Part shown: positions 1 through 64,000 of the stretch, one piece after another
How positions within the stretch are numbered: the first letter of the stretch is position 1
Layout of the letters: every line of letters starts with the position of its first letter
From: Candidatus Latescibacterota bacterium
Lineage (GTDB): Bacteria; Latescibacterota; UBA2968; UBA8231
Length of the DNA stretch: 64,000 nt
Assembly (NCBI GenBank): GCA_964291625.2
Contig: OZ220090.1
Coordinates: 1 to 64,000, forward strand
Reading direction: 5' to 3'
The notes under the pieces: generated by a model
Seen by the model: only the letters and a program-made list of their open reading frames with translations
Databases searched by the model: none
What the model was told of the DNA's origin: nothing
Position numbers and translations under genes: made by a program

Positions 1-1
1 G

Positions 2-1690
2 CTCGCCAACGTCCTGCGCGACGCCGGCCGGCTCGACGAGGCCGTCGCCCAATACCGCGAGGTCGATCCCGAGACCGGGCTGTACGCGCGCTCACGCCTC
101 GATGCCGGGCAGTCCCTGTTCTCCGCCGGCCGTACGGGCGAGGCTATCCCCGTCCTCGAGGAAGGTCTGAGGCCCGAAGGACAGGAGGACCAGGAGACCC
201 TGGTCCTGCTGCACTACCTGCTCGGCGCCGCCCATTCGCGGCTGGAGCAGTACGAAGCGTCCCTGCCCTGGTTCTCCCTGGCCATCGAGGATGGCGTGGC
301 GGCCGTTCTGGAACAGGCCGTCTACGGCCGGGGGCTGGCCTACTTCCGGATGGGGCGGCTCGAGGCGGCGGCGGCCGACCTCGACCGCCCCTGGCAGCAG
401 GCGGAACTGATGGGCTCGGCCTCGAGGCTGCTGGCGGCGTGCTACACCAGGCTCGACAGGGCCGACGAGGCCCTGGAGGTGTACCGGCGACTCGCCCTCG
501 AGACGGAGACGGTTCTGGAGGAAGCGGAGTACCGCCTGGCCCACGCCGAGATCCGATACCGGCAGGGCGGCTACGAGGAGGTGGTCGAGGCTTGCCGCGC
601 CATCGAAGCCCTGGCCGTGACCGAGACGGAGTTGCCGAAGTCGCGGCCGTACTACGTGCTCGAGAAGGCCTACTACCTGAAGGCCGACGCCTCCCTGCGG
701 CTGAACCGGTTCGCCGACGCGGCCGGGGCGGCGGCCCTCGGCTGGCAGCGGTTTCCAGGCGGGTACTTCGCCGCCGATTTCCTCTTCATTCGGGGCCTGG
801 CCGACTTGCAGCGCGATGACAACGAGTCCTCGGTGGACTCCTTCAGCCTGATGCTGCGCAGCTTCCCCGACCACGGCAATGCCCCGTACGCCCTCTACTA
901 CCGGGGGTACGGGCACTTCAACCAGACCATGTTCCGGGAGGCGGAGGGGGACTTCCGCCGCCTCCTGCGCAGGCACCCGGAGATCGATGTCGCCGCCGAC
1001 GCCGCCTTCCGCGCGGCGGAGTGCGTGTACAACCTCGGCCGCTTCGCCGAGGCCGCGGGCGCCTATCAGGCCTTTCACGACCGCTACCCCTCCACCCCGC
1101 TGGCGGAGGAGGCGCTCTACAACGTCGCCTGGAGCCAGTTGAACAAGCGCGGACAACAGGGACGAAACGAGGCCGAGGCGCGGCGCAGCCTCGAAGCCTA
1201 TCTGCGGGTCTATCCGGGGGGACGTTGGGCGTCCACGGCGCGGTACACGCTGGCGGAGATCCGCTACAATGCGGGGGAGTACGACGCGGCCTACGCGATG
1301 TTCGTGGCCATCGAGGAGGAGTTCCCCGGCACCGAGGCGGCAGACCGCGCCGCCGGGGCCCTCCCGGACCTCAGGGAAGCCGTGGCCTACAAGGCCTACG
1401 AAGCGGCCATGGAGGAGTTCAACCTGGCCGTGGAGGGCGAGAGCGATGACCGCCTGCGGGCGGTGATCCCCCGGCTGGAGGTGATCTGGGAGGAGTATCC
1501 CCGGACCTCCAGTGGCATCGGTGCTCGCGTGAACATGGCGGTGGCATACCAGAAGCTGAAGAGATGGAAGCAGGCGGTGGATATCTACGACGAGGTCGTC
1601 GCCGCTTCCGAGGGCGGCGCTCCGGTTGAACCGAATGTGCTGGCCTTCTGCCAGCGCCGCAGCGGCACGATCCGGAGGAAGCACCTGTGA
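2..1690 (+). CDS. Large TPR-repeat protein (BamD/YbgF-like TPRs), 5'-truncated by window edge
   Basis: The frame of ORF 296..1690 is open back to position 2 (LANVLRDAGRLDEAVAQYREV...). It has repeated TPR helices (ALYYRGYGHF, AAFRAAECVYNLGRFAEA, ARYTLAEIRY). The stop overlaps the next start (GTGA). Confidence 0.85.
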   Translation, partial: LANVLRDAGRLDEAVAQYREVDPETGLYARSRLDAGQSLFSAGRTGEAIPVLEEGLRPEGQEDQETLVLLHYLLGAAHSRLEQYEASLPWFSLAIEDGVAAVLEQAVYGRGLAYFRMGRLEAAAADLDRPWQQAELMGSASRLLAACYTRLDRADEALEVYRRLALETETVLEEAEYRLAHAEIRYRQGGYEEVVEACRAIEALAVTETELPKSRPYYVLEKAYYLKADASLRLNRFADAAGAAALGWQRFPGGYFAADFLFIRGLADLQRDDNESSVDSFSLMLRSFPDHGNAPYALYYRGYGHFNQTMFREAEGDFRRLLRRHPEIDVAADAAFRAAECVYNLGRFAEAAGAYQAFHDRYPSTPLAEEALYNVAWSQLNKRGQQGRNEAEARRSLEAYLRVYPGGRWASTARYTLAEIRYNAGEYDAAYAMFVAIEEEFPGTEAADRAAGALPDLREAVAYKAYEAAMEEFNLAVEGESDDRLRAVIPRLEVIWEEYPRTSSGIGARVNMAVAYQKLKRWKQAVDIYDEVVAASEGGAPVEPNVLAFCQRRSGTIRRKHL

Positions 1691-2886
1691 TCGATCGTCT
1701 GTCGGTTCATCGCTACGGACGCAGGCACCTCTACCTGGGCCTGGTGGCGTCGGTGGCTCTCCACCTGGTGGTCGGTGCCGTCTGGCTGCTGCCGAAGGAC
1801 GAGGAGGAGGAGCAGGTCGTGGCCCGCTTCGAATTCGAGGAACAGGACACGCCCCTCTTCGTGCCGGCGCCGCGGCTGGCCCGGGAGTTCGCCTTCCGCA
1901 AGCAGCCCATCCCCCAGGGCACGCCGATCGTGCGCTCCAGCGGCGACGAGACCTCGACCACCGTGGGCGCCGCCGCAGGCCGCGTGCGCTTGGCACCCAC
2001 TTCGGCCACATGGACCCGTACCGGCGGCAGCGCCGACTTCCTGGTCGACGTAGGCGCCGGAGACCTGAGTGCCGCCGTGGTCGGCCTGCCCCGGTTCGAG
2101 GCGGTGGAGCTGACGAGTCTGAAGGAGCCGGAGCGGCGAATCGACATGGAGGCCGAATTCCTCGACCTGACGGCCCTCAACACGGGCCGCTATCGGGGCA
2201 TGGTGATCCAGGATCCGACGGACAAGCAGAACATCACCGGCTTCGTCTACCTGGCCCTGGCCTGGGGGAGCATCCTGGAGCCCTCCCAGAAACGTTCGAT
2301 CAACCAGCTCGTGCGGGCGATCAACAACTACACGCGGATCGAGGCCCAGGAATACGACCAGATGTTCCTCGACTCGCAGGCCCTCTTCAAGGCGCCCTTC
2401 GTCTACATCGCGGCGAACCGGGCCTTCGAGCTGACCGAGCACGAGGCCAAGAATCTGGCCCGCTACCTGCGCAGCGGCGGCTTTGTCGTCGCCGACAACG
2501 GCCGGCCGGACCTGGAATTCGGCCCCGCCGAGGCCAGCCTGCGGCAGATGTTCCGCGAGGCCCTGGGCCGGGACGCCCGCTTCGTGCCTCTGCAGAACGA
2601 CCATCCCATCTACCATGTGTTCTTCGACTTCGACGACGGCCCTCCACCGGGGGGAGAGGTCGCCAACCGGACCCACCGCCGGACGGTGTACTTCCTGGAA
2701 GGGATCTATCTCGGCGACCGGCTGGTGGCCGTCTACTCGGACAAGGGGTACGGCATCTTCTGGGAGAGGGAGACGCAGAACGAGCCCCACTTGAAGATGG
2801 GGGTGAACATGGTGGTCTTCGCCCTCACCCAGAAGGGCTCCATCGCGCAGCAGCAGATCGACTTCTACAACCAGCACAGCCAATGA
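1687..2886 (+). CDS. Membrane-anchored DUF4159-domain protein with TonB/TolA-like N-terminal anchor
   Basis: N-terminal TM helix LYLGLVASVALHLVVGAVWLL, then a linker. The C-terminal domain has PFVYI, YLRSGGFVVAD, HPIYHVFFDF, LEGIYLGDRLVAVYS and GVNMVVFALT, typical of DUF4159. Paralog of 56042..57295. Confidence 0.8.
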   Translation: MIDRLSVHRYGRRHLYLGLVASVALHLVVGAVWLLPKDEEEEQVVARFEFEEQDTPLFVPAPRLAREFAFRKQPIPQGTPIVRSSGDETSTTVGAAAGRVRLAPTSATWTRTGGSADFLVDVGAGDLSAAVVGLPRFEAVELTSLKEPERRIDMEAEFLDLTALNTGRYRGMVIQDPTDKQNITGFVYLALAWGSILEPSQKRSINQLVRAINNYTRIEAQEYDQMFLDSQALFKAPFVYIAANRAFELTEHEAKNLARYLRSGGFVVADNGRPDLEFGPAEASLRQMFREALGRDARFVPLQNDHPIYHVFFDFDDGPPPGGEVANRTHRRTVYFLEGIYLGDRLVAVYSDKGYGIFWERETQNEPHLKMGVNMVVFALTQKGSIAQQQIDFYNQHSQ

Positions 2887-2932
2887 GATCAGGCCGGATC
2901 CCATGGGCCCGGGCAGACAAGGAATGAACCGC

Positions 2933-4186
2933 ATGGGGAAAGGCAATCAGCACCGACGGGGAAGGCGCAGAGGGCGGACAGCCGTAGGGGCCGCCCTGGC
3001 GGCAAGCCTGCTCACCGCCCACTGCAGCTTTCTGCGGGAGGCGATCTACCCCGAACGCTACGACCGGGTGGTCTCCCTCCTGCCGGGGGAGCAGGGCGAG
3101 CGGGTCATCACCGTCGGCGAGGGCGGACTGGTCACCTACGAGATGGAAGGGTTGAGGATCGCCGTCGAGCACATGACCGACCACGAACTCAACGGCATGT
3201 TCCCGAACGAGTCCAACCAGGGGCAGTACTCGATCAACCCCTATACCTACGGAGACTACGTCGACCCGGCCCTGGGCTACGTTCGGACCCGCTTTACCGT
3301 GTTCCGGATCACGGTCACCAATCAGGACCTCGCCAAGGTGGCCTTGCAGCCCCTGCGGTCGCAGCTGACGACGAACCGCCCGGGCGAGGTTCTCGGGGCC
3401 TACGGGGTGCTGGCCGGCTCGGCCTCCCGCAACTTCGAGTCCTACTACCGCGCCCTGAAGGGACCCAGCGGCAACGAGGACTACCGGTTCAACATGCGCA
3501 TGGGCCTGGTGCGCACGAACAACTATGCCGTGGACGAGGGGATCTTCAAGGGCGAGCAGTACTCGGGGTTCCTCGTCTTCGATCCCCTGGAGGACGAGGT
3601 GACCGACGTGCGTCTGCACCTGAAGGACTTCGTCCTGAAGTTCAACGCCTTCGGCAAGCCCCTGGAGACGACAGACGTCGCCTTCGCCTTCCGCCGGACC
3701 GTGGAGCAGCAGGTCCTCGAGTTCGAGCGCGCCGAGGAATGGGAATTCTCCGAGGCCCGTCTGGCGGCGGCCAGCCAGGTCGTGGGCAACGCCACGGGAG
3801 ACATCACCCGCGACGTGACCGCCATCGACGCCTTCGCCCGAACCCGGCTGGAGGAGGTGAACGACTGCTTCGAGGGCCCCTTCATGGATGGCAAGGCCTC
3901 GGAGGGGAGGGTGACGGCCCAGTTCGTCGTCCTCGCCAGCGGCATGGTGGAATCGGCCCAGATCCTGGAAGCGACCGTGGTCAGCGACGAGGTGAGCCGT
4001 TGCGTGGAGGAGAGGGTCCGGTCCTGGCGGCTGCCGCCTTCCACCGGGGCGGCCCCGTTGGCCGTCGACCCGCAGGAACCGTCCGTGGAGGACATGGCCC
4101 CCGCCCAGGCCCCGGTCCGAGGGCCCACGTCGGTGCGGGTGACGGCCAGGGTCTACTTCGAGTTCCAGGACGTGCGGCCGGAGTAG
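2933..4186 (+). CDS. Putative lipoprotein with C-terminal AgmX/PglI (TonB-C-like) domain
   Basis: AAGGA RBS lies 9 nt before ATG 2933 (the ORF track starts at 2903). Basic N-region, hydrophobic stretch and LTAHC lipobox-like site. The C-terminus (VNDCFE...GRVTAQFVVLASGMVESAQI...VSRCVEERVRSWRLP) matches the two-Cys AgmX/PglI CTD pattern. Confidence 0.7.
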   Translation: MGKGNQHRRGRRRGRTAVGAALAASLLTAHCSFLREAIYPERYDRVVSLLPGEQGERVITVGEGGLVTYEMEGLRIAVEHMTDHELNGMFPNESNQGQYSINPYTYGDYVDPALGYVRTRFTVFRITVTNQDLAKVALQPLRSQLTTNRPGEVLGAYGVLAGSASRNFESYYRALKGPSGNEDYRFNMRMGLVRTNNYAVDEGIFKGEQYSGFLVFDPLEDEVTDVRLHLKDFVLKFNAFGKPLETTDVAFAFRRTVEQQVLEFERAEEWEFSEARLAAASQVVGNATGDITRDVTAIDAFARTRLEEVNDCFEGPFMDGKASEGRVTAQFVVLASGMVESAQILEATVVSDEVSRCVEERVRSWRLPPSTGAAPLAVDPQEPSVEDMAPAQAPVRGPTSVRVTARVYFEFQDVRPE

Positions 4187-4214
4187 GACCCGGAGGGTTT
4201 TCCCCCCAAGGGCG

Positions 4215-6998
4215 TCAGCGCTCGAGGCCCTTCAGCATCTCCGCCGCTTCGCGGTCCCCCGGCTCCAGCTCCAGGGCCCGTTCCAGGGCGCGCCGCGCCT
4301 CGGAGGGCCGTTCGAGGGCCAGCAGGGCCCGCCCCAGGTTGATGTGCACCAGGGCCACGTCGTCACGCAGCGCCAGGGCGCGGCGAAAGGCCTTCAAGGC
4401 GCCCTCCGCCCGACCGAGCTGCAGCCTCGTCATGCCCAGGTCGTTCCAGGCGCGGGGGTCCTCCGGCCGGTGCTCGGTGGCCCGGAGCAGAGCCGCCTCG
4501 GCTTGGGCCATCTCACCGTAGCGCACGAGCACCGAACCCAGTCCGTACCAGGCGGGTCCGTGGGCGCCGTCGAGGGCGAGGGCTTCCTGGAAGGAGGCTC
4601 CCGCCGCCGGCAGGTCGCCGCGCGCCAGCAGCAGGTTGCCGAGGCGGGTCCGGGAGGCCAGGTCCGACGGGTCCCGCAGGCTTCGCTGGCGCAGGACCTC
4701 CAGGTCCCCGTCCAGCTCGGCCAGCCGGTCATGCCGGGCGGCCAGGCGCCTCGCCTCGGCGGTCCGTCCGAGGCGGTCGTAGACCTGGGCCAGGAGCAGG
4801 TGGGGCCGCGGCTGCCCGGGCCCCAGGCGCACCGCCCTCTCCAGGGCCTGCCGGGCGCCGGCCAGGTCTCCCTCCCGAAGGCGGGCGACGCCGACCCACG
4901 TGAAGGCCTCGTAGGAGCGCGGCGACAGCTCGGCGGCGCGGGCGAAAGCCGGGGCCGCCTCCGTGGCCCTGTCCAGGCTCAGGTACACCTTGCCCAACAG
5001 CAGATGCACGTCGGAGCGCCCGGGCTCCGCCCGGGCCACGGCCGACAGCAGTTCGGCGGCCTCGCGGGCGCGGCCGAGTCCGGCGTAGAGCACGACGGCG
5101 AGGTTCACCCGGGCCTGCATGCTGTCCGGCGCCATCTCCAGGCCGCGGCGGAGGTAGGCCTCGGCCCGTCCATAGCGGCCCTCCCGGTAGAGGGCCTTGC
5201 CCCGGTCGACGAGCTCGGCGGCCGGCAGTTGCCGGTCCTCGGGAGGCAGGTCCACGGTCGCCGCCGGTCGCCGAGGCGCCTCCGCCGGTCCACCCGCCGG
5301 GGCCGGCACGGGAGGGTCCGCCACCGCCGCGGCTCCTTCGCGGAGGCTGTGGTAGCGCCGGGTCTCCAGACTCCCCAGTCTCTGCCGCCGGCCGGAGGGG
5401 AAGCGCACGCGGAGGCTGTCGACGCTCCCCGCCGCACCGAGGCCGAAGATCAGTCGGGGATCGTGGCTGGACTGGAAGCCGTGGCCGGCGCGGACCTCGG
5501 CGGTCTGCCGCACGCCCCCGGAGAACAGCTCCACACGGGCTCCCAAGGCGATGCTCCCCGCCGCGTCGAGGACGCGCAGACCGATCCACGGGCGGCGGTT
5601 GCCACCGTCGTTGAGCAGCAGCGTGGGCCGCTCGTTCAGGTCGACGAACAGCAGGTCGGCGTCGCCGTCGTCGTCGAGATCGCCCACGGCCGCCGCCCGC
5701 CCCACGGTCCGGCGGTCCCATCCCGGGCCGCCGTCAGCGGGGGCGAAGCGGCCCTTGCGGTTCCGGTACAGCAGGTTGGTCTGGGGATAGCTCAGACCGC
5801 CCTCGTGGGCCGCGAGCTGGGGGTAGAGGTGACCGTTGGAGACGAAGAGGTCGAGCCAGCCGTCGTTGTCGAAGTCCACGAAGGCGGTCGACCACCCGAG
5901 GAGAGGCCGGGCGTCCATCGCCAGTCCGGCGGCCGCGGAGGCGTCCGTGAAACGGCCGGCCCCGTCGTTCCTGTAGAGAGTGTTGTAGTCGTCGGCGAAG
6001 TTGGTGACGAACAGGTCCAGGTCGCCGTCGCGGTCGAAGTCACCGGCGCCGACGCCCATGCCCGCCTGGGGCTGGCCGTCCTCGGAAAAGGCGGCCCCGG
6101 CCAGGGCCCCCACCTCGGTGAGCAGCCAGCCGCCGTCGTTGCGGTAGAGGGTGTTCGGGTCGGAGTCGTTGGCCACGTAGAGGTCCTGGTCGCCGTCCCC
6201 GTCGAGGTCGGCGAAGAGCACGCCCAGACCCGCCCGCCGCAGGCTCTCGACGCCGGTGGCCCGGCTCACGTCCTCGAAGCGGCCCTCCCCGAGGTTCCGG
6301 TAGAGCCGGTCGGCCTGGCGCTCCACGTCGAGGGGGCCGCAGAAGACATCGAGCCCGCGGTACGAGCACGGTTCGCCCCCTCCCGGCGGACGGGCGGGAT
6401 CGAACTCGAGGTAGTTGGTCACGTAGAGGTCGAGGAGGCCGTCGGCGTCCAGGTCGCCGAAGGCGGCGCTGGAGCCCCAGCCGCCGTCGTCGACCGAGGC
6501 CGGCCCGGCGGTGGCGGCGAAGGTGCCGCCGCCGCGGTTCCGGTAGAGCTCGTTGCGGCCCCAGCGCGTCACGTAGAGGTCCGGGTCGGCGTCGGCGTCG
6601 ACGTCGGCGGCGGCCACTCCCATGCCCCAGCCGACCTCGTCGAGGCCCGCCTCCCCGGTGACGTCGGCATACCGCGGAACCCCCTCGGGCCCCCGGGCCA
6701 CCTGCCGGAAGAGCCGGTCGCCGGCCGTGGGCGGGGGCTCCCGGAAGCGGGTCCCGCCCACGAGGAAGAGGTCCAGCGCGCCGTCGCCGTCGGCGTCGAG
6801 GATCGCGGCGCCGGCCGACATGGTCTCCACGATCCAGCGCTGCTCCGGAGAGCCGGAGACGTTGCGATGGCGGTGCAGGCCGGCGTCTTGGGTCACGTCC
6901 AGAAACCGGAAGCCCGCGGGGGCTGCCGCAGGGGGCGAGTCGTCCGCGCCGCAGGCCCAGAGAGCGCCCAGGGTCAGGCAGGCGAGCCAGCGGTTCAA
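4215..6998 (-). CDS. CRTAC1-family protein: FG-GAP/VCBS repeats + ASPIC/UnbV domain + C-terminal TPRs; lipoprotein signal
   Basis: TTG start at 6998 overlaps the upstream stop (TTGA). Signal NRWLACLTLGALWAC. Repeated DxDxDGxLDL(Y/F)VxN motifs, ASPIC motif GHGFQSSHDPRLIFGLG, and TPR helices in the C-terminal third. Confidence 0.88.
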   Translation of the reverse strand: MNRWLACLTLGALWACGADDSPPAAAPAGFRFLDVTQDAGLHRHRNVSGSPEQRWIVETMSAGAAILDADGDGALDLFLVGGTRFREPPPTAGDRLFRQVARGPEGVPRYADVTGEAGLDEVGWGMGVAAADVDADADPDLYVTRWGRNELYRNRGGGTFAATAGPASVDDGGWGSSAAFGDLDADGLLDLYVTNYLEFDPARPPGGGEPCSYRGLDVFCGPLDVERQADRLYRNLGEGRFEDVSRATGVESLRRAGLGVLFADLDGDGDQDLYVANDSDPNTLYRNDGGWLLTEVGALAGAAFSEDGQPQAGMGVGAGDFDRDGDLDLFVTNFADDYNTLYRNDGAGRFTDASAAAGLAMDARPLLGWSTAFVDFDNDGWLDLFVSNGHLYPQLAAHEGGLSYPQTNLLYRNRKGRFAPADGGPGWDRRTVGRAAAVGDLDDDGDADLLFVDLNERPTLLLNDGGNRRPWIGLRVLDAAGSIALGARVELFSGGVRQTAEVRAGHGFQSSHDPRLIFGLGAAGSVDSLRVRFPSGRRQRLGSLETRRYHSLREGAAAVADPPVPAPAGGPAEAPRRPAATVDLPPEDRQLPAAELVDRGKALYREGRYGRAEAYLRRGLEMAPDSMQARVNLAVVLYAGLGRAREAAELLSAVARAEPGRSDVHLLLGKVYLSLDRATEAAPAFARAAELSPRSYEAFTWVGVARLREGDLAGARQALERAVRLGPGQPRPHLLLAQVYDRLGRTAEARRLAARHDRLAELDGDLEVLRQRSLRDPSDLASRTRLGNLLLARGDLPAAGASFQEALALDGAHGPAWYGLGSVLVRYGEMAQAEAALLRATEHRPEDPRAWNDLGMTRLQLGRAEGALKAFRRALALRDDVALVHINLGRALLALERPSEARRALERALELEPGDREAAEMLKGLER

Positions 6999-8747
6999 GG
7001 GTGCTCCACCACCACCCCGCCGGTCTCCAGGACCCGCCGCACCTCGGCGTACCCCGCGGGGGCCGCCTCTCCCCGCCGCAGGTAGACGAAGTCGAAGGCC
7101 GTGCCGGCCCTCAGCAGCTCCGCCGCCTGGGCGGAGGCCGCGGCCAGTACCTGCCCGTAGGTGGCCCCTTCCCGGTTGTCGTCGGTCATCTCCATCTCGC
7201 GGCTCCACCACATGCGCCCCCGGCGGAAGGTCTCGCCGTGGTAGGTGTAGCGCTTCAGCTGGTAGTGATCGAGCAGGTACCCACAGGGCAGGGCGATGGC
7301 CACCCGGGCCGCGGCCAACCGGCCGGCCGGGTCCCGGCGCGGATGGGCCGCCGCGTGGCGGCGCAGGGCCCGGGCGTGGCGCAGCTGCTCCTCGAAGGGC
7401 ACGTGGTGGGCGTGATCGCTCGTCCAGAACCAGAAGTAGGTCGCCCCGTGCTCGTAGGCGATGGGGAAGAGGAGGTCGGCGGCCCCCGGGTCCATCTGGC
7501 CGTAGATGGCGACTCCCCAGCGGGCCCCGAAACGGCGGGCGGCCCCAGTGAAGAAGGCCTGGTGGAAGCGGATCGTGGCCTCGGCGTCGTCGGGGAAGTC
7601 GACGCCGAGCTCGTCGGCCATCAGCCCGGCGAACCAGGCCGGCTGGTAACGCCCCTCCATGCACCAGCCCGCGGCGCCGGCTTCCATCTCGTACCAGCAG
7701 GCGCTGCCCACGGTCTCCCATACCGGGTAGTCGGGCTGCGGGATCTCCATGGCCCCCAGGTCCCAGCCGTCCCCGGCGAGCAGGCGCTGCAGGTGGCCGC
7801 GGCCGTAGCCGCCGTCGCCGTGGTAGCGCCCCCGGGTGAGCTCGGCGACGACCTCGGCGGCCTTCGCCGGATCCCGGAAGTGGCGGAACATGCCGTCGAA
7901 GGCCATGGCGCGGATGGCGGGCTCGTCCATGTACATGACAGCCCCGAAGAAGTTGGGCCGGAAGAGAAGGTCGGGACGGGCCCCGAAGCCGCCGCGCACC
8001 AGGAACCAGACCGGCTCGTCCCGCACCCACTTCAGGTGATCTTCGGGGACCCGGAAGATGTTGAAGCCGGCCTCGATCATGGCCGCGTAGTCGTCCCCGT
8101 CGAGCTCGATGTACTTGTAGTCGGGGCCGTCCCGGCTCCACTCCGGCGAGGGTTCGTAGAGCCGCCCGGAGCCGTCGTCCCGGAAGGAGCGGCTGGTGCC
8201 GACGAGGACCTGCGAGTCGAGGACGAGGCGGCGGGCGCCGCTGACCTCGGCCGGCGAGGCCCCGGTGCCGGCGGCGGCGCGGTGGACCGGCTTGCCGAGC
8301 CAGCTCCCGCGCTCGAAGAGGGGCAGTCCGGGATCGCCGACCGAGGCGGCCCGGGGCGTCAGATGGGTGAAGAAGCCGAGCTTCGGCAGCAGGGCCCCGC
8401 CGGTTGCGGCGTCGACGTAGTCGAAGACCACCCCGTCCTCCCGTCAGCAGGTAGCGATGGACGCGGACGCGTGGAGCGCCCACGTGCAGGAAGTCGAGGC
8501 CGTCGGCGAGCAGGTCGATGGAGAAGCGGCGGCGGTCGCCGGAGAAGGCCTCCAGCCGCCACCAGGAGGCCGGTCCGGCCGCGGTGGTCTCACGGCCGGG
8601 GAGGACCAGGACCAGGTGGGTGATTCCCGGGATCGGCGATCCTTCGCTGAACTCGTAACGCGCCCAGGGGCCGCCGGGGGCGTCCGGTCCGCAGTGGCTG
8701 GCGAGCATGGGAAGGGTGAGACCGGCGATCAGGATGCGCCGAGACAT
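6995..8747 (-). pseudogene. Hypothetical lipoprotein with a frameshift at ~8441 (pseudogene or sequencing error)
   Basis: The N-terminal ~100 aa (MSRRILIAGLTLPMLASHC...HRYLLT) are in one frame. Protein-like sequence continues in another frame (EDGVVFDYVDAATGG..., ORF 6995..8431). The YMDEP motif is reminiscent of a TIM-barrel glycoside hydrolase-like fold. Confidence 0.65.
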
Positions 8748-8753
8748 GCCCCC

Positions 8754-8762
8754 AATATAGCA
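8754..8762 (-). promoter_or_regulatory. Extended -10 element (TGcTATATT), probably driving a leaderless mRNA
   Basis: The minus strand reads TTGCTATATTGGGGGC-ATG. The hexamer ends 6 nt before ATG 8747, there is no RBS, and it is an AT-rich island in GC-rich DNA. Confidence 0.5.
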
Positions 8763-8842
8763 ACGGGTCCGGGGAGGGCGGGACGGCTCGGGCGGTCTTG
8801 CGATCCTCCTCTCCCGCCCCCGAAGTTTCCCCCCGGAGGCCC

Positions 8843-10567
8843 ATGGGGGAAAGGAGAGGTCATCTGCTCAGGCCGGTCACGGCCTTCGGTCTCGCCGCCG
8901 CGGCCCTGCTGCTGCCCGGCTGCACCGGGGAGCGGACCCCGGACCCTGGAGCGGCCCCCGGGTCCGCGGGGGGGCTGTGGTTCACCGACGTCGCCGTCCC
9001 CGCCGGGCTCACCGCCCGGAACGTCTCCGGCAGCCCCGCCAAGGGCTACCTGATCGAGGCCAAGGGTGGGGGCGCGGCGTTCCTCGATGCCGAGGGCGAC
9101 GGCGACCTCGACATCTACCTGCTCAGCGGCTCCACCTTCGGCCGGCCCGATCCGCAAGCCCACAACCGGCTCTACCGCAACGACGGCCCCCGGCCCTTCG
9201 TCGACGTCACCGCGCGTTCCGGCCTCGGAGACACCTCGTGGAGCATGGGCGCCGCCGTGGCCGACTTCGACAACGACGGCGACGCCGACGTGTACGTGAC
9301 CAACTACGGCGCCAACCGCCTCTTCGAGAACGACGGGACCGGCCGTTTCTCCGACGTCACCGCCGCCGCCGGGGTAGGGGACACGCTCTGGGGCACGGGC
9401 GCCGCGTGGGGCGACTACGACCGCGACGGGGACCTCGACCTCTACGCCGCCAACTTCGTCCGTTTCCGCAAGGACCTGAGGCCGAGGGCGATGGAGTACT
9501 GCCAGTGGAAGGGCGTCGAGGTGTTCTACGGCCCCGAGGCCTACCCCGGGGCGCCGGACGTCCTCTACCGGAACGAGGGCGGCGGCGCCTTCCGCGACGT
9601 GAGCCGGGAGTCGGGGGTGACCGTGGCCACGCCGTACAAGGGGTTCCAGCCGGTCTTCGCCGATCTCGACGACGACGGCTGGCCGGACATCTACGTCGCC
9701 GACGACACGACGCCGAACCTGTTCTACCGCAACCAGGGCGACGGCACCTTCCGGGACGTCTCCCTCCGTTCCGGGGCCAGCCACAACGTCAACGGCGACG
9801 TGCAGGCCGGGATGGGCGTCGGCCTCGGGGACTACGACGGCGACGGCGACCTGGACCTCTTCGTCACCCACTTCTCGGACGACTACAACACCCTCTACCG
9901 GAACGAGGGCGGCGGCTACTTCGCCGATCTCTCCTTCCGCGCCGGAGTCGGGGGTGCGAGCATGCCCTGGGTCGGATGGGGTACGGCCTTCGCCGATCTC
10001 GACAACGACGCCGACCTCGACCTCTTCGTCGCCAACGGCCACGTCTACCCCGTCGTCGACGATCACGACCTGGGCACCTCGTACGCGCAGCCGAACCTGG
10101 TCTTCGCCAACCAGGGGCAGGGTCTCTTCGAGGATGCGAGCTCCCGGGCCGGCCCCGGCCTGCGGGTGCGGAAGGTGAGCCGGGGCGCCGCCTTCGGGGA
10201 CTACGACGACGACGGCGACGTGGACATCCTGGTGCTGAATGCCGACGACGCGCCGACCCTGCTGCGCAACGACGGCGCCGGCGGCCACTGGCTCGGCGTG
10301 CGGCTGCGCGGGCGGACCAGCAACCGCGACGGCATCGGCGCCAGGATCCGGGTCACCGCCGGGGGGCGGACCCAGATGCGGGAGGTCCGCGCCGGGGCCA
10401 GCTTCCTGTCGTCGAACGACCTGCGGGCCCACTTCGGACTCGGGGCAACCACCTCGGTGGACAGGCTGGCGGTGAGCTGGCCGAGCGGGTCGGTGCAGGT
10501 ACTGGAAGACCTGCCCGTGGACCGCTACCTGCTGATCGACGAGGAGTCGGGAGCCGGGTCCTGGTGA
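8843..10567 (+). CDS. CRTAC1-family protein (FG-GAP repeats + ASPIC/UnbV), lipoprotein
   Basis: GGAGG precedes ATG 8843 and the lipobox is LLPGC. Multiple DYDxDGDLDL motifs. C-terminal NRDGIGARI...SFLSSNDLRAHFGLG...VSWPSG. Confidence 0.9.
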   Translation: MGERRGHLLRPVTAFGLAAAALLLPGCTGERTPDPGAAPGSAGGLWFTDVAVPAGLTARNVSGSPAKGYLIEAKGGGAAFLDAEGDGDLDIYLLSGSTFGRPDPQAHNRLYRNDGPRPFVDVTARSGLGDTSWSMGAAVADFDNDGDADVYVTNYGANRLFENDGTGRFSDVTAAAGVGDTLWGTGAAWGDYDRDGDLDLYAANFVRFRKDLRPRAMEYCQWKGVEVFYGPEAYPGAPDVLYRNEGGGAFRDVSRESGVTVATPYKGFQPVFADLDDDGWPDIYVADDTTPNLFYRNQGDGTFRDVSLRSGASHNVNGDVQAGMGVGLGDYDGDGDLDLFVTHFSDDYNTLYRNEGGGYFADLSFRAGVGGASMPWVGWGTAFADLDNDADLDLFVANGHVYPVVDDHDLGTSYAQPNLVFANQGQGLFEDASSRAGPGLRVRKVSRGAAFGDYDDDGDVDILVLNADDAPTLLRNDGAGGHWLGVRLRGRTSNRDGIGARIRVTAGGRTQMREVRAGASFLSSNDLRAHFGLGATTSVDRLAVSWPSGSVQVLEDLPVDRYLLIDEESGAGSW

Positions 10568-10598
10568 GGCGGCTGGCCGGGCGGCCGGGGCCGCCCCC

Positions 10599-12851
10599 TC
10601 AACGGCGGTGCTGCTGCCGCTGGAAGCGGTGGAACTCGTGGATGGTGCCGCCCTCCACGTCCATGCCGATCCCGTACGAGTCGTTGCCGTAGTCCTCGGC
10701 GTCCGGCGGCGGCTGCTGCCAGGTGCGTCCGTCCGCCCACAGGGGATGGGGGGTGTGGGCGCCGTCGTCGTCGAAGGAGCGGTACCGGTCGGCGCCCCCC
10801 GCGTCGAGGAGGAAGGCGAAGTTCGTGCCGTACTGACTCGCCGGGGTGTACTCCACCAGGAAGCTGCTCAGCAGGGTATCGGCCGGTCCGTGGTAGGATG
10901 AGGCGGCGCTGCCGCCTCCGGCGCCGCCGGGGAGGGTGTAGACGTCGTCGCCGCCGCCGAGGTCGGCCAGGATCGCCGTGGAGCGGATCATGGCCCGGGC
11001 GCCGGAGATGATGCGCCCCGTGTAGGTGTCGTCGCCTCCCTTGTCGACCAGGAGGGAGACGCAGAAGTCCCAGGCGAAGGAGAGCCCCGCTCCGGCGGCG
11101 GCGTTCATGCCCAGTCCCGGGGGTACCAGATCGTCGGCGATGGGCGGGTCCCAGACCGTGTAGGTGTCGTCGCCGTCGCCGTCGTCGAAGACGGCGCCCA
11201 GGCAGAAGTGGGCGCCGGAGGCCAGGGAGTAGTAGACCGACCGGTAGCGGTCGTTGCCGCCCCCGTCGTAGAGGATGCCGGCGCCGAACCAGTAGCCGGC
11301 GCCCAGGGCCCAGTTGCCGGCTTCGTAGGCGTCGTCCCCCTCCAGGTCGAGGAGGGCCCCGAGGCCGCCGGCCCAGGCGTGGCCGTCGGAGAGGTCGCCG
11401 CGGCGGCCGTTGGCGGCGCCCTGGGCGTTGGAGTAGGTCACCCGCTTGCGCGTGTGTCCGGAGCCGCGGCCGGTGACGTGGGCGTCGATCTCGGCGGTGT
11501 AGCGGTCGTCGCCGGAGCGGTCGGCCAGGACGCCGACGCCGCCGCCGATGCCGCCGAAGCCCTGGCCGTCGCCCCAGAGGTCGTAGACGTCGTGGCCGGC
11601 GCCGTCGACGAGCAGGCCGATGCCGAAGTAGGCGGCGCCCTGGCCGCTGAAGCGGAGGCGCCGGGTGTCGTCGCCCTCGTCGTCCCACAGCAGGCCCAGC
11701 CCGAAGAAGCCCAGGCCCTGGGCGATGGTCTCGGCCTCGTAGCGGTCGTTCCCCGCCACGTCGAGGAGCACGCCCACGCCGAGCAGGCCCGCCCCCTGGG
11801 TGGGGCGGCCCTCGGGTGGCGCCAGGTAGTGGTCGTGGCCCGCGAGGTCGAGAGCGACGCTGACGGGCCGCTCGAAGGCGGCCCCCACGGAACCGTCGTA
11901 GACGTCGTCGCCCCCCAGGTCGACGAGGGCGAGGCAGTCGCCGCAGTCCCCGTGCCGGTCGTTGCCGGCGCCGGCCACGACGATGCGTCCGAGGGGCGTG
12001 GGCAGGTCGACGGGGGCGAAGGCCCGGTCCGGCTCCGGAAGGCGGTCCCCGGCCTCGGCCAGGTCCCGGGAGGCCCGCTCCACGGCCGAGACGGCGAGCT
12101 GGGCGGCGTGGTAGAGGGAGACGGCGTCGAGGTCCCGGGCGACGCGGTCGAGCTCGGGCGCGTAGTCCTTCTCGTGCAGCGGGCGGCGCCCCAGGGCGGC
12201 GGCGCGGTCGGAGGGGTCGACCCCGTGAAAGGCCGTGCCGTGCCATCGGCAGGCCTGCTCGAGTCCCGCCAGCAGCGCCGTCAGCGGCGCGTGCAGGCCT
12301 GCCGGAACCCGGGCCGCCGCCTCCCGCAGATCGCCGGCGGCGAAGGGCGAGCCCGCCGAGAGGTGGAGCTGCTCCAGGGCAGCGGACAGGCTCGGCCCGG
12401 CCTCGGCCGGCCCGCCCCCGTAGGCCTTCGAGAAGGTGGCGAAGTCGATGGCGTAGTCGTAGCCCCGGGGACCCACGACCTTCTTCTCCACCCCGAGGAA
12501 GTGGACCACCTTGAACATGGCGTTGGGCCGCTGCTGGCGGTACCCGGGGTCGAGGTGCTCCTCCACGGCGCCGGCCATGACCCGGACGAAGCCGTAGGTC
12601 TCCAGCGGCTCGGCGAGCAGCTCCGGGAGGAAGGGCAGGATGTGGGGGATCCGGTCGATGCGCGGGAAGCGCGACCAGTAGGACTTCGGCCGCACGCCGA
12701 GGTCGGAGCGCTCGAAGCCGACCATGTCGAGGGCCTCGGTCAGCCGGTCGACGCCGAGGGCCGGCTCGAAGGAGGGCTCCCGGGCGCCGGCGGTCCCGAC
12801 GAGGGCGGCGGCCAGGGCGGCGGCCAGCAGGGGACGTCCGGTGCGGTTCAT
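10599..12851 (-). CDS. Secreted hypothetical protein with tandem G-x-L-x-D-x-x-G-x-D-x-Y repeats (paralog 2)
   Basis: ATG 12851 overlaps the upstream TGA. Signal peptide MNRTGRPLLAAALAAALVGTAGA. About 11 repeats such as LLDVAGNDRY, LVDGAGHDVY and LYDGGGNDRY. Confidence 0.8.
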   Translation of the reverse strand: MNRTGRPLLAAALAAALVGTAGAREPSFEPALGVDRLTEALDMVGFERSDLGVRPKSYWSRFPRIDRIPHILPFLPELLAEPLETYGFVRVMAGAVEEHLDPGYRQQRPNAMFKVVHFLGVEKKVVGPRGYDYAIDFATFSKAYGGGPAEAGPSLSAALEQLHLSAGSPFAAGDLREAAARVPAGLHAPLTALLAGLEQACRWHGTAFHGVDPSDRAAALGRRPLHEKDYAPELDRVARDLDAVSLYHAAQLAVSAVERASRDLAEAGDRLPEPDRAFAPVDLPTPLGRIVVAGAGNDRHGDCGDCLALVDLGGDDVYDGSVGAAFERPVSVALDLAGHDHYLAPPEGRPTQGAGLLGVGVLLDVAGNDRYEAETIAQGLGFFGLGLLWDDEGDDTRRLRFSGQGAAYFGIGLLVDGAGHDVYDLWGDGQGFGGIGGGVGVLADRSGDDRYTAEIDAHVTGRGSGHTRKRVTYSNAQGAANGRRGDLSDGHAWAGGLGALLDLEGDDAYEAGNWALGAGYWFGAGILYDGGGNDRYRSVYYSLASGAHFCLGAVFDDGDGDDTYTVWDPPIADDLVPPGLGMNAAAGAGLSFAWDFCVSLLVDKGGDDTYTGRIISGARAMIRSTAILADLGGGDDVYTLPGGAGGGSAASSYHGPADTLLSSFLVEYTPASQYGTNFAFLLDAGGADRYRSFDDDGAHTPHPLWADGRTWQQPPPDAEDYGNDSYGIGMDVEGGTIHEFHRFQRQQHRR

Positions 12852-15022
12852 TTCCGCTCTCCAGTGGGGGCGAAGACGGTGAACTCGGGGATCGTGCCGC
12901 CCTCGACGTCCATGCCCACCCCGAAGGAGTCGAAACCGTATTCGTCGGAGCCGGGCGCCGGCTGCAGCCAGGTGGACCCGTCCTTCCAGACCGCCGACGG
13001 CGGGTGCTCCCCCGTGTCGGAGTAGTTCAGGTAGCGGTCCTGGCCCCCGGTGTCGAGGAGGAAGCCGAAGTTGGTGCCGTGATGGCTGTAGGGGCCGTAG
13101 CCGATCTCGTGGGGATGGCGGTCCCTGGCGTAGCTGTCGCGGAAGGCGCCGTGGCCGCCGCCGGCGCCCTCGGGCAGCACGTAGGTGTCGTTGCCGCTGC
13201 CGAGATCGGCGAGGATGGCGGTGGAGCGGATCATCGCCTGCCCCCCCGAGATGATGCGCGCCTCGTACCAGTCGTCGCCGCCCTTGTCGACGAGGAGGCC
13301 CATGGTGTAGTCCCAGCCGAAGGCGAGGCCGGCCCCCGCCGAGGCGTTCATGGTCTCGCTCCGGGGCTCGAGGGGCGGGTCGACCAGGCGGTAGCGGTCG
13401 TCGCCGTCCCCCTCGTCGAAGATCGCCCCGATGCAGAAGTGGGCCCCCGAAGCCATCGAGTAGTAGACCGCCTCGTAGAGGTCGCTGCCGCCGCCGTCGT
13501 AGACCAGACCCGTGCCGAACCAGTAGCCCGAGCCGAGGGCCCAGTTGCCCGCGCGCCGGACGTCGTCCCCGGACAGGTCGACGAGCGCCCCCAGGCCTCC
13601 CGCCCAGGAGTAACCCTCCTCGAGATCGGCGCGCCTCCCGATGGCGGCGCCCTGGGCGTGGGAGCTGGTGACGCGGTCGGCCGTGTGGTAGGACCCCCGC
13701 CCGGTGATCCGGGCGTCGACCTCGGCGGTGTAGGTGTCGTCGCCGCCGGCGTCGCCGAGGACGCCGATGCCGCCGCCGGGGCCGCCGAAGCCCTGGCCGT
13801 CCCCCCACAGGTAGTAGGTGTCATCGCCGCCGCCGTCGACGAGCAGGCCGAGACCGAAGTAGCCGGCTCCCTGGGCCGAGAACCGGGCGCGGTAGACGTC
13901 GGCCCCGTCCCCCTCGTCCCAGAGGATGCCGGCGCCGAAGAAACCGCTGCCCTGGGCCATGCCCTCGGCCTCGTAGCGGTCGTGGCCGCCGCCGTCCCAG
14001 AGCAGGCCGACGCCGAAGACCCCGGCCCCCTGCACGGGCTCTCCGGGGCCCCCGCCCCGGTAGGTGTCGTTTCCTGCGAGGTCGAGGATCACGGCGATCC
14101 GCTGGTCCGGCCCGGCGCCGGCGCCGGCGCCGTAGGTGTCTCCGCCTCCCAGGTCGATCACGGCGAGGCAGTCCCCGCAACCGTGCTCGTGTGCCCCGGT
14201 GCCGGCGATCAGCACCCGGCCCAGGGGGGTCGGCCAGAGGATGCTGGCGTCCACGGGACCGGCGCTGTCCACGGCCGCCGAGAGCTGCCGGTGCGCCGAC
14301 TCGGCCGCCTGCAGGACCTGCTGTGCGGTGTTGGTCAGCAGCACCAGGTCGGCCTCCGCCGAGGCCCGGCGCAGGGCCGGGGCGTACTCGATCTGGTGGG
14401 CGGCCTGCTCGACGGCGATCCAGGCCTGGTCGGCCGCCGGGACCGCCTCGAAGGCCTCCTCCGCCCAGCGGTGGGCCCCGGCCAGGCGCCAGAGGAACCG
14501 GGCCAGGGGGCGGTGCAGCGGCTGCGGCAGGACGGCCGCCTCGGAGCGCACCCGGGCCAGCAGGTCGGCGCCGGCCGTCCCCCCACCGGCCCGGTGGAGC
14601 TCCTCCATGGCGGCCTCCAGTGGATCGGCCAGGTCCGGGGGAAGGTCGACGGTCCCGGCGCGGTAGCCGCGGTGCCCCGCGGACAGGTGGGTGAAGCCGA
14701 GGAAGTAGGCGGTCTTGAAAGCGCCGTCCTCGTTGCCGGCCCGGTAGGAGGGCGACAGGTAGCGTTCCATGGCTCCCGCCATCACCCGGCTCGTCTCGTA
14801 GGTGCGCAGGGGCTCGGCGAAGAGATCGGGGAAGAAGAAGGGGACCCGCCGGGTCCCGGCGAAGTGGCCGAAACGCGACCACCAGGTCTTCGGGCGGCAG
14901 CCGAGGTCCGAGCGCTCGAAGGAGACGGCGGACAGGGCCTCGGCGAGGCGGTCGGGGGGATCGGCGGGGAGGGGTGGCACCAAGGCCAGGATCACGGCCG
15001 CCGCCATGCAGGTCGGTTTCAT
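12848..15022 (-). CDS. Secreted hypothetical protein with tandem G-x-L-x-D-x-x-G-x-D-x-Y repeats (paralog 1)
   Basis: Signal peptide MKPTCMAAAVILALVPPLPA. Colinear with the downstream paralog (FERSDLG, PTPLGR, CGDCLA, GMDVEGGTIxEF). Confidence 0.8.
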   Translation of the reverse strand: MKPTCMAAAVILALVPPLPADPPDRLAEALSAVSFERSDLGCRPKTWWSRFGHFAGTRRVPFFFPDLFAEPLRTYETSRVMAGAMERYLSPSYRAGNEDGAFKTAYFLGFTHLSAGHRGYRAGTVDLPPDLADPLEAAMEELHRAGGGTAGADLLARVRSEAAVLPQPLHRPLARFLWRLAGAHRWAEEAFEAVPAADQAWIAVEQAAHQIEYAPALRRASAEADLVLLTNTAQQVLQAAESAHRQLSAAVDSAGPVDASILWPTPLGRVLIAGTGAHEHGCGDCLAVIDLGGGDTYGAGAGAGPDQRIAVILDLAGNDTYRGGGPGEPVQGAGVFGVGLLWDGGGHDRYEAEGMAQGSGFFGAGILWDEGDGADVYRARFSAQGAGYFGLGLLVDGGGDDTYYLWGDGQGFGGPGGGIGVLGDAGGDDTYTAEVDARITGRGSYHTADRVTSSHAQGAAIGRRADLEEGYSWAGGLGALVDLSGDDVRRAGNWALGSGYWFGTGLVYDGGGSDLYEAVYYSMASGAHFCIGAIFDEGDGDDRYRLVDPPLEPRSETMNASAGAGLAFGWDYTMGLLVDKGGDDWYEARIISGGQAMIRSTAILADLGSGNDTYVLPEGAGGGHGAFRDSYARDRHPHEIGYGPYSHHGTNFGFLLDTGGQDRYLNYSDTGEHPPSAVWKDGSTWLQPAPGSDEYGFDSFGVGMDVEGGTIPEFTVFAPTGERK

Positions 15023-15104
15023 GGAATGCCCGCGGAAGGTTGGTCCCGGGGACGCCCCCGGGGTTCGTGGCGCGCTGGGGCCACTGCGCCGCCTCAGCTC
15101 CGGG

Positions 15105-15503
15105 CTAGCGGATGCCGAAGGTCTCGACGCCGAGTCCGCGGAGCCTGTCGAGCAACCGGATCACGTCCTGGTAGGGGACCTCGCCCGAGCCGCTGAACAT
15201 CACCTTGCGCTCGGTCAGCACCCCCTTCGGGAACAGCTCCTCCATCTTGACGGCGAGGGCCTCGAAGGCCACCTCCTCATCGTCGACCAGGATCCTGCCG
15301 TCCGCGGTGAGGACGACGACCGGGTCGGGCTTCAACTGCCCCGAGGAGACCGCCCCGGCCTGGGGGAGGTTGGCCTGCAGGGTCTCGATGAGAATCGGCG
15401 TGATGACGAGGAAGCCGAGGAGCAGACAGAGGGAAACATCGCCCATGGGGGTGATGTTGATGTTGGACTCGAGGCGGCTGAGGGCCCTGCGCCGGCGGGC
15501 CAT
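15105..15503 (-). CDS. exbD: ExbD/TolR family protein
   Basis: INITPMGDVSLCLLLGFLVITP TM motif with the conserved Asp. C-terminal VPYQDVIRLLDRLRGLGV. Confidence 0.85.
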   Translation of the reverse strand: MARRRRALSRLESNINITPMGDVSLCLLLGFLVITPILIETLQANLPQAGAVSSGQLKPDPVVVLTADGRILVDDEEVAFEALAVKMEELFPKGVLTERKVMFSGSGEVPYQDVIRLLDRLRGLGVETFGIR

Positions 15504-15938
15504 CTACCGTTCTCTCCTGGCCAGCAGGTCGACAGCGGGCGCGCCGATTCCCTGGCACACCTCCATCAGCTCGAGGATCTCGTTGTACGGCAGATTTCGG
15601 GCGCCCTTGATGATGATCGGGCTGCCCTCCTGGCCCTGGTAGGCGAGGGCCAGTTCATCCTTCAGGCGGGTCTTGTCCACCTCGGTCAGGTTGACGAACA
15701 GACTCCCATCCTCCTTGACCGACAACACGACCAACTGCTCGGCGGCCTCCTCCATCCGGTCGGCGTGGTCGGCCCGGGGTGTGTCGACCTCGACCCCCTC
15801 GCGGATGATGGGCATGACGATCATGAAGATGATCAACAACACCAGGGCCACGTTCACCACGGGGGTGATGTCGGGCATGGGACTCGTCCGCTCCCGCTGC
15901 CCGGCGGCCGTTCGCAACTGACGCTTCCTGCGTGGCAT
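15504..15938 (-). CDS. exbD: ExbD/TolR family protein with Asp->Asn at the conserved TM position
   Basis: PDITPVVNVALVLLIIFMIVMP and IIIKGARNLPYNEILELME motifs. An alternative start is ATG 15878. Confidence 0.85.
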   Translation of the reverse strand: MPRRKRQLRTAAGQRERTSPMPDITPVVNVALVLLIIFMIVMPIIREGVEVDTPRADHADRMEEAAEQLVVLSVKEDGSLFVNLTEVDKTRLKDELALAYQGQEGSPIIIKGARNLPYNEILELMEVCQGIGAPAVDLLARRER

Positions 15939-15966
15939 CCCAGGTTGGACCGGTGAGCCGTGCCGG

Positions 15967-16644
15967 CTAGGCGGCGCTGGCTCGCAAGGCGTGACGGACC
16001 GCGCGATTCACCACCCGCGTCGCGGCATTGTCCAGCTCCACGGCTATCACGTCGATCCGGTTCATGAAGAAGTTGTAGGCCCACAAGGCCGGAATGGCGA
16101 CGAAGAGGCCGATCACCGTGGTCACCAGGGCCTCGGAGATCCCGCCGGAAACCGTTGCCAGTCCTCCCGAGCCGGTCTCGGCGATGCCGCGGAAGGCGGC
16201 GATGAGACCGGTGACCGTGCCGAAGAGGCCGAGGAAGGGCGCCACGCCCGAGATGGTGGCCATGCCGCTGAGCCGCACGCGCAGGTTGATGACCGCCACG
16301 TCGAGTTCGCGGCTGACGGCCTCGTCCACGCCTTCGACGACTACGGCTCCGGGCTGGTCGTCGGCGCGCAGGGACCCGTACTCGTCAAGGCCGGCCGCAA
16401 CCACCGATCCGAGGGAGCACCGGCCCTCCGCAACCGCCTCTCGGGCGGCGTCGAGGATGTGGCTGGCATCGCTCTCGCCTTCGATCCCCTCGACGAAGGC
16501 ACCCGAGCGCTGGCGGTCCGTGCGCAGGGCCAGGAAACGGTCCACCATGACTGCGTAGGAGTAGATGGACAGGGCGAACAGGACCAGGACAACCACCTTG
16601 CCGGTGATCGCCATCGATCCCCAGAGTTGGGTGAGCAACTCCAT
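15967..16644 (-). CDS. exbB: MotA/TolQ/ExbB proton channel family protein
   Basis: Strong RBS AAAGGAGGA before ATG 16644 (MELLTQLW). Motifs ATISGVAPFLGLFGTVTGLIAAF and GISEALVTTVIGLFVAIPA. Confidence 0.92.
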   Translation of the reverse strand: MELLTQLWGSMAITGKVVVLVLFALSIYSYAVMVDRFLALRTDRQRSGAFVEGIEGESDASHILDAAREAVAEGRCSLGSVVAAGLDEYGSLRADDQPGAVVVEGVDEAVSRELDVAVINLRVRLSGMATISGVAPFLGLFGTVTGLIAAFRGIAETGSGGLATVSGGISEALVTTVIGLFVAIPALWAYNFFMNRIDVIAVELDNAATRVVNRAVRHALRASAA

Positions 16645-16727
16645 CGGGTCCTCCTTTACGAGTCGGTCGGCCGGGTTGCGGAGCGGGAGATGGATGCTCC
16701 ACGGACACGACTCCAAAGCCGTGCCAC

Positions 16728-16756
16728 ATTGTACGGATATGCCCTGGGGTTCACAA
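16728..16756 (-). promoter_or_regulatory. Putative sigma70-type promoter for exbB-exbD-exbD
   Basis: The minus strand reads TTGTGA-17 nt-TACAAT (-35 at 16751-16756, -10 at 16728-16733), about 85 nt upstream of the start. Confidence 0.55.
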
Positions 16757-16854
16757 CCAGTATGGGCCCCCCTTCGAGGCGTGGGACCTCTCCTCCCCTT
16801 CCTGCGCAGCGGACTCGACCATGCCCCTCTTGAGTCGTGACTACATTCTCGACA

Positions 16855-17018
16855 TGACGGGACCCTCCCACGTGTCCGTGTGGGCCTGCTCGCGCGACAT
16901 CGTCGCAGCCCTGGGCCAGGCCGGCGGCAGCCCGCGGTACACCGGGTTTCCCGGAGCGGCGCACGTGGGCGGGTCCCGGGTCTCCCCCTGGAGGCGCCCG
17001 GAGGCCGCCGAGCCATGA
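16855..17018 (+). pseudogene. Possible C-terminal remnant of an alpha/beta-hydrolase (S9/phospholipase-carboxylesterase-like)
   Basis: SRDIVAALGQAGGSPRYTGFPGAAH resembles the SRxMVxALxxAGxxxxYTExPGxxH catalytic-His segment. No N-terminal part is present. Confidence 0.35.
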
Positions 17019-18217
17019 CCGGCCGCCTGCGCGTGGCGGCGGTCTGCACCGTCTACTACGCCGCCTCCCACGCCGACGCCATCGTCACCAAGTTCCTCAA
17101 GGGCATGTCCACCGACGAGGGCTTCTGCCCTCCCGAGGTCGACGTCGTCTCTCTCTACCTGGACCAGGTCCCGGAGAACGACATCGGCCTCGCCCTCGCC
17201 CGCGACCACGGCGTCCCGGTGTACCCGAGCATCCGCCAGGCCCTGACCCGGGGCGGGGCCCGCCTCGACGTCGATGCGGTGCTCCTCATCGGCGAGCACG
17301 GCGACTACCCGTGGGACGAGCGCGAGAGGATCCTCTACCCCCGGCGCCCCTTCTTCGAGCAGATCGCCGGCGAGATCGGCCGCGGCGGCCGCCCGGTGCC
17401 GGTCTTCAACGACAAGCACCTCGCCTGGGACTTCACCGACGCCCTGTGGATGTGGAACCGGGCGCGGGAGCTGGAGATCCCCCTCATGGCCGGCTCCTGC
17501 CTGCCCCTGGCGTGGCGCAACCCCTGGCTCGAGCACGGGATCGGGACGCCGATCGAGGAAGCCCTGGCCGTCGGCTACGGCAAGGTGGAGGCGTACGGCT
17601 TCCACACCCTCGAGGTCCTGCAGTGCATGGTCGAGCGGCGGCCCGGAGGCGAGAGCGGCGTGCGCTCGGTTCAGTGCCTGGAGGGCGGCGAGGTGTGGAA
17701 GGCCGCCGACCGCGGACTGTGGTCCCGGGAGCTGGGCGAGGCGGCCTGCGCCTCGATCGAGAACAAGCCGCCAGGCCCCATGGAGGAGCACGCGAAGACG
17801 CCGCGCCTGTTCCTGATGGAGCACGTGGACGGGCTGCGGACGGCGGCCCTGATGCTGCAGGGATACGTCTCCGACTGGGCCTACGCCGCGCGGGTCGGCG
17901 GCCGCGTGCAGGCGAGCGAGTTCTACCTGCAGCCCGATGGTCCGGGGGCCAACTTCGGCTACCTGTGCCGCAACATCGAGCGGTTCTTTCGGGAGGGGGC
18001 GGCGCCCACCCCGCCCGAGCGCACCCTGCTGACCACGGGGGTCATCGCCGCGGTGATGAACTCCCGGCACGAGGGCCACCGGGTCGTGGAGACGCCGCAC
18101 CTGGAGATGGCCTACGAGCCCCGCGGCGACGGGCGGGTCATCCGCCCCCGCGGTCCCAGGCCGAGCGGCGCCTGCCTCGACCGGCAGGCCCCCGACCTGC
18201 TGCTGCCGTGGCGGTGA
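17015..18217 (+). CDS. Conserved hypothetical protein, distant Gfo/Idh/MocA oxidoreductase-like
   Basis: ATG 17015 (MTGRLRVAAVCTVYYAASHADAIV). Motifs VDAVLLIGEHGDYP, VFNDKHL, MAGSCLP and YGFHTLE match the Gfo/Idh/MocA-like layout. Confidence 0.7.
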   Translation: MTGRLRVAAVCTVYYAASHADAIVTKFLKGMSTDEGFCPPEVDVVSLYLDQVPENDIGLALARDHGVPVYPSIRQALTRGGARLDVDAVLLIGEHGDYPWDERERILYPRRPFFEQIAGEIGRGGRPVPVFNDKHLAWDFTDALWMWNRARELEIPLMAGSCLPLAWRNPWLEHGIGTPIEEALAVGYGKVEAYGFHTLEVLQCMVERRPGGESGVRSVQCLEGGEVWKAADRGLWSRELGEAACASIENKPPGPMEEHAKTPRLFLMEHVDGLRTAALMLQGYVSDWAYAARVGGRVQASEFYLQPDGPGANFGYLCRNIERFFREGAAPTPPERTLLTTGVIAAVMNSRHEGHRVVETPHLEMAYEPRGDGRVIRPRGPRPSGACLDRQAPDLLLPWR

Positions 18218-18251
18218 TCGGAGCGAGGTCGTCGAGTGACAAGGAGAGACC

Positions 18252-19784
18252 ATGACTGAATCCGCCCCCGGCAACCGGCCGGAACGACTGCAGTGGTTCA
18301 ACGGCCTCGGCTTCGGGATGTTCATCCACTGGAGCATCGACAGCCAGCTCGGCTCGGTCATCGGTCACTCCATGGCCCGCGCCTCCGAGGACTACCTCGA
18401 GAAGTTCACGCGGATCCTGCCCTCCACCTTCAACCCCAGGAGGTTCGACCCCGACGAGTGGGCGGTCCTGGCCCGTCTGGCGGGGATGCGCTACGTCGTC
18501 TTCACCACCAAGCACCACTCCGGCTTCTGCATGTTCCCCACCCGGTCGACCGAGTTCAACGTGGCCAACACCGCCTTCGGGAGGGACGTGACGGGCGAGA
18601 TCATCGAGGCCTTCCGCCGCCAGGGGATCGCCATCGGCCTCTACCACTCGCCCGACGACTTCCACTTCCTCCACGGCAAGGGCATGCCGGTGCAGCGGGG
18701 GATCCGGCCCGAGGCCTGCGAAGGGCTGCTGGACCACAACAAGACCCAGGTGCGGGAGCTGCTCACCAACTACGGCGACATCGACATCCTGTTCTTCGAC
18801 GGTCCCTCCGACGGCCTGCGGGAGCTGTGCTGGGAGCTGCGCCCGGAGATCGTCGTCACCCGGGGAGCGATGCGCACGCCGGAGCAGTGGATCCCGGGGG
18901 TGCGGTCGGCGGAGCCGTGGGAGGCGTGCGTCACCATGGGCACGGGGTGGCAGTACAAGCCGACGAACGAGAGCTACAAGTCGGGGACGCAACTGATCGA
19001 GCTGCTCATCGAGACCCGGGCCAAGGGCGGCAACCTGGTGCTCAACGTCGGCCCCAGGCCGAACGGCGAGCTGCCGATCGAGCAGGAGGCGCTGCTGCGC
19101 GAGATCGCCCTGTGGACCTTCGTCAACGGCGAGGCGATCTACGACGTCGAGCCCTGGAGGGTGTCCGGCGAAGGCGGGGTCTGGTTCGCCGCCCGCAAGG
19201 ACGGGGGCGCGGTCTACGCCTTCCTCACGGGGGAGGGGGAGTGGCCGCTCTACGAACGCCGGGAGTGGACCCTGTCGTCGGTGCGCGCCGGGCCGGCGAC
19301 GAAGGTGCACGTCCTCGGCCAGGCCGACGGCCTGAGCGACGAGCAGGGGCCGGCCGTCGAATGGAGCCAGGAGGAGGACGGGCTGCGCATCCGGGCCGGG
19401 CGCATGCAGAGGCTCTACAACAACCGGCGCTGGCCGAACCCCGTGGTCCTCCGGATCACCGACGCTCGGGTGGGGCTGGTGCCGCCGTCGGTGGTGACGG
19501 GCGAGGCCGTCCGGGACGAGGCCTCCGGCGGCTGGCGGTTCCACGCTTCCCTGGCCGACCTCGGCGCGGGGGACGCGGTGGAGGCGGGCTTCCAGTACCG
19601 GCCGAGGAGGCTGCTCACCGATGCCCTCGAGGAGTGGGTGGACACTTCCTTCGAGACCCGGCGGTCGACGGGGGAGTACTCGGCGCAGGTCGACAGGCCG
19701 GGGGAGGGGACGGCTTGGGAGTTCCGGGCCGTGGTCCGCCATCCGGCGATCACCGTCAACGGCGACAGCGTCACCTTCCGCTGA
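18252..19784 (+). CDS. Alpha-L-fucosidase (GH29) with C-terminal extension
   Basis: Motifs FGMFIHW, FDPDEW, AGMRYVVFTTKHHSGF, YGDIDILFFDG, WEACVTM and GGNLVLNVGP. RBS AAGGAG. Confidence 0.92.
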   Translation: MTESAPGNRPERLQWFNGLGFGMFIHWSIDSQLGSVIGHSMARASEDYLEKFTRILPSTFNPRRFDPDEWAVLARLAGMRYVVFTTKHHSGFCMFPTRSTEFNVANTAFGRDVTGEIIEAFRRQGIAIGLYHSPDDFHFLHGKGMPVQRGIRPEACEGLLDHNKTQVRELLTNYGDIDILFFDGPSDGLRELCWELRPEIVVTRGAMRTPEQWIPGVRSAEPWEACVTMGTGWQYKPTNESYKSGTQLIELLIETRAKGGNLVLNVGPRPNGELPIEQEALLREIALWTFVNGEAIYDVEPWRVSGEGGVWFAARKDGGAVYAFLTGEGEWPLYERREWTLSSVRAGPATKVHVLGQADGLSDEQGPAVEWSQEEDGLRIRAGRMQRLYNNRRWPNPVVLRITDARVGLVPPSVVTGEAVRDEASGGWRFHASLADLGAGDAVEAGFQYRPRRLLTDALEEWVDTSFETRRSTGEYSAQVDRPGEGTAWEFRAVVRHPAITVNGDSVTFR

Positions 19785-19804
19785 GCGGGCCGGTCAGGGC
19801 CGCC

Positions 19805-22159
19805 TCACCCCCCGGGCGACCACAGGAGCCAGCGGTCGCCCAGGCCGTGGCGCTGGGCCCGGTCCCAGGTGCCGCTCATGCGGAAGGTGAAGGTGTTCTC
19901 CTCTCCCGGACGGAGCCAGCGGGAGACGTCGATGTCGGTGCCGTAGCGGTGCCGCCCGTCGGTGGGGGAGTGGACGAGCTGGCCGTTGGCCCAGACCCAC
20001 ATCCTGGCGGCGTAGACGAGCGGCACGTAGAGCCGCGCCGGCCCGCCCGGCTTTGCCTGCGGGACCGGCATCGAGAACCGGTACCATCCCGGCCCGGGGT
20101 AGGCGTAGCCCTCGTCGCGATAGCCGCCCTGGGTCCAGTCGGTGGTCACTGGGATCTCGTCCCACTCCAGGTCCGCCGCCACCTCGTCGAGGTGCCACTG
20201 CTCGAAGAGGCCCTCGTCGTGGCGGTCGGTGCGGAACCCCGCGGTGGCGGGTCCCAGAGCCAGGCGGCGGCCGAGGCCGCCGCCGTCGCGCTCCACCAGG
20301 GCCTCGATGTAGCGCCGCCAGGTGCTCAGGCCCCTGTCGGAGTCGACCACCCACTGCGGCTCGGGGGGCAGCAGGCCGGGCTGGATCGCCTCGGCCGCCT
20401 CGACGGGGAGGCTCAGCCGCTCCAGCTGGGCCAGGGCCTCGCGGTAGCGCCCCTCGTGGAGGCGGGTCACCATGGCGTTGTGGGTCGTCATGTACTCGTG
20501 CAGGGAGCGGTAGGCGGCGATACGCCGGCGCAACCGGGGCGTGTCGGCGAGGCTCTCGGCCTGGTCGAGAAGCGCCCCCAGGGCCAGGGTCCGCTCCGGG
20601 GGGTAGATGCGCGTCCAGTCTCCCAGCTTCGAGGTCCAGGTCACGTGCTCGGGCGAGGCGGCCAGCAGGCCCTCGATCTGGTCGAAGAAGGCCCGCATGG
20701 GCGCTTCGGCGGGCCCGAAGAAGCGGTTGTGGAAGTCGTCCACGAGGGCGTCCACGTCGGCCTCCACGTCCCACATCAGCCTGGTCCGCACGTAGTAGTT
20801 GAGGCCGGTGCGCAGGAAGGTGTTGTGCCCCTCCGTGGTGAAGCCGACGACGTTGTGCTCGTGGTAGAAGGGCAGGTTGGCGCGGATCGAGTGGACGTTC
20901 CAGAAGGGCATGCGGTTCAGGGTGGCGTGGGGGTCGTAGTCGTAGATCACCATCCTGGGGGAAATGCGGGCCCAGGCCTTGATCGTGCGCTCGTGGCGCC
21001 TCGAGAAGATGTCGCCGCCGCCGGGGATGGGGCGCAGGGCGCTGACGCCGAGGCGGGCGAGCTGGACGACGATGTTGCGGTTCCAGGGCCGGTCCAGGCC
21101 TTCGGGGGGACGCACCCGGTTGTCGTAGGCGAGGATGACGATGTAGCGGTCCGGGTACTCGGCGTTGACGCCGTGGGCGACGTTGTTGACGAAGTTGAAG
21201 TAGGCGTCGGAGATCGACTCCTGAAGGCCGCTGTCGATGGTGAAGGCGTGGTCGCCGGCGACGCAGACGTCGCAGTGGCACCGCGGCGACCAGTCGGGGG
21301 CCGAGAACCCGTAGCTGTTGGCCTCGGGATGGTCGCGGAAGTACTCCTTGACCGTCCGCACCGCGATCTCCTCGGTCAGGGGATTGGTGACGCAGAGCAT
21401 GGTCAGGTGCAGCTCGCCCTCGGGACCCCTGGAGCGGCGCTGGCCGTCCGGGCCCATGGCGTAGATCTCGGGATGCACGTCCTCCCAGATCTCCGGCGGT
21501 GCCAGTCGCCCGATGGAGCCGTCGCTGGCGAAGGCGAAGGGCCGGACGAGGGTGCCCTTGTTGCGGACCAGCCACTCGTTGTGGTCTCCCGAGTCGTCGG
21601 CCCAGCCCGACATCCAGATGTTGCGCACCACGAAGGAGGGCCGCTGCTCGACGTCGAGATCGGGGAGGGTGATCGTCTTCCGCCGCGGGAGGACCTGGCC
21701 GAACTCGCCCGGGAAGTACCACCGGCATCCGAGCCGTTCCAGCAGCTCGTACACGGCGTACTCGGTGCCGCGGTAGAAGGCGTCCTCGTTGCCGGCCAGC
21801 ACCAGGTCCCGGTCGCCAGCCGTGCGCAGGACGAACCCCTCGCGGGAGGCGTCGCGGTCGTGGCCGGAGGGCGGCTCGACGCCGAGGCGGCGCACCGCCT
21901 CGGAGCGGCCCACGTGCAGACGGGCGTGGTCCTCGAGCTCCTCCGGCACCGCCGCCGCGCCGGCTTGCACGGGCAGCTCGGCGCCGGAGATCCGCTCGAT
22001 GAAGTGCTGCAGCTCCGCCGCGGCCCGGGCCGCCGAGGGGCCGGGCTCGGCGGCGGTGACGATCACCGCCCGCGGCTGTCCGTCCTGGACGATGACCATG
22101 GCCTCCGCCTCCTGAGAGAGGGTCCAGATGACGAGGGCCAGGGCCCCGAGGATCACCAT
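19805..22159 (-). CDS. DUF4838-domain secreted protein (GH20/GH67-like N-domain, C-terminal galactose-binding-like domain)
   Basis: Signal peptide, then AAAELQHFIERISGAELPV, GTEYAVYELLERLGCRWYFPG, PSFVVR, LCVTNP, CHCDVC, ILAY and RLMWD. C-terminal YPGPGWYR...VWANGQLV. Confidence 0.8.
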   Translation of the reverse strand: MVILGALALVIWTLSQEAEAMVIVQDGQPRAVIVTAAEPGPSAARAAAELQHFIERISGAELPVQAGAAAVPEELEDHARLHVGRSEAVRRLGVEPPSGHDRDASREGFVLRTAGDRDLVLAGNEDAFYRGTEYAVYELLERLGCRWYFPGEFGQVLPRRKTITLPDLDVEQRPSFVVRNIWMSGWADDSGDHNEWLVRNKGTLVRPFAFASDGSIGRLAPPEIWEDVHPEIYAMGPDGQRRSRGPEGELHLTMLCVTNPLTEEIAVRTVKEYFRDHPEANSYGFSAPDWSPRCHCDVCVAGDHAFTIDSGLQESISDAYFNFVNNVAHGVNAEYPDRYIVILAYDNRVRPPEGLDRPWNRNIVVQLARLGVSALRPIPGGGDIFSRRHERTIKAWARISPRMVIYDYDPHATLNRMPFWNVHSIRANLPFYHEHNVVGFTTEGHNTFLRTGLNYYVRTRLMWDVEADVDALVDDFHNRFFGPAEAPMRAFFDQIEGLLAASPEHVTWTSKLGDWTRIYPPERTLALGALLDQAESLADTPRLRRRIAAYRSLHEYMTTHNAMVTRLHEGRYREALAQLERLSLPVEAAEAIQPGLLPPEPQWVVDSDRGLSTWRRYIEALVERDGGGLGRRLALGPATAGFRTDRHDEGLFEQWHLDEVAADLEWDEIPVTTDWTQGGYRDEGYAYPGPGWYRFSMPVPQAKPGGPARLYVPLVYAARMWVWANGQLVHSPTDGRHRYGTDIDVSRWLRPGEENTFTFRMSGTWDRAQRHGLGDRWLLWSPGG

Positions 22160-22240
22160 CGGTACCTGCCTTTCCGGCGCCCGGCGCTGGCCGCGGCGAG
22201 ATGCCGGCGCTAAAGATCAGCCCCTATCTTTGGCGAGACA

Positions 22241-24361
22241 ATGAGAACGCTCCGGCTTTTCTCCACCTTGGCCCTCCTCCTGGCCGTACCGGCCCATGGC
22301 TACGTCGGTCCGGGCGCCGGCATCGCCATCGCCGGCGGCTTCTGGACCCTGCTCGTCCTCCTCCTCGCCGCGGCGGTCCTGCTGTTCCTGCCCTTCCGGA
22401 TGCTGCTGACCCGGCTCCGCCGGAAGGGACGCCCCCCGTCGCGGTCCCGGCGCGTCGTCGTCATCGGCCTCGACGGGCTCGACCCCGGACTCTGCGCCCG
22501 CTGGATGGACGAGGGCCGCCTGCCCAACCTGCAGCGGCTGGCCGGCCAGGGGACCTTCCGCCCCCTCGGGACCACCCTGCCGGCGATCACGCCGGCGGCC
22601 TGGTCCTCCTTCGCCACCGGGACCGATCCCTCCGGCCACAACATCTACGACTTCATCACCCGCGACCCCCGGACCTACGGGCCCGTGCTCTCCTCGGCGA
22701 GGGTGATGCCGCCGCGCCGGAGCCTGAAGCTCGGACCCTGGCGCCTGCCCCTGTCGAAGCCGCGCATCCGCAACCTCAAGGGCAGCCGTCCCTTCTGGAA
22801 GCTGCTCGGCGAGAACGGCGTCTTCAGCTCCATCCTGCGCGTTCCCATCACCTTCCCGCCCGAGCCCTTCGCCGGGCACCTGCTCGCGGGCATGTGCGTC
22901 CCGGACCTGCGGGGGACCCAGGGCGAGTTCACCTGCCTCACCGAGACCCCGCGTGAGGGCGGGGACCCGGGGAGAGTCGCAGGCGGGCAGGCCCCGGGCC
23001 GCTGGATCGAGGTCAGCCTGCGCCCGGGGGAGAGCCGCCGCGTCGACATCCCGGGGCCGCCCGCTCCCTTCGGCGGCAACGGCGATCCACCCCTCCATGC
23101 TCCGATCGAACTGCAGCGCGACGCCGGGGCGGGCGGCCTGCGGCTCACCGTCGGCGGCCGCCGGCTCGACCTGCGCGAGGGCGTCCACTCCCCGTGGGTG
23201 GAGCTGACCTTCCGCGGCGGCCCCGGGGTCCGGGTGCGCGGCATCTGCCGGTTCCGGCTGGCCTCGGCCGAGCCGCTGAAGCTCTACCTCACGGCGATCC
23301 AGATCGATCCGGACCGGCCCTGCCTGCCCCTCTCCCACCCCGCCTCGTACGCCGCCTGGCTGGGCCGCCGCCTGGGGAAGTACGGCACCCTCGGTCTGGC
23401 CGAGGACACGGAGGCCCTCGAGGCCGGAGTCATCGACGAGGAGGCCTTCCTGGAGCAGGCGCGCTCCCTCCACGAGGAGCGCGAGAGGATGCTCTTCCAA
23501 GCCCTGGACCGCACCCGGGAGGGGCTGCTGGTCTGCGTCTTCGACGGGCCCGACCGCGTGCAGCACATGTTCTACCGCACCCTGGACCCCGGCCATCCGG
23601 CCAACGAGGGGCGCCGCGTGGCCGACTTCGAGGGTGTCCTGCCGGACATGTACGGGGAGATGGACGCCCTGGTGGGCCGCGTCATGGAGCGCGTCGACGA
23701 CGGGGAGACCACCCTCCTGGTGATCTCCGACCACGGCTTCTGCCCCTTCCGGCGGGGGGTGAACCTCAACACCTGGCTCCGCGACAACGGCTACCTCGCC
23801 GTGGAGGAGGAGGAGGCCGCACCGGGGGGGGACGAGTGGTTCGCCGGCGTCGACTGGTCCCGGACCCGGGCCTTCGCCCTCGGCCTGGCCGGGATCTTCC
23901 TCAACCGCGCCGGGCGCGAGGCCCGCGGCGTCCTGACCGAGGCGGAGGCGGAGGACCTGAAGCGGGAGCTGATCGCCGGCCTGGAGGGTCTGGCCGACGA
24001 CGACGGCCAGCCGGCGATCCGCAAAGTCTGGGACGCGGAGAGCCACTTCCGCGGCCCTTACAGGAAGGAGGCGCCGGACCTGCTCGTCGGCTACAACGCC
24101 GGATACCGGGCCTCCTGGACCGGTGCCAGGGGACGGGTCGGGGAGCGCGTCTTCGAGGACAACACCCGCCACTGGAGCGGCGACCACTGCGTCGATCCCG
24201 CCCAGGTGCCCGGGGTCCTGTTCTGCAACCGGCCCATCGACAGGCAGGACCCGCACCTGCTCGACGTGCCGATGTCGATCCTGCGCCTCTTCGGGGTCGA
24301 ACCGCCCGCCTACATGCAGGGAGAGGATCTCTTCGATGGACGGCCGGACCCGGCGCCGTAG
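22241..24361 (+). CDS. Alkaline phosphatase superfamily protein (nucleotide pyrophosphatase/phosphodiesterase type) with N-terminal YVGPGAG-TM module
   Basis: Motifs VIGLDGLD, AITPAAWSSFATG (Thr nucleophile), GHNIYDF, DRVQH, ISDHGF and WSGDH. Confidence 0.88.
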   Translation: MRTLRLFSTLALLLAVPAHGYVGPGAGIAIAGGFWTLLVLLLAAAVLLFLPFRMLLTRLRRKGRPPSRSRRVVVIGLDGLDPGLCARWMDEGRLPNLQRLAGQGTFRPLGTTLPAITPAAWSSFATGTDPSGHNIYDFITRDPRTYGPVLSSARVMPPRRSLKLGPWRLPLSKPRIRNLKGSRPFWKLLGENGVFSSILRVPITFPPEPFAGHLLAGMCVPDLRGTQGEFTCLTETPREGGDPGRVAGGQAPGRWIEVSLRPGESRRVDIPGPPAPFGGNGDPPLHAPIELQRDAGAGGLRLTVGGRRLDLREGVHSPWVELTFRGGPGVRVRGICRFRLASAEPLKLYLTAIQIDPDRPCLPLSHPASYAAWLGRRLGKYGTLGLAEDTEALEAGVIDEEAFLEQARSLHEERERMLFQALDRTREGLLVCVFDGPDRVQHMFYRTLDPGHPANEGRRVADFEGVLPDMYGEMDALVGRVMERVDDGETTLLVISDHGFCPFRRGVNLNTWLRDNGYLAVEEEEAAPGGDEWFAGVDWSRTRAFALGLAGIFLNRAGREARGVLTEAEAEDLKRELIAGLEGLADDDGQPAIRKVWDAESHFRGPYRKEAPDLLVGYNAGYRASWTGARGRVGERVFEDNTRHWSGDHCVDPAQVPGVLFCNRPIDRQDPHLLDVPMSILRLFGVEPPAYMQGEDLFDGRPDPAP

Positions 24362-24385
24362 CCCGTCGTCCCGGGCCGCCGTTCG

Positions 24386-26368
24386 GTGAGCCGCCCGTTG
24401 CGCCGCCGGGGCCGGTGGTCCGGGGCCGGCGCCGCCCTGCTGGCAGCGGGTCTCCTGGCGGCCTCCGTTGGGTGCGCCCCCCGGAAGGACGCCCCGCCGC
24501 TGCTGGTGTTCGGGATCGACGGCATGGATCCGCAGATCCTGACGAGGCTGATGGCCGGCGGCCGCATGCCCCACTTCGAGGTCCTGGCCGCCTCCGGCGG
24601 CTTCGCTCCGCTGGCGACCACCATGCCTCCCCAGAGCCCGGTGGCCTGGTCGACCTTCATCACCGGCCTCGAGCCCGCCGGGCACGGGATCTTCGACTTC
24701 ATCCACCGCGATCCTCTCACCCTGCAGCCCTACCTGTCCACCTCGAGGAAGGGTCGGGGAGGACGGATGGAGCTGCTGCGCCGCGGCCGTCCCTTCTGGG
24801 ATCTCCTCGTCGAGGGGGACATACCGGTGACGATCTTCAAGGTGCCGGCCAACTTCCCGCCGGAGGCGCCGCGCTCTGGCCCGTGGCCGCCGGCCGGGTG
24901 CTCCTGCTTCCGCGCCTTCGCCGGCATGGGGACGCCGGACATGCTCGGCACGTACGGCACCTTCACCTGGTACACCGACGGGCCCTACACGGCGCCCGCC
25001 CATACGGAGGAGGCCGGGCAGGTCCTGACCCCGGGAGGCGAGCTGGAGATCGCCGGGGGCCGCATCGTCGGCCTGGAGCTGCGGGACGGGCGGGCGGCGC
25101 CGGAGATCCACGGCCCGCGCTCGGAAGGGGGAGAGAAGCGGGGGCGCTTCGAGCTGTTCGTCGACCGCGGACCGGGGGGCGGGGCGGGCGCCGTGGAGAT
25201 CGATCTCGGCGGCCGGCGCGTGGTCCTGCGCCCGGGCGAGTGGAGCCCGTGGCTGCGCGTCGACTACGGGCGCAAGCGTTTTAGCCTGGCCCGTCTGACC
25301 GGCATCGTGCGTTTCTACCTGAAGTCGGTCGAGCCGCACCTGGGGCTCTACATGACCCCGGTCAACCTCGACCCGGGCGACCCCGCGATGCCGGTCTCGG
25401 TGCCGGATGGGGAGGCGCCGCGGCTGGAGGCCGCCCTGGGGCCCTACTACACCCAGGGCATGCCCGCCGACACCAAGGCCCTGGAAGCGGAGGTCCTCGA
25501 CTACGGCGAGTTCCTCGCCCAGGACGGGCTGGCACTGGACGAACGCCGCGAGCACCTGCGCCGCGAGCTGGACCGGCTCGATTCGGGGCTCCTGTTCTTC
25601 TACGTTCACAGCCTCGACCAGGTGAGCCACATGCTGTGGCGGGCGGCGGACCCCGCCCACCCCGGGTACCGGGACGAATTCGCGCCCCACGGCCGGGCCA
25701 TCGACCGTCGCTACGAGGCCATGGACGAACTGCTGGGAGAGGCGATGGCCGTCTTCGGCGAGCGCGGCGAGATCGTCGTTCTGTCGGACCACGGATTCGC
25801 CCCGTACGAGCGCTCCTTCAACCTCAACACCTGGCTGATGGAGGAGGGTTACATGTCCCTGAACGACGATGACTCCATCGCCTGGGAGCGGACGCAGGCC
25901 TACGGCCTGGGCCTGAACGCCCTGTACCTGAATCTGCAGGGCCGGGAGGAGCGGGGGGTGGTGGAACCCCGGGAGCGGGGCTCGAAGCTGGAAGAGATCG
26001 GGGAGAGGCTGCTGGCCCTCAGGGATCCCGCGGACGGCCGTCCGGTGGTCGAGCGGGTCTACCCGGTCGACGGGGGAGCCGCGGAGGGCCCCGCCCCCGA
26101 CCTGCTCATCGGCTACGGGCGGGGGTACCGCGCCTCCGGGGCCGCGGCCCTGGGCCGCGTCGAGGCGGAGGTCCTGAGCGACAACCTCTCCCCCTGGAGC
26201 GGCGACCACTGCATGGCCGCCCACACCGTGCCGGGCGTCCTGGTGAGCAGCCTGCCCTTGCGCCCCGGCGCCGAGCACCACCTGCGGGACCTTCCCGTGA
26301 GCATCCTCGCCTACTACGGGATCGGCCGGCCGAAGGGGATGACCGGCCGCTCGATCTGGCCGGAGTGA
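24386..26368 (+). CDS. Alkaline phosphatase superfamily protein (phosphodiesterase type), probable lipoprotein
   Basis: GTG start, signal ending ASVGC. Motifs FGIDGMD, PQSPVAWSTFITG (Ser nucleophile), DQVSH, LSDHGF and WSGDH. Paralog of the upstream gene. Confidence 0.88.
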   Translation: MSRPLRRRGRWSGAGAALLAAGLLAASVGCAPRKDAPPLLVFGIDGMDPQILTRLMAGGRMPHFEVLAASGGFAPLATTMPPQSPVAWSTFITGLEPAGHGIFDFIHRDPLTLQPYLSTSRKGRGGRMELLRRGRPFWDLLVEGDIPVTIFKVPANFPPEAPRSGPWPPAGCSCFRAFAGMGTPDMLGTYGTFTWYTDGPYTAPAHTEEAGQVLTPGGELEIAGGRIVGLELRDGRAAPEIHGPRSEGGEKRGRFELFVDRGPGGGAGAVEIDLGGRRVVLRPGEWSPWLRVDYGRKRFSLARLTGIVRFYLKSVEPHLGLYMTPVNLDPGDPAMPVSVPDGEAPRLEAALGPYYTQGMPADTKALEAEVLDYGEFLAQDGLALDERREHLRRELDRLDSGLLFFYVHSLDQVSHMLWRAADPAHPGYRDEFAPHGRAIDRRYEAMDELLGEAMAVFGERGEIVVLSDHGFAPYERSFNLNTWLMEEGYMSLNDDDSIAWERTQAYGLGLNALYLNLQGREERGVVEPRERGSKLEEIGERLLALRDPADGRPVVERVYPVDGGAAEGPAPDLLIGYGRGYRASGAAALGRVEAEVLSDNLSPWSGDHCMAAHTVPGVLVSSLPLRPGAEHHLRDLPVSILAYYGIGRPKGMTGRSIWPE

Positions 26369-26384
26369 GAGCACCCGGGGGGCC

Positions 26385-26579
26385 ATGCGACTCTTCAGGC
26401 ACAAGGTGACCATCGACGACGAGCTGATGGAGCGCCTCCGCAGACACGTGGAGCGCGCCGGCTACGCCAGCGTGGAGGAGTTCGTCCGCCACTGCCTCGA
26501 CAAGGAGATCTCGGCCGGCGAGGCCGCCGATGACGACATGCAGCGGAAGCGCCTGCGGGGCCTCGGCTACATCGAGTGA
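26385..26579 (+). CDS. Small ribbon-helix-helix/CopG-like protein with C-terminal RLRGLGYI motif
   Basis: 64 aa. KVTIDDELMERLRRHVERAGYASVEEFVRHCLDKEI fits a beta-alpha-alpha RHH pattern. Confidence 0.7.
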   Translation: MRLFRHKVTIDDELMERLRRHVERAGYASVEEFVRHCLDKEISAGEAADDDMQRKRLRGLGYIE

Positions 26580-26591
26580 GGGCGGCGGTCC

Positions 26592-27430
26592 GTGCAGTCC
26601 CTGATCGCCGCCCTCAACGGTCTGGCCAATCGCCTCTTCGACGCCGGCCTCTCCCTGCCCGGGGTCCTGGGGCCGAGGGCCGAGATGGCCGCCGTGGCCC
26701 TCCTCCTGGGGGTGGTCACGGCGGCCGTCTTCCACCGCTTCGCGGACCGATCCGCCCTGAGAGAGTCCCGCCGGGAGCTGGGCGCCGGCCTCCTCGAGAT
26801 CTGGCTCTACCGCCACGACCCCGCCCTCGTCCTGCGCGCCGAGGGCCGCCTCCTGGGGGCGAACCTGCGCTGTCTGCGGGGCCTGCTTCCGCCCCTGGTG
26901 CTCTCCGCGGCGCTGGCGGCTCCCCTGCTCGTCCAGTCCTGGCACCGCTTCGGCCCGGAGCCGGCGCCGCCGGGAGCGCAGGTCCTGCTGACGGCGGAGC
27001 TCGCCCCCGGGGGGGAGACCCGGCGTGGCCGGAGCTTGTGTGGGAGACCGGGAAGGGAGAGGTCACCGCCGTCGTGCGGCAGCCCTCCGTGGACCGGATC
27101 GTCTGGCGCCTGCGCCCCCGCGAATCCGGGGTCCATTCCCTGAGCCTGACCGGCGCCCCGGGATCGGAGACCTTCCCGCTGGCGGCGGGAGCGGCGCCGG
27201 GCAGCATCACCGCCTCCAGGGAATCGAGTCCGTGGCGGCTGCTGCTCCACCCACGGGGTCGGCCCCTGCCGGCGGGATCCGGGCTGCGCCGAATCTGGGT
27301 GGAGTACCCCCGCTCCGGGGCCGAGCGGCTGATCTGGCCGGCGGTCGTGTCCCTGCTCGCCGCCTTGGCCGCCTACCGGCTGCTGGATCGCCGCACCCGC
27401 AACCGACCCGGCCATCCGGCCGGCAACTGA
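26592..27430 (+). pseudogene. Hypothetical membrane protein with a frameshift in the G7 run at 27009-27015
   Basis: ORF 26592.. is protein-like up to ELAPGG. It continues in another frame as [23 protein letters not shown]...[19 protein letters not shown] (stop 27430). One extra G would join them. Confidence 0.65.
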
Positions 27431-27444
27431 AGGAGGTATCCTTC

Positions 27445-28578
27445 GTGGACACACCCGGCAGCCGAATGAAGTACGCCGAGGAGATGCTCAGACGCTTGTG
27501 CGAGGAGATCGGGCCGCACCCGTCGGGCACGCCCGAGTTCGAGGAGGTGGTGCGCATCGTCCACCAGGACCTGCGGACCTCCATCGCCGATGTGCGGCTC
27601 GACCGCTACCTGGACTTCTGGACCACCCTGCCCATCCCGGAGATCTGCCACAAGGGGAGGCGGCTGCAGGTGGGCGTCGCCGAGAACTGCTCGGGCACGA
27701 CCGACGCCGGCTTCGACGGCGTCATCCGCGCCGCCTCCGGCGACCCCTCCCTCTACCCGATCGAAAACGTCGAGAGCGGCCGCCCCGAGGCCCATATCCA
27801 GGTCAGCCGCGACGTGGGCGTGGTGCCCGTCTACCTCTACGGCGACGACGTCCTCTGCCCTCCGAGGTTCGTCGCCGGCATCCGCGATGTCCCCTTCCTC
27901 GACCTGCTCGTGAAGGAGGAAGCGGTGGTGCAGGTGCGTCTCCGCGTCCTCTACGCCCCCGACCGCCCGACCCACAACGTGGTGGCCCGCATCCCCGGCC
28001 AGGGGGCCGGCGAGGTGATCGTCATGGCTCACGCCGACTCGGTGATCCGCTCGGAAGGGGCCAACGACAACATGGCCTCCGCCATCGTCGCCATGATGCT
28101 CGCCCACGCCTTCGCCGGCGAGCGACCGGAGAAGAGTCTCACCTTCCTGATCACGGGGAGCGAGGAGTACGGCCTGATCGGGGCCCGGCACTACGTGAAG
28201 CGGAGGATCGAGGAGGACACGCACCGGCAGATCGAGTGCGTGCTCAACTTCGACTCCCTCACCTACGGGCCCAACCTCTGGCCCTCGACCCACGACCCGG
28301 AGCTGATGGCGCTGGTTCGCCAGGTCCACGAAGACCTGGGCTCGCCGACGGTGCCCATCTACGACGAGTCCCCCTGCTGGCAGAACGACGCCGCCCCCTT
28401 CAAGGACCTGAACCCGGGGATCACGGGAATCGATTTCAACAGCCGCGGGTACGACACCCTGGCGGCCAACCACTCGCCGGCCGACGACGCCGCCAACGTG
28501 CCCATGGACTGCGTGGAGAGCGCCTTCGTGACCCTGAGGGAGGTGGTGGCCCGCATCGCGGGGGTCGGGGGGAGCTGA
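27445..28578 (+). CDS. M28 family metallopeptidase, no signal peptide
   Basis: RBS AAGGAGG, then GTG 27445. Zn ligand motifs [25 protein letters not shown] and NHSPAD. Confidence 0.88.
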
Positions 28579-28635
28579 CGCGCCGGGACCTGGGCCCGCC
28601 AGCCTGACCGCCCTTCGGCGGCCGAGGAGCCGCGA

Positions 28636-29103
28636 TCAGGGCGCCCCGGGCGGCCCCTCCCCGTCATCCGGGTCGGCGGGCCCCGGGGGCGGAGCGTCCG
28701 GCGCCAGCAGCCGCGGCGCGAGGCCGGCGGCGAAGTCCAGCACGAAGCGCGCGTCGAGTTGTGCCTGCCTGGCCTGCTCCCGGGAGAACTCCGCTTCGAG
28801 GTAGAACGCCGGAGCCCGGTCTCGCGCCAGGTAGGACGAGACCTGCCGGATCCTGTCGATCGTCTCCGGGTCGACGCCCAGTCCCTTGGCCGCTGCGGCC
28901 GCGGCGAAGGCCCCGCCCACGTCATGGAGGCGCGGGTACTCCATGCACATCGCCTTCAGCAGCCCCTTCAGCGACAACTCCACGATCTCCTGGGCCCGCC
29001 GCACCGCCAGGTTCCAACGCTCCCGCTCCCGGCTCCGGTCCAGCTCCTCGGCCAGGAGCCGGGCCTCATCCAACAATCGCCGGGCGATGTCGTGGTTGGT
29101 CAC
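28636..29103 (-). CDS. HEPN domain protein
   Basis: GTG 29103 overlaps the MNT stop. Motifs WNLAVRRAQEIVELSLKGLL, YPRLHDV, LARDRAPAFY and FSREQA. Confidence 0.85.
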   Translation of the reverse strand: MTNHDIARRLLDEARLLAEELDRSRERERWNLAVRRAQEIVELSLKGLLKAMCMEYPRLHDVGGAFAAAAAAKGLGVDPETIDRIRQVSSYLARDRAPAFYLEAEFSREQARQAQLDARFVLDFAAGLAPRLLAPDAPPPGPADPDDGEGPPGAP

Positions 29104-29609
29104 AGCTCGACCACCTCGCCCGGCGCCCAGTCCGGCTTGAGGTCCCAGTGCCAGGAGCCGTCGGCGTGGGTCACCTTGCGGGTACCCAGCTCGTCCATGC
29201 GCTGGCGCAGACGTTCCATGCGGTCCCGCAGGGGGCCGGAGTCGTAGAGCACGATGCCGTGGTCCAGGATGTCGAGGAGGATCAGCGGACGCGCCTCCAG
29301 GTCCCGCGCGGTCATGAAGACCGGGTAGGGGTCGGGACGCAGGCCCCGGCCGCGCAAGCGGGTCGCGACCGGACCGGCCTCGAGTTCGTGGAGGAGGCGC
29401 ACGAAGCGCGGCATCGTGTCGGTGACGACCCGGGCGACGACGACCAGCAGGTCGATGTCGCTGTCCGGACGGGCCTCGGCGCGGGCCACCGAGCCGAAGA
29501 GAGCGCAGCCGAGCACCCGCTCCCTGGAGTGGTGGTCCCGCAGGCGCCCGAGCAGAAGCTGGAGGTACTCGCGGTAGTCGTCGTAGCCGATGTGGGACCG
29601 GTTGCTCAT
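29100..29609 (-). CDS. Minimal nucleotidyltransferase (MNT)
   Basis: ATG 29609 overlaps the oppF stop (ATGA). LFGSVARAEARPDSDIDLLVV is the polymerase-beta NTase motif. Confidence 0.88.
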   Translation of the reverse strand: MSNRSHIGYDDYREYLQLLLGRLRDHHSRERVLGCALFGSVARAEARPDSDIDLLVVVARVVTDTMPRFVRLLHELEAGPVATRLRGRGLRPDPYPVFMTARDLEARPLILLDILDHGIVLYDSGPLRDRMERLRQRMDELGTRKVTHADGSWHWDLKPDWAPGEVVEL

Positions 29610-30619
29610 CGCGTCGGTGGAGGAATGGCGTCGCCATCGACGAGGTGGCAGCGCGCCAGACCGCCGCCGGAAACGTAGGACATGGGCGGCTCCTCCTCCA
29701 CGCACCGCGGCTCCACCAGCGGACAGCGGCCGCAGAACTTGCAGCCCTCGGGCGAGTCGGCCGGGTTCGGCGTGTCGCCCTCGAGGATCTCGCGCTCGAC
29801 CCGGGCCCGGGGGTCGGCGGCGGGGATCGCCGACAGCAGGGAGCGCGTGTAGGGGTGGCGGGGCTCGGCGAAGAGGCGTCGGCTCTCGGCTAGCTCCATG
29901 ATCTGACCCAGGTACATCACCGCGATGCGGTCGCAGATGCGCTCGAGCACGCTGAGGTCGTGGGCGACGATGATGTAGGTGAGGCCCTCCGCCTGCTGCA
30001 GGTCGAGGAGCAGGTTGAGGATCTGGGCCCGCACCGAGACGTCGAGGGCCGACACGGGCTCGTCCAGCATGAGCAGGCGCGGCTTGAGGGCCAGGGCCCG
30101 GGCGATGCCGATGCGCTGGCGCTGGCCGCCGCTGAAGGCGTGGGGGTAGCGGTTCATGTGGCCCGCGTTCAGCCCCACGCGCTCCAGCAGCCCCGCCACC
30201 CGGTCGGTGAGCTCGCCGCCGCCGCCGAGTCCGCGGATGATCAGGGGCTCGGCGACGATGTCGCGCACCGTCATGCGCGGGTCGAGGGCGGAGTAGGGGT
30301 TCTGGAAGACGTACTGCATCCGGGCCCGCAGCACCTTCAGTCCCTCCGCGTCGAGGCTCCGGACGTCCATCCAGCCCTCCGGCCCCCGGTACTCCACCGT
30401 TCCCGCCGTCGGCTCGATGGCCCGGATGACGCTGCGGATCGTCGTCGTCTTGCCGCAGCCGCTCTCGCCGGCCAGGCCGAGGATCTCGCCTTGGTGGACG
30501 TCGAGGTCGACGCCGTCCACGGCCTTGACCACGCCCACCGGCCGGCGGATCAGCCCCTTGAGGACGGGGAAGTGGGTCTTGAGCCCCCGGACCTTCAGGA
30601 CCACGTCAGGAGCGGGCAT
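29606..30619 (-). CDS. oppF: Oligopeptide/dipeptide ABC transporter ATP-binding protein (OppF-like)
   Basis: Motifs GESGCGKTT, FSGGQRQRIGIARAL, DEPVSALD, HPYT and a Cys-rich C-terminus. Confidence 0.93.
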   Translation of the reverse strand: MPAPDVVLKVRGLKTHFPVLKGLIRRPVGVVKAVDGVDLDVHQGEILGLAGESGCGKTTTIRSVIRAIEPTAGTVEYRGPEGWMDVRSLDAEGLKVLRARMQYVFQNPYSALDPRMTVRDIVAEPLIIRGLGGGGELTDRVAGLLERVGLNAGHMNRYPHAFSGGQRQRIGIARALALKPRLLMLDEPVSALDVSVRAQILNLLLDLQQAEGLTYIIVAHDLSVLERICDRIAVMYLGQIMELAESRRLFAEPRHPYTRSLLSAIPAADPRARVEREILEGDTPNPADSPEGCKFCGRCPLVEPRCVEEEPPMSYVSGGGLARCHLVDGDAIPPPTR

Positions 30620-31643
30620 GGGCTGCCGCCTCCGTGCGGTAGCAGCGGGCGCTGTGCCCGTCGCCGACCGCCGCCGGGGGAACGGGCCGCGGGCGGTCGC
30701 AGAGGCCGGCCTCGAAGAGGTCGCACCGCGGGCCGAAGGCGCATCCCGGCGGCACCTCCCGCGGGTCGGGCACGGTCCCCCGGATCGCCGGGAAGCGCTC
30801 CTTGTGGCGCTGCCCCGGCTGGGGGATGCTCCTCAGCAAGCCCTGGGTGTAGGGGTGGGCGGGCGTCTCGAAGATGCGCTCCACCGGACCCTCCTCGACG
30901 ATGCGGCCCATGTACATCACGTTCACCCGCGAGCAGAAGCCGGCCACGACGCCGAGGTCGTGGGTGATGAGCAGCACCGCCAGGTCGAGGGAAGCCCGCA
31001 GCTGCCCCAGCAACTCCATGATCTGGGCCTGGATGGTCACGTCCAGGGCCGTGGTCGGCTCGTCGGCGATGAGCAGGGCCGGCCGGCAGGCGAGGGCCAT
31101 GGCGATCATCACCCGCTGCAGCTGGCCGCCCGAGAGGTTGTGCGGGTAGAGGCGGGCCACCCGGGCCGGCTCCGGGATCCCCACCTGCTCCAGCAGCTCC
31201 TCGGCCTCGGCGTGGGCCCGGGCCCGGCTCCTGTCCTGGTGCAGCCAGATCACCTCGGCCACCTGGTGGCCGACGCTGAAGACCGGCGACAGGGAGCTCA
31301 TCGGCTCCTGGAAGACCATGGCCACGTCGTTGCCGCGGATCTCCTGGAGGCGCCGGCTCCCCGGGTCTAGGCGGGCCAGGTCCGTGGGCGGCGCCCCCCG
31401 CGGCTGGTAGAGGCGGATCGAGCCCGCCAGCCGGGCCGGGGGCTCGCGCAGCAGCCGCAGGACGCTCATGGCGGTGACGCTCTTGCCCGAGCCGCTCTCT
31501 CCCACCAGACCCACGGCCTCGCCGCGGTGGACCACGAGGTCGACCCCCTGGATGACGTCGACGCCGCCGTCGAGGGTGTCGAAGGAGAGGTTCAGGTCCT
31601 CGATCTCGAGGACCGCCTCGCGTGCGTCGGGGGGCGCGGTCAT
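30606..31643 (-). CDS. oppD: Oligopeptide/dipeptide ABC transporter ATP-binding protein (OppD-like)
   Basis: ATG 31643 ([14 protein letters not shown]). Motifs [33 protein letters not shown] and HPYTQGLL. Confidence 0.93.
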
Positions 31644-31645
31644 CG

Positions 31646-32746
31646 TCAGTCGGTGTACGGGTCGGCGGCGTCGCGGAAGGCGTCGCCGAGGAAGTTGAAG
31701 CAGAGGACGACGACGACGATGAAGAGCGCCGGCGTCAGCAGCCAGGGGTGGAAGTAGAGGGTGGTGAGGTTGCGGCCGTCCTGCAGCAGGACGCCCCAGC
31801 TCGTCATCGGGGGGCGGATCCCCAGGTTGAGGAAGGAGAGGGCGCTCTCGGCGAGGATCATGGTGGGCACGGCGATGGTGGCGACGACGATGATCTCGCC
31901 CATGACGCCCGGGATCAGGTGGCGGAAGATGATGCGCTTGTGGCTCGCCCCCATGAGCACCGCGGCGGCGACGAACTCCTCGCTGCGCAGGGAGAGGACC
32001 TTGCCGCGGACGATGCGGGCCAGCGAGGTCCAGCCCAGCAGGGAGAGGATGAGGGTGATCATGAAGTAGCTGGTCACCTGGTCGATGTCCGGCGGGATCG
32101 CCGCCGACAGGGCCATCCACAGGGGGATCTGCGGGAAGGCGCGCAGCATCTCCACCGTGCGCTGCAGCAGCTCGTCGATCCAGCCTCCGAAGTAGCCGGA
32201 GGTGACCCCGAGGACGGCGCCGAGGAGGACGCTGATGGTGACGCCCACGAGGCCGATGGTCAGGGAGATCCGCGCCCCGTAGAGGATGCGCGAGAAGAGG
32301 TCGCGGCCCTGGCGGTCGGTGCCGAAGAGGAACAGCCCCTCCCCGGGCGGGGCGTCGACGCCGAAGAGGTGGAGGTCGGTCCGCAGGCCCAGGAAGGAGT
32401 GCTCGTCGCCGCGGGCGAAGAGCCGGAAGGGGTGGATGCGCTCCGGGTCGGGCGCGTAGAGGGTGCGGCCGCTGCGCTCGTCGACGCTCGTCTTCAGGCC
32501 GTAGGCGAAGGGCGGCCAGTGGAAGCCCTCCGCGGTGAACAGGTGCAGGCCCTGGGGCGGCACGTAGGCGCGGCGGGCGAAGCGGTGGTCGGGCCCGTAG
32601 GGGGCCAGGAACCCGGAGAGCAGGGTCACCAGGTAGAGGAGGCCGAGGACGACGCCGGAGGCCAGGGCCACCCGGTTCCGGCGGAAGCCGATCCAGGCCA
32701 GCTTCCACTGGCCCGCCGTGGAGAGGCTGTCCCGGGGCTCACTCAA
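31646..32746 (-). CDS. oppC: ABC transporter permease (OppC-like)
   Basis: Motifs LFGTDRQGRDLFSRILYGARISL, the EAA loop EFVAAAVLMGAS, and ESALSFL. Confidence 0.93.
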   Translation of the reverse strand: MSEPRDSLSTAGQWKLAWIGFRRNRVALASGVVLGLLYLVTLLSGFLAPYGPDHRFARRAYVPPQGLHLFTAEGFHWPPFAYGLKTSVDERSGRTLYAPDPERIHPFRLFARGDEHSFLGLRTDLHLFGVDAPPGEGLFLFGTDRQGRDLFSRILYGARISLTIGLVGVTISVLLGAVLGVTSGYFGGWIDELLQRTVEMLRAFPQIPLWMALSAAIPPDIDQVTSYFMITLILSLLGWTSLARIVRGKVLSLRSEEFVAAAVLMGASHKRIIFRHLIPGVMGEIIVVATIAVPTMILAESALSFLNLGIRPPMTSWGVLLQDGRNLTTLYFHPWLLTPALFIVVVVLCFNFLGDAFRDAADPYTD

Positions 32747-33722
32747 GGCGGATCCTCGGGTCGACGAGGGCCAGGAGGATGTCGGCCACGAGGTTGCCCA
32801 GCAGGAGGAGCACCGCCAGCAGCATGAGGAAGGTGCCGGCCAGGTACATGTCCTGCGTCTCCAGGGCGCGGTAGAACAGGGGGCCCGTGGTCGGCAGGCC
32901 CAGGACGATGGAGACGATGATCGAGCCCGAGACGAGCTGCGGGATCTGCAGACCCATGATGCTGATCATCGGGTTGATCGCCACGCGCACGGCGTACTTG
33001 TAGATCACCCAGCGCTCGGCCAGCCCCTTGGCGCGGGCCGTGGTGATGTAGGGGCGGCCGAGGACGTCGAGCATGCTCGTGCGCATGAGGCGGGTCATCG
33101 TCGCCGTGCCCGCGGCGCCGATGACGACGACCGGGATCCACAGGTGGCGCAGCAGGTCCCACACCCGGTCCAGGCTCCAGGGGGCGTACTTGTACTCCGG
33201 CGAGAACAGGCCTCCGGCGCTGCCCCCGAACCAGAACACGGAGGCGTACATCGCCACCAGGGCGATGACGAAGTTGGGGACGCAGAGGCCGATGAAGGCG
33301 ACGAAGGTCAGGGCGTAGTCGCCCGCCGAGAGGCGGTGGCGGGCCGAGTAGATGCCGATGGGGATGGCCACGGCCCACATGAACAGCAGCGACCCGAGGG
33401 ACATGACGAAGGTCAGGCCGAGGCGCTCGCCGATGAGGTCGGCCACCGGCCGGCGCCACTCGAAGGAGTAGCCGAAGTCCCCCTGCAGGCAGCCCCCGAT
33501 CCAGTAGACGTACTGCTTCCACAGGGGCTCGTCGAGGTGGTACTGCTCGCGCAGGGCGTCGAAGGCCTGCTGGTCGGCGCGGGACTCGCTCTCGGCCAGC
33601 TGCGCCTGCAGGGAGTCGAAGAAGTCGCCCGGGGGCAGCTGGATGATGACGAAGGTCAGGATCGAGATGACGAACAGGGTCGGCACCAGCCGCAGGAGCC
33701 GCCGCAGGATGTAGGTCGCCAT
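32739..33722 (-). CDS. oppB: ABC transporter permease (OppB-like)
   Basis: Motifs YILRRLL, PGD, GDFGYSF and YITTARAKGL. Confidence 0.93.
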   Translation of the reverse strand: MATYILRRLLRLVPTLFVISILTFVIIQLPPGDFFDSLQAQLAESESRADQQAFDALREQYHLDEPLWKQYVYWIGGCLQGDFGYSFEWRRPVADLIGERLGLTFVMSLGSLLFMWAVAIPIGIYSARHRLSAGDYALTFVAFIGLCVPNFVIALVAMYASVFWFGGSAGGLFSPEYKYAPWSLDRVWDLLRHLWIPVVVIGAAGTATMTRLMRTSMLDVLGRPYITTARAKGLAERWVIYKYAVRVAINPMISIMGLQIPQLVSGSIIVSIVLGLPTTGPLFYRALETQDMYLAGTFLMLLAVLLLLGNLVADILLALVDPRIRLE

Positions 33723-33731
33723 GGCCCGCTC

Positions 33732-35669
33732 TCAGCGCCCGGCCCCGGCGCTGCGGCTGAAGAAGGTCTCGGGGTTGAGGTACCCCGGGGTCATGGTGAC
33801 CCAGGAGGAGATCGCCCTCTCCGGGACGTTGCCGAAGTCGTCGCTCAGCACGCCGATCTGCGATCCCTGGGTCACCAGCGGGATGACCCACATGTTCTCG
33901 GCGTGGTTGCCGATCACCTCGCGCCACAGCCGCTGCCGCTCGGCGCGGTCCACGGTGACCGACATGATACCCTGGATCTCCTGGAGGCGTCTGGCCTCGG
34001 GCGGCGGCTCGGCGCCGCGGCGGGCGCCGCTGAGGTACCAGCGCGCCCAGTGGTGGGCCCATTCCGCCCACAGGCTGGTGGCGAACCAGCGGGGCGAGCT
34101 CAGCAGCGGAAAGGTCGCCTCGGCGCCGACGATGCCGATCATGTGCTCGCCGTTCTGGGTGACCCGCTGGTGGTAGAGGGTCCTCTCCTCCGGCTTCAGG
34201 GCCGTCTGGACCCCCACCTCCTCCCACTGGGAGCGGACGATCTCCACGGCGTCCATGTCCGGCCCCTCGACGACCATGAGCTCGAGGATCAGGCTCACGC
34301 GCTCGCCGTCGGGCCCCAGGCGGAAGCCGGCGTCGTCGCGGCGGTCGAGACCGATCGAGTCGAGCAGGGCCCGGGCGCGCTCCGGGTCGTAGCGGGTGTA
34401 GTCGGGCGCCTCCGGCACCTCCACGTAGTCCGGGGCCGAGGGGTGCAGGGCCATGGGCGTGATCCGTCCCGAGCCGCCGTAGCACAGTCGGTTGATCAGC
34501 CCCCGGTCGATGGCCAGCGACAGGGCGATGCGCAGATGGCGGTTCTTCAGCAGCTCGCGGACCACGGGATCGCCGGGGTACTCCAAGTTGGGCATGATCC
34601 CCCGGATGCCGGGGGCGTCGTACTCGATGATGCGGTAGCCGCGCTCCCCGGTGAAGGAGCGCAGCAAGGGCAGGTCCTCGCGGTTGAAGTGGCGAAACTG
34701 CATCTGCAGGGCGCCGGTGACCGCCCGGAAGTTGATCATCTCCCGGTTGAGGAAGATCTCCATGCGGATGCGGTCGAGGTAGGGGAGCTGGTTGCCCGCC
34801 GGGTCGACCTTCCAGTAGTAGGGGTTGCGCTCGGCCAACAGGTGGCTTCCCGGTTTCCACTCGGCCACGCGCCAGGCGGACATGACCGGGCGCTCGGGGT
34901 TGAAGTCGTTGGCCTTCTGCTCGAAGAGGGAGTACCCGGCCAGGTCGTCGGCGCCCGCCGCCGGCAGGTAGGGCTCCAGGTAGTGGCGGGGGGCGAAGAA
35001 CCCGGCGCGCTCGAAGACCAGGGGCCACTGGTTGCCCTTGAAGGCGAGGTACTTCACCGCCAGCGGGTAGGGCCTGGCGAAACGCAGCTCCACGGTGAAG
35101 CTGTCGATGCGGGCCAGCTCCATGGGCTCGTCGTCGGGGGTCCAGTAGCGGGGCACGGCGCCGCTGAGGTTGGGGTCGCGGGCGATCTTCTCCCACCAGA
35201 ACAGCACGTCGTCGGCCGAGAACGGATGGCCGTCCGACCAGCGCAGGCCCCGGCGCAGGTGCAGGCGCAGGGTGCGGTCGCCGTCGGCGTACTCCCAGCG
35301 CTGCACGAGCCCCGGGCCGACCTCGAGGCCGCCCTCCTCGCCGGCGCGCCAGCGGACCATCTGCTCGTAGACGCAGCGGCCGTAGGCGTGGAAGTCGCTG
35401 GAGCCGCGCATCATGCGGTGCCAGGTGCCGCCGTAGCGGCCGATCTCGTGGGCCGGGGTCACCACCATCGGCTCCGGCGGCAGGCGCTCGGCCAGCGGCG
35501 GCAGCTCGCCGCGCCGGACCGCCTCCTCGAGCATCGGCGCCTGGCGGTAGGGTATCGCCGCGGCTTCCGGCGCCGGCGCCAGCAGCAGGCATGCCATGAC
35601 GGGCAGGCGCACCCGCAGGGCGCCGCACGGTCTGCTACCCCGCCGGATATCCGCAGTGCTCACCGGCAA
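33732..35669 (-). CDS. oppA: ABC transporter substrate-binding protein, family 5 (start uncertain; GTG 35612 or ATG 35597 are possible)
   Basis: Motifs GELPPLAERLP, IGRYGG, LRRGLRWSDGHPFSADDVLF, RNPYYWKVDPAGNQLPYLD and ALSLAIDR. Confidence 0.9.
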   Translation of the reverse strand: MPVSTADIRRGSRPCGALRVRLPVMACLLLAPAPEAAAIPYRQAPMLEEAVRRGELPPLAERLPPEPMVVTPAHEIGRYGGTWHRMMRGSSDFHAYGRCVYEQMVRWRAGEEGGLEVGPGLVQRWEYADGDRTLRLHLRRGLRWSDGHPFSADDVLFWWEKIARDPNLSGAVPRYWTPDDEPMELARIDSFTVELRFARPYPLAVKYLAFKGNQWPLVFERAGFFAPRHYLEPYLPAAGADDLAGYSLFEQKANDFNPERPVMSAWRVAEWKPGSHLLAERNPYYWKVDPAGNQLPYLDRIRMEIFLNREMINFRAVTGALQMQFRHFNREDLPLLRSFTGERGYRIIEYDAPGIRGIMPNLEYPGDPVVRELLKNRHLRIALSLAIDRGLINRLCYGGSGRITPMALHPSAPDYVEVPEAPDYTRYDPERARALLDSIGLDRRDDAGFRLGPDGERVSLILELMVVEGPDMDAVEIVRSQWEEVGVQTALKPEERTLYHQRVTQNGEHMIGIVGAEATFPLLSSPRWFATSLWAEWAHHWARWYLSGARRGAEPPPEARRLQEIQGIMSVTVDRAERQRLWREVIGNHAENMWVIPLVTQGSQIGVLSDDFGNVPERAISSWVTMTPGYLNPETFFSRSAGAGR

Positions 35670-35820
35670 ATGGAATCTCTCCAGCGATCAGGAATCGAAG
35701 GGCGTGAACATAGGCAGGAAATCGGCTGCCTGCCCGTGCGGGTCCCGGTGCCTTCACGCTTGCACGGGCCGGCGCCCCGGGCGAGCTTGATCGCCGCCCC
35801 ATCATCAAAGGAGCCAGCCA

Positions 35821-37077
35821 ATGAGACGTCGGCATTTCCTCGGCGCCCTCGGAAGCTCACTCGCCGCCTCGGCGGCCCTCGGCCCGCTGCCGCTGCTGGC
35901 CGCCGCCCTCGACAGCCGCCACCTCGTGGCCACGCCGGAGGCCCGGGCCCGCTACCTGGCCCGCATGCTCGACATGCTGTGCACGGGCTTCGGCCCGCGC
36001 TACGCCGGCAGCGAGGACTACGACCTCTCCGCCGAGCTGATCCGCCGGGAGCTGGCCCTGGCCGTGCCGCAGACCGAGCTCGACTGGTTCGAGTTCCGCG
36101 GCTGGCGCCTGGTGGAGGAGCCCGTGTTCTACTGCGGCGGCCGCAGCCTGGAGTGCTACCCCGCCTTCGGCAGCGCCTGGCCCCCGGAGCAGGGGGCCCG
36201 CGGGACCCTGAAGGCCGGGGAAGAGGAGGGGGGCGTCCCCTTCGCCATCGTCGATCCCGCGTCGGGAAAGGCGGCGGCCCACGTGACGATCAGCGCCTAC
36301 GGCCGGGCGGTGACCGGCGCCATCTCGCCCGAACACGAGAGCGCCTCCATCCCCCGGGTGTGCGTCGGCAAGCAGGACGTCTCCTTCCTCCGGCAGGCCG
36401 CCGCCGAGGGTGCGGGGGCGCGCCTGCACTTCAAGGCGGAGTTCGTCCCCGGCGCCCGCACCTGCAACATCGTCGGCACCCTCCCCGGCGAGACGGAGGA
36501 GGAGATCCTCGTCTTCGCCCACGCCGACACCCAGTACAACACGCCGGGGGCCAACGACAACACCGCCTCCCTCATCGTCGTGCTCATGCTCGCCCACGCC
36601 GTCTCGGGCACCCGCCCCAGGCGCACCCTGACCTTCATGGGCACCGGCGCCGAGGAGTACAACCTGCTGGGGGCCCTGCACTACGCCGTCCGGAGAGAGG
36701 CCGAGGGCACCCTCGACCGCATCCGCTTCTGCGTCAACTTCGACTCCCTCACCTACGGCCCCAACCTCTACGTGCACACCGACGACCCCGAGCTGGTGCG
36801 GGTCATGGACGCCATCCAGGACGACCTGCGCCCCCACAACCGGTTCGATCCGGCCTATCCGATCGCCTTCGAGTACCAGGACTTCATCCGCGGCGAGGCC
36901 CGGATCTTCAGCGACGCCGGGGCCCGCACCATCGACCTCAACAGCCGCGGCTACGACGAGGAGCAGCTGCCCCTGTGGCACCGCCCCGAGGACACGGCCG
37001 AGACGGTGCCCCTCGACTGCGTGGAGAACAGCTTCCGGGTCTTCGACGAGTACCTGCGGCGGATCCAGAGGCTGTAG
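35821..37077 (+). CDS. M28 family metallopeptidase with Tat signal
   Basis: MRRRHFLG twin-Arg signal. Motifs [28 protein letters not shown] and WHRPED. Paralog of 27445..28578. Confidence 0.88.
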   Translation: MRRRHFLGALGSSLAASAALGPLPLLAAALDSRHLVATPEARARYLARMLDMLCTGFGPRYAGSEDYDLSAELIRRELALAVPQTELDWFEFRGWRLVEEPVFYCGGRSLECYPAFGSAWPPEQGARGTLKAGEEEGGVPFAIVDPASGKAAAHVTISAYGRAVTGAISPEHESASIPRVCVGKQDVSFLRQAAAEGAGARLHFKAEFVPGARTCNIVGTLPGETEEEILVFAHADTQYNTPGANDNTASLIVVLMLAHAVSGTRPRRTLTFMGTGAEEYNLLGALHYAVRREAEGTLDRIRFCVNFDSLTYGPNLYVHTDDPELVRVMDAIQDDLRPHNRFDPAYPIAFEYQDFIRGEARIFSDAGARTIDLNSRGYDEEQLPLWHRPEDTAETVPLDCVENSFRVFDEYLRRIQRL

Positions 37078-37101
37078 CGGCGGACCGGCCGGGGCCGGCC
37101 G

Positions 37102-37130
37102 TTGATGTGGGGCGCCCTCCGGCGTAACAT
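37102..37130 (+). promoter_or_regulatory. Putative sigma70-type promoter
   Basis: TTGATG-17 nt-TAACAT, 30-40 nt upstream of the AGE-family gene start. Confidence 0.45.
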
Positions 37131-37160
37131 GCCCCCGGCAACCGTTCCCGCATCGCGGAG

Positions 37161-38513
37161 ATGGCCGTCATGAAGCGACGCGACCTCCTCAAAGGGCTGA
37201 TCCTCGCGCCCGTGGCCGATCTCGCCCCGGTCCTGAAGGTAGAAGCCGCCGCCTCCACCTCCGCCGCGGCCTCTGCGGAGCCGGGCGTGAGGCCGTCCAC
37301 GGCGGGCCTGCGCTCGCGGATCGCCGGCATGAGCCTCGAGGCCCTCCGCGAGCGGTACCGCAGCGACCTCTTCGACGACTACCTGCCCTTCTGGGAGCGG
37401 ACCGGCTTCGACTTCGAGCGGGGCGGCTTCATGTGCGCCGTCGACCACGACGGCACCCAGGTGAACACCGACAAGCACATGTGGTACCAGGGGAGGGGGA
37501 TGTGGACCCACGCCTTCGCCTACAACCACTTCGGCGGCGAGATCCACCTCGAGATGGCGCGCAAGACCCGCGATTTCATCCTGCGCCACGGCATGGACGC
37601 CGACGGCAACTGGGTCCGGACCCTCGACCGCGAGGGCGGCCACAAGGGCGGCGCCGACCGCATGGGCTATACCGCCCTCTTCATCGCCGAGGGGCTCCAG
37701 GAGTACGCCGGGGCCGCCGGGGACGAGGAGTCGATGGACCTGGCCGTCGAGAGCTTCTGGAAGGGGGCGAGGCTCTACGACGATCCGCGGCGGGACGTGG
37801 GACAGGGCTACCTGCCGGTCAGCTACCCCGGGATGCGCATCCAGGGCTTCGAGATGGTCACCATCGTGCTGCTGACCCAGCTGCTGCAGAAGCGCGCCGA
37901 CCCGAAGCTGGAGGCGCGGCTTGCCCACGCGGTGGAAGTCGTCATGGAGCGGTTCTGGAACCCCGAGTACCGCCTCAACAACGAGGCCCTGAACCACGAC
38001 TACGAGCGCCCCGACGACGACAACGAGGACTATGTCTACCTGGGCCACGCCATCGAGACCTTCTGGATGATCCTCCACGAGGCGCTGCGCCGCGGCGACC
38101 GGGCTCTCTTCGACCTCGCCGCGGAACGCATGAGGCGGCACATGGAGGTCGCCTGGGACGATGTCTACGGCGGCTTCTTCCGCGCCATGGAAGTCCACGG
38201 ATCGTTCACCTTCGACAAGGTCCTGTGGCTCCAGGAAGAGGTCCTCATCGGCACGATGATCCTTCTCGAGCACACCGACCTCGAGTGGCCCGAGCGGTGG
38301 TTCGGCCGCACCTTCCGCTACGTTCAGGAGAAGTTCCCGCTGAAACCCCACGGCTACCCCATGTGGATCATGGGAGGGGACCGCAAGGTCACCTTCCGGC
38401 CCCGCACCTCGCGCAAGGGCAACTACCACCACCCCCGGCACCTGATGCTCAACCTCCTCGCCCTCGACCGCATGATCGCACGCGGCGGCGGCGTGAGCGA
38501 CGTCTGGCAGTAG
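37161..38513 (+). CDS. AGE family (N-acylglucosamine 2-epimerase-like) epimerase/isomerase with Tat signal
   Basis: MKRRDLLKG twin-Arg signal (the start may be 37170). Motifs YLPFW, DKHMWYQGR, GHAIETFW, WDDVYGG, KVLW and KGNYHHPR. Confidence 0.88.
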   Translation: MAVMKRRDLLKGLILAPVADLAPVLKVEAAASTSAAASAEPGVRPSTAGLRSRIAGMSLEALRERYRSDLFDDYLPFWERTGFDFERGGFMCAVDHDGTQVNTDKHMWYQGRGMWTHAFAYNHFGGEIHLEMARKTRDFILRHGMDADGNWVRTLDREGGHKGGADRMGYTALFIAEGLQEYAGAAGDEESMDLAVESFWKGARLYDDPRRDVGQGYLPVSYPGMRIQGFEMVTIVLLTQLLQKRADPKLEARLAHAVEVVMERFWNPEYRLNNEALNHDYERPDDDNEDYVYLGHAIETFWMILHEALRRGDRALFDLAAERMRRHMEVAWDDVYGGFFRAMEVHGSFTFDKVLWLQEEVLIGTMILLEHTDLEWPERWFGRTFRYVQEKFPLKPHGYPMWIMGGDRKVTFRPRTSRKGNYHHPRHLMLNLLALDRMIARGGGVSDVWQ

Positions 38514-38523
38514 AGCGTCCGTC

Positions 38524-38541
38524 CCGGCCGGGCCCGGCCGG
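38524..38541. terminator. Perfect 18-bp palindrome between convergent genes (possible bidirectional terminator hairpin)
   Basis: CCGGCCGGG-CCCGGCCGG, with no U-tract. Confidence 0.35.
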
Positions 38542-38542
38542 C

Positions 38543-40513
38543 TCAGATCACGAAGATCATGTTGTCGGTCATGCCCGTGAAGGCGTCGATCAGCGTCCAC
38601 GCGCCGACCGAGACGAACTGACCGAGCACGAGGCCGAGGAAGAAGGGCCGCAGGGCGCGGAACATCCTCGGCCCGCCGTAGTGCAGGACGCCGATCTTCA
38701 CCAGCCAGGCCAGGAAGATGCTGAACCACGTCCAGTCCATCACCCGGCTGCCGGCGACGGCCAGCCCCAGCGGATGGAGGGGCCACCACAGGTACTTGTA
38801 GCGCAGGAAGGTGAGCAGCCCCATGGCCGAGGCCCCGAAGCCCATGTTCATCCACATGCCCCAGGTCAGGTCGATGGGCCGGCTGACCACCGTGGAGACC
38901 AGGTTGAAGGGCAGCAGGTTCGCCCCCAGGCAGAACCAGGAGTGGATGTTGACCCCCCCCACGTCGTAGGCGAGGTGCAGCATGAGACCGAAGGAGACGA
39001 CGAGGGAGACCGCCAGGGATGCGAAGACGCAGCCGAAGACGAGGCGCTTGCTGCCGCGGAAGCGGGCGTCGTCGAGGAGTTTCAGGCCGTTGGCGATGGA
39101 CGCCATGAGGAAGGTGCGGATGTCCGAGGACCAGCCGTAGGTGTAGCCCAGGGCCGTCACCCCCTGCGCTCCGAGGGAGGGCGTGCCCACGGCGTAGAGC
39201 ATGAAGTTCGGGGCGATGAGGGGCGCCCGGCAGGCGGCCATGCCGCCCTCGACGACGATCCGGGTGATGGCGATGAAGATGACGAAGGCGATGAACAGGA
39301 ACAGCACCCCCGCCCACACCGGCAGGCCGGCGGCGCTCAGCCACAGGAGCATGACCGCCGCCGAGACCAGCAGGCCGAGGACGGCGTTGCGGTAGGAGAG
39401 GATCTCGCCGGAATCGTCCACGTCGGGGGCGCGGGTGAAGGCCTTGCGCACCACGTCCTTCAGGTGGCCCCGGGCGACCCAGGCTCCGTAGAGGACGAGG
39501 GTCACCATGGCGCCGATGGCGGTGGAGGAGAAGATCCCCGAGCTGCCGCCGTAGTGGTTGACGCGAAGCCGCAGGTAGACCCCCACCGTGTTGAAGACCC
39601 CGTTCAGGACCTTGGCGAGGACATCGAGAAACCAGAGCCCGAAGGCCACGTCCTGATTGATCAGGTAGGCGAAGCCGAGGACCGGGAAGCTGATCATGAA
39701 CCGCAGCTGGATCGATTCCCGGAGCATGGGCAGGGTGATGCCGGGGTAGAGCACGTTGAGGGAGGGGATGAAGTCGTAGTACTCGTGGAGACCGATGGAG
39801 GAGGTGACGATGGAGGCCACGGTGAAGCCCAGCCACATGAGCGGGTTCCTGAAGAAGCTCGAGAGCAGGCCGCCGCGCTGCTCCCCGATCATGTCCAGGG
39901 GAGCCCGGACGATCGGGTAGATGAGCCTCTCGTTCTCGATCCACTGCTTCCGCAGGATCACCATGAGGGCCACCATGGCGAAGTAGAAGGCGGCGAAGAA
40001 CACGCTCCAGAAGGCGAGGGGCCGCAGCCACAGGCCCCAGGGGATGGATGCGCCCTCCGGCAGGCCCTCGAAGAAGTACTTGGCGGCCAGGGGATCCTCG
40101 ACCACCATCCAGCCGCGGACGAAGGGGGCCACCAGGTTGGCCCAGTCGTTCTCCGGGGTGGCGAAGTAGGGGAGCGTCGCCATCAGCGGGATCTGGTAGT
40201 GGGTGAGCCCCATCCCCGTGACCGCGCACGACGTCATCATCATCACGTAGACGAGGATCAGCTCCGCCGGACGGAAGGCAACCCTCGGGCCGAGGAGCTT
40301 GAGGACCACGTTGACGCCGGCCACCAGGAAGAAGAACACGAACAGGGCGCCCCCGGTGCTGAAGTCGTCGGACATTCGGGAGCTGCGCAGGAAGATCTCG
40401 CCGTACTGGGTCCCTCCGGCCACGAGGGCCGAGCAGACCAGGCCGGTGAGGAAAGCGCGGAGGGTGACGCCGGAGGACTTCGTTCCCGCCGCGGCCGGGG
40501 CCGGTTCGGTCAT
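38543..40513 (-). CDS. DUF6785/DUF6784-type polytopic membrane protein (putative transporter)
   Basis: About 16 hydrophobic segments. Motifs ELILVYVMM, ATPENDW, RKQWIENERLIYP, GEILSYR, WWPLHPLG and RPFFLGLVLG. Confidence 0.75.
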   Translation of the reverse strand: MTEPAPAAAGTKSSGVTLRAFLTGLVCSALVAGGTQYGEIFLRSSRMSDDFSTGGALFVFFFLVAGVNVVLKLLGPRVAFRPAELILVYVMMMTSCAVTGMGLTHYQIPLMATLPYFATPENDWANLVAPFVRGWMVVEDPLAAKYFFEGLPEGASIPWGLWLRPLAFWSVFFAAFYFAMVALMVILRKQWIENERLIYPIVRAPLDMIGEQRGGLLSSFFRNPLMWLGFTVASIVTSSIGLHEYYDFIPSLNVLYPGITLPMLRESIQLRFMISFPVLGFAYLINQDVAFGLWFLDVLAKVLNGVFNTVGVYLRLRVNHYGGSSGIFSSTAIGAMVTLVLYGAWVARGHLKDVVRKAFTRAPDVDDSGEILSYRNAVLGLLVSAAVMLLWLSAAGLPVWAGVLFLFIAFVIFIAITRIVVEGGMAACRAPLIAPNFMLYAVGTPSLGAQGVTALGYTYGWSSDIRTFLMASIANGLKLLDDARFRGSKRLVFGCVFASLAVSLVVSFGLMLHLAYDVGGVNIHSWFCLGANLLPFNLVSTVVSRPIDLTWGMWMNMGFGASAMGLLTFLRYKYLWWPLHPLGLAVAGSRVMDWTWFSIFLAWLVKIGVLHYGGPRMFRALRPFFLGLVLGQFVSVGAWTLIDAFTGMTDNMIFVI

Positions 40514-40526
40514 CTGGGGCGGGGGC

Positions 40527-41753
40527 TCACTGCGCCCAGAAGCCGGAGACCTCGCCGCCTCTGTCGGCCATCCGCCGGAAGGCGAGGAGGTTGCGCATCA
40601 GGTGGCGGGGGTGGTGGTAGATGTCGGCGCGGGACGTGCCGGAGGTGAAGGTCACCTTGCGGTCGCCGCCCCGTGTGAAGGTCCGGTAGCCGTGGGGACC
40701 CAGGTAGAACCGGTCCTGCACGTACTCGTAGGTCTTCCCGAACCACTGCTCCGGCCAATCCAGCGTCGTGTGCTCCATGAGGATGGCGTTGCCGATGAGG
40801 ACCTCCTCCTGCAGCCAGAGCACCTTGTCGAAGGTGTAGCCGCCGTGGATCTCCACGGCGCGGAAGAACCCGTCGTAGACGTCGTCCCAGGCGACCTCCA
40901 TGTGCCGGCGGAAGCGCTCGGCGGCAAGGTCGAAGAGCGCCCGGTCGCGGCGCCGCATCGCCTCGGGCATCACCATCCACAGGGTCTCGATGGCGTGGCC
41001 GAGGTAGATGAAGTCCTCGTTGTCGTCGTCGGGGCGTTCGTAGTCGTGGTTCAGGGCTTCGTTGGTGAGCTGGTACTCCGGGTTCCAGAAGCGGTGGATG
41101 ATGCCGTCGAGGACGCGGTCGGCCAGGGCCTCCAGCTTCGGGTCGGAGTGCTGGCTGAGGATCTGCGACAGGATCAGGATGGCGATCATGTGGCTGCCCA
41201 GGGTGCGCATCCCCGGGTAGGAGAGGGGGATGTATCCCTGCGTCGTGTCGATCTCCGGATCGTCCCACCGGTCCATGGCTCGCCAGAGGCTGTCGACGGC
41301 CAGGTCCATCGACTCCGGGTCGCCGGTGGCCCGGGCGTACTCCTGCAACCCCTCGGCCACGAACATGGCCGTGTAGCCCCGGGCCTCGGCGGGACCGGTG
41401 ACGTTGCCCTCGCGGTCCAGGCCCGTCACCCAGTTGCCGTCCTCGTCGCGCCCGTGGCGCAGGAGGAAGTCCCGGGTCTTGCGCGCCACCTCGAGGTGCT
41501 CCTCGCCGCCGAAGTGGTTGTACAGATAGGAGTAGGTCCACAGGCCGCGGCCCTGGTACCACATGTACTTGGAGTCGTCCCGCAGGTTGCCGTCGAGGTC
41601 CCTGCTGCACAGGAATCCCCCGAGCTCGTGGTCGACCCCGTGGCGGTCCCACAGGGGCAGGAACTCCTCGAAGAGCTGGCGGTGGTAGCGGTCCCGCAGC
41701 TCCTCCAGGCTCCTGCCGGCGATCTGCGTCGTGCCCGTGGTGGGTCCCTTCAT
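40527..41753 (-). CDS. AGE family epimerase/isomerase, no signal peptide
   Basis: ATG 41753 (MKGPTTG). Motifs KYMWYQGR, GHAIETLW and YHHPR. Close paralog of 37161..38513. Confidence 0.88.
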   Translation of the reverse strand: MKGPTTGTTQIAGRSLEELRDRYHRQLFEEFLPLWDRHGVDHELGGFLCSRDLDGNLRDDSKYMWYQGRGLWTYSYLYNHFGGEEHLEVARKTRDFLLRHGRDEDGNWVTGLDREGNVTGPAEARGYTAMFVAEGLQEYARATGDPESMDLAVDSLWRAMDRWDDPEIDTTQGYIPLSYPGMRTLGSHMIAILILSQILSQHSDPKLEALADRVLDGIIHRFWNPEYQLTNEALNHDYERPDDDNEDFIYLGHAIETLWMVMPEAMRRRDRALFDLAAERFRRHMEVAWDDVYDGFFRAVEIHGGYTFDKVLWLQEEVLIGNAILMEHTTLDWPEQWFGKTYEYVQDRFYLGPHGYRTFTRGGDRKVTFTSGTSRADIYHHPRHLMRNLLAFRRMADRGGEVSGFWAQ

Positions 41754-41965
41754 GGCGAGGGGTCTCCGTGAATGCCTGGTCGGCGTGTGTGGGGCGGCCA
41801 ATAATAGGCGGTCCCGGGCCCCGGCGCCTCACCTGCCGGCACCGGGGCGGCACCGAACCTCTAGAGGGAGGCGTAACGGACAGCCGCAGAATAGGTTACG
41901 TGTTGTTTCCGGAGCTTCCGGCGAGCGACTCGTCCCCGCCGACCCGAGGGCGGCCCAGAAAAGGT

Positions 41966-41994
41966 TTGGAGATCGTCCGATCGCTCATTACCTT
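41966..41994 (+). promoter_or_regulatory. Putative sigma70-type promoter for the large rightward cluster
   Basis: TTGGAG-17 nt-TACCTT in the lower-GC divergent intergenic region, about 80 nt upstream of ATG 42073. Confidence 0.35.
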
Positions 41995-42072
41995 GATAGG
42001 ATACCGCCGTACCCGGCGGCCACGGAGTCTTCGTCGATCAATCCACACTTACACAGAATCAGGAGCAAGCGC

Positions 42073-43989
42073 ATGAGAGCTGCACGACTCGTCTTCGTCA
42101 CCGGGGCCCTGGTCGCGCTCACCGCCGGCATGGCGGCCGCCCAGGGAGCCATCGGCGGCGAGGACAACCAGATCACCGAGAGCCGCATGCCCACGGTGCT
42201 CACGGTCGAGGTGGCGGACATGACCGTCAGCAGCTTCCCCGTGGACATCCCCTTCACCACCAGCGGCTCGGCGGCCACTGTCTACCTGGCCGTGTACACC
42301 AACCTCTCCGACGCCGACCTGCCGGGGCGCACCACCGAGGGCGAGTTGAACTGGCACACCTACCAGGAGATCGACTACGCCCTCTACGTCTCCCCCGGCT
42401 CGCGGTTCGAGCCCGGTTCCCACTCGATCACCTGGGACGGGAATGACATGGGCGGCAACGGCGTCGATCCGTCCGGCAGCTACCGCTTCTTCATCATCGC
42501 CCTCGACGATCAGGCGCCGATCAACATGGTGGGCTACACCAACGCCCGCCATACATCGGAGTCCTGCCTGGCCCGCGACCAGAACGGCGACCTCTTCATC
42601 CTCAGCGGCGGCTCGGTGGTCCGGCTCACGGACGGCGGCCCCCGCCACCTGATCCTCTCCAGGGTCGGCACCAACTGGATCGAGACTCCGGGAGCATGGC
42701 AGGCGATCGACGTCGAGGACGAGTTGATGCCGGTCTTCCACACCGACGACATCGTGCCCGTCGAGTGGGCCGGCGGCGGCAACGGCAAGCAGTACGGCTC
42801 CCTGCCCGGCGACTTCTACGGGGACTCCTTCGGTGCTGTCGCGGGCGACGAGGACGGCAACGACTACGGGGCGATCAAGTTCAACGTCGACCCCGCCAAC
42901 GGCCAGGTCACCCTCGACCGCAACTTCGGCGACCAGGGCGACGGCCGCCTGAAGTTCGAGCCCTTCAGCGACGGCAACCTCATCGTCGGCTCCACGGGCA
43001 TCGATTCCTGGGACGGCCTCATCTACTACCCGATCTACGACCGGGGCCGCGACGCCCCCGCCCACTCGAACGTGGGCGTTCAGGACCCGGCCACCGGCAA
43101 CGTCGTCGATGTCCTCGACCTGTCCGAGTGGAACGTGGTCGACGTGGGCGCCGGCAACCAGGCCTTCAGCCCCCACGACATCTGGGTCGACGGCACCGGC
43201 GTCTATGTCGTCGGCTACGCCGCGCCGCTGCACCTCAAGATCACCCTCGATGGCGAGCTGAAGTGGATCAACAACAACGGCGACGGCTTCGCCGACAGCA
43301 TCAACCCCGACACGGGCGACTTCGACTACGGCTCCTTCGCCTACACCCCCTGGAACACGGCGGGCTCGGGTAGCAAGGACGGCTGGGGCTTCGCCTACAT
43401 CCCGCTGCTGGGCAGCACCACCAGCACGGTCGACATCCTCGGCCCGGACGGCACGGGGATCCTGCACATGGTCGCCACCCACGCTCCCGCCCACTGGCCG
43501 CAGTGGGTCGAGTCGATCGAGGAGGACGGTCCCTACGACGGCCTCTACTGGGACATCGGCTCGCGGCGCGGCGGCGGCGGCGATCCCTGGGACGTGCCCG
43601 ACTTCACCGGGTTCCCGGCGCGTCAGGCGATCCACTTCCCCTTCGACCTCAAGTCGGCCGTGATCAACAGCGACACGGCCGTGGAGGAAGTGGCGGGCGC
43701 CGGCACGCCCGGGTCCTATTCCCTGGCCGACGCCTACCCCAACCCCTTCAACCCGGAGTCGACGATCCGCTTCAGCCTCCCCCGGGAGGAGCACGTGAGC
43801 CTGCAGGTCTTCAGCCTGACGGGCCAGCTGGTCAAGACCCTGCACGAGGGGTTCGTGGAGGCCGGCGTGTATGAGAGCGTCTGGGACGGTATGAACGAGT
43901 CCGGGGAGAGCGCGGCCAGCGGCGTCTACCTGTACAGCCTGCAGGCCGGCTCCTTCCAGGCGACCAAGAAGCTGACCCTGCTCAAGTAG
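42073..43989 (+). CDS. Secreted protein with FlgD Ig-like / T9SS type A-like C-terminal sorting domain
   Basis: RBS AGGAG and signal peptide MRAARLVFVTGALVALTAGMAAA. Internal FlgD-like ITWDGNDMGG. C-terminal YPNPFNPESTIRFSL...WDGMNESG...SGVYLYSL...TKKLTLLK. Confidence 0.88.
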   Translation: MRAARLVFVTGALVALTAGMAAAQGAIGGEDNQITESRMPTVLTVEVADMTVSSFPVDIPFTTSGSAATVYLAVYTNLSDADLPGRTTEGELNWHTYQEIDYALYVSPGSRFEPGSHSITWDGNDMGGNGVDPSGSYRFFIIALDDQAPINMVGYTNARHTSESCLARDQNGDLFILSGGSVVRLTDGGPRHLILSRVGTNWIETPGAWQAIDVEDELMPVFHTDDIVPVEWAGGGNGKQYGSLPGDFYGDSFGAVAGDEDGNDYGAIKFNVDPANGQVTLDRNFGDQGDGRLKFEPFSDGNLIVGSTGIDSWDGLIYYPIYDRGRDAPAHSNVGVQDPATGNVVDVLDLSEWNVVDVGAGNQAFSPHDIWVDGTGVYVVGYAAPLHLKITLDGELKWINNNGDGFADSINPDTGDFDYGSFAYTPWNTAGSGSKDGWGFAYIPLLGSTTSTVDILGPDGTGILHMVATHAPAHWPQWVESIEEDGPYDGLYWDIGSRRGGGGDPWDVPDFTGFPARQAIHFPFDLKSAVINSDTAVEEVAGAGTPGSYSLADAYPNPFNPESTIRFSLPREEHVSLQVFSLTGQLVKTLHEGFVEAGVYESVWDGMNESGESAASGVYLYSLQAGSFQATKKLTLLK

Positions 43990-44179
43990 CGGCCAGCGGC
44001 AGTCTCGGCAGATGGACAAGGTGAGCGATCTCTTCGAGGGTCGCTCACCTTGTCTGTTTTATGCCTCTCCGGGGTCCGGCGCAGGCCCGTCGCGGGGCCG
44101 CTCCCCCGTACTTCCCATGATTCCGCGGGGCGCGGGGCCGACAGGTGGATCTCCACCAGGAAAGGGAAGAAGGCTCTCA

Positions 44180-46327
44180 TTGGGAACAGGACTTCCTTCG
44201 CTCGTTCCGGGTCTGCTGCTCCTCGGCGTCCTCGCCGGGCCGGTCGGGGGTGACGTGCTCCGCATCGGTCACTGGCAGCAGACCACCTGGTACCGCCACA
44301 CCTTCAACGCCGACGAGGCCAGGGACGCCCTGCTGCGGATCACCGCCGCGGGGGAGTACGTCCTCTATCTCAACGGCGCCGAGGTCGCTTCGGACGGCGA
44401 CTGGCGGACCGCCGAGGCGGTACCCGTCTCCCTGGCACAGGGCGACAACCACATCGCGGCGGCGGTGACCAACCTCCCGGGAGAGTCCGGAGCCGGGCTC
44501 CTCCTCAGCCTTCAGGGCGGCCCCCTGGTCGCCCGCAGCACCTTCTCCGACGAGACCTCCCCCTGGTACTGGACGGGGGAGGGGCAGGACGGCACGGGCT
44601 GGACCACGGCTGACGTGGAGGGCACGTGGAGCCGCGTCGGCGCCGGGTCGATCGACCGGGTACGGGTGAGCGAGGCGATCTTCCACCCCGAGGCGGAGCC
44701 GGTCGCCGGCTATCCCAACGCGGTGAATCTCGCCAGCTCGCCGGAGGGCCGCATCGTCCTGGCCGATCAGCGCGGACGGAACATCGCCCTCGGGGCCAAC
44801 GCCACCGAGGTGGGCGTGACCGACGGGACGATCGGCCTCCCCGTATGGTCCCTGCCCCAGGGGCTGGGAGCGCTGAACCGGGTCGTCGACGTCGCCCTGC
44901 CGGAGCTGACCCGGATCGAGCGGGTCCGGGTGATCACCAAGCCCCCGGAGGGCAACGAGACCTGGGCGGGCAACTCCCTCCTCGGCTACTCGGTGCAGGT
45001 CAGCGAGGACCAGTCCCGATGGATCGAGATGGGGGGCGTCAACGACATCGAGAACCATCTCTTCACGGAGGTCCGCTTCAATCCGGTCCTGGCGCGGCAC
45101 GTCCGCGTCCAGGTGACCCAGGCCGAGGTCGGAGCCGACCCCGCCAAGGTGGCGGAGGTCCAGATCTACGGGGTCGACTTCGTTCCCGCCGGGTCCTACG
45201 TCTCCCCGCCCCTGGACCTGGGCGACCCGGAGGCGGTGAAGAACTTCGGCCGCGTCCGCTGGTGGGGGGATGTGCTTCCCGCCACCTCCCTGGGCCTGCA
45301 GTTCAGCACCGGCGACAGCCCGGACACGACCGACGGGAGCTGGAGCGCCTGGAGCGAGGAGATGGTGGACTCGGGCGCCCTCGTCTCTTCTCCCGAGCCT
45401 CGCCGGTACCTGCGCTACCGCGTGAACCTGCGCACCGACGATCTCGAGTTCACCCCCGGTCTCGACAGCCTCGAGATCGACTATGACCCGCAGGGGATCG
45501 CGGCCCGAAGCGCCACCGCTTCGGTGGTGCCCAACGAGGCCCCCATGGGACAGGACGTGGACTTCCTCCTCAGCGTCGGCATGGCCCTGGAAGAGGGGGA
45601 TGCCCTGGAGCGGATCCGCGTTCGCCTTCCCAGCCTCCCCACGGCCGTGAACTCGATACAGCTCCTGGGGCAGGAGATCGCCGTGCCGGAGTTCCCCACG
45701 GGCGAAGGAGGCCTGGACGCGGGCGGGCGGATCCTGCGGGTGGCCCCGGCCGACGTGCGGGACGTGGACGTCAGTTTCGATCCACCCCTCACCTCCGCGG
45801 ACGGCAGCGAGATCCCCTTTGCCATCTCCGTGCGGTGCGCCCTCTACACCGACACCCACGAGTTCCGCGCCTCCCTCTTCAGCCCGGGGTCCGAGAATCC
45901 CCTGAACGTGCTGGAGGAGACCGCGGAGGGGGCCTCCTGGACCGTGGTGGTGACCGACGTCGTGGCCGGAGACCTGCTGCAGGTCAGGGCCCAGCCCCCG
46001 GCCTTCTCGCCCAACGGCGACGGGATCAACGACTTCACGATCATCGAGTTCGCCCTCGCCAAGGTGACCGAGCCCCGCCAGGTGGACGTGGACCTCTACG
46101 ACCTGAGAGGGCGCCGGGTCCGGAGGCTGGAGACGCCGCCCCTCATCGGAGGGCGCTACCTCCATCCGGGTCTGGGAGCGGCGGAGTCGGCCTTCTCTCC
46201 CGGGTTCTGGGACGGAAGGGACGACGCCGGCAACCTGGTGCCGCCGGGGATCTACCTGTTCTCGGTGCGGGCGAACCTCGACGGCGGTGACGCGGCCGTC
46301 TCCGGAGTGGTCCATGTGGCCTACTGA
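44180..46327 (+). CDS. Secreted multidomain protein: galactose-binding-like and F5/8 type C-like domains + FSPNGDG/FlgD C-terminal domain
   Basis: Likely TTG start at 44180 giving a signal peptide (the ORF track starts at 44012). Motifs LRITAAGEYVLYLNG and YSVQVSED..W...FNPVLARHVRV. C-terminal FSPNGDGINDFTIIEF, LYDLRGRRVR and WDGRDDAGNLVPPGIY. Confidence 0.82.
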   Translation: MGTGLPSLVPGLLLLGVLAGPVGGDVLRIGHWQQTTWYRHTFNADEARDALLRITAAGEYVLYLNGAEVASDGDWRTAEAVPVSLAQGDNHIAAAVTNLPGESGAGLLLSLQGGPLVARSTFSDETSPWYWTGEGQDGTGWTTADVEGTWSRVGAGSIDRVRVSEAIFHPEAEPVAGYPNAVNLASSPEGRIVLADQRGRNIALGANATEVGVTDGTIGLPVWSLPQGLGALNRVVDVALPELTRIERVRVITKPPEGNETWAGNSLLGYSVQVSEDQSRWIEMGGVNDIENHLFTEVRFNPVLARHVRVQVTQAEVGADPAKVAEVQIYGVDFVPAGSYVSPPLDLGDPEAVKNFGRVRWWGDVLPATSLGLQFSTGDSPDTTDGSWSAWSEEMVDSGALVSSPEPRRYLRYRVNLRTDDLEFTPGLDSLEIDYDPQGIAARSATASVVPNEAPMGQDVDFLLSVGMALEEGDALERIRVRLPSLPTAVNSIQLLGQEIAVPEFPTGEGGLDAGGRILRVAPADVRDVDVSFDPPLTSADGSEIPFAISVRCALYTDTHEFRASLFSPGSENPLNVLEETAEGASWTVVVTDVVAGDLLQVRAQPPAFSPNGDGINDFTIIEFALAKVTEPRQVDVDLYDLRGRRVRRLETPPLIGGRYLHPGLGAAESAFSPGFWDGRDDAGNLVPPGIYLFSVRANLDGGDAAVSGVVHVAY

Positions 46328-46357
46328 GAGATCCTCCCCCGGAGGCGCCGAGGGCTC

Positions 46358-49063
46358 GTGAAAGTCCGAACCCTCACACGATCCGCGCTGGCGGTGGCAG
46401 CGGCGTCCCTGCCCCTAGGCCCCCCCGCCGAGGCCCAGATGCTCTCCCGGGAAGACTACCCCCTGTGGGAGAAGGAGGCGTACGAGAACATCGGCCGCTT
46501 CGGGTACCGCGACTTCGACGAGCGCGACGTGGAGAGGCGGGTCTACGACCCCTTCGGGGTCTACCTCATCGATGGCGTCCCGGTCTTCGCCCTCGAGGAG
46601 AGCCGCACCCAGGGACCCGAGCGGGGCAGCGGCATCTTCAAGAGCCCCCTCTATCCGAGCATCTTCCGCAACCTGATGATCGGCATGGACTCCTACCGGG
46701 GGTGGGCGGCCTCGATCATGGTGGGCGACGCCGTGCCCACGCGGTTCTCTTCCCTCACCCTGAACCTGAGCCGGCTCAACGGCATCCGCTTCGACGCCTC
46801 CTCCCGCAAGTCGAGCTTCAGCCTCGTGGGCTCGCGAATCTCCGACCCGGTGCTGCTGGCCACGGGCCTGACCCAGAGCGGCGTCCAGGTCAACCCCGAG
46901 GGCGTTTTCGGAAGGCCGACCTTCGGGAGCTACCTCATAGGCGGCCACTGGGAGACGACCCTGGGCAACGTCCTCACCCTCGGATCGAGCTACGTCAACG
47001 TCCACAACTTCGACAGCGTCGCGGGCCGGGACGAGGGATCCCTCAAGGGAGTCGTTCCCTTTTCCGGCCTGGAGGAGGCGAGGTCGGTCTTCGTCATCGT
47101 CACCGACGATTCCCACTGGGACCGCAACGGCCCCAAGATCTTCCGAATGGAGATCTACGTCGACGGCGAGCTCCGGGAGGACATCGAGCCCATGATCCGG
47201 ATGCTTCCGTCGCTGCCCGTTCTCGTGGGGGAGGCGAACCGGGAGATCGGACTGGGGACGAGCGAGATCAACCTGCGGCGGGCGGACCGGCCCTCCTGGT
47301 TGATCGAGAGCTACCAGATGGAGGAGATCGTCCGCGAGGGCTATGACCGCCGGGGCAACCTCAGCAACTTCACCAGCGGCGGCCTGTTCTTCAAGGGGGG
47401 CGTGGAGGTGACCCACGAGGGGGTCCCCTTCCTGCGGGCCGAAGGGACCGACGTCCTCGTCTACCGGTTCGACGTGCCCCCGGGGACGAGGGAGGTCCGC
47501 TTCCGTGCTCTGGCCGCCGGGGACTACGTGATCGACGTGGCCAGCGCCCTCGGCTGGATCGGGACGGACGTGCAGTGGCGGGACTGGCACACGGTGGAAC
47601 GCGCCCCCGGAAACGTCCGCGACGACGGCAACATGCGGTGGGTCACCTTCCGCTACGGCTTTCCCACCGGCATGGTCCTCTTCGGCATGGACTTCGAGGC
47701 CAGCCTCTTCGGCTTCCGGGCTTGGGGGGAGTTCGCCCGCAACCGGTCCTACTTCAAGTTCCCCTCCGGCCAGGGGGGGCGACTGTCCACGACCGAGGAC
47801 GCCTGGTTCATCAACCTCTACCGGGAGGTGGGGGCCTGGGACCTGGGCTTCGAGTACATGAACATGCCCTCGGCCTTCGCCACGAGCTTCCCGGCCCTCA
47901 TGCAGAACCCGCGGCAGAACGTGGTGGCCCCCTTCGAGCTGGTGGACGACAACGACGACCGCGACGAGTGGCCCGACCGCTGGGAACAGCAGCGCGACTT
48001 CGCCTCACTCAACCTCACGCCGGCGCCGGGATCGGGACTGGGCTTCGGCGTCTTCCCCGGGCTCGACGTGGACAACGACGGCCAGCGGGACAACGTCTGG
48101 TACCGCGGCGCCGACCGGATCCTGACCTACTACGACCAGCCCTTCTATTTCGGCGACGACTTCAACAACAACGGGCTGGTGGACGGGTGGGAGAACGACA
48201 ACCGGCCGGACTATCCCTACGACCTGGACCGCCGGGGAGCGCACGGCTTCGTCACCTGGCGGCCCTTCTCCGACCGCAAGAGCGTCTGGATGCGCCTCGG
48301 CCGCTACGACGTGCGGCAGCCCGACGGCGGCGGCCGGGACCGGGCCATCTACCTGAAGGCCAACTACCTGCGGCGCTGGGAGGGGCTGGGGCGGGTGCAA
48401 CTCAGCTACTACGGCAAGCGGGTCCGGGACGACGTGCCCGACGACCTCTACCAGCTCAGCAGCGGCTACCGCATCCTGCCCGACCGGCTGCTGCGGCGCA
48501 ACAGCCTGGTGAACACCCTCCTGGCGGGGGGCCACCTGAACACCGACGCCCTCCCGAACCTCAACATCTACAACGACATTCGGCTCTCGATCAACGACCA
48601 GCGGGAGCTGGAGGAGGAGGACTTCCAGCAGCCCGACGCCCGGGTCACGGGCGTGGGCTACGTGGCCCGGGCGGATTACACATGGCGCCTCGGGCCAAAC
48701 CTGAGCTTCGGCCCCATGTTCAAGGCGACCGTCAACCGCACCCTGGCGCGCCTTCCCAGCCTGCGGAGCCACAGCTACACCCTGACGCCGATCTTCCGGG
48801 GCGACTACCGCTTGGCGTCGAGCACGGTGCTGCGGGCGGGGCTGCTGGGAGTGCCCTTCCGGGCGCAGTCCCGGAACCTGCTGTGGCCGTTCCTCGACAA
48901 CGACTCCTGGTACTACATCCTGCTGTTGGAGAACCTCGGCAACTACCGCGGTATCGACGTGAGCACCAGCATCGGCTTCCAGAAGAACTACGTCCGCTAC
49001 ATCTCCTCCCACCGGGTCCCCAGCGGGTCCGAGCGCTACTTCATCCGGCTGCGGATCGGCTAG
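46358..49063 (+). CDS. Large hypothetical exported protein, putative outer-membrane beta-barrel with Asp-rich loop (paralog 1)
   Basis: Signal peptide ending AEA. Alternating aromatic/hydrophobic strands. Motifs DDNDDRDEWPD, GVFPGLDVDNDG, DFNNNG and PDYPYD. Confidence 0.7.
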   Translation: MKVRTLTRSALAVAAASLPLGPPAEAQMLSREDYPLWEKEAYENIGRFGYRDFDERDVERRVYDPFGVYLIDGVPVFALEESRTQGPERGSGIFKSPLYPSIFRNLMIGMDSYRGWAASIMVGDAVPTRFSSLTLNLSRLNGIRFDASSRKSSFSLVGSRISDPVLLATGLTQSGVQVNPEGVFGRPTFGSYLIGGHWETTLGNVLTLGSSYVNVHNFDSVAGRDEGSLKGVVPFSGLEEARSVFVIVTDDSHWDRNGPKIFRMEIYVDGELREDIEPMIRMLPSLPVLVGEANREIGLGTSEINLRRADRPSWLIESYQMEEIVREGYDRRGNLSNFTSGGLFFKGGVEVTHEGVPFLRAEGTDVLVYRFDVPPGTREVRFRALAAGDYVIDVASALGWIGTDVQWRDWHTVERAPGNVRDDGNMRWVTFRYGFPTGMVLFGMDFEASLFGFRAWGEFARNRSYFKFPSGQGGRLSTTEDAWFINLYREVGAWDLGFEYMNMPSAFATSFPALMQNPRQNVVAPFELVDDNDDRDEWPDRWEQQRDFASLNLTPAPGSGLGFGVFPGLDVDNDGQRDNVWYRGADRILTYYDQPFYFGDDFNNNGLVDGWENDNRPDYPYDLDRRGAHGFVTWRPFSDRKSVWMRLGRYDVRQPDGGGRDRAIYLKANYLRRWEGLGRVQLSYYGKRVRDDVPDDLYQLSSGYRILPDRLLRRNSLVNTLLAGGHLNTDALPNLNIYNDIRLSINDQRELEEEDFQQPDARVTGVGYVARADYTWRLGPNLSFGPMFKATVNRTLARLPSLRSHSYTLTPIFRGDYRLASSTVLRAGLLGVPFRAQSRNLLWPFLDNDSWYYILLLENLGNYRGIDVSTSIGFQKNYVRYISSHRVPSGSERYFIRLRIG

Positions 49064-49066
49064 GCC

Positions 49067-51895
49067 ATGGGCAAGTCCGGAATCCTCCTTCGTCTCGCCG
49101 CCGCCGCCCTGGTCCTGCAGGGAGTGCCGGCGGATACCGCCGTGCGCGGTCCCGGTCTCTTCCTCTACCGGCCGGGCGAGGGCTACACGACCCATGCGAG
49201 GGAGTCCTACAAGCACTGGCCGCGCTCCTACCTGGTGCGGCCCGAGGACCTCGTCTTCGACGAGCTCGGGAACTTCATCGTCGAGGGGATCGAGGTCTTC
49301 CGGCTGCGGGAGTCGCGGACCCTCGACCCCGAGCCCGGCAGCGTCATCGACAAGAGCCGCTACTTCAAGGACTACCTCAGCCGGCTCTCGGTCGCCTCCG
49401 ATTCGTACGGGGAGTTCCACACCACCCTCGCCGTAGGCGACCAGATCCGCACGAAGTTCACCTCCCTCACCCTGGACTTGGCGGCGATGAACGGCATCCG
49501 CTGGGACATGAGCACCTCCAAGGGGGACTTCACCCTCATCAACTCCCGCCTGGACTACCCGATCTTCGACGTCGCCACCAACGACGACAACAAGCAGCAC
49601 AACTACAGCGTCTTCGGCACCAAGCCGCCGTACTTCGCCACCTACCTGCTGGGCTCCCACCTGCGGACCAGCATCGGGGCCCTGAACCTCGGGGCGGTGT
49701 GGGTCAACCAGTACCGCATCAACAGCCTCCTCGGGCGCGGTGAGTGGGACCTGCGCGGGGCGATCCCGGGGAACACGCCCTCCATCGACTACCTGGTGGT
49801 CCGCTTCGCCGACGGATCGATCGATGACGGCGGCGGACCCCGCGTCTACGATCTGAAGGTCTACGTCAACGGCGAGTTGCGGCCGGAACTGCGGGTCCAC
49901 CCGGACGCCGCCTCGGCGGCGGGCATCGACGACACGGGTCGCATCGTCGTGACCCGCCACCACGTGGAGGATATCGATCCGGCCTTCCCCAACGGCGACA
50001 AGCTGTTCCCCCGGGAGCTGGACCGCGAGATCCCGCCCTACGTGGAGTTCATCAGCGGCCTCCTGCCCGAGGAGTTCCCGGGTGAGAGGGGGTACATCGA
50101 GGCCCACGGCAAGGAGTACCTGCTCTACTGGGTGCCCCTGGGCGAGGAGGATGTGAACGACGTGACCTTCCGGGCCCGGGTCGCCAACGACTACCGGATC
50201 AGCATGTCCGAGGTCTATGCCAACGTCCCCTCCCGGTCTCGCGAGGGACGGACCCCGCGCGACCGGAACCGGGCCCTCTACTTCCAGGACGTGGCCCACG
50301 CCCGGGGCAGGATCCAGGACCTGTCCAACCTGAAGGTCGTCGAGTTCCGGTACGGCCGGCAGACGGGAAGGATGCTCGCCGGCGTCCACGCCGACCTGGA
50401 GGTGGAGGACTTCTCCTTCCGGGCCGAGTACGACGTGAGCACCGACTTCCGCCGTTACCCCGTGGCCGCCGGCAAGCGCAGCCGCACCCGGGGAGACGCC
50501 TTCTTCGCCAACGCCAGAATTCGGCGGGGGATATGGGAGTTCGGCGGCGAGGTGTTCTCCATGGACCCGGAGTACGGGACCTCCCTGCACGTGCAGGACC
50601 CGTCGTACCAGAGCTTCGTCACCCTGCCCTTCAACCCCCTTGACAGCGAGATCGAGGGCAGCCTCAAGGGTATCGACGGCTTCAACCAGAGCACTCTGAA
50701 CGGCACCCTGGTCTTCGACACGGTCGAGGACAACGACGACAAGGACCGCTTCGCCGACGCCCACTACATCAAGTCGCGGCGCGACCTCGACGGCGTCTTC
50801 CCGGGCCTCGATCTCGACCAGGACGGCCGGCCCGAGACGAACCGCAACAACAACGGCATTCCCGACTATCTCGAGCCCTTCCTGCTCTTCGAGGTCAACC
50901 CCGAGGAGTACGACTACGGCGACGACCTGAACAACAACGGGATCATCGACATCCGCGAGGACGACCCCACCGTCGACTACCCGTACGACCCCGACCTGGA
51001 GGGCCTCCACCTCTTCGCCAGCGCAAGCCCCCTGCGGGGGGCCTCGCTCACCGTCGGCCGCTACCAGACGCGGCAGATCGCCGCGGGGGGGCACAACAAC
51101 GTCCTGTACGGCAAGGCCGTGTACGAACGCCATTTCCCCTTCTGGGGGCGCTTCACTTTGATCAACTTCGCCAAGAGAGTGGAGGACGACATCCGCAACG
51201 ACGTCTTCCTCTTTCCCCGCAACGCCACCTTCGAGCTGCAGGAGGACGTGAGCGGGCGCATCACCGGAACCGGTCTCGGCGTGACCCTCATCGAGGATCC
51301 CCTGCGCATGCAGGACAGCTTCGTCAACACGGCCTACGCCGCCCTCGACTTCGCCGGGCTGGAGCCGGTCGAGATCCACCTCGACTACAAGCACGACTTC
51401 AACCACCAGTTCGGCCGGGACGGCGGCGAGGCCAACCGCATCGTCCGTTCGACCTCCGTGGTCAAGGGGGAGTACCCCCGTCACCTCTCGGGAAGGTTCC
51501 GGGGCATCACCATCACTCCCCGGGTCAAGGTGATGTCCCAGAAGCTGACGGACGAGCGCTTCCCGATCTCCGTGCTGCACGAACTGTTCTTCTATCCCAT
51601 CCTGCGGCTGGACTGGAGGCTGACCCCCCTCACCAGCGTGCGCATGGGGGCCCAGGGGTTCCCCTTCCTCCGCAGCCGCTCGCTGGACCTGGTCAACCCC
51701 TCGCGGGACTTCGACGGTGAGGACTACGTGGCCATCCTGGCCAACACCTTCACCTACCAGGGCTACGAGGTGAACTTCAACGTGGGGTACCAGGTGCAGA
51801 AGAGGACCTTCGATTCCCCGCTCCGGGCCCAGTCCAACGTGAACACCTCCATCTTCTTCTTCCGGGCCCTGGTGGGGCTGAGGCCGGTGATCTAG
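49067..51895 (+). CDS. Large hypothetical exported protein, putative outer-membrane beta-barrel with Asp-rich loop (paralog 2)
   Basis: Signal peptide. Motifs FTSLTL..MNGIRWD, EDNDDKDRFAD, GVFPGLDLDQDG, NRNNNGIPDYLEPFL and DYPYD. Confidence 0.7.
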   Translation: MGKSGILLRLAAAALVLQGVPADTAVRGPGLFLYRPGEGYTTHARESYKHWPRSYLVRPEDLVFDELGNFIVEGIEVFRLRESRTLDPEPGSVIDKSRYFKDYLSRLSVASDSYGEFHTTLAVGDQIRTKFTSLTLDLAAMNGIRWDMSTSKGDFTLINSRLDYPIFDVATNDDNKQHNYSVFGTKPPYFATYLLGSHLRTSIGALNLGAVWVNQYRINSLLGRGEWDLRGAIPGNTPSIDYLVVRFADGSIDDGGGPRVYDLKVYVNGELRPELRVHPDAASAAGIDDTGRIVVTRHHVEDIDPAFPNGDKLFPRELDREIPPYVEFISGLLPEEFPGERGYIEAHGKEYLLYWVPLGEEDVNDVTFRARVANDYRISMSEVYANVPSRSREGRTPRDRNRALYFQDVAHARGRIQDLSNLKVVEFRYGRQTGRMLAGVHADLEVEDFSFRAEYDVSTDFRRYPVAAGKRSRTRGDAFFANARIRRGIWEFGGEVFSMDPEYGTSLHVQDPSYQSFVTLPFNPLDSEIEGSLKGIDGFNQSTLNGTLVFDTVEDNDDKDRFADAHYIKSRRDLDGVFPGLDLDQDGRPETNRNNNGIPDYLEPFLLFEVNPEEYDYGDDLNNNGIIDIREDDPTVDYPYDPDLEGLHLFASASPLRGASLTVGRYQTRQIAAGGHNNVLYGKAVYERHFPFWGRFTLINFAKRVEDDIRNDVFLFPRNATFELQEDVSGRITGTGLGVTLIEDPLRMQDSFVNTAYAALDFAGLEPVEIHLDYKHDFNHQFGRDGGEANRIVRSTSVVKGEYPRHLSGRFRGITITPRVKVMSQKLTDERFPISVLHELFFYPILRLDWRLTPLTSVRMGAQGFPFLRSRSLDLVNPSRDFDGEDYVAILANTFTYQGYEVNFNVGYQVQKRTFDSPLRAQSNVNTSIFFFRALVGLRPVI

Positions 51896-54800
51896 TGGGG
51901 CTCGCCGCGATCAGCCTGCGGGGCTTCGTTCCGCGAAGGGCCGTCCTGGCGGCCCTGGCCGGGCTCGGCGTTCTCGCCCCGGCGTCCGGCGGCGCCCAGG
52001 AGACCGATGGCTGGAGCTGGGGGCCGCGCACGGGCATCGAGATCCCCGAGGTGCCGCGGGTTCTGCCCGACCGGATGTTCCTCCGGCGGCCGGCCGATCC
52101 TTACAGGAACTACGCTCACCGGGAGAGGATGTACACCAACTACCCGACGGTCCTGTCGCCGTACCGGGACCCCAAGCGGTTCTACTACGGCCCCCTGGGC
52201 AACCGCCTGGCCTACGGGATCCCCGGCTACGACTGGGTCGAGACCCGGGGCCTGGGCCCCCAGGGCCGGGGCAGCTCCTCCCTGGCGATCACCGGGAACC
52301 TCTACCACTATCCCGGCCGCGAGCAGACGACCTACCGGCGCTACTTCGAGGACGTGCTCACCGTATCGGAGCAGACCGACTCCTGGTCGGGGAGCCTGAC
52401 CATCGCCCAGGAGATGAGGGGGCGCTTCACCCCCCTGACTCTCAAGGTCAACGCCTTCCCCGGCTTCCGCCTCGACTGGGGCACCGAGCACAGCGACCTG
52501 TCGGCCCTGTTCATGACTTACAGCACGGTGCGCATGGGCGCCCTCCACATGCAGCGCCGCGTGGGCCTGCTCGACTTCGGGCTGACCTACGTCAACGCCC
52601 ACGAGAGCTTCAGCGACAGCTACGGCCACGCCTTCTCCCGCAAGGGCGTGCTGCGCCACAACCAGCCCTACCCGGAGATCATCGCCGTCAAGTTCTCCGA
52701 CGACTCGCCCGACGACGACCGGGGCGGACCCCACATCGTGGAGCTGAACATCTACGTGAACGGGGTCCTGCGGAAGGACATCGTCCCCGACGTGATCGAG
52801 CAGGTCGACGGCGTCAGGCGGTCCTCGGTGGGCAAGCTCACCACCCAGGGCCTGGTGCGCAACGCCTACGCCGAGCTGTCGGCCGCCTTCACCTCCTCGG
52901 TACCCACGGGGACCACGTACATGCGCTATCGCCACGACGAGGCGCCTCTGTACATGGACTATCTGTTCTTCCGGGACCTCCGGCTGCACGACCCCGTCGA
53001 CCCCGACCGCGAGTTTACCACCTATGTGTGGCGCGACGTGGAGTTCCCCGTCGAGGAGCCTTGGCACCTGGCGGTCAACCTGGAGCCCGGCTCCACGGAC
53101 CGGAGCTACTACAAGGACAACGCCGCCGAGATCCTGGCCGAGCGCTTCACCGAGGAGGAGGTCCTCCGAATCCTCATTCGCAACAATGCCCTGAACAACG
53201 TCTTCAGGCCCCTGGACCAGTCCTTCCGCTGGCGCAGCGACGAGACGGGGCCGATCGAGGTCTCCGGCGACGACTTCGTCGTCTACTACTTCAACCTGGC
53301 GGGCCAGGGCTTCGTCCAGTCCGTCTCCTTCGATGCCCTGGTGGCCAACGACTACAAGATCGAGGTGGGCACCGTGGCCCGGAAGAGGGACTACGACCTC
53401 GACGATCCGCGGGCGGCGATCGACGTTCCCTACACGGGGCGCTACGGCCAGCCCACCCTCTACCGTACCGTGAAGCGAGCCCCGGGCAACGTCCAGGACC
53501 GTTCCAACCTCGAGCGCATCACCTTCGACATCGGCTCCGAGACGGGGATGGAGATCTACGGCGCCGACTTCAGCACCAACATCTACGGCCTGAAGATCGA
53601 CGGGGAGTACGCCCGGAGCCTGCACCACTTCCAGTACCCCGACGGCGTGGTCGGCCCGAATCCCACCACCCCCGTGCGCGCCGGCAAGCGCTTCGACAGG
53701 AAGGGCGAGGCCTACTACCTCGTGGTCCGCAAGGAGCACGAGCGCTTCGACTGGGGAGCCGAGTACTTCCACATGGGGCCGAACTACAACACCGAGTTGC
53801 TCCTGCTGGGCACGCCGGCCGTGCCCCACTTCAACAGCACCCTGCGGCTCATGATGGTCGACGACAACGACGACGACGACCGCTTCCCCGACTCCTGGTT
53901 CCAGCAGTACATCTCCGGCTTCGTCCACGAGGGCGTCGACGCCGACGGCGTCTTCCCGGGCAAGGACCTCGACGGCGATGGCCGGCCGGACACCAACCGC
54001 AACGGCAACCGCCTTCCCGACTATCTCGAGCCCTTTCTGATGTACGACGTGGAGTCGGACGATTACGTCTACGATCTCGACATGAACAACAACGACCGTC
54101 CCGACAGCCGCGAGGACGATCCCGAGCCCGACTATCCCTACGCCGAGGACCTGGAGGGCTACCACGCCATCGGCACCTGGCGCCTGACGGATGACCTCGC
54201 CCTCTCCCTGGGTCGCCTCGACTCCCGCCAGGTCCACGGCGGCGGCGCCAATCTCATGAACTACAGCCGGCTGAGCTGGACCGCCAGGAAACCGCGCCTC
54301 GGCCAGCTCCACGTGGAGAACACCCTCAAGCGCGTCTGGGACTCCGTGCCCGACCGCGTCCTCGTCTCCTCCGACTTCTCCAGGGGACCCTTCGGCAAGG
54401 TGCACCTGGCCGGCTTCGGGTACCAGCAGCAATGGGATCTGAACCTCATCGAGGACGAGCTGAGGTACCGCAACAGCTGGGCCAACCGGTTCTTCGTCCA
54501 GGCCGACCTGAGCCCGCTGCGGGGCCTGAGGATGCACCACAACCTGCGCTACGAGCTCAACCGCCAGCAGCCTGGGTTGCTCGACGACGGCACGCACCAG
54601 AGGAGCAACGAGATCCGCGCCCTGAGCTCGGTCCACCGCCTTGACTACACCTGGCGCCGGTTCAAGAAGCGGCTGGAGATCGGCCCGGCCTTCAAGCTGC
54701 TCTTCCTCAAGCGCACCCAGGAGACGGTCGACGTGGCCCTGGCGGACGAGACGACGGTGATCCCCATCTTCAAGGCGAGCTACCACGTGACGCCCAAGAC

Positions 54801-55059
54801 CACCTTCCGCTTCGGCGTTCAGGGTCTGCCCTTCTGGAAGTACCGGCTGAGGGACAACGGCAACGAGTGGAACAGCTTCGAGCAGAACGTCTACGTTCTG
54901 ATGATGACCAACCGCTCCGACTACTTCGGCTACGAGATCGTCACCAACGCCGGCATGACCTTCGACAGCCGCACCTACGACAACCCCTTCCGCGGGGCGG
55001 ACAACACCGACATCATGGCCACCTTCGTGCAGATCGTGGCAGGAGCACCCCAGCTTTGA
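51895..55059 (+). CDS. Large hypothetical exported protein, putative outer-membrane beta-barrel with Asp-rich loop (paralog 3)
   Basis: Signal peptide. Motifs FTPLTL, DDNDDDDRFPD, GVFPGKDLDGDG, NRNGNRLPDYLEPFL and PDYPY. Confidence 0.7.
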   Translation: MGLAAISLRGFVPRRAVLAALAGLGVLAPASGGAQETDGWSWGPRTGIEIPEVPRVLPDRMFLRRPADPYRNYAHRERMYTNYPTVLSPYRDPKRFYYGPLGNRLAYGIPGYDWVETRGLGPQGRGSSSLAITGNLYHYPGREQTTYRRYFEDVLTVSEQTDSWSGSLTIAQEMRGRFTPLTLKVNAFPGFRLDWGTEHSDLSALFMTYSTVRMGALHMQRRVGLLDFGLTYVNAHESFSDSYGHAFSRKGVLRHNQPYPEIIAVKFSDDSPDDDRGGPHIVELNIYVNGVLRKDIVPDVIEQVDGVRRSSVGKLTTQGLVRNAYAELSAAFTSSVPTGTTYMRYRHDEAPLYMDYLFFRDLRLHDPVDPDREFTTYVWRDVEFPVEEPWHLAVNLEPGSTDRSYYKDNAAEILAERFTEEEVLRILIRNNALNNVFRPLDQSFRWRSDETGPIEVSGDDFVVYYFNLAGQGFVQSVSFDALVANDYKIEVGTVARKRDYDLDDPRAAIDVPYTGRYGQPTLYRTVKRAPGNVQDRSNLERITFDIGSETGMEIYGADFSTNIYGLKIDGEYARSLHHFQYPDGVVGPNPTTPVRAGKRFDRKGEAYYLVVRKEHERFDWGAEYFHMGPNYNTELLLLGTPAVPHFNSTLRLMMVDDNDDDDRFPDSWFQQYISGFVHEGVDADGVFPGKDLDGDGRPDTNRNGNRLPDYLEPFLMYDVESDDYVYDLDMNNNDRPDSREDDPEPDYPYAEDLEGYHAIGTWRLTDDLALSLGRLDSRQVHGGGANLMNYSRLSWTARKPRLGQLHVENTLKRVWDSVPDRVLVSSDFSRGPFGKVHLAGFGYQQQWDLNLIEDELRYRNSWANRFFVQADLSPLRGLRMHHNLRYELNRQQPGLLDDGTHQRSNEIRALSSVHRLDYTWRRFKKRLEIGPAFKLLFLKRTQETVDVALADETTVIPIFKASYHVTPKTTFRFGVQGLPFWKYRLRDNGNEWNSFEQNVYVLMMTNRSDYFGYEIVTNAGMTFDSRTYDNPFRGADNTDIMATFVQIVAGAPQL

Positions 55060-55105
55060 GCTGGCCGCACCCACGCAACCCGATTCACCACGAGGTCGGA
55101 CCGCA

Positions 55106-55648
55106 ATGAGGAACCTCATCCTGACCCTTGTCCTCTCCGGGATCCTGCTGCCCTGCCGCGCCCACGCCGAGGAGGACGTCTTCGCCGCGCGCGAGACCGC
55201 CTCCCGCAAGCGGGCCGTGATCCTGTCGGCCCTCTTCCCGGGGCTGGGGCAGCTCTCCACCGGGCGCCAGGTGACGGGGACGATCCTCCTCGTCGCCGAG
55301 ATCGGCTCCCTGGCGACGGTCCTGACGGCCAACGAGAACTACAACACCCGTCTCGACAACTTCGAGCGGCTGAAGTCGGAGTACGAGCAGATGGCGGCGG
55401 GCAACAGCCGGCACGACCTGGCCGAGCAGCGCTGGAAGGAGCTGACGGCCGAGGCCGACGACCTCGACGGCCTGCACAACCTGCGCCGGGCCTACACGGC
55501 CGCCGCCGTGGGCATATACGTCTACAACCTCGTCGACATCCTTCTCCTCAACCCCCCCGAGGCCGCGGCGGCCAGGTCCTGGAGCCTGCGCGCCGTGCCC
55601 GGTCTGGGGGAGGGGCCCGCCCGGCTGATGGTGACGGGAAGCTTCTGA
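55106..55648 (+). CDS. Hypothetical membrane/exported protein (DUF5683-like)
   Basis: Signal peptide, AVILSALFPGLGQL motif, a helical segment, and IYVYNLVD. Confidence 0.65.
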   Translation: MRNLILTLVLSGILLPCRAHAEEDVFAARETASRKRAVILSALFPGLGQLSTGRQVTGTILLVAEIGSLATVLTANENYNTRLDNFERLKSEYEQMAAGNSRHDLAEQRWKELTAEADDLDGLHNLRRAYTAAAVGIYVYNLVDILLLNPPEAAAARSWSLRAVPGLGEGPARLMVTGSF

Positions 55649-55667
55649 AACCTCTCGGAGATTGAGC

Positions 55668-56045
55668 ATGAGCAAGGCTCTCTGGCCGTTGCTGGCCGTC
55701 CTTTCCCTCTGCATCTCGGGGTGCAGCGAAGAGCACAGCCTCCCCTCGAAGTTCCACGACGGCAGGGTGGAGACTCCCGCCGACCTGGAGGCGAGGTTCG
55801 AAGGGGACGACGTCGTCCTGGAGTGGAACGTCGACGGGCCCGGGGAGATCCTCTACTACATCGTCACCATGGCGGAGGGCACCACCGGCGCAGAGCGGCA
55901 GTTCACCGCGCCCGGGGACAGCGCCTCGTACGCCCTGGTGGAGTTCGCCTGGACCGACTCCTTCTACATCTTCCAGGTGCAGGCGGTGGACCATACCGAC
56001 TTCGTGGGAGAGGCCTCCAACGTGGACACCCTCTTCGTCCCATGA
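55668..56045 (+). CDS. Small lipoprotein with fibronectin type III-like domain
   Basis: Lipobox ISGC and the FN3 pattern TPADLEA...VVLEW...YYIV...YIFQVQAVD...GEASN. Confidence 0.7.
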   Translation: MSKALWPLLAVLSLCISGCSEEHSLPSKFHDGRVETPADLEARFEGDDVVLEWNVDGPGEILYYIVTMAEGTTGAERQFTAPGDSASYALVEFAWTDSFYIFQVQAVDHTDFVGEASNVDTLFVP

Positions 56046-57295
56046 TGCCGGGTCAGACACGGGGCCGCTTCGGAGCCCCCTCCGATGCGCTCAACCTGCG
56101 GCGCCTCCACCGCGAGAACCGCAGGGTCGCCTGGGTCTCCTACGCGCTGGCGGCGACGATGGCGGCCTCGGCCCTCGGCTACTTCATCGCCGTCAAACGG
56201 GAGAAGCCGGCGGCCAAGCCTCTGGCGATGGAGTTCATCATCCGCAAGCCCCTGGCCAAGAAGTCCTTCCGCATGCGCAAGGCCCAGGTGCAGAAGCGCG
56301 TCATGACGAGGCGCGTCGTCGCCTCCAAGCCGAAGCTCGCCCACACCCCGCCGAGGGAGATCCGCCGCGCCGACGCCCTCGGCAACGTGGCCGTCTTCGC
56401 CCACCAGATCGACGCCGGTGCGAGCGTCGGCACCGGCACCGTCACCCCCGAGGTCGCCTCCGTCGAGATCCGCAGCTCGAAGGATCCGGAGAAGCGCATC
56501 AGCATGCAGGAGGAGTTCCTGGACCTCAACGCCCTCGACACCGGCAAATACCGGGGCATGGTGATCCAGGATCCCACGGACCGCCGGAACATCCGCGGCT
56601 TCGTCTACCTCGCCCTGGCCTGGGGCAACGACCTGCAGCCCGACGCGCCGCGCTCGGTCTCCCGGCTCGCCGACGGCATCAACGCCTACACGGGGATCCA
56701 GGCCAAGGTGGCCGACCACATGTTCCTCGACTCGCCGGAGCTGTTCAAGACCCCCTTCGTCTACATCACCGACAAGGACGGCTTCGAGCTGACGGAGAAG
56801 GAGATCGAGAGCCTGGGGCGCTACATGCGCAGCGGCGGCTTCGTCTTCGCCGACAACGACCGGCCCGATCTCAACTTCGGGCCTGCCGAAGCGTCGCTGC
56901 GGGCCATGTTCGGCCAGGCCCTCGGGCGCGACGGCCAGCTCGAGAGGATCCCCAACAGCCATCCCATCTTCAACAGCTTCTTCGACCTCGACGGCCCGCC
57001 GGTGGGGGGCGAGTACCTGAGCGTGCGGGGCAATCCCGACATCTTCTACCTCAACTCCGCCGAGGCGACCGACGTCTACTACCAGCCGGACGAGGTGCAG
57101 TTCCTCGAGGGCGTCTTCATCGACGGACGCCTGGTGGCGGTCTACTCCGACATGGGCTACGGCAGCATCTGGCAGGACGAGTTCGAGAACGAGCCCCAAC
57201 TGAGGATGGGGGTGAACCTCGTGGTCTTCGCCCTCACCCAGGAAGGCTCCATCGCACAGCAGCAGATCGACTTCTACACGCAGCTCACCGACTAG
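56042..57295 (+). CDS. Membrane-anchored DUF4159-domain protein
   Basis: ATG 56042 overlaps the previous stop. One N-terminal TM and a basic linker. The DUF4159 motifs are nearly identical to those of 1687..2886 (EFLDLxALxTGxYRGMVIQDPTD, GPAEASLR, GSIAQQQIDFY). Confidence 0.82.
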   Translation: MMPGQTRGRFGAPSDALNLRRLHRENRRVAWVSYALAATMAASALGYFIAVKREKPAAKPLAMEFIIRKPLAKKSFRMRKAQVQKRVMTRRVVASKPKLAHTPPREIRRADALGNVAVFAHQIDAGASVGTGTVTPEVASVEIRSSKDPEKRISMQEEFLDLNALDTGKYRGMVIQDPTDRRNIRGFVYLALAWGNDLQPDAPRSVSRLADGINAYTGIQAKVADHMFLDSPELFKTPFVYITDKDGFELTEKEIESLGRYMRSGGFVFADNDRPDLNFGPAEASLRAMFGQALGRDGQLERIPNSHPIFNSFFDLDGPPVGGEYLSVRGNPDIFYLNSAEATDVYYQPDEVQFLEGVFIDGRLVAVYSDMGYGSIWQDEFENEPQLRMGVNLVVFALTQEGSIAQQQIDFYTQLTD

Positions 57296-57325
57296 GCCGG
57301 CACGGGCGGTGAAGGAGCAATCGAG

Positions 57326-58054
57326 ATGTGGGAGATCCTGAAGAGCGGCGGCCCCCTCATGGTGCCCCTCACCATCTGCGCGGTCCTGGCCGTGGCCTAC
57401 ACCATCGAGCGGCTCTGGGTCCTGGGCCACATCCCGGCTCCCGGCCGCGCCAAGGAGGAGCTGGACCGGCTCGAGGCATCCCTCCTCAACGGCGGCCGCG
57501 AGGCGGTGGTGGAGGAATGCAACGAGGGCAAGGGGGTGCTCAACTTCATCTTCTCGTCGCTGCTCAAGCGCCACGACACCCTGCTCATCGAGCAGCGGGA
57601 GTTCCAGGAGACGAACCAGGAGATCGTCCGTCTCGCCGAGTCGGCGGGGGGAGGCGAGGTGGGCCGCTTCATGGTCATGCAGAGGGAGCAGACCGACATG
57701 AAGGGCGAGTTGGTGATCGAGACGGAGGCCGCGGCCCGCACCTACCTGGCCCGGAACCTCCCCACCCTGTACACCATCGGCAACATCAGCCCCCTTTTGG
57801 GACTGCTGGGCACGATCATGGGCATGATCATCGCCTTCGAGTCGATCGCCGTGGCCGGCGCCGGGGACCCGAGGGTGGTGGCCGGGGGCATCTCCCAGGC
57901 CCTGGTGACGACCGCCTCGGGGCTGATCATCGCCATCCCGACGATCGTCGCCTACCGCTACCTGTCGCGCCGCGCCGACAAGGCCCTGGAGCAGGTCGAG
58001 GTCTACGGCCACGCCTTCGCCAACACCCTCCTCCTATCGAGGCCGCCGGCCTAG
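57326..58054 (+). CDS. exbB: MotA/TolQ/ExbB proton channel family protein
   Basis: RBS AAGGAG. Motifs GGPLMVPL, TIGNISPLLGLLGTIMGMIIAF and GISQALVTTASGLIIAIP. Confidence 0.92.
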   Translation: MWEILKSGGPLMVPLTICAVLAVAYTIERLWVLGHIPAPGRAKEELDRLEASLLNGGREAVVEECNEGKGVLNFIFSSLLKRHDTLLIEQREFQETNQEIVRLAESAGGGEVGRFMVMQREQTDMKGELVIETEAAARTYLARNLPTLYTIGNISPLLGLLGTIMGMIIAFESIAVAGAGDPRVVAGGISQALVTTASGLIIAIPTIVAYRYLSRRADKALEQVEVYGHAFANTLLLSRPPA

Positions 58055-58072
58055 GGTCTCCCGGAGCACGGC

Positions 58073-58489
58073 ATGGCCAGACACCGCGTAGAGCACATCC
58101 GCAGCGTCGCCGAGGAGGGGGAGCCCGACATGACCCCTCTCATCGACTGCGTCTTCCTGCTGCTGATCTTCTTCATGGTCACCACCGTCTTCCTGCACAC
58201 GAAGGGGCTCGACGTGGACCTGCCGGCCCCGAGCGAGGCCGAGGAGGAGCAGAAGAAGGACATCAACGTCATTCTGAGTGAGGAGGGGGCGATCGAGATC
58301 GGCGGCGAGGCGGTGGCCGCCGCCGACCTCGGCGCCCGCCTGACCACCGCCATGGAAGAGGCCAACAACGAGAACATCATCGTCCAGGCCGACGAGGAGT
58401 GCGCCCAGAAGCACGTGGTCTACGTGGTGGACACGGCCAAGGGGGTGGGAGTGAAGGGGATCGCCCTCGTGAGGGTGGAGGAGGAGTAG
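58073..58489 (+). CDS. exbD: ExbD/TolR family protein
   Basis: Motifs DMTPLIDCVFLLLIFFMVTT, VDLP and IIVQADE. Confidence 0.92.
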   Translation: MARHRVEHIRSVAEEGEPDMTPLIDCVFLLLIFFMVTTVFLHTKGLDVDLPAPSEAEEEQKKDINVILSEEGAIEIGGEAVAAADLGARLTTAMEEANNENIIVQADEECAQKHVVYVVDTAKGVGVKGIALVRVEEE

Positions 58490-58492
58490 GGC

Positions 58493-58903
58493 ATGGCCAG
58501 GCTGCGGAACACCGAGCGCGAGCCCGATTTCAACCTGACGCCGATGATCGACTGCGTCTTCCTGCTGTTGATCTTCTTCATGGTCACCACCGTCTTCAAG
58601 CAGCCCTACAGCCTGCAGCTGGAACTGCCCGAAGCGCAGCAGGCGCAGCGGGTGCAGGAGAAGAAGCTGGTGAGCTCCATCACCGCCGACGGGCGCATGG
58701 AGATCAATCGCGAGCTGGTGAGCGCCTCCGACCTGGAGCAGGTGCTGCTGCGCCACAAGCAGGGGACGCGGAGCCTGACCCTGATCGTGCGCACCGACAG
58801 GGAGACCAGGCACAGGCACCTCCTCGACCTGATCGAGGTGGCCAAGCGCCTGCGCATCGAGAAGGTGGTCCTGGCCACCGAAGACGAGAAGGTCGAGCTC
58901 TGA
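58493..58903 (+). CDS. exbD: ExbD/TolR family protein
   Basis: Motifs NLTPMIDCVFLLLIFFMVTT, LELP and LIVRTDRE. Confidence 0.92.
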   Translation: MARLRNTEREPDFNLTPMIDCVFLLLIFFMVTTVFKQPYSLQLELPEAQQAQRVQEKKLVSSITADGRMEINRELVSASDLEQVLLRHKQGTRSLTLIVRTDRETRHRHLLDLIEVAKRLRIEKVVLATEDEKVEL

Positions 58904-58907
58904 TCCC

Positions 58908-60251
58908 ATGAACCTGAAGACCGCTCTCCTCGTCAGCCTCCTCTTCGTCGGCGTCCTCGGGGCCGTGCTCTACTCCAACCGGCGTGAGGGGCAGTTGGAG
59001 GAGGCCGACGTCCTCTCCCGGGAGTTGCTGCTCTTCGACAAGAAGGAGGCCGACGAGCTCACCGTCGACGGCCCCAAGGGGCGGGTGGTCTGCCGCAAGG
59101 TGGGGGACCAGTGGAGGATCGTCGAACCGATCGACGCCGACGCCAGCCGCGGCGCCGTGGAGACGGTGCTGGTCAACCTGGAGCGGGCCCGCCTGAAGAA
59201 ATACCTGCTTCTGGAGGACTCCGGCGACCGCGACCTCCTCGAGGAGTACGGCCTCGATCCGCCCCACATGATGGTGACCCTTCGCGTCCGGGGGAGCGTC
59301 CTCGACACCGTCCTCTACGGGGACAGCCCCATGGGCGTGTACGTCTATGTCAAGAAGACCTCCGAGGACCGCGTCGGCATGGTCGAGCTCTACCGGCGAA
59401 CCGGTGTCAACCGCGGGCTGGCCCAGCTGCGGGAGAAGCGGGCCCTGAAGTTCGAGGTGGGCCATGCCAGTGAGCTGCGCATCGAGAGCCCGGGCGGCAC
59501 CATCGAGGTGGCGCGGCTGGACGACGGCTGGCGGATGCACAGCCCCATGGAGACGCGGGGCGACGAGGAGGAGATCCGGAAGGTCCTCAACAGGCTGAGC
59601 GCGCCGGTGGAGGAGTTTGTCGACGACAGTCCGGCGGGCCTCGGGGAGTACGGCCTCGACGCCCCGCGGTACCGCATCGGGGTTACGACGGCCGACGGCG
59701 AAGCCTTTGGCCTGTGGGTCGGCGGCGGGGCGGAGAACGGCTTCTACGCGAAGAACCTCTCCCAGCCCTCGGTCTTCACCGTCGACTCGGCCCTCGTGGA
59801 GCGGCTCGACGAAGCCGCCTTCGGCCTGAGGTACAAACACCTCCTCGCCTTCGAGAGAAAGGCCGTGGACCGCGTCGAGTTCGCCTACCCGGGGCGGACC
59901 GTCCTCTGCGTGCGGGAGGGCACGGCGTGGCTGGCCGTCCCCCAGCAGCGGCCCGTCAATGGCATCGAGCTCGACGCCATCCTCTACAGCATGGAGGAGC
60001 TGCGGGCGGAGGACTTCCTCGCCGGCGACGCGGGTTCCGCCGCCTACGGGCTCGAGCCGCCGCGGGCTCGGATCCGGGTGTGGGCCGCGGAGCGGCTCGT
60101 GGGCGACCTGGCCCTCGGTCAGGTGCAGGGAGACCGGGTCTACGCCAGGGGAAGCGAGATCGACCTCGCCTGCCTCGTCGACAGGGAGACGGCCGAGCTC
60201 CTGGGGGTGGACCGGATCTTCAAGGAACAGGGCTCGAGCGGTGGCGGATGA
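58908..60251 (+). CDS. DUF4340-domain protein (N-terminal membrane anchor, three internal repeats)
   Basis: N-terminal TM and three repeats each containing W...P and YGL(D/E)xP (EYGLDPP, EYGLDAP, AYGLEPP). Confidence 0.8.
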   Translation: MNLKTALLVSLLFVGVLGAVLYSNRREGQLEEADVLSRELLLFDKKEADELTVDGPKGRVVCRKVGDQWRIVEPIDADASRGAVETVLVNLERARLKKYLLLEDSGDRDLLEEYGLDPPHMMVTLRVRGSVLDTVLYGDSPMGVYVYVKKTSEDRVGMVELYRRTGVNRGLAQLREKRALKFEVGHASELRIESPGGTIEVARLDDGWRMHSPMETRGDEEEIRKVLNRLSAPVEEFVDDSPAGLGEYGLDAPRYRIGVTTADGEAFGLWVGGGAENGFYAKNLSQPSVFTVDSALVERLDEAAFGLRYKHLLAFERKAVDRVEFAYPGRTVLCVREGTAWLAVPQQRPVNGIELDAILYSMEELRAEDFLAGDAGSAAYGLEPPRARIRVWAAERLVGDLALGQVQGDRVYARGSEIDLACLVDRETAELLGVDRIFKEQGSSGGG

Positions 60252-61495
60252 AGCGCGTCCTCCGGCTCAAGTGGGGCGCCGCGGCCGTGGTGGCCGCCGG
60301 CCTCGGAGGGGCTCTGTACTACCACTTCGGCGTCGCCGAGCCCCGGCGGAGCCGCGCCGAGGCACAGGCCCTCTTCGAGGAGGGCAACGCCCGCCTGGGC
60401 GCGGGGGAGACGGCCGCCGCCATCGAGGTCTACCAGCGGGCCCTCGACCGCGACGCCGGCTTCGTGCCCGCCTACAACGGCCTGGGAATGGCCTACCGGG
60501 CCTCGGGAGAGTCCCCGCGGGCCGAGGCGCTCCTGCAACAGGCCCTGTCCATCGATTCCACCGTGGCGGAGACCTACAACAACCTGGCCATCGTCTACTC
60601 CGAGAGCGGCCGGGTGGCGGAGGCCGAGGCCGTCTACAGGAAGGCCCTCGCCATCGATCCGAACTCCGCCGTGACCTACTTCAACCTGGGCGCCTTCTAC
60701 TCCCAGGTCGGGCGCTACGCCGAGGCGGTGCAGGAGTACGGCAAGGCGTTGCAGCTGCGCCGCGGGCTCTACCAGGCCCACAACAACCTGGCCCTGGCCT
60801 GCATCGCCCTCGGCCGGTCCTCCCAGGCGGTGCGGGAGCTGAAGCGCTCGATCGAGCTGAACCCCCGCCAGGGCCGGGCCTGGTACAACCTCGGTCTGGC
60901 CCACGAGGAGGAGGGCCGCTACGAGGAGGCGGCCGACTGCTTCCGCGCGGCCCTGGAGCACGAGCCCGGGGTGGCCGCCATCCACTATCACCTCGGCGTC
61001 GTCCACGAGGGGCTGCAGCGCGAGACGGAGGCCATGGAGAAGTACCGGGAGGCGATTTCCATCAAGCCGTCCCACAGGGAGGCCCACTACCGCATGGGCC
61101 GGCTGCTGGCGGCGCAAGGCCGGTACGAGGAGGCCGAAGCCGGGTTGTCGAAGGCCATCGAGATCGATCCGGAGTACGCCGACGCGCGCTACAACCTGGG
61201 CCGTCTCTACATGAGGCAGGGCCGGACCGCCGAAGGGCGGCGGGAGATGGAGCTGTTCCGCCAGATGAGCGAGTACGACAAGGAGAGGGAGAAGGTCAGC
61301 CGCATTCTGCTGTACATGCCCGGCGACGCCAACTCCCGCTGGAAGCTGGGTCAGGTGCACGAGAAGTACGGTAAGTACGACCGGGCCATCGAGGAGTACC
61401 GGAAGGCCCTGGCCATCCGTCCCGGCTTCGAGGAAGCCCGGCAGGCCCTCGAGTCGGTGCTCGAGGCGCGTCCCCGGGAGGAGGATCGCAGATGA
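60248..61495 (+). CDS. Membrane-anchored TPR protein
   Basis: ATG 60248 overlaps the previous stop. TM WGAAAVVAAGLGGALYY, followed by about 10 canonical TPRs (AYNGLG, TYNNLA, TYFNLG, AWYNLG, ARYNLG). Confidence 0.9.
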   Translation: MKRVLRLKWGAAAVVAAGLGGALYYHFGVAEPRRSRAEAQALFEEGNARLGAGETAAAIEVYQRALDRDAGFVPAYNGLGMAYRASGESPRAEALLQQALSIDSTVAETYNNLAIVYSESGRVAEAEAVYRKALAIDPNSAVTYFNLGAFYSQVGRYAEAVQEYGKALQLRRGLYQAHNNLALACIALGRSSQAVRELKRSIELNPRQGRAWYNLGLAHEEEGRYEEAADCFRAALEHEPGVAAIHYHLGVVHEGLQRETEAMEKYREAISIKPSHREAHYRMGRLLAAQGRYEEAEAGLSKAIEIDPEYADARYNLGRLYMRQGRTAEGRREMELFRQMSEYDKEREKVSRILLYMPGDANSRWKLGQVHEKYGKYDRAIEEYRKALAIRPGFEEARQALESVLEARPREEDRR

Positions 61496-64000
61496 GCTTG
61501 ATCGGACTGTCGATCGTCGGCGTCACCCTGGGCATTTCCCTCCTCGCCCGGGACGTGCCCACCGAGGACTACATGCTCTCCACCTTCCAGGCGGGCCAGA
61601 GCTTCTACTCGGAGGGCGCCTACGACCAGGCGATCGAGAAGTACAGCGACGTGGGCGGCGTCCGCAGCCTCCTCCTCGACGACGCCGCCATCGTCGTCGT
61701 CGTGGGCGACGTGGAGACCACGGTCAAGGACGCGGCCATCTACCAGGTGGGCAACTCCTACTTCAAGATGTTCGAGGAGGAGTTCCAGGCCGCCGAGGCC
61801 ACGGCCAACGAGCGCCAGCAGGAACAGCGCCTCAAGAGGGCCAACGAGTACCTGGAGGAGGCGGTGAGCCACTTCTCCCGGGTCGAGAAGCGGTCCGGCT
61901 CCGAGGAGCTGCGAGTCCTCGCCATGAGTCGGATCATGACGAGCTGGTACACGGCCCGGCGCTACCAGGAGGTCATCCGCGTGGGCCGGGAGTTCGTCGA
62001 CAGGTATCCCGACAGCGCCTACCTCGTGGAGGCCCTCTACAACATCGGCTGGTCCTGGTACGAGCTCGGGGACCATGCCCGCAGCATCGAGGCCTTCACC
62101 GAGCTGACGGAGCGATTCGAGTCCGGCTTCCACGTGAGCCGGGCCCTGTTCCAGATCGGGGAGTGCTGGTACGACCAGGGCCGCTACGCCGAGGCGATCC
62201 CCTGGTACCAGCGGCTGGTGGACCGCGCCGACATCCTCGAGCTGACCGAGCAGGAGATCCAGCGGATGCAGTTCGAGAAGGTCGCCGGCCTCGTGGACGA
62301 GACCGAGTACGAGCTGACCGCCAAGGCCCAGATCCGCATCGGCGACAGCTACGGCCGGCTGGGGGAGTTCGAGCAGGCCGAGGAGTCGTACCGCGTGGTG
62401 ATCTCGGTCTTCGCCCGGGAGCGGCGCCTCGTGGAGCGCGCCTACCAGAGCCTGGCGGACATGCACTTCGAGAACCGCCGCCTGGAGCGCTGCGTCGCCG
62501 CCTACCGCGAGGCCATCGACAACATCCCGAACCGCATCTTCAAGGCGCGCATGCAGTTCCAACTGGCCAAGCGCTACGCCGAGGCGAGCCGGGAGTGGGG
62601 CGAGGACCTCTTCGACGACGCCGTCCGCGAGTACAACGTCTACCTGAAGGGCTACGCCGAGGTGGCGCACCAGGCCGGGTTCACCCCGGCCAACGCCTGG
62701 TTCGAGATCGGCCAGGCCCGCTACGCCGAGGCCGAGGGCCTCGCCCAGGCCGGGGAGGAGAGCCGCGAGGCCTACGGCCGGGCCCTGGAGGCGTACTCCA
62801 CCATCCTCGAGCAGTACTCAGACCCGAGCTTCCTCACCGCCGCCCGCTTCAACGCCGCCCTCTGCAAGCAGCGGATGGGCGGGGAAGCCGAGCTCGCCGA
62901 GGCGGTGGCGGCCTTCCGCGGCATCATCGACGAGGACCCCGCCGGCACCTACGCCCGCAGCTCGCGGTTCCAGCTGGCGCGCATGTACTTCGGCCGCGAG
63001 GAGTTCGACCGCTCGGCCGGCGTCTACGCCGAGATCATCGCCGAGGCCCGCGACTCCACCCACCTCGACATCGCCCGCTTCGAGCTGGGTCTCGTCCTGC
63101 AGAAGGGGGGCGACCTGGAGGGCGCCGTGGAGGAGTTCCTCGCCGTACGCCGCTCGGCGCCGCAGTTCTCCCTCTCCCGCCTGGAGGCGGGCCGCGCCTA
63201 CGTGAGCCTGGAGAGCTACGACCGCGCCCTGGAGGTGCTCTCCGCGGGCCTGGAGGCCGCCGGGGACGACGGCGAGCGCGCCCAGTATCACTACCTGACG
63301 GGCAAGGCCTGGGCCGGCCGGCAGGACTACGAGCCCGCCGTGGAGGCCTTCACGCGGACCATCGCCCTCACCGCCGACCCGGCCCTGGTGGAGATCGCCC
63401 GCTACGACCGGGGGACGGGCTACTCCCGCCTCGAGCGCTACGCCGAGGCGGAGAAGGACCTGCGGGTGCTGGTCGATTCGGGCAACGAGCGCATCCGCGG
63501 CCCGGCGCAGAAGATGCTCGGACTGGCCTACCTGCGCCTCGGCCGCCAGCAGGAGGCCCTGGCCAGCTACGGCCGGCTCGCCGAGACCTCCGCCGACGCC
63601 ACCGAACGGGCCGAGTACATGGTGCTCATGCTCGAGCTGTTCTTCGAGCTGGAGCAGTTCGACATGGCCATCGCCACGGGCCGGCAGATCCTCGACCAGG
63701 AGTTCGAGGACAGCCTCGAGCACAAGGACTACTGGATCGACGAGCTGGTGTACTACCTCATCGGCGAGAGCCAGTACCGCAGCGGCCAGGCCGACGCCGC
63801 CATGGCCACCTACGCCGAGGGCCTGCGGCGCTTCCCCGCCTCCTGGTACTCGCCCGACATGGCCTACGCCCTCGGCACCCTCTACTTCGAGGGCGACCGC
63901 CTCGACGACGCCACCCGCACCCTGGCCGACTTCGTGAAGCGCTTCCCGCGCTCCCCCAACGCCCTGTACGGCCGGTACTACCTCGGGTACGCCCACTTCA
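61492..64000 (+). CDS. Large exported TPR protein, 3'-truncated by window edge (missing from the ORF track)
   Basis: ATG 61492 overlaps the previous stop, with GAGGAGG upstream. It reads MSLIGLSIVGVTLGISLLARDVPTEDYMLSTFQAGQSFYSEGAYDQAIEKY... and the same frame ends ...SPNALYGRYYLGYAHF, similar to HGNAPYALYYRGYGHF in the TPR protein at 2..1690. Confidence 0.85.
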   Translation, partial: MSLIGLSIVGVTLGISLLARDVPTEDYMLSTFQAGQSFYSEGAYDQAIEKYSDVGGVRSLLLDDAAIVVVVGDVETTVKDAAIYQVGNSYFKMFEEEFQAAEATANERQQEQRLKRANEYLEEAVSHFSRVEKRSGSEELRVLAMSRIMTSWYTARRYQEVIRVGREFVDRYPDSAYLVEALYNIGWSWYELGDHARSIEAFTELTERFESGFHVSRALFQIGECWYDQGRYAEAIPWYQRLVDRADILELTEQEIQRMQFEKVAGLVDETEYELTAKAQIRIGDSYGRLGEFEQAEESYRVVISVFARERRLVERAYQSLADMHFENRRLERCVAAYREAIDNIPNRIFKARMQFQLAKRYAEASREWGEDLFDDAVREYNVYLKGYAEVAHQAGFTPANAWFEIGQARYAEAEGLAQAGEESREAYGRALEAYSTILEQYSDPSFLTAARFNAALCKQRMGGEAELAEAVAAFRGIIDEDPAGTYARSSRFQLARMYFGREEFDRSAGVYAEIIAEARDSTHLDIARFELGLVLQKGGDLEGAVEEFLAVRRSAPQFSLSRLEAGRAYVSLESYDRALEVLSAGLEAAGDDGERAQYHYLTGKAWAGRQDYEPAVEAFTRTIALTADPALVEIARYDRGTGYSRLERYAEAEKDLRVLVDSGNERIRGPAQKMLGLAYLRLGRQQEALASYGRLAETSADATERAEYMVLMLELFFELEQFDMAIATGRQILDQEFEDSLEHKDYWIDELVYYLIGESQYRSGQADAAMATYAEGLRRFPASWYSPDMAYALGTLYFEGDRLDDATRTLADFVKRFPRSPNALYGRYYLGYAHF

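Follow-up and report, generated by a model that had tools for sequence, protein, structure and literature searches.

The locus at 42073-64000 of the window (the whole stretch of DNA that was analysed, 64,000 nucleotides) is best explained as a trans-envelope module of Candidatus Latescibacterota that is conserved and exists in several copies, of which this is one. The cluster's genes travel together across the phylum, and the cluster is conserved and repeated in sponge-associated Latescibacterota. With a little less than even confidence, we propose a Ton-like module, energised by the proton-motive force, in which a DUF4159 protein would take the place of TonB and act on giant barrels that hold CTD surface proteins.

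Gene content of the cluster

We called genes from the ORF list with a GC3 frame filter (the window is 66-75% G+C). As originally predicted, 42073-64000 holds a co-directional run: 14 genes, all on the + strand and continuing up to the window's end. The cluster is longer than predicted, however: the last TPR gene extends to C2:64773 and is followed by two additional genes, for lipoprotein X (64796-65584) and for Y (65585-66526), so that the cluster continues to C2:66526 and totals 16 genes. The genes are tightly packed, also as predicted, with spacing of −4 to +127 bp (19 bp or less in 7 of 11 measured gaps). Sponge metatranscriptome contigs cover 30/30 bins of 42001-62000 with pieces at least 99% alike, although DNA carry-over is possible. 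The features are:

42073..43989, +, CTD1: secreted 638-aa protein; signal peptide, Ig-like domain, beta-propeller, type-A-like T9SS C-terminal domain
44117..46327, +, CTD2: secreted 736-aa protein, lectin-like (F5/8 type C region), type-B-like CTD at its end; alternative start at 44012
46358..49063, +, Big1: 901 aa; predicted undescribed outer-membrane beta-barrel family
49067..51895, +, Big2: 942-aa paralog; the Big protein that was modelled
51895..55059, +, Big3: 1054-aa paralog; start and Big2 stop share 1 base
55106..55648, +, DUF5683-family small envelope protein: signal peptide; Pfam DUF5683 29.7 bits (cut-off 26.7)
55668..56045, +, FN3-like lipoprotein: 125 aa, lipobox ISGC
56042..57295, +, DUF4159 protein: Pfam DUF4159 102.6 bits; candidate energy transducer
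57326..58054, +, ExbB/TolQ-family proton channel: MotA_ExbB 100.4 bits
58073..58489, +, ExbD/TolR paralog 1: ExbD 93.1 bits
58493..58903, +, ExbD/TolR paralog 2: ExbD 104.4 bits; 38% identical to paralog 1
58908..60251, +, DUF4340 protein: N-terminal membrane anchor; DUF4340 145.7 bits; specific to the window-type arrangement
60248..61495, +, TPR1: 415-aa TPR protein with N-terminal anchor; specific to the window-type arrangement
61492..64000 (ends C2:64773), +, gTPR: giant TPR protein, 1093 aa; YbgF/BamD-like TPR_6 repeats
1..4186, +, W0: cut cluster copy; tail of a cluster, truncated by the contig start
2-1690, +, W0 gTPR C-terminus
about 1630-2886, +, W0 DUF4159 paralog
2807-4186, +, W0 X-like protein

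Domain scans with Pfam (15 cluster proteins) and NCBIfam agree with the first assignments of DUF4159, ExbB, two ExbD, DUF4340, and two TPR proteins. The protein first described as an FN3 lipoprotein is indeed a lipoprotein, but we call it only FN3-like because its fn3 match (19.1 bits) falls below the cut-off of 25; it has a paralog in cluster A.

Two secreted CTD proteins had been predicted, and both are encoded here. CTD1 matches FlgD_ig (55.8 bits) and TIGR04183 Por_Secre_tail (34.4 bits, cut-off 23); the matches of CTD2 (F5_F8_type_C, 27.7 bits; CHU_C, 22.2; FlgD_ig, 22.8) are all slightly below the Pfam cut-offs. CHU_C, the type B CTD, does exceed its cut-off in five CTD2 paralogs, and an alignment of 13 orthologs and paralogs (A3) gives the CTD motif FxPNGDGxND ... 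VAY. The best Foldseek match of the CTD1 model (AF2; pLDDT 79, pTM 0.74) is PorZ (5m11, E 9.6e-9), but with a TM of about 0.2, and the other matches are generic propellers.

Big1, Big2, and Big3 match no Pfam or NCBIfam family. They are paralogs, as had been claimed, with pairwise identities of 30% over 932 columns (E 5e-89), 30% over 587 (E 1e-54), and 31% over 642 (E 2e-75); Big1 is 30% identical to each of the other two. The AF2 model of Big2 is of moderate confidence (pLDDT 69, pTM 0.67) and has about 30 long strands; an insert rich in beta structure spans about 217-422, and an Asp-rich loop about 511-643. The strand count and the membrane side of the inserts are uncertain because they were read from the secondary-structure string alone. 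Its Foldseek matches are SlpA (8agd/8ae1, E 1e-9), MtrB (6r2q), LptD, and SprA (8gl8, E 2e-5), VIA gives Z of 11-13.7 against many barrels, and a profile search finds 853 representative proteins at E ≤ 1e-3. The Pfam scan found no Plug, TonB_dep_Rec, or TonB_C in the 15 cluster proteins, and none of the genome's 24 Plug and 2 TonB_C matches lies inside the cluster. We therefore reject the idea that the Big proteins are ordinary plug-containing TonB-dependent receptors: as modelled, they form a family of large plug-less outer-membrane beta-barrels that was not previously described.

Copies in the genome and in relatives

The locus is not unique, and a copy of the module has one to three Big genes. 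The genome has 25 Big genes, four complete triads (clusters W, A, B, and C), the cut fifth copy W0, and a divergent sixth, D; one relative has up to 107 first-look Big candidates. The W0 genes are 44-64% identical to their counterparts in clusters B and C, and Pfam matches in 1-4186 also support this assignment. The copies have diverged, and each has its own CTD proteins, at 28-37% identity. The genome has more than 130 CTD-tail loci, and the cluster's CTD proteins are two among them. CTD1 body paralogs are confined to the four full clusters, where 4/4 loci have Big genes within 6 kb. The same is true of 19 of 24 CTD2-body-like loci, against 18 of 134 type-A tail loci, which speaks for a link between cargo and barrel. 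The pairing of a cargo gene with a barrel gene resembles the logic of SprB/SprF and PorZ/PorQ. (For the PorP/SprF family, neither this genome nor the control genomes gave a match above cut-off.)

To ask about neighbourhoods, we used 17 loci from relatives in families f1, f5, f10, and f13; they are not independent, as they were picked as the best Big matches and the genomes are kin. The conserved unit was confirmed. The block of CTD protein, Big, gTPR, DUF4159, and lipoprotein X recurs across at least three Latescibacterota families. gTPR lies beside Big genes in 16/17 loci (the other is ended by a contig end), DUF4159 is in 15/17, X is in 14/17, and ExbB-ExbD-ExbD adjoins the block in 13/17 (three others are ended by contig ends). 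All ten f1 loci, one from each of ten genomes, have at least one CTD gene, Big2, Big3, gTPR, DUF4159, and X, and nine have a Big1 ortholog. Two of them (G017 and G011) have two CTD2-like genes each and no CTD1. ExbB-ExbD-ExbD is adjacent in seven of the ten; one has two ExbD only, and two are ended by a contig end. In f10, f13, and f5, gTPR-DUF5683-ExbB-ExbD-ExbD is found in 6/7 loci, with DUF4159 in 5 (the seventh locus is cut). DUF5683 is present in 6/10 f1 loci and 6/7 loci of the other families; DUF4340 occurs at synteny only in G007 and G014. Records labelled Kryptoniota and Planctomycetota retain the order CTD2-like-Big-gTPR, and those labelled Thermokryptus and Zipacnadia retain Big-gTPR.

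A dedicated stator and a candidate transducer

The original prediction of a dedicated ExbBD was borne out. Cluster-linked ExbB form their own clade (support 97/98), separate from TonB-linked ExbB, and a canonical ExbB-ExbD-ExbD-TonB locus lies elsewhere (C1:4131.8-4134 kb). The window's ExbB and its counterpart in cluster A are 73% identical. Six of eight MotA_ExbB matches in the genome are inside clusters or within 12 kb of them. Clusters B, C, and W0 lack a stator of their own, which counts against the module; a second type of ExbB-ExbD-ExbD lies 4-12 kb from them.

The DUF4159 gene directly follows ExbD-ExbD in 5/6 f10/f13 loci and follows ExbD in cluster D. (We took its start as 56042 rather than use the longer overlapping ORF 55721-57295.) In an alignment of 14 orthologs and paralogs, the protein has a conserved cytoplasmic N-terminus (RF.APSD.L), one TM helix, a short Pro-rich basic linker, and the periplasmic DUF4159 domain, whose sole PDB relative, 4i66, is uncharacterised. 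It is bitopic and shares the topology of TonB and, in many loci, its place in the operon, and 9/19 sequences inspected (the 14 plus 5 further N-termini) have a histidine in the TM helix; these features favour the proposed role. Against it, the protein lacks the TonB C-terminal domain, the TM helix is poorly conserved, and the histidine is missing from the window's own copy.

Proposed mechanism and alternatives

We propose that the genome's SprA-type translocon carries CTD1 and CTD2 over the outer membrane and that their CTDs would then hold them on the adjoining Big barrels, as putative, outsized carrier or anchor proteins. Against this, no known CTD carrier comes near the size of the Big barrel, which rather hints that something passes through it. 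In full clusters, Big1, Big2, and Big3 would form a three-subunit outer-membrane platform, with gTPR, X, the DUF5683 protein, and the FN3-like lipoprotein as its putative periplasmic scaffold. ExbB/ExbD would convert the proton-motive force into movement, which the DUF4159 protein would relay to the platform. In favour of a chaperone in the module, 7/7 SurA-like PPIase paralogs have Big genes within 7.1 kb. The surface work could plausibly be the release, movement, or remodelling of the lectin and propeller proteins; energised uptake of what these proteins bind, or something else, we consider somewhat less probable, each to a like degree. Secretion, gliding, and uptake would all be compatible with these data.

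A second possibility, which seems rather unlikely, is a nutrient uptake machine, the Latescibacterota counterpart of SusCD/TonB-dependent utilisomes: the T9SS-anchored lectin CTD2 and propeller CTD1 would catch glycans or glycoproteins, with the Big proteins as import channels gated by ExbBD-DUF4159. In its favour, the barrels are wide and plug-less, their massive expansion is SusC/D-like, the operon order is Ton-like, and each barrel gene has as neighbour a surface binding protein whose F5/8 type C regions are discoidin/CBM-like. Degradative genes abound in the neighbourhood, with a fucosidase, DUF4838, M28 peptidases, an Opp transporter, a sulfatase, and FGE near clusters W, B, and C, and DUF6785/6784 membrane proteins flank several clusters (7/27 paralogs are within 10 kb of Big genes). 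However, none of 52 proteins around eight smaller Big loci belongs to glycoside hydrolase, lyase, or sulfatase families; the recurring proteins are SurA-like PPIases, TPR, and PMT_2-TPR proteins. Also, neither a plug nor a TonB box is recognisable in Big, and the genome already has its 24 Plug receptors and TonB.

Third, the clusters could be dedicated translocons, the secretion variant of the original reading, which we consider improbable. Big, or the triad, would be a SprA-like export pore for the adjoining CTD cargo, gTPR would play the part of SprE/PorW, ExbBD-DUF4159 would be the motor in GldLM's stead, and the SurA-like PPIase would serve as chaperone. This parts list parallels the Extended Translocon, described in PMC10994853 as SprA-PorV-PPI-SkpA-SprE driven by a PMF motor. 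It would also fit with SprA's place among the Big2 fold matches, with a weak gTPR match to PorW/SprE (NF052312, 70 bits), and with SprA in 146 of 151 genomes of the phylum against GldM in 0/151, the latter from a search in which no control genome gave a match. (GldM, GldL, and GldN are likewise not found in this genome, by searches in which no control genome gave a match.) But SlpA, MtrB, and LptD outrank SprA as fold matches, and the PorW/SprE match of gTPR is far below the cut-off of 250. The genome also has SprA, a PorV-family gene, two PorU, and a PorZ-like gene, all outside the cluster, which can account for export. Families f2 and f4 have SprA (30/30 and 19/19 genomes) and no Big (0/30 and 0/19), so the phylum's T9SS is independent of the Big module; the window-type DUF4159 has only weak matches in 4/4 f2 genomes and none in 2/2 f4 genomes. 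CTD export is thus probably by the SprA route rather than the cluster's, and it is more likely that the cluster works on, or together with, surface proteins delivered by the T9SS. Of the original reading, the conserved unit, the dedicated stator, and the non-receptor barrels stand, while a secretion route distinct from T9SS is not needed to explain export of the cargo.

Fourth, and with still poorer prospects, a Tol-Pal-like or BAM/TAM-accessory system could use the stator, gTPR, and SurA-like chaperones to insert or tether structural giant barrels, likened to SlpA, the Deinococcus S-layer/OM protein that is the best fold match. The best NCBIfam matches of ExbB and ExbD are TolQ and TolR (both below cut-offs), gTPR exceeds the cut-offs for YbgF (TIGR02795, 138 bits versus 90) and the BamD subfamily (TIGR03302, 88 versus 81), PPIase genes adjoin Big genes, and no TolB is above cut-off in the genome (E. 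coli and Caulobacter controls passed). However, the Pfam scan found no Pal/OmpA-like or TolA-like gene in the cluster, f2 and f4 lack the cluster, and five to six diverged copies with their own divergent CTD proteins fit specificity modules better than a housekeeping system.

Finally, that an ordinary Ton-type stator operon sits by chance beside surface-protein and porin genes is unlikely, and very much so: ExbB-ExbD-ExbD operons are common in FCB bacteria, and B, C, and W0 have their closest stator at a distance of 4-12 kb, but the adjacency across families, the ExbB clade, the separate TonB-linked set, and three independent stator-DUF4159 pairings within one genome all argue against it.

Of these explanations we favour the Ton-like module. 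The combination of an ExbB/ExbD motor with an undescribed family of giant barrels suggests a hitherto undescribed envelope machine.

Gene content of the cluster and its copies in the genome

The genome (5.9 Mb, 95% complete, 6.6% contamination) consists of two contigs, C1 and C2, and the window is the first 64 kb of C2. The G+C content of the window is 66-75%, and because spurious open reading frames are plentiful at such high G+C, we picked reading frames by their third-position G+C. Fourteen genes on the + strand lie between 42073 and the end of the window, with intergenic spacings of −4 to +127 bp; we term this unit cluster W. We place its start at 42073 because the two upstream genes, one GlcNAc-2-epimerase-like and one encoding a DUF6785/DUF6784 protein, run on the opposite strand. 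Pfam and NCBIfam upheld nearly all of the gene labels in the original prediction: two secreted proteins with T9SS-type C-terminal domains (CTD1 and CTD2), three large paralogous proteins with no family match (Big1, Big2, and Big3; putative outer-membrane barrels, see below), a DUF5683 protein, a DUF4159 protein, a stator set (ExbB-ExbD-ExbD), a DUF4340 protein, and two TPR proteins (TPR1 and the giant gTPR). The small lipoprotein that had been labelled FN3 is also present, but its fn3 match is below the cut-off. The cluster continues past the window: gTPR (1093 aa) ends at C2:64773 and is followed by a lipoprotein (X) and protein Y, which belong to the same conserved set. Unrelated genes begin at ~66.5 kb.

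Near-identical sequences in the run index come mostly from sponge metagenomes. In one sponge metatranscriptome, contigs cover 30 of 30 bins of window 42001-62000 with pieces that are at least 99% alike, which could include DNA carry-over. In two RNA runs from two other studies, a ~94%-alike CTD1 gene is covered more deeply than the rest, by contigs from 42062/42067 to 44009/44013, and there is a terminator-like hairpin at 44035-44052, just after CTD1. These data hint, weakly, that CTD1 also has an abundant transcript of its own.

The surroundings of cluster W include a degradative neighborhood (window 18240-28578 and 29606-38513) with an alpha-L-fucosidase, a DUF4838 protein, two Phosphodiest-family proteins, two M28 peptidases, an Opp-type ABC importer, and two GlcNAc-2-epimerase-like genes. 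Beyond the window, C2:77158-79998 (L041:13158-15998) encodes the DISARM helicase DrmD (936 bits, cut-off 610). The DUF6785/DUF6784 membrane protein at window 38543-40597 (- strand) has counterparts at 26 other places in the genome; the 27 paralogs may be inner-membrane transporters. Some of them border a smaller Big locus and clusters W, A, and B, and 7 of the 27 are within 10 kb of a Big gene.

Searching the genome with the cluster proteins (tblastn) and comparing all called ORFs against each other located five further copies.

Further copies of the cluster in the same genome
A, C1:4457.7-4435.9 kb: complete, with CTD1, CTD2, Big1-3, gTPR, DUF5683, lipoprotein, DUF4159, X, Y, ExbB, and two ExbD
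B, C1:372.8-354.5 kb: CTD1, CTD2, Big1-3, gTPR, DUF4159, and X
C, C1:26.6-8.2 kb: gene set as in B
W0, window 1-4186: tail of another copy, truncated by the contig start
D, C1:283-306 kb: divergent, with DUF4159-like, ExbD, ExbB, gTPR-like, X-like, two Big, and three CTD2-like genes

The stators of cluster A are 73% (ExbB) and 71% (two ExbD) identical to those in the window. In cluster C, the DUF4159 gene (C1:9392-10625) matches in two frames (tblastn pieces 10274-9714 and 9718-9395), which may reflect a frameshift or an assembly error. Each Big protein is 33-40% identical to its positional counterpart in the other clusters, as compared to ~30% to its neighbors in the same cluster, so the triad predates the duplication of the clusters.

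The genome contains 25 Big genes, 12 in four triads and 13 in smaller loci. In the smaller loci, one or two Big genes are typically accompanied by between one and three CTD2-like genes and by a SurA-like prolyl isomerase, often with TPR or PMT_2-TPR membrane proteins and FG-GAP/ASPIC proteins. All seven SurA-like paralogs are within 7.1 kb of a Big gene (five of them within 1 kb). This family is long (550-615 aa), has two parvulin domains, and occurs only beside Big genes.

SurA-like paralogs on C1
166115-167716
589299-590927
1781828-1783471
2973769-2975409
3412725-3414314
4216420-4218051
4434072-4435724

PMT_2 (ArnT/PMT-like glycosyltransferase)-TPR membrane proteins adjoin three of the smaller loci on C1 (in the fetched stretches, L044:15027-17144, L045:8166-10550, and L046:2-1816); they could glycosylate envelope proteins.

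Such loci might be organized like PULs, with the Big proteins serving uptake. As in SusCD utilisomes, there is an expanded barrel family whose members are each paired with a neighboring surface binding protein, and the organism is rich in degradative enzymes. In contrast to SusCD, the barrels have no plug, there is no SusD, and the binding proteins are CTD proteins instead of lipoproteins. Also, none of the 52 proteins that we scanned around eight smaller Big loci belongs to a CAZyme or sulfatase family. A PUL-like organization survives only as a rival reading.

Conservation among relatives and the relationship to type IX secretion

A Big profile matched all 24 of the other genomes in family-level group f1 and none of 16 genomes from sister families. 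Across a sample of 151 genomes from the phylum, 94 were positive, including f1 (63/63), f10 (13/13), f9 (5/6), and all genomes of f5, f6, f7, and f11-f14; the profile found no Big in f2 (0/30), f4 (0/19), f3 (0/2), or f8 (0/5). Among 71 Big loci in named records, almost all are from MAGs labelled 'Candidatus Latescibacterota' or 'Gemmatimonadota', and a few are from records labelled Kryptoniota, Thermokryptus, Zipacnadia, Planctomycetota, or Myxococcales.

The cluster is syntenic in relatives. We compared 25-35 kb around the best triads of 10 f1 genomes, and all 10 loci have at least one CTD gene, Big2, Big3, gTPR, DUF4159, and X; nine also have Big1. Seven of the 10 have ExbB-ExbD-ExbD alongside (one genome, G023, has two ExbD and no ExbB in the stretch), and two loci stop at a contig end shortly after X. 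G007 and G014 share the gene order of the window, in which the stator, DUF4340, and TPR1 precede gTPR. In other families, 6 of 7 loci have Big-gTPR-DUF5683-ExbB-ExbD-ExbD (five from f10 and one from f13), with DUF4159 directly after ExbD in 5 and X in 5; the f5 locus is truncated after Big2. Short loci with other phylum labels keep CTD2-like-Big-gTPR or Big-gTPR. As these loci are the best Big matches from related genomes, the counts describe conservation and are not independent trials.

CTD1 is a type A CTD protein: it has a signal peptide and matches TIGR04183 with 34.4 bits (cut-off 23), with PF18962 at 25 bits of the required 27. Its AlphaFold2 (AF2) model (pLDDT 79) has an Ig-like domain, a beta-propeller, and the CTD, and its top Foldseek match is PorZ, although only at the level of a generic propeller. 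CTD2 has lectin-type beta-sandwich regions and a C-terminal domain with an invariant PNGDxxND that ends in VAY. At 22.2 bits it falls short of the Pfam cut-off (27) for CHU_C, the type B CTD, and it has no NCBIfam match, while five CTD2-like paralogs exceed that cut-off (27.8-32.1 bits). In the PDB, sequence searches with DUF4159, CTD1, and CTD2 turned up 4i66 and FlgD-like tails and nothing else. Of the 24 CTD2-body-like loci, 19 are within 6 kb of a Big gene, as are 24 of the 34 loci with CTD2-type tails, but only 18 of the 134 loci with CTD1-type (type A) tails. The CTD1 body is restricted to the four full clusters.

In gliding bacteria, the cargo gene sprB is immediately followed by sprF, which encodes an outer-membrane barrel, and the cluster, whose CTD proteins are type-A-like and type-B-like, has the same arrangement of cargo gene and barrel gene. 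Like the T9SS and gliding systems described in PMC10994853, it also has a large TPR protein, a prolyl isomerase, and a PMF-driven stator, which belongs to the same superfamily as theirs. Despite these similarities, the Big barrels are unrelated in sequence to PorV, PorP, or SprA; the stator is of the ExbBD type, with DUF4159 in the place of GldM; and the module is multi-copy. gTPR passes the YbgF and BamD-subfamily cut-offs but matches the PorW/SprE model NF052312 weakly (70.3 bits, cut-off 250), and its hydrophobic N-terminal segment has no lipobox.

A dedicated secretion route for CTD proteins, one of the options in the original prediction, is not needed to explain their export. Components of a T9SS lie elsewhere in the genome: SprA (a summed 607 bits) is at C1:98.5-104.8 kb, a PorV-family gene (241 bits, cut-off 90) adjoins a PorU (572 bits), and a second PorU (537 bits) adjoins a PorZ-like gene (140 bits of 260). 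Of the 151 Latescibacterota genomes, 146 have SprA, including 30/30 from f2 and 19/19 from f4, two families where no Big was found. When we searched six complete f2 and f4 genomes with the window's DUF4159, f2 gave only partial matches of 29-36 bits and f4 gave none. Because SprA is kept in families without Big, the SprA translocon exists in the phylum without this module, which argues against the module being a general T9SS motor or the export route for CTD proteins. In favor of a motor role, GldM (GldM_1st, TIGR03517), GldL, and GldN had no match in the genome, nor did GldM_1st in the 151 genomes, but these negatives are unvalidated because no T9SS-bearing control genome was included. What lends them interest is only that models of SprA, PorU, and PorV built from Bacteroidota proteins do succeed in this phylum. 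Overall, the idea that the ExbBD cluster is the phylum's general T9SS motor is weakened. The genome's only match to PorP/SprF (TIGR03519) is 20 bits, in the PorV-like gene, for a model that matched no control genome.

Barrels, stators, and the DUF4159 protein

Big1, Big2, and Big3 (901, 942, and 1054 aa) have signal peptides and are ~30% identical to each other over most of their length. They match no Pfam family and no NCBIfam family, that of the PorP/SprF carriers included. Only 33 relatives, each either unnamed or 'hypothetical', came from a word-indexed search; their records are labelled Gemmatimonadetes or Latescibacterota. A 31-sequence profile extended this to 853 representative proteins at E ≤ 1e-3, including 280 at E ≤ 1e-30. 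In the ESM Atlas, the 30 clusters nearest to Big2 are all unnamed, and the closest named one (DUF6029, 0.89) is only a lead.

The AF2 model of Big2 (pLDDT 69, pTM 0.67) consists almost entirely of long antiparallel strands, ~30 in number, with a beta-rich insert at ~217-422 and an invariant Asp/Asn-rich stretch at ~511-643 that is poorly modelled. Its top Foldseek matches in the PDB are SlpA of Deinococcus (E = 1e-9), MtrB, and LptD (E up to 1e-6), with SprA at 2e-5. VIA, which is independent of Foldseek, gave Z scores of 11-13.7 to many outer-membrane barrels (7zgx, Z = 11.7 over 394 residues). As the TM scores are only 0.14-0.25, these matches establish only the fold class. Based on signal peptides, modelled secondary structure, and fold matches, the Big proteins are predicted to be outer-membrane beta-barrels. 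Sharing this fold with SlpA, MtrB, and LptD shows no function: the Big proteins are just 6-10% identical to them and have neither an SLH domain nor the LptD N-terminal domain.

Apparent internal stops in some Big1 orthologs probably arise where the match extends past the end of the gene and so includes its normal stop codon; for the G007 ortholog, the translated reference is stop-free. Complex prediction for Big1 (residues 28-901) with the C-terminal domain of CTD2 (residues 625-736) gave no answer (score 0.00), which is evidence neither for nor against binding.

TonB-dependent transporters have an N-terminal Plug domain within a barrel of 22 strands. The Big proteins are not ordinary TonB-dependent receptors because they have no Plug domain (no PF07715 or PF00593 at E ≤ 0.01 in the Pfam scan), and none of the genome's 24 Plug matches is inside any cluster. 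The original prediction is thus not refuted on this count, which it had named as a refuting outcome. More broadly, the original prediction had recognized no TonB, TonB-dependent receptor, or TolA/TolB/Pal in the cluster, and this stands: TonB_C is absent from the 15 cluster proteins scanned, and no TolA, TolB, or Pal family was found there with Pfam or NCBIfam. TolB was not above the cut-off anywhere in the genome, in a search that did recover it from the E. coli and Caulobacter controls.

The stator proteins of cluster W pass their Pfam tests (PF01618 at 100.4 bits; PF02472 at 93.1 and 104.4 bits), and all fall below the cut-offs of the equivalog models for TolQ, ExbB, TolR, and ExbD. Of the genome's eight MotA_ExbB matches, three are inside clusters W, A, and D, three form a second clade, one belongs to a TonB-linked set, and one is a weak outlier. 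Cluster-linked ExbB proteins from nine loci form a single, dedicated clade (support 97/98). The three copies of the second clade (support 95/92) lie near the clusters without an internal stator: 4 kb from C, 7 kb from B, and 12 kb from W0.

Second-type ExbB-ExbD(-ExbD) sets (60-70% identical among the three copies)
window 12848-17052, - strand
C1:29882-31186
C1:345903-347461

After the second-type stator in the window there is a 770-aa gene (12848-15160) that matches no Pfam family.

The DUF4159 protein has a conserved cytoplasmic motif, one transmembrane (TM) helix, a short linker that is Pro-rich and basic, and the DUF4159 domain. The sole solved relative, 4i66, is an uncharacterized protein. 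In many loci DUF4159 directly follows ExbD-ExbD, which is where TonB is found in this genome's own Ton locus: the only strong TonB_C match (C1:4131840-4132070) adjoins another ExbB-ExbD-ExbD (the TonB-linked set, C1:4131.8-4134 kb). Given its place in the operon and its topology, we propose that DUF4159 is the candidate energy transducer. TonB and TolA carry a TM histidine, and DUF4159 has a reminiscent one in 9 of the 19 sequences inspected; the helix is variable and the window copy lacks this residue. The carriers are all five DUF4159 proteins from f10 and f13, clusters B and W0, G021, and G023, and it is missing from window-type and A-type copies.

The cluster resembles a Ton system in its Pfam families (ExbB and ExbD), in its order of ExbB-ExbD-ExbD and then a bitopic inner-membrane protein with a Pro-rich stretch, in having outer-membrane barrels as presumed targets, and in occurring as several paralogous sets per genome. 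It differs in that TonB_C and Plug/TonB_dep_Rec are missing, the canonical Ton locus is separate, the barrels are of ~30 strands and from an unnamed family, and the partner proteins carry T9SS CTDs.

Another parallel is the Agl-Glt gliding machinery of Myxococcus, together with the Nfs spore-coat machinery. These combine a stator of one TolQ/ExbB-like and two TolR/ExbD-like proteins with large TPR proteins, barrels in the outer membrane, and an adhesin at the surface, and a single genome encodes paralogous complexes of this kind. The cluster has counterparts of all these features but not of the TonB-like GltG/J, and its CTD proteins point to T9SS biology. In the NCBIfam scan of cluster W no Glt-specific family is above its cut-off; GltE (90.6 bits, cut-off 225) and Tgl (135 bits, cut-off 225) match only at the level of TPRs. 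X has no named relative at ≥ 0.9 in the ESM Atlas.

A possible proton-driven envelope machine

The cluster's products might form one trans-envelope complex. CTD proteins would be delivered by SprA and then held by the Big barrels, while DUF4159 would couple the stator to the barrels. How the energy is used we can only infer, and the handling of surface proteins is not separable from uptake. Taken as a whole, this architecture-level explanation seems to us not quite as probable as its negation. A wider proposal, which we offer tentatively and with some doubt, is that Latescibacterota and a few neighboring candidate phyla have an unrecognized class of proton-driven envelope machine, in which a dedicated ExbB-ExbD-ExbD and DUF4159 (replacing TonB, TolA, or GldM) would act on hetero-oligomers of giant plug-less barrels that are loaded with T9SS-delivered lectin and propeller proteins.

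The literature that we searched, which comprised papers outside subscription, held no account of the cluster, of the Big family, or of the function of DUF4159 (which appeared only in the Pfam database paper), and nothing on Latescibacteria together with type IX secretion. No function for DUF5683, DUF4340, or DUF6785 was given in the parts of papers that were accessible. The accessible part of a 2015 paper on Latescibacteria mentions porins and Ton import and does not mention the cluster.

Few stator-driven trans-envelope systems are known (Ton, Tol, flagellar Mot, Agl-Glt, and GldLM), and each opened a field. This module joins that stator superfamily to an unnamed outer-membrane family, with 853 representative clusters and no Pfam family, whose barrels are about the size of LptD, MtrB, or SlpA and consistently have T9SS-type surface proteins as partners. 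DUF4159, DUF5683, and DUF4340 gain a context in which their roles can be tested. The module also sharpens a question: with SprA near universal in the phylum and GldLM undetected (in searches without a positive control), what is the energy source for T9SS-like secretion or surface-protein handling outside of Bacteroidota? If our proposal is correct, then the module would be functionally equivalent, in this phylum, to SusCD utilisomes or to the mobile-adhesin system of Bacteroidota, with dozens of specificity modules per genome. The cluster may also serve as the principal surface apparatus of an uncultivated lineage whose near-identical sequences in the run index are mostly from sponge metagenomes.
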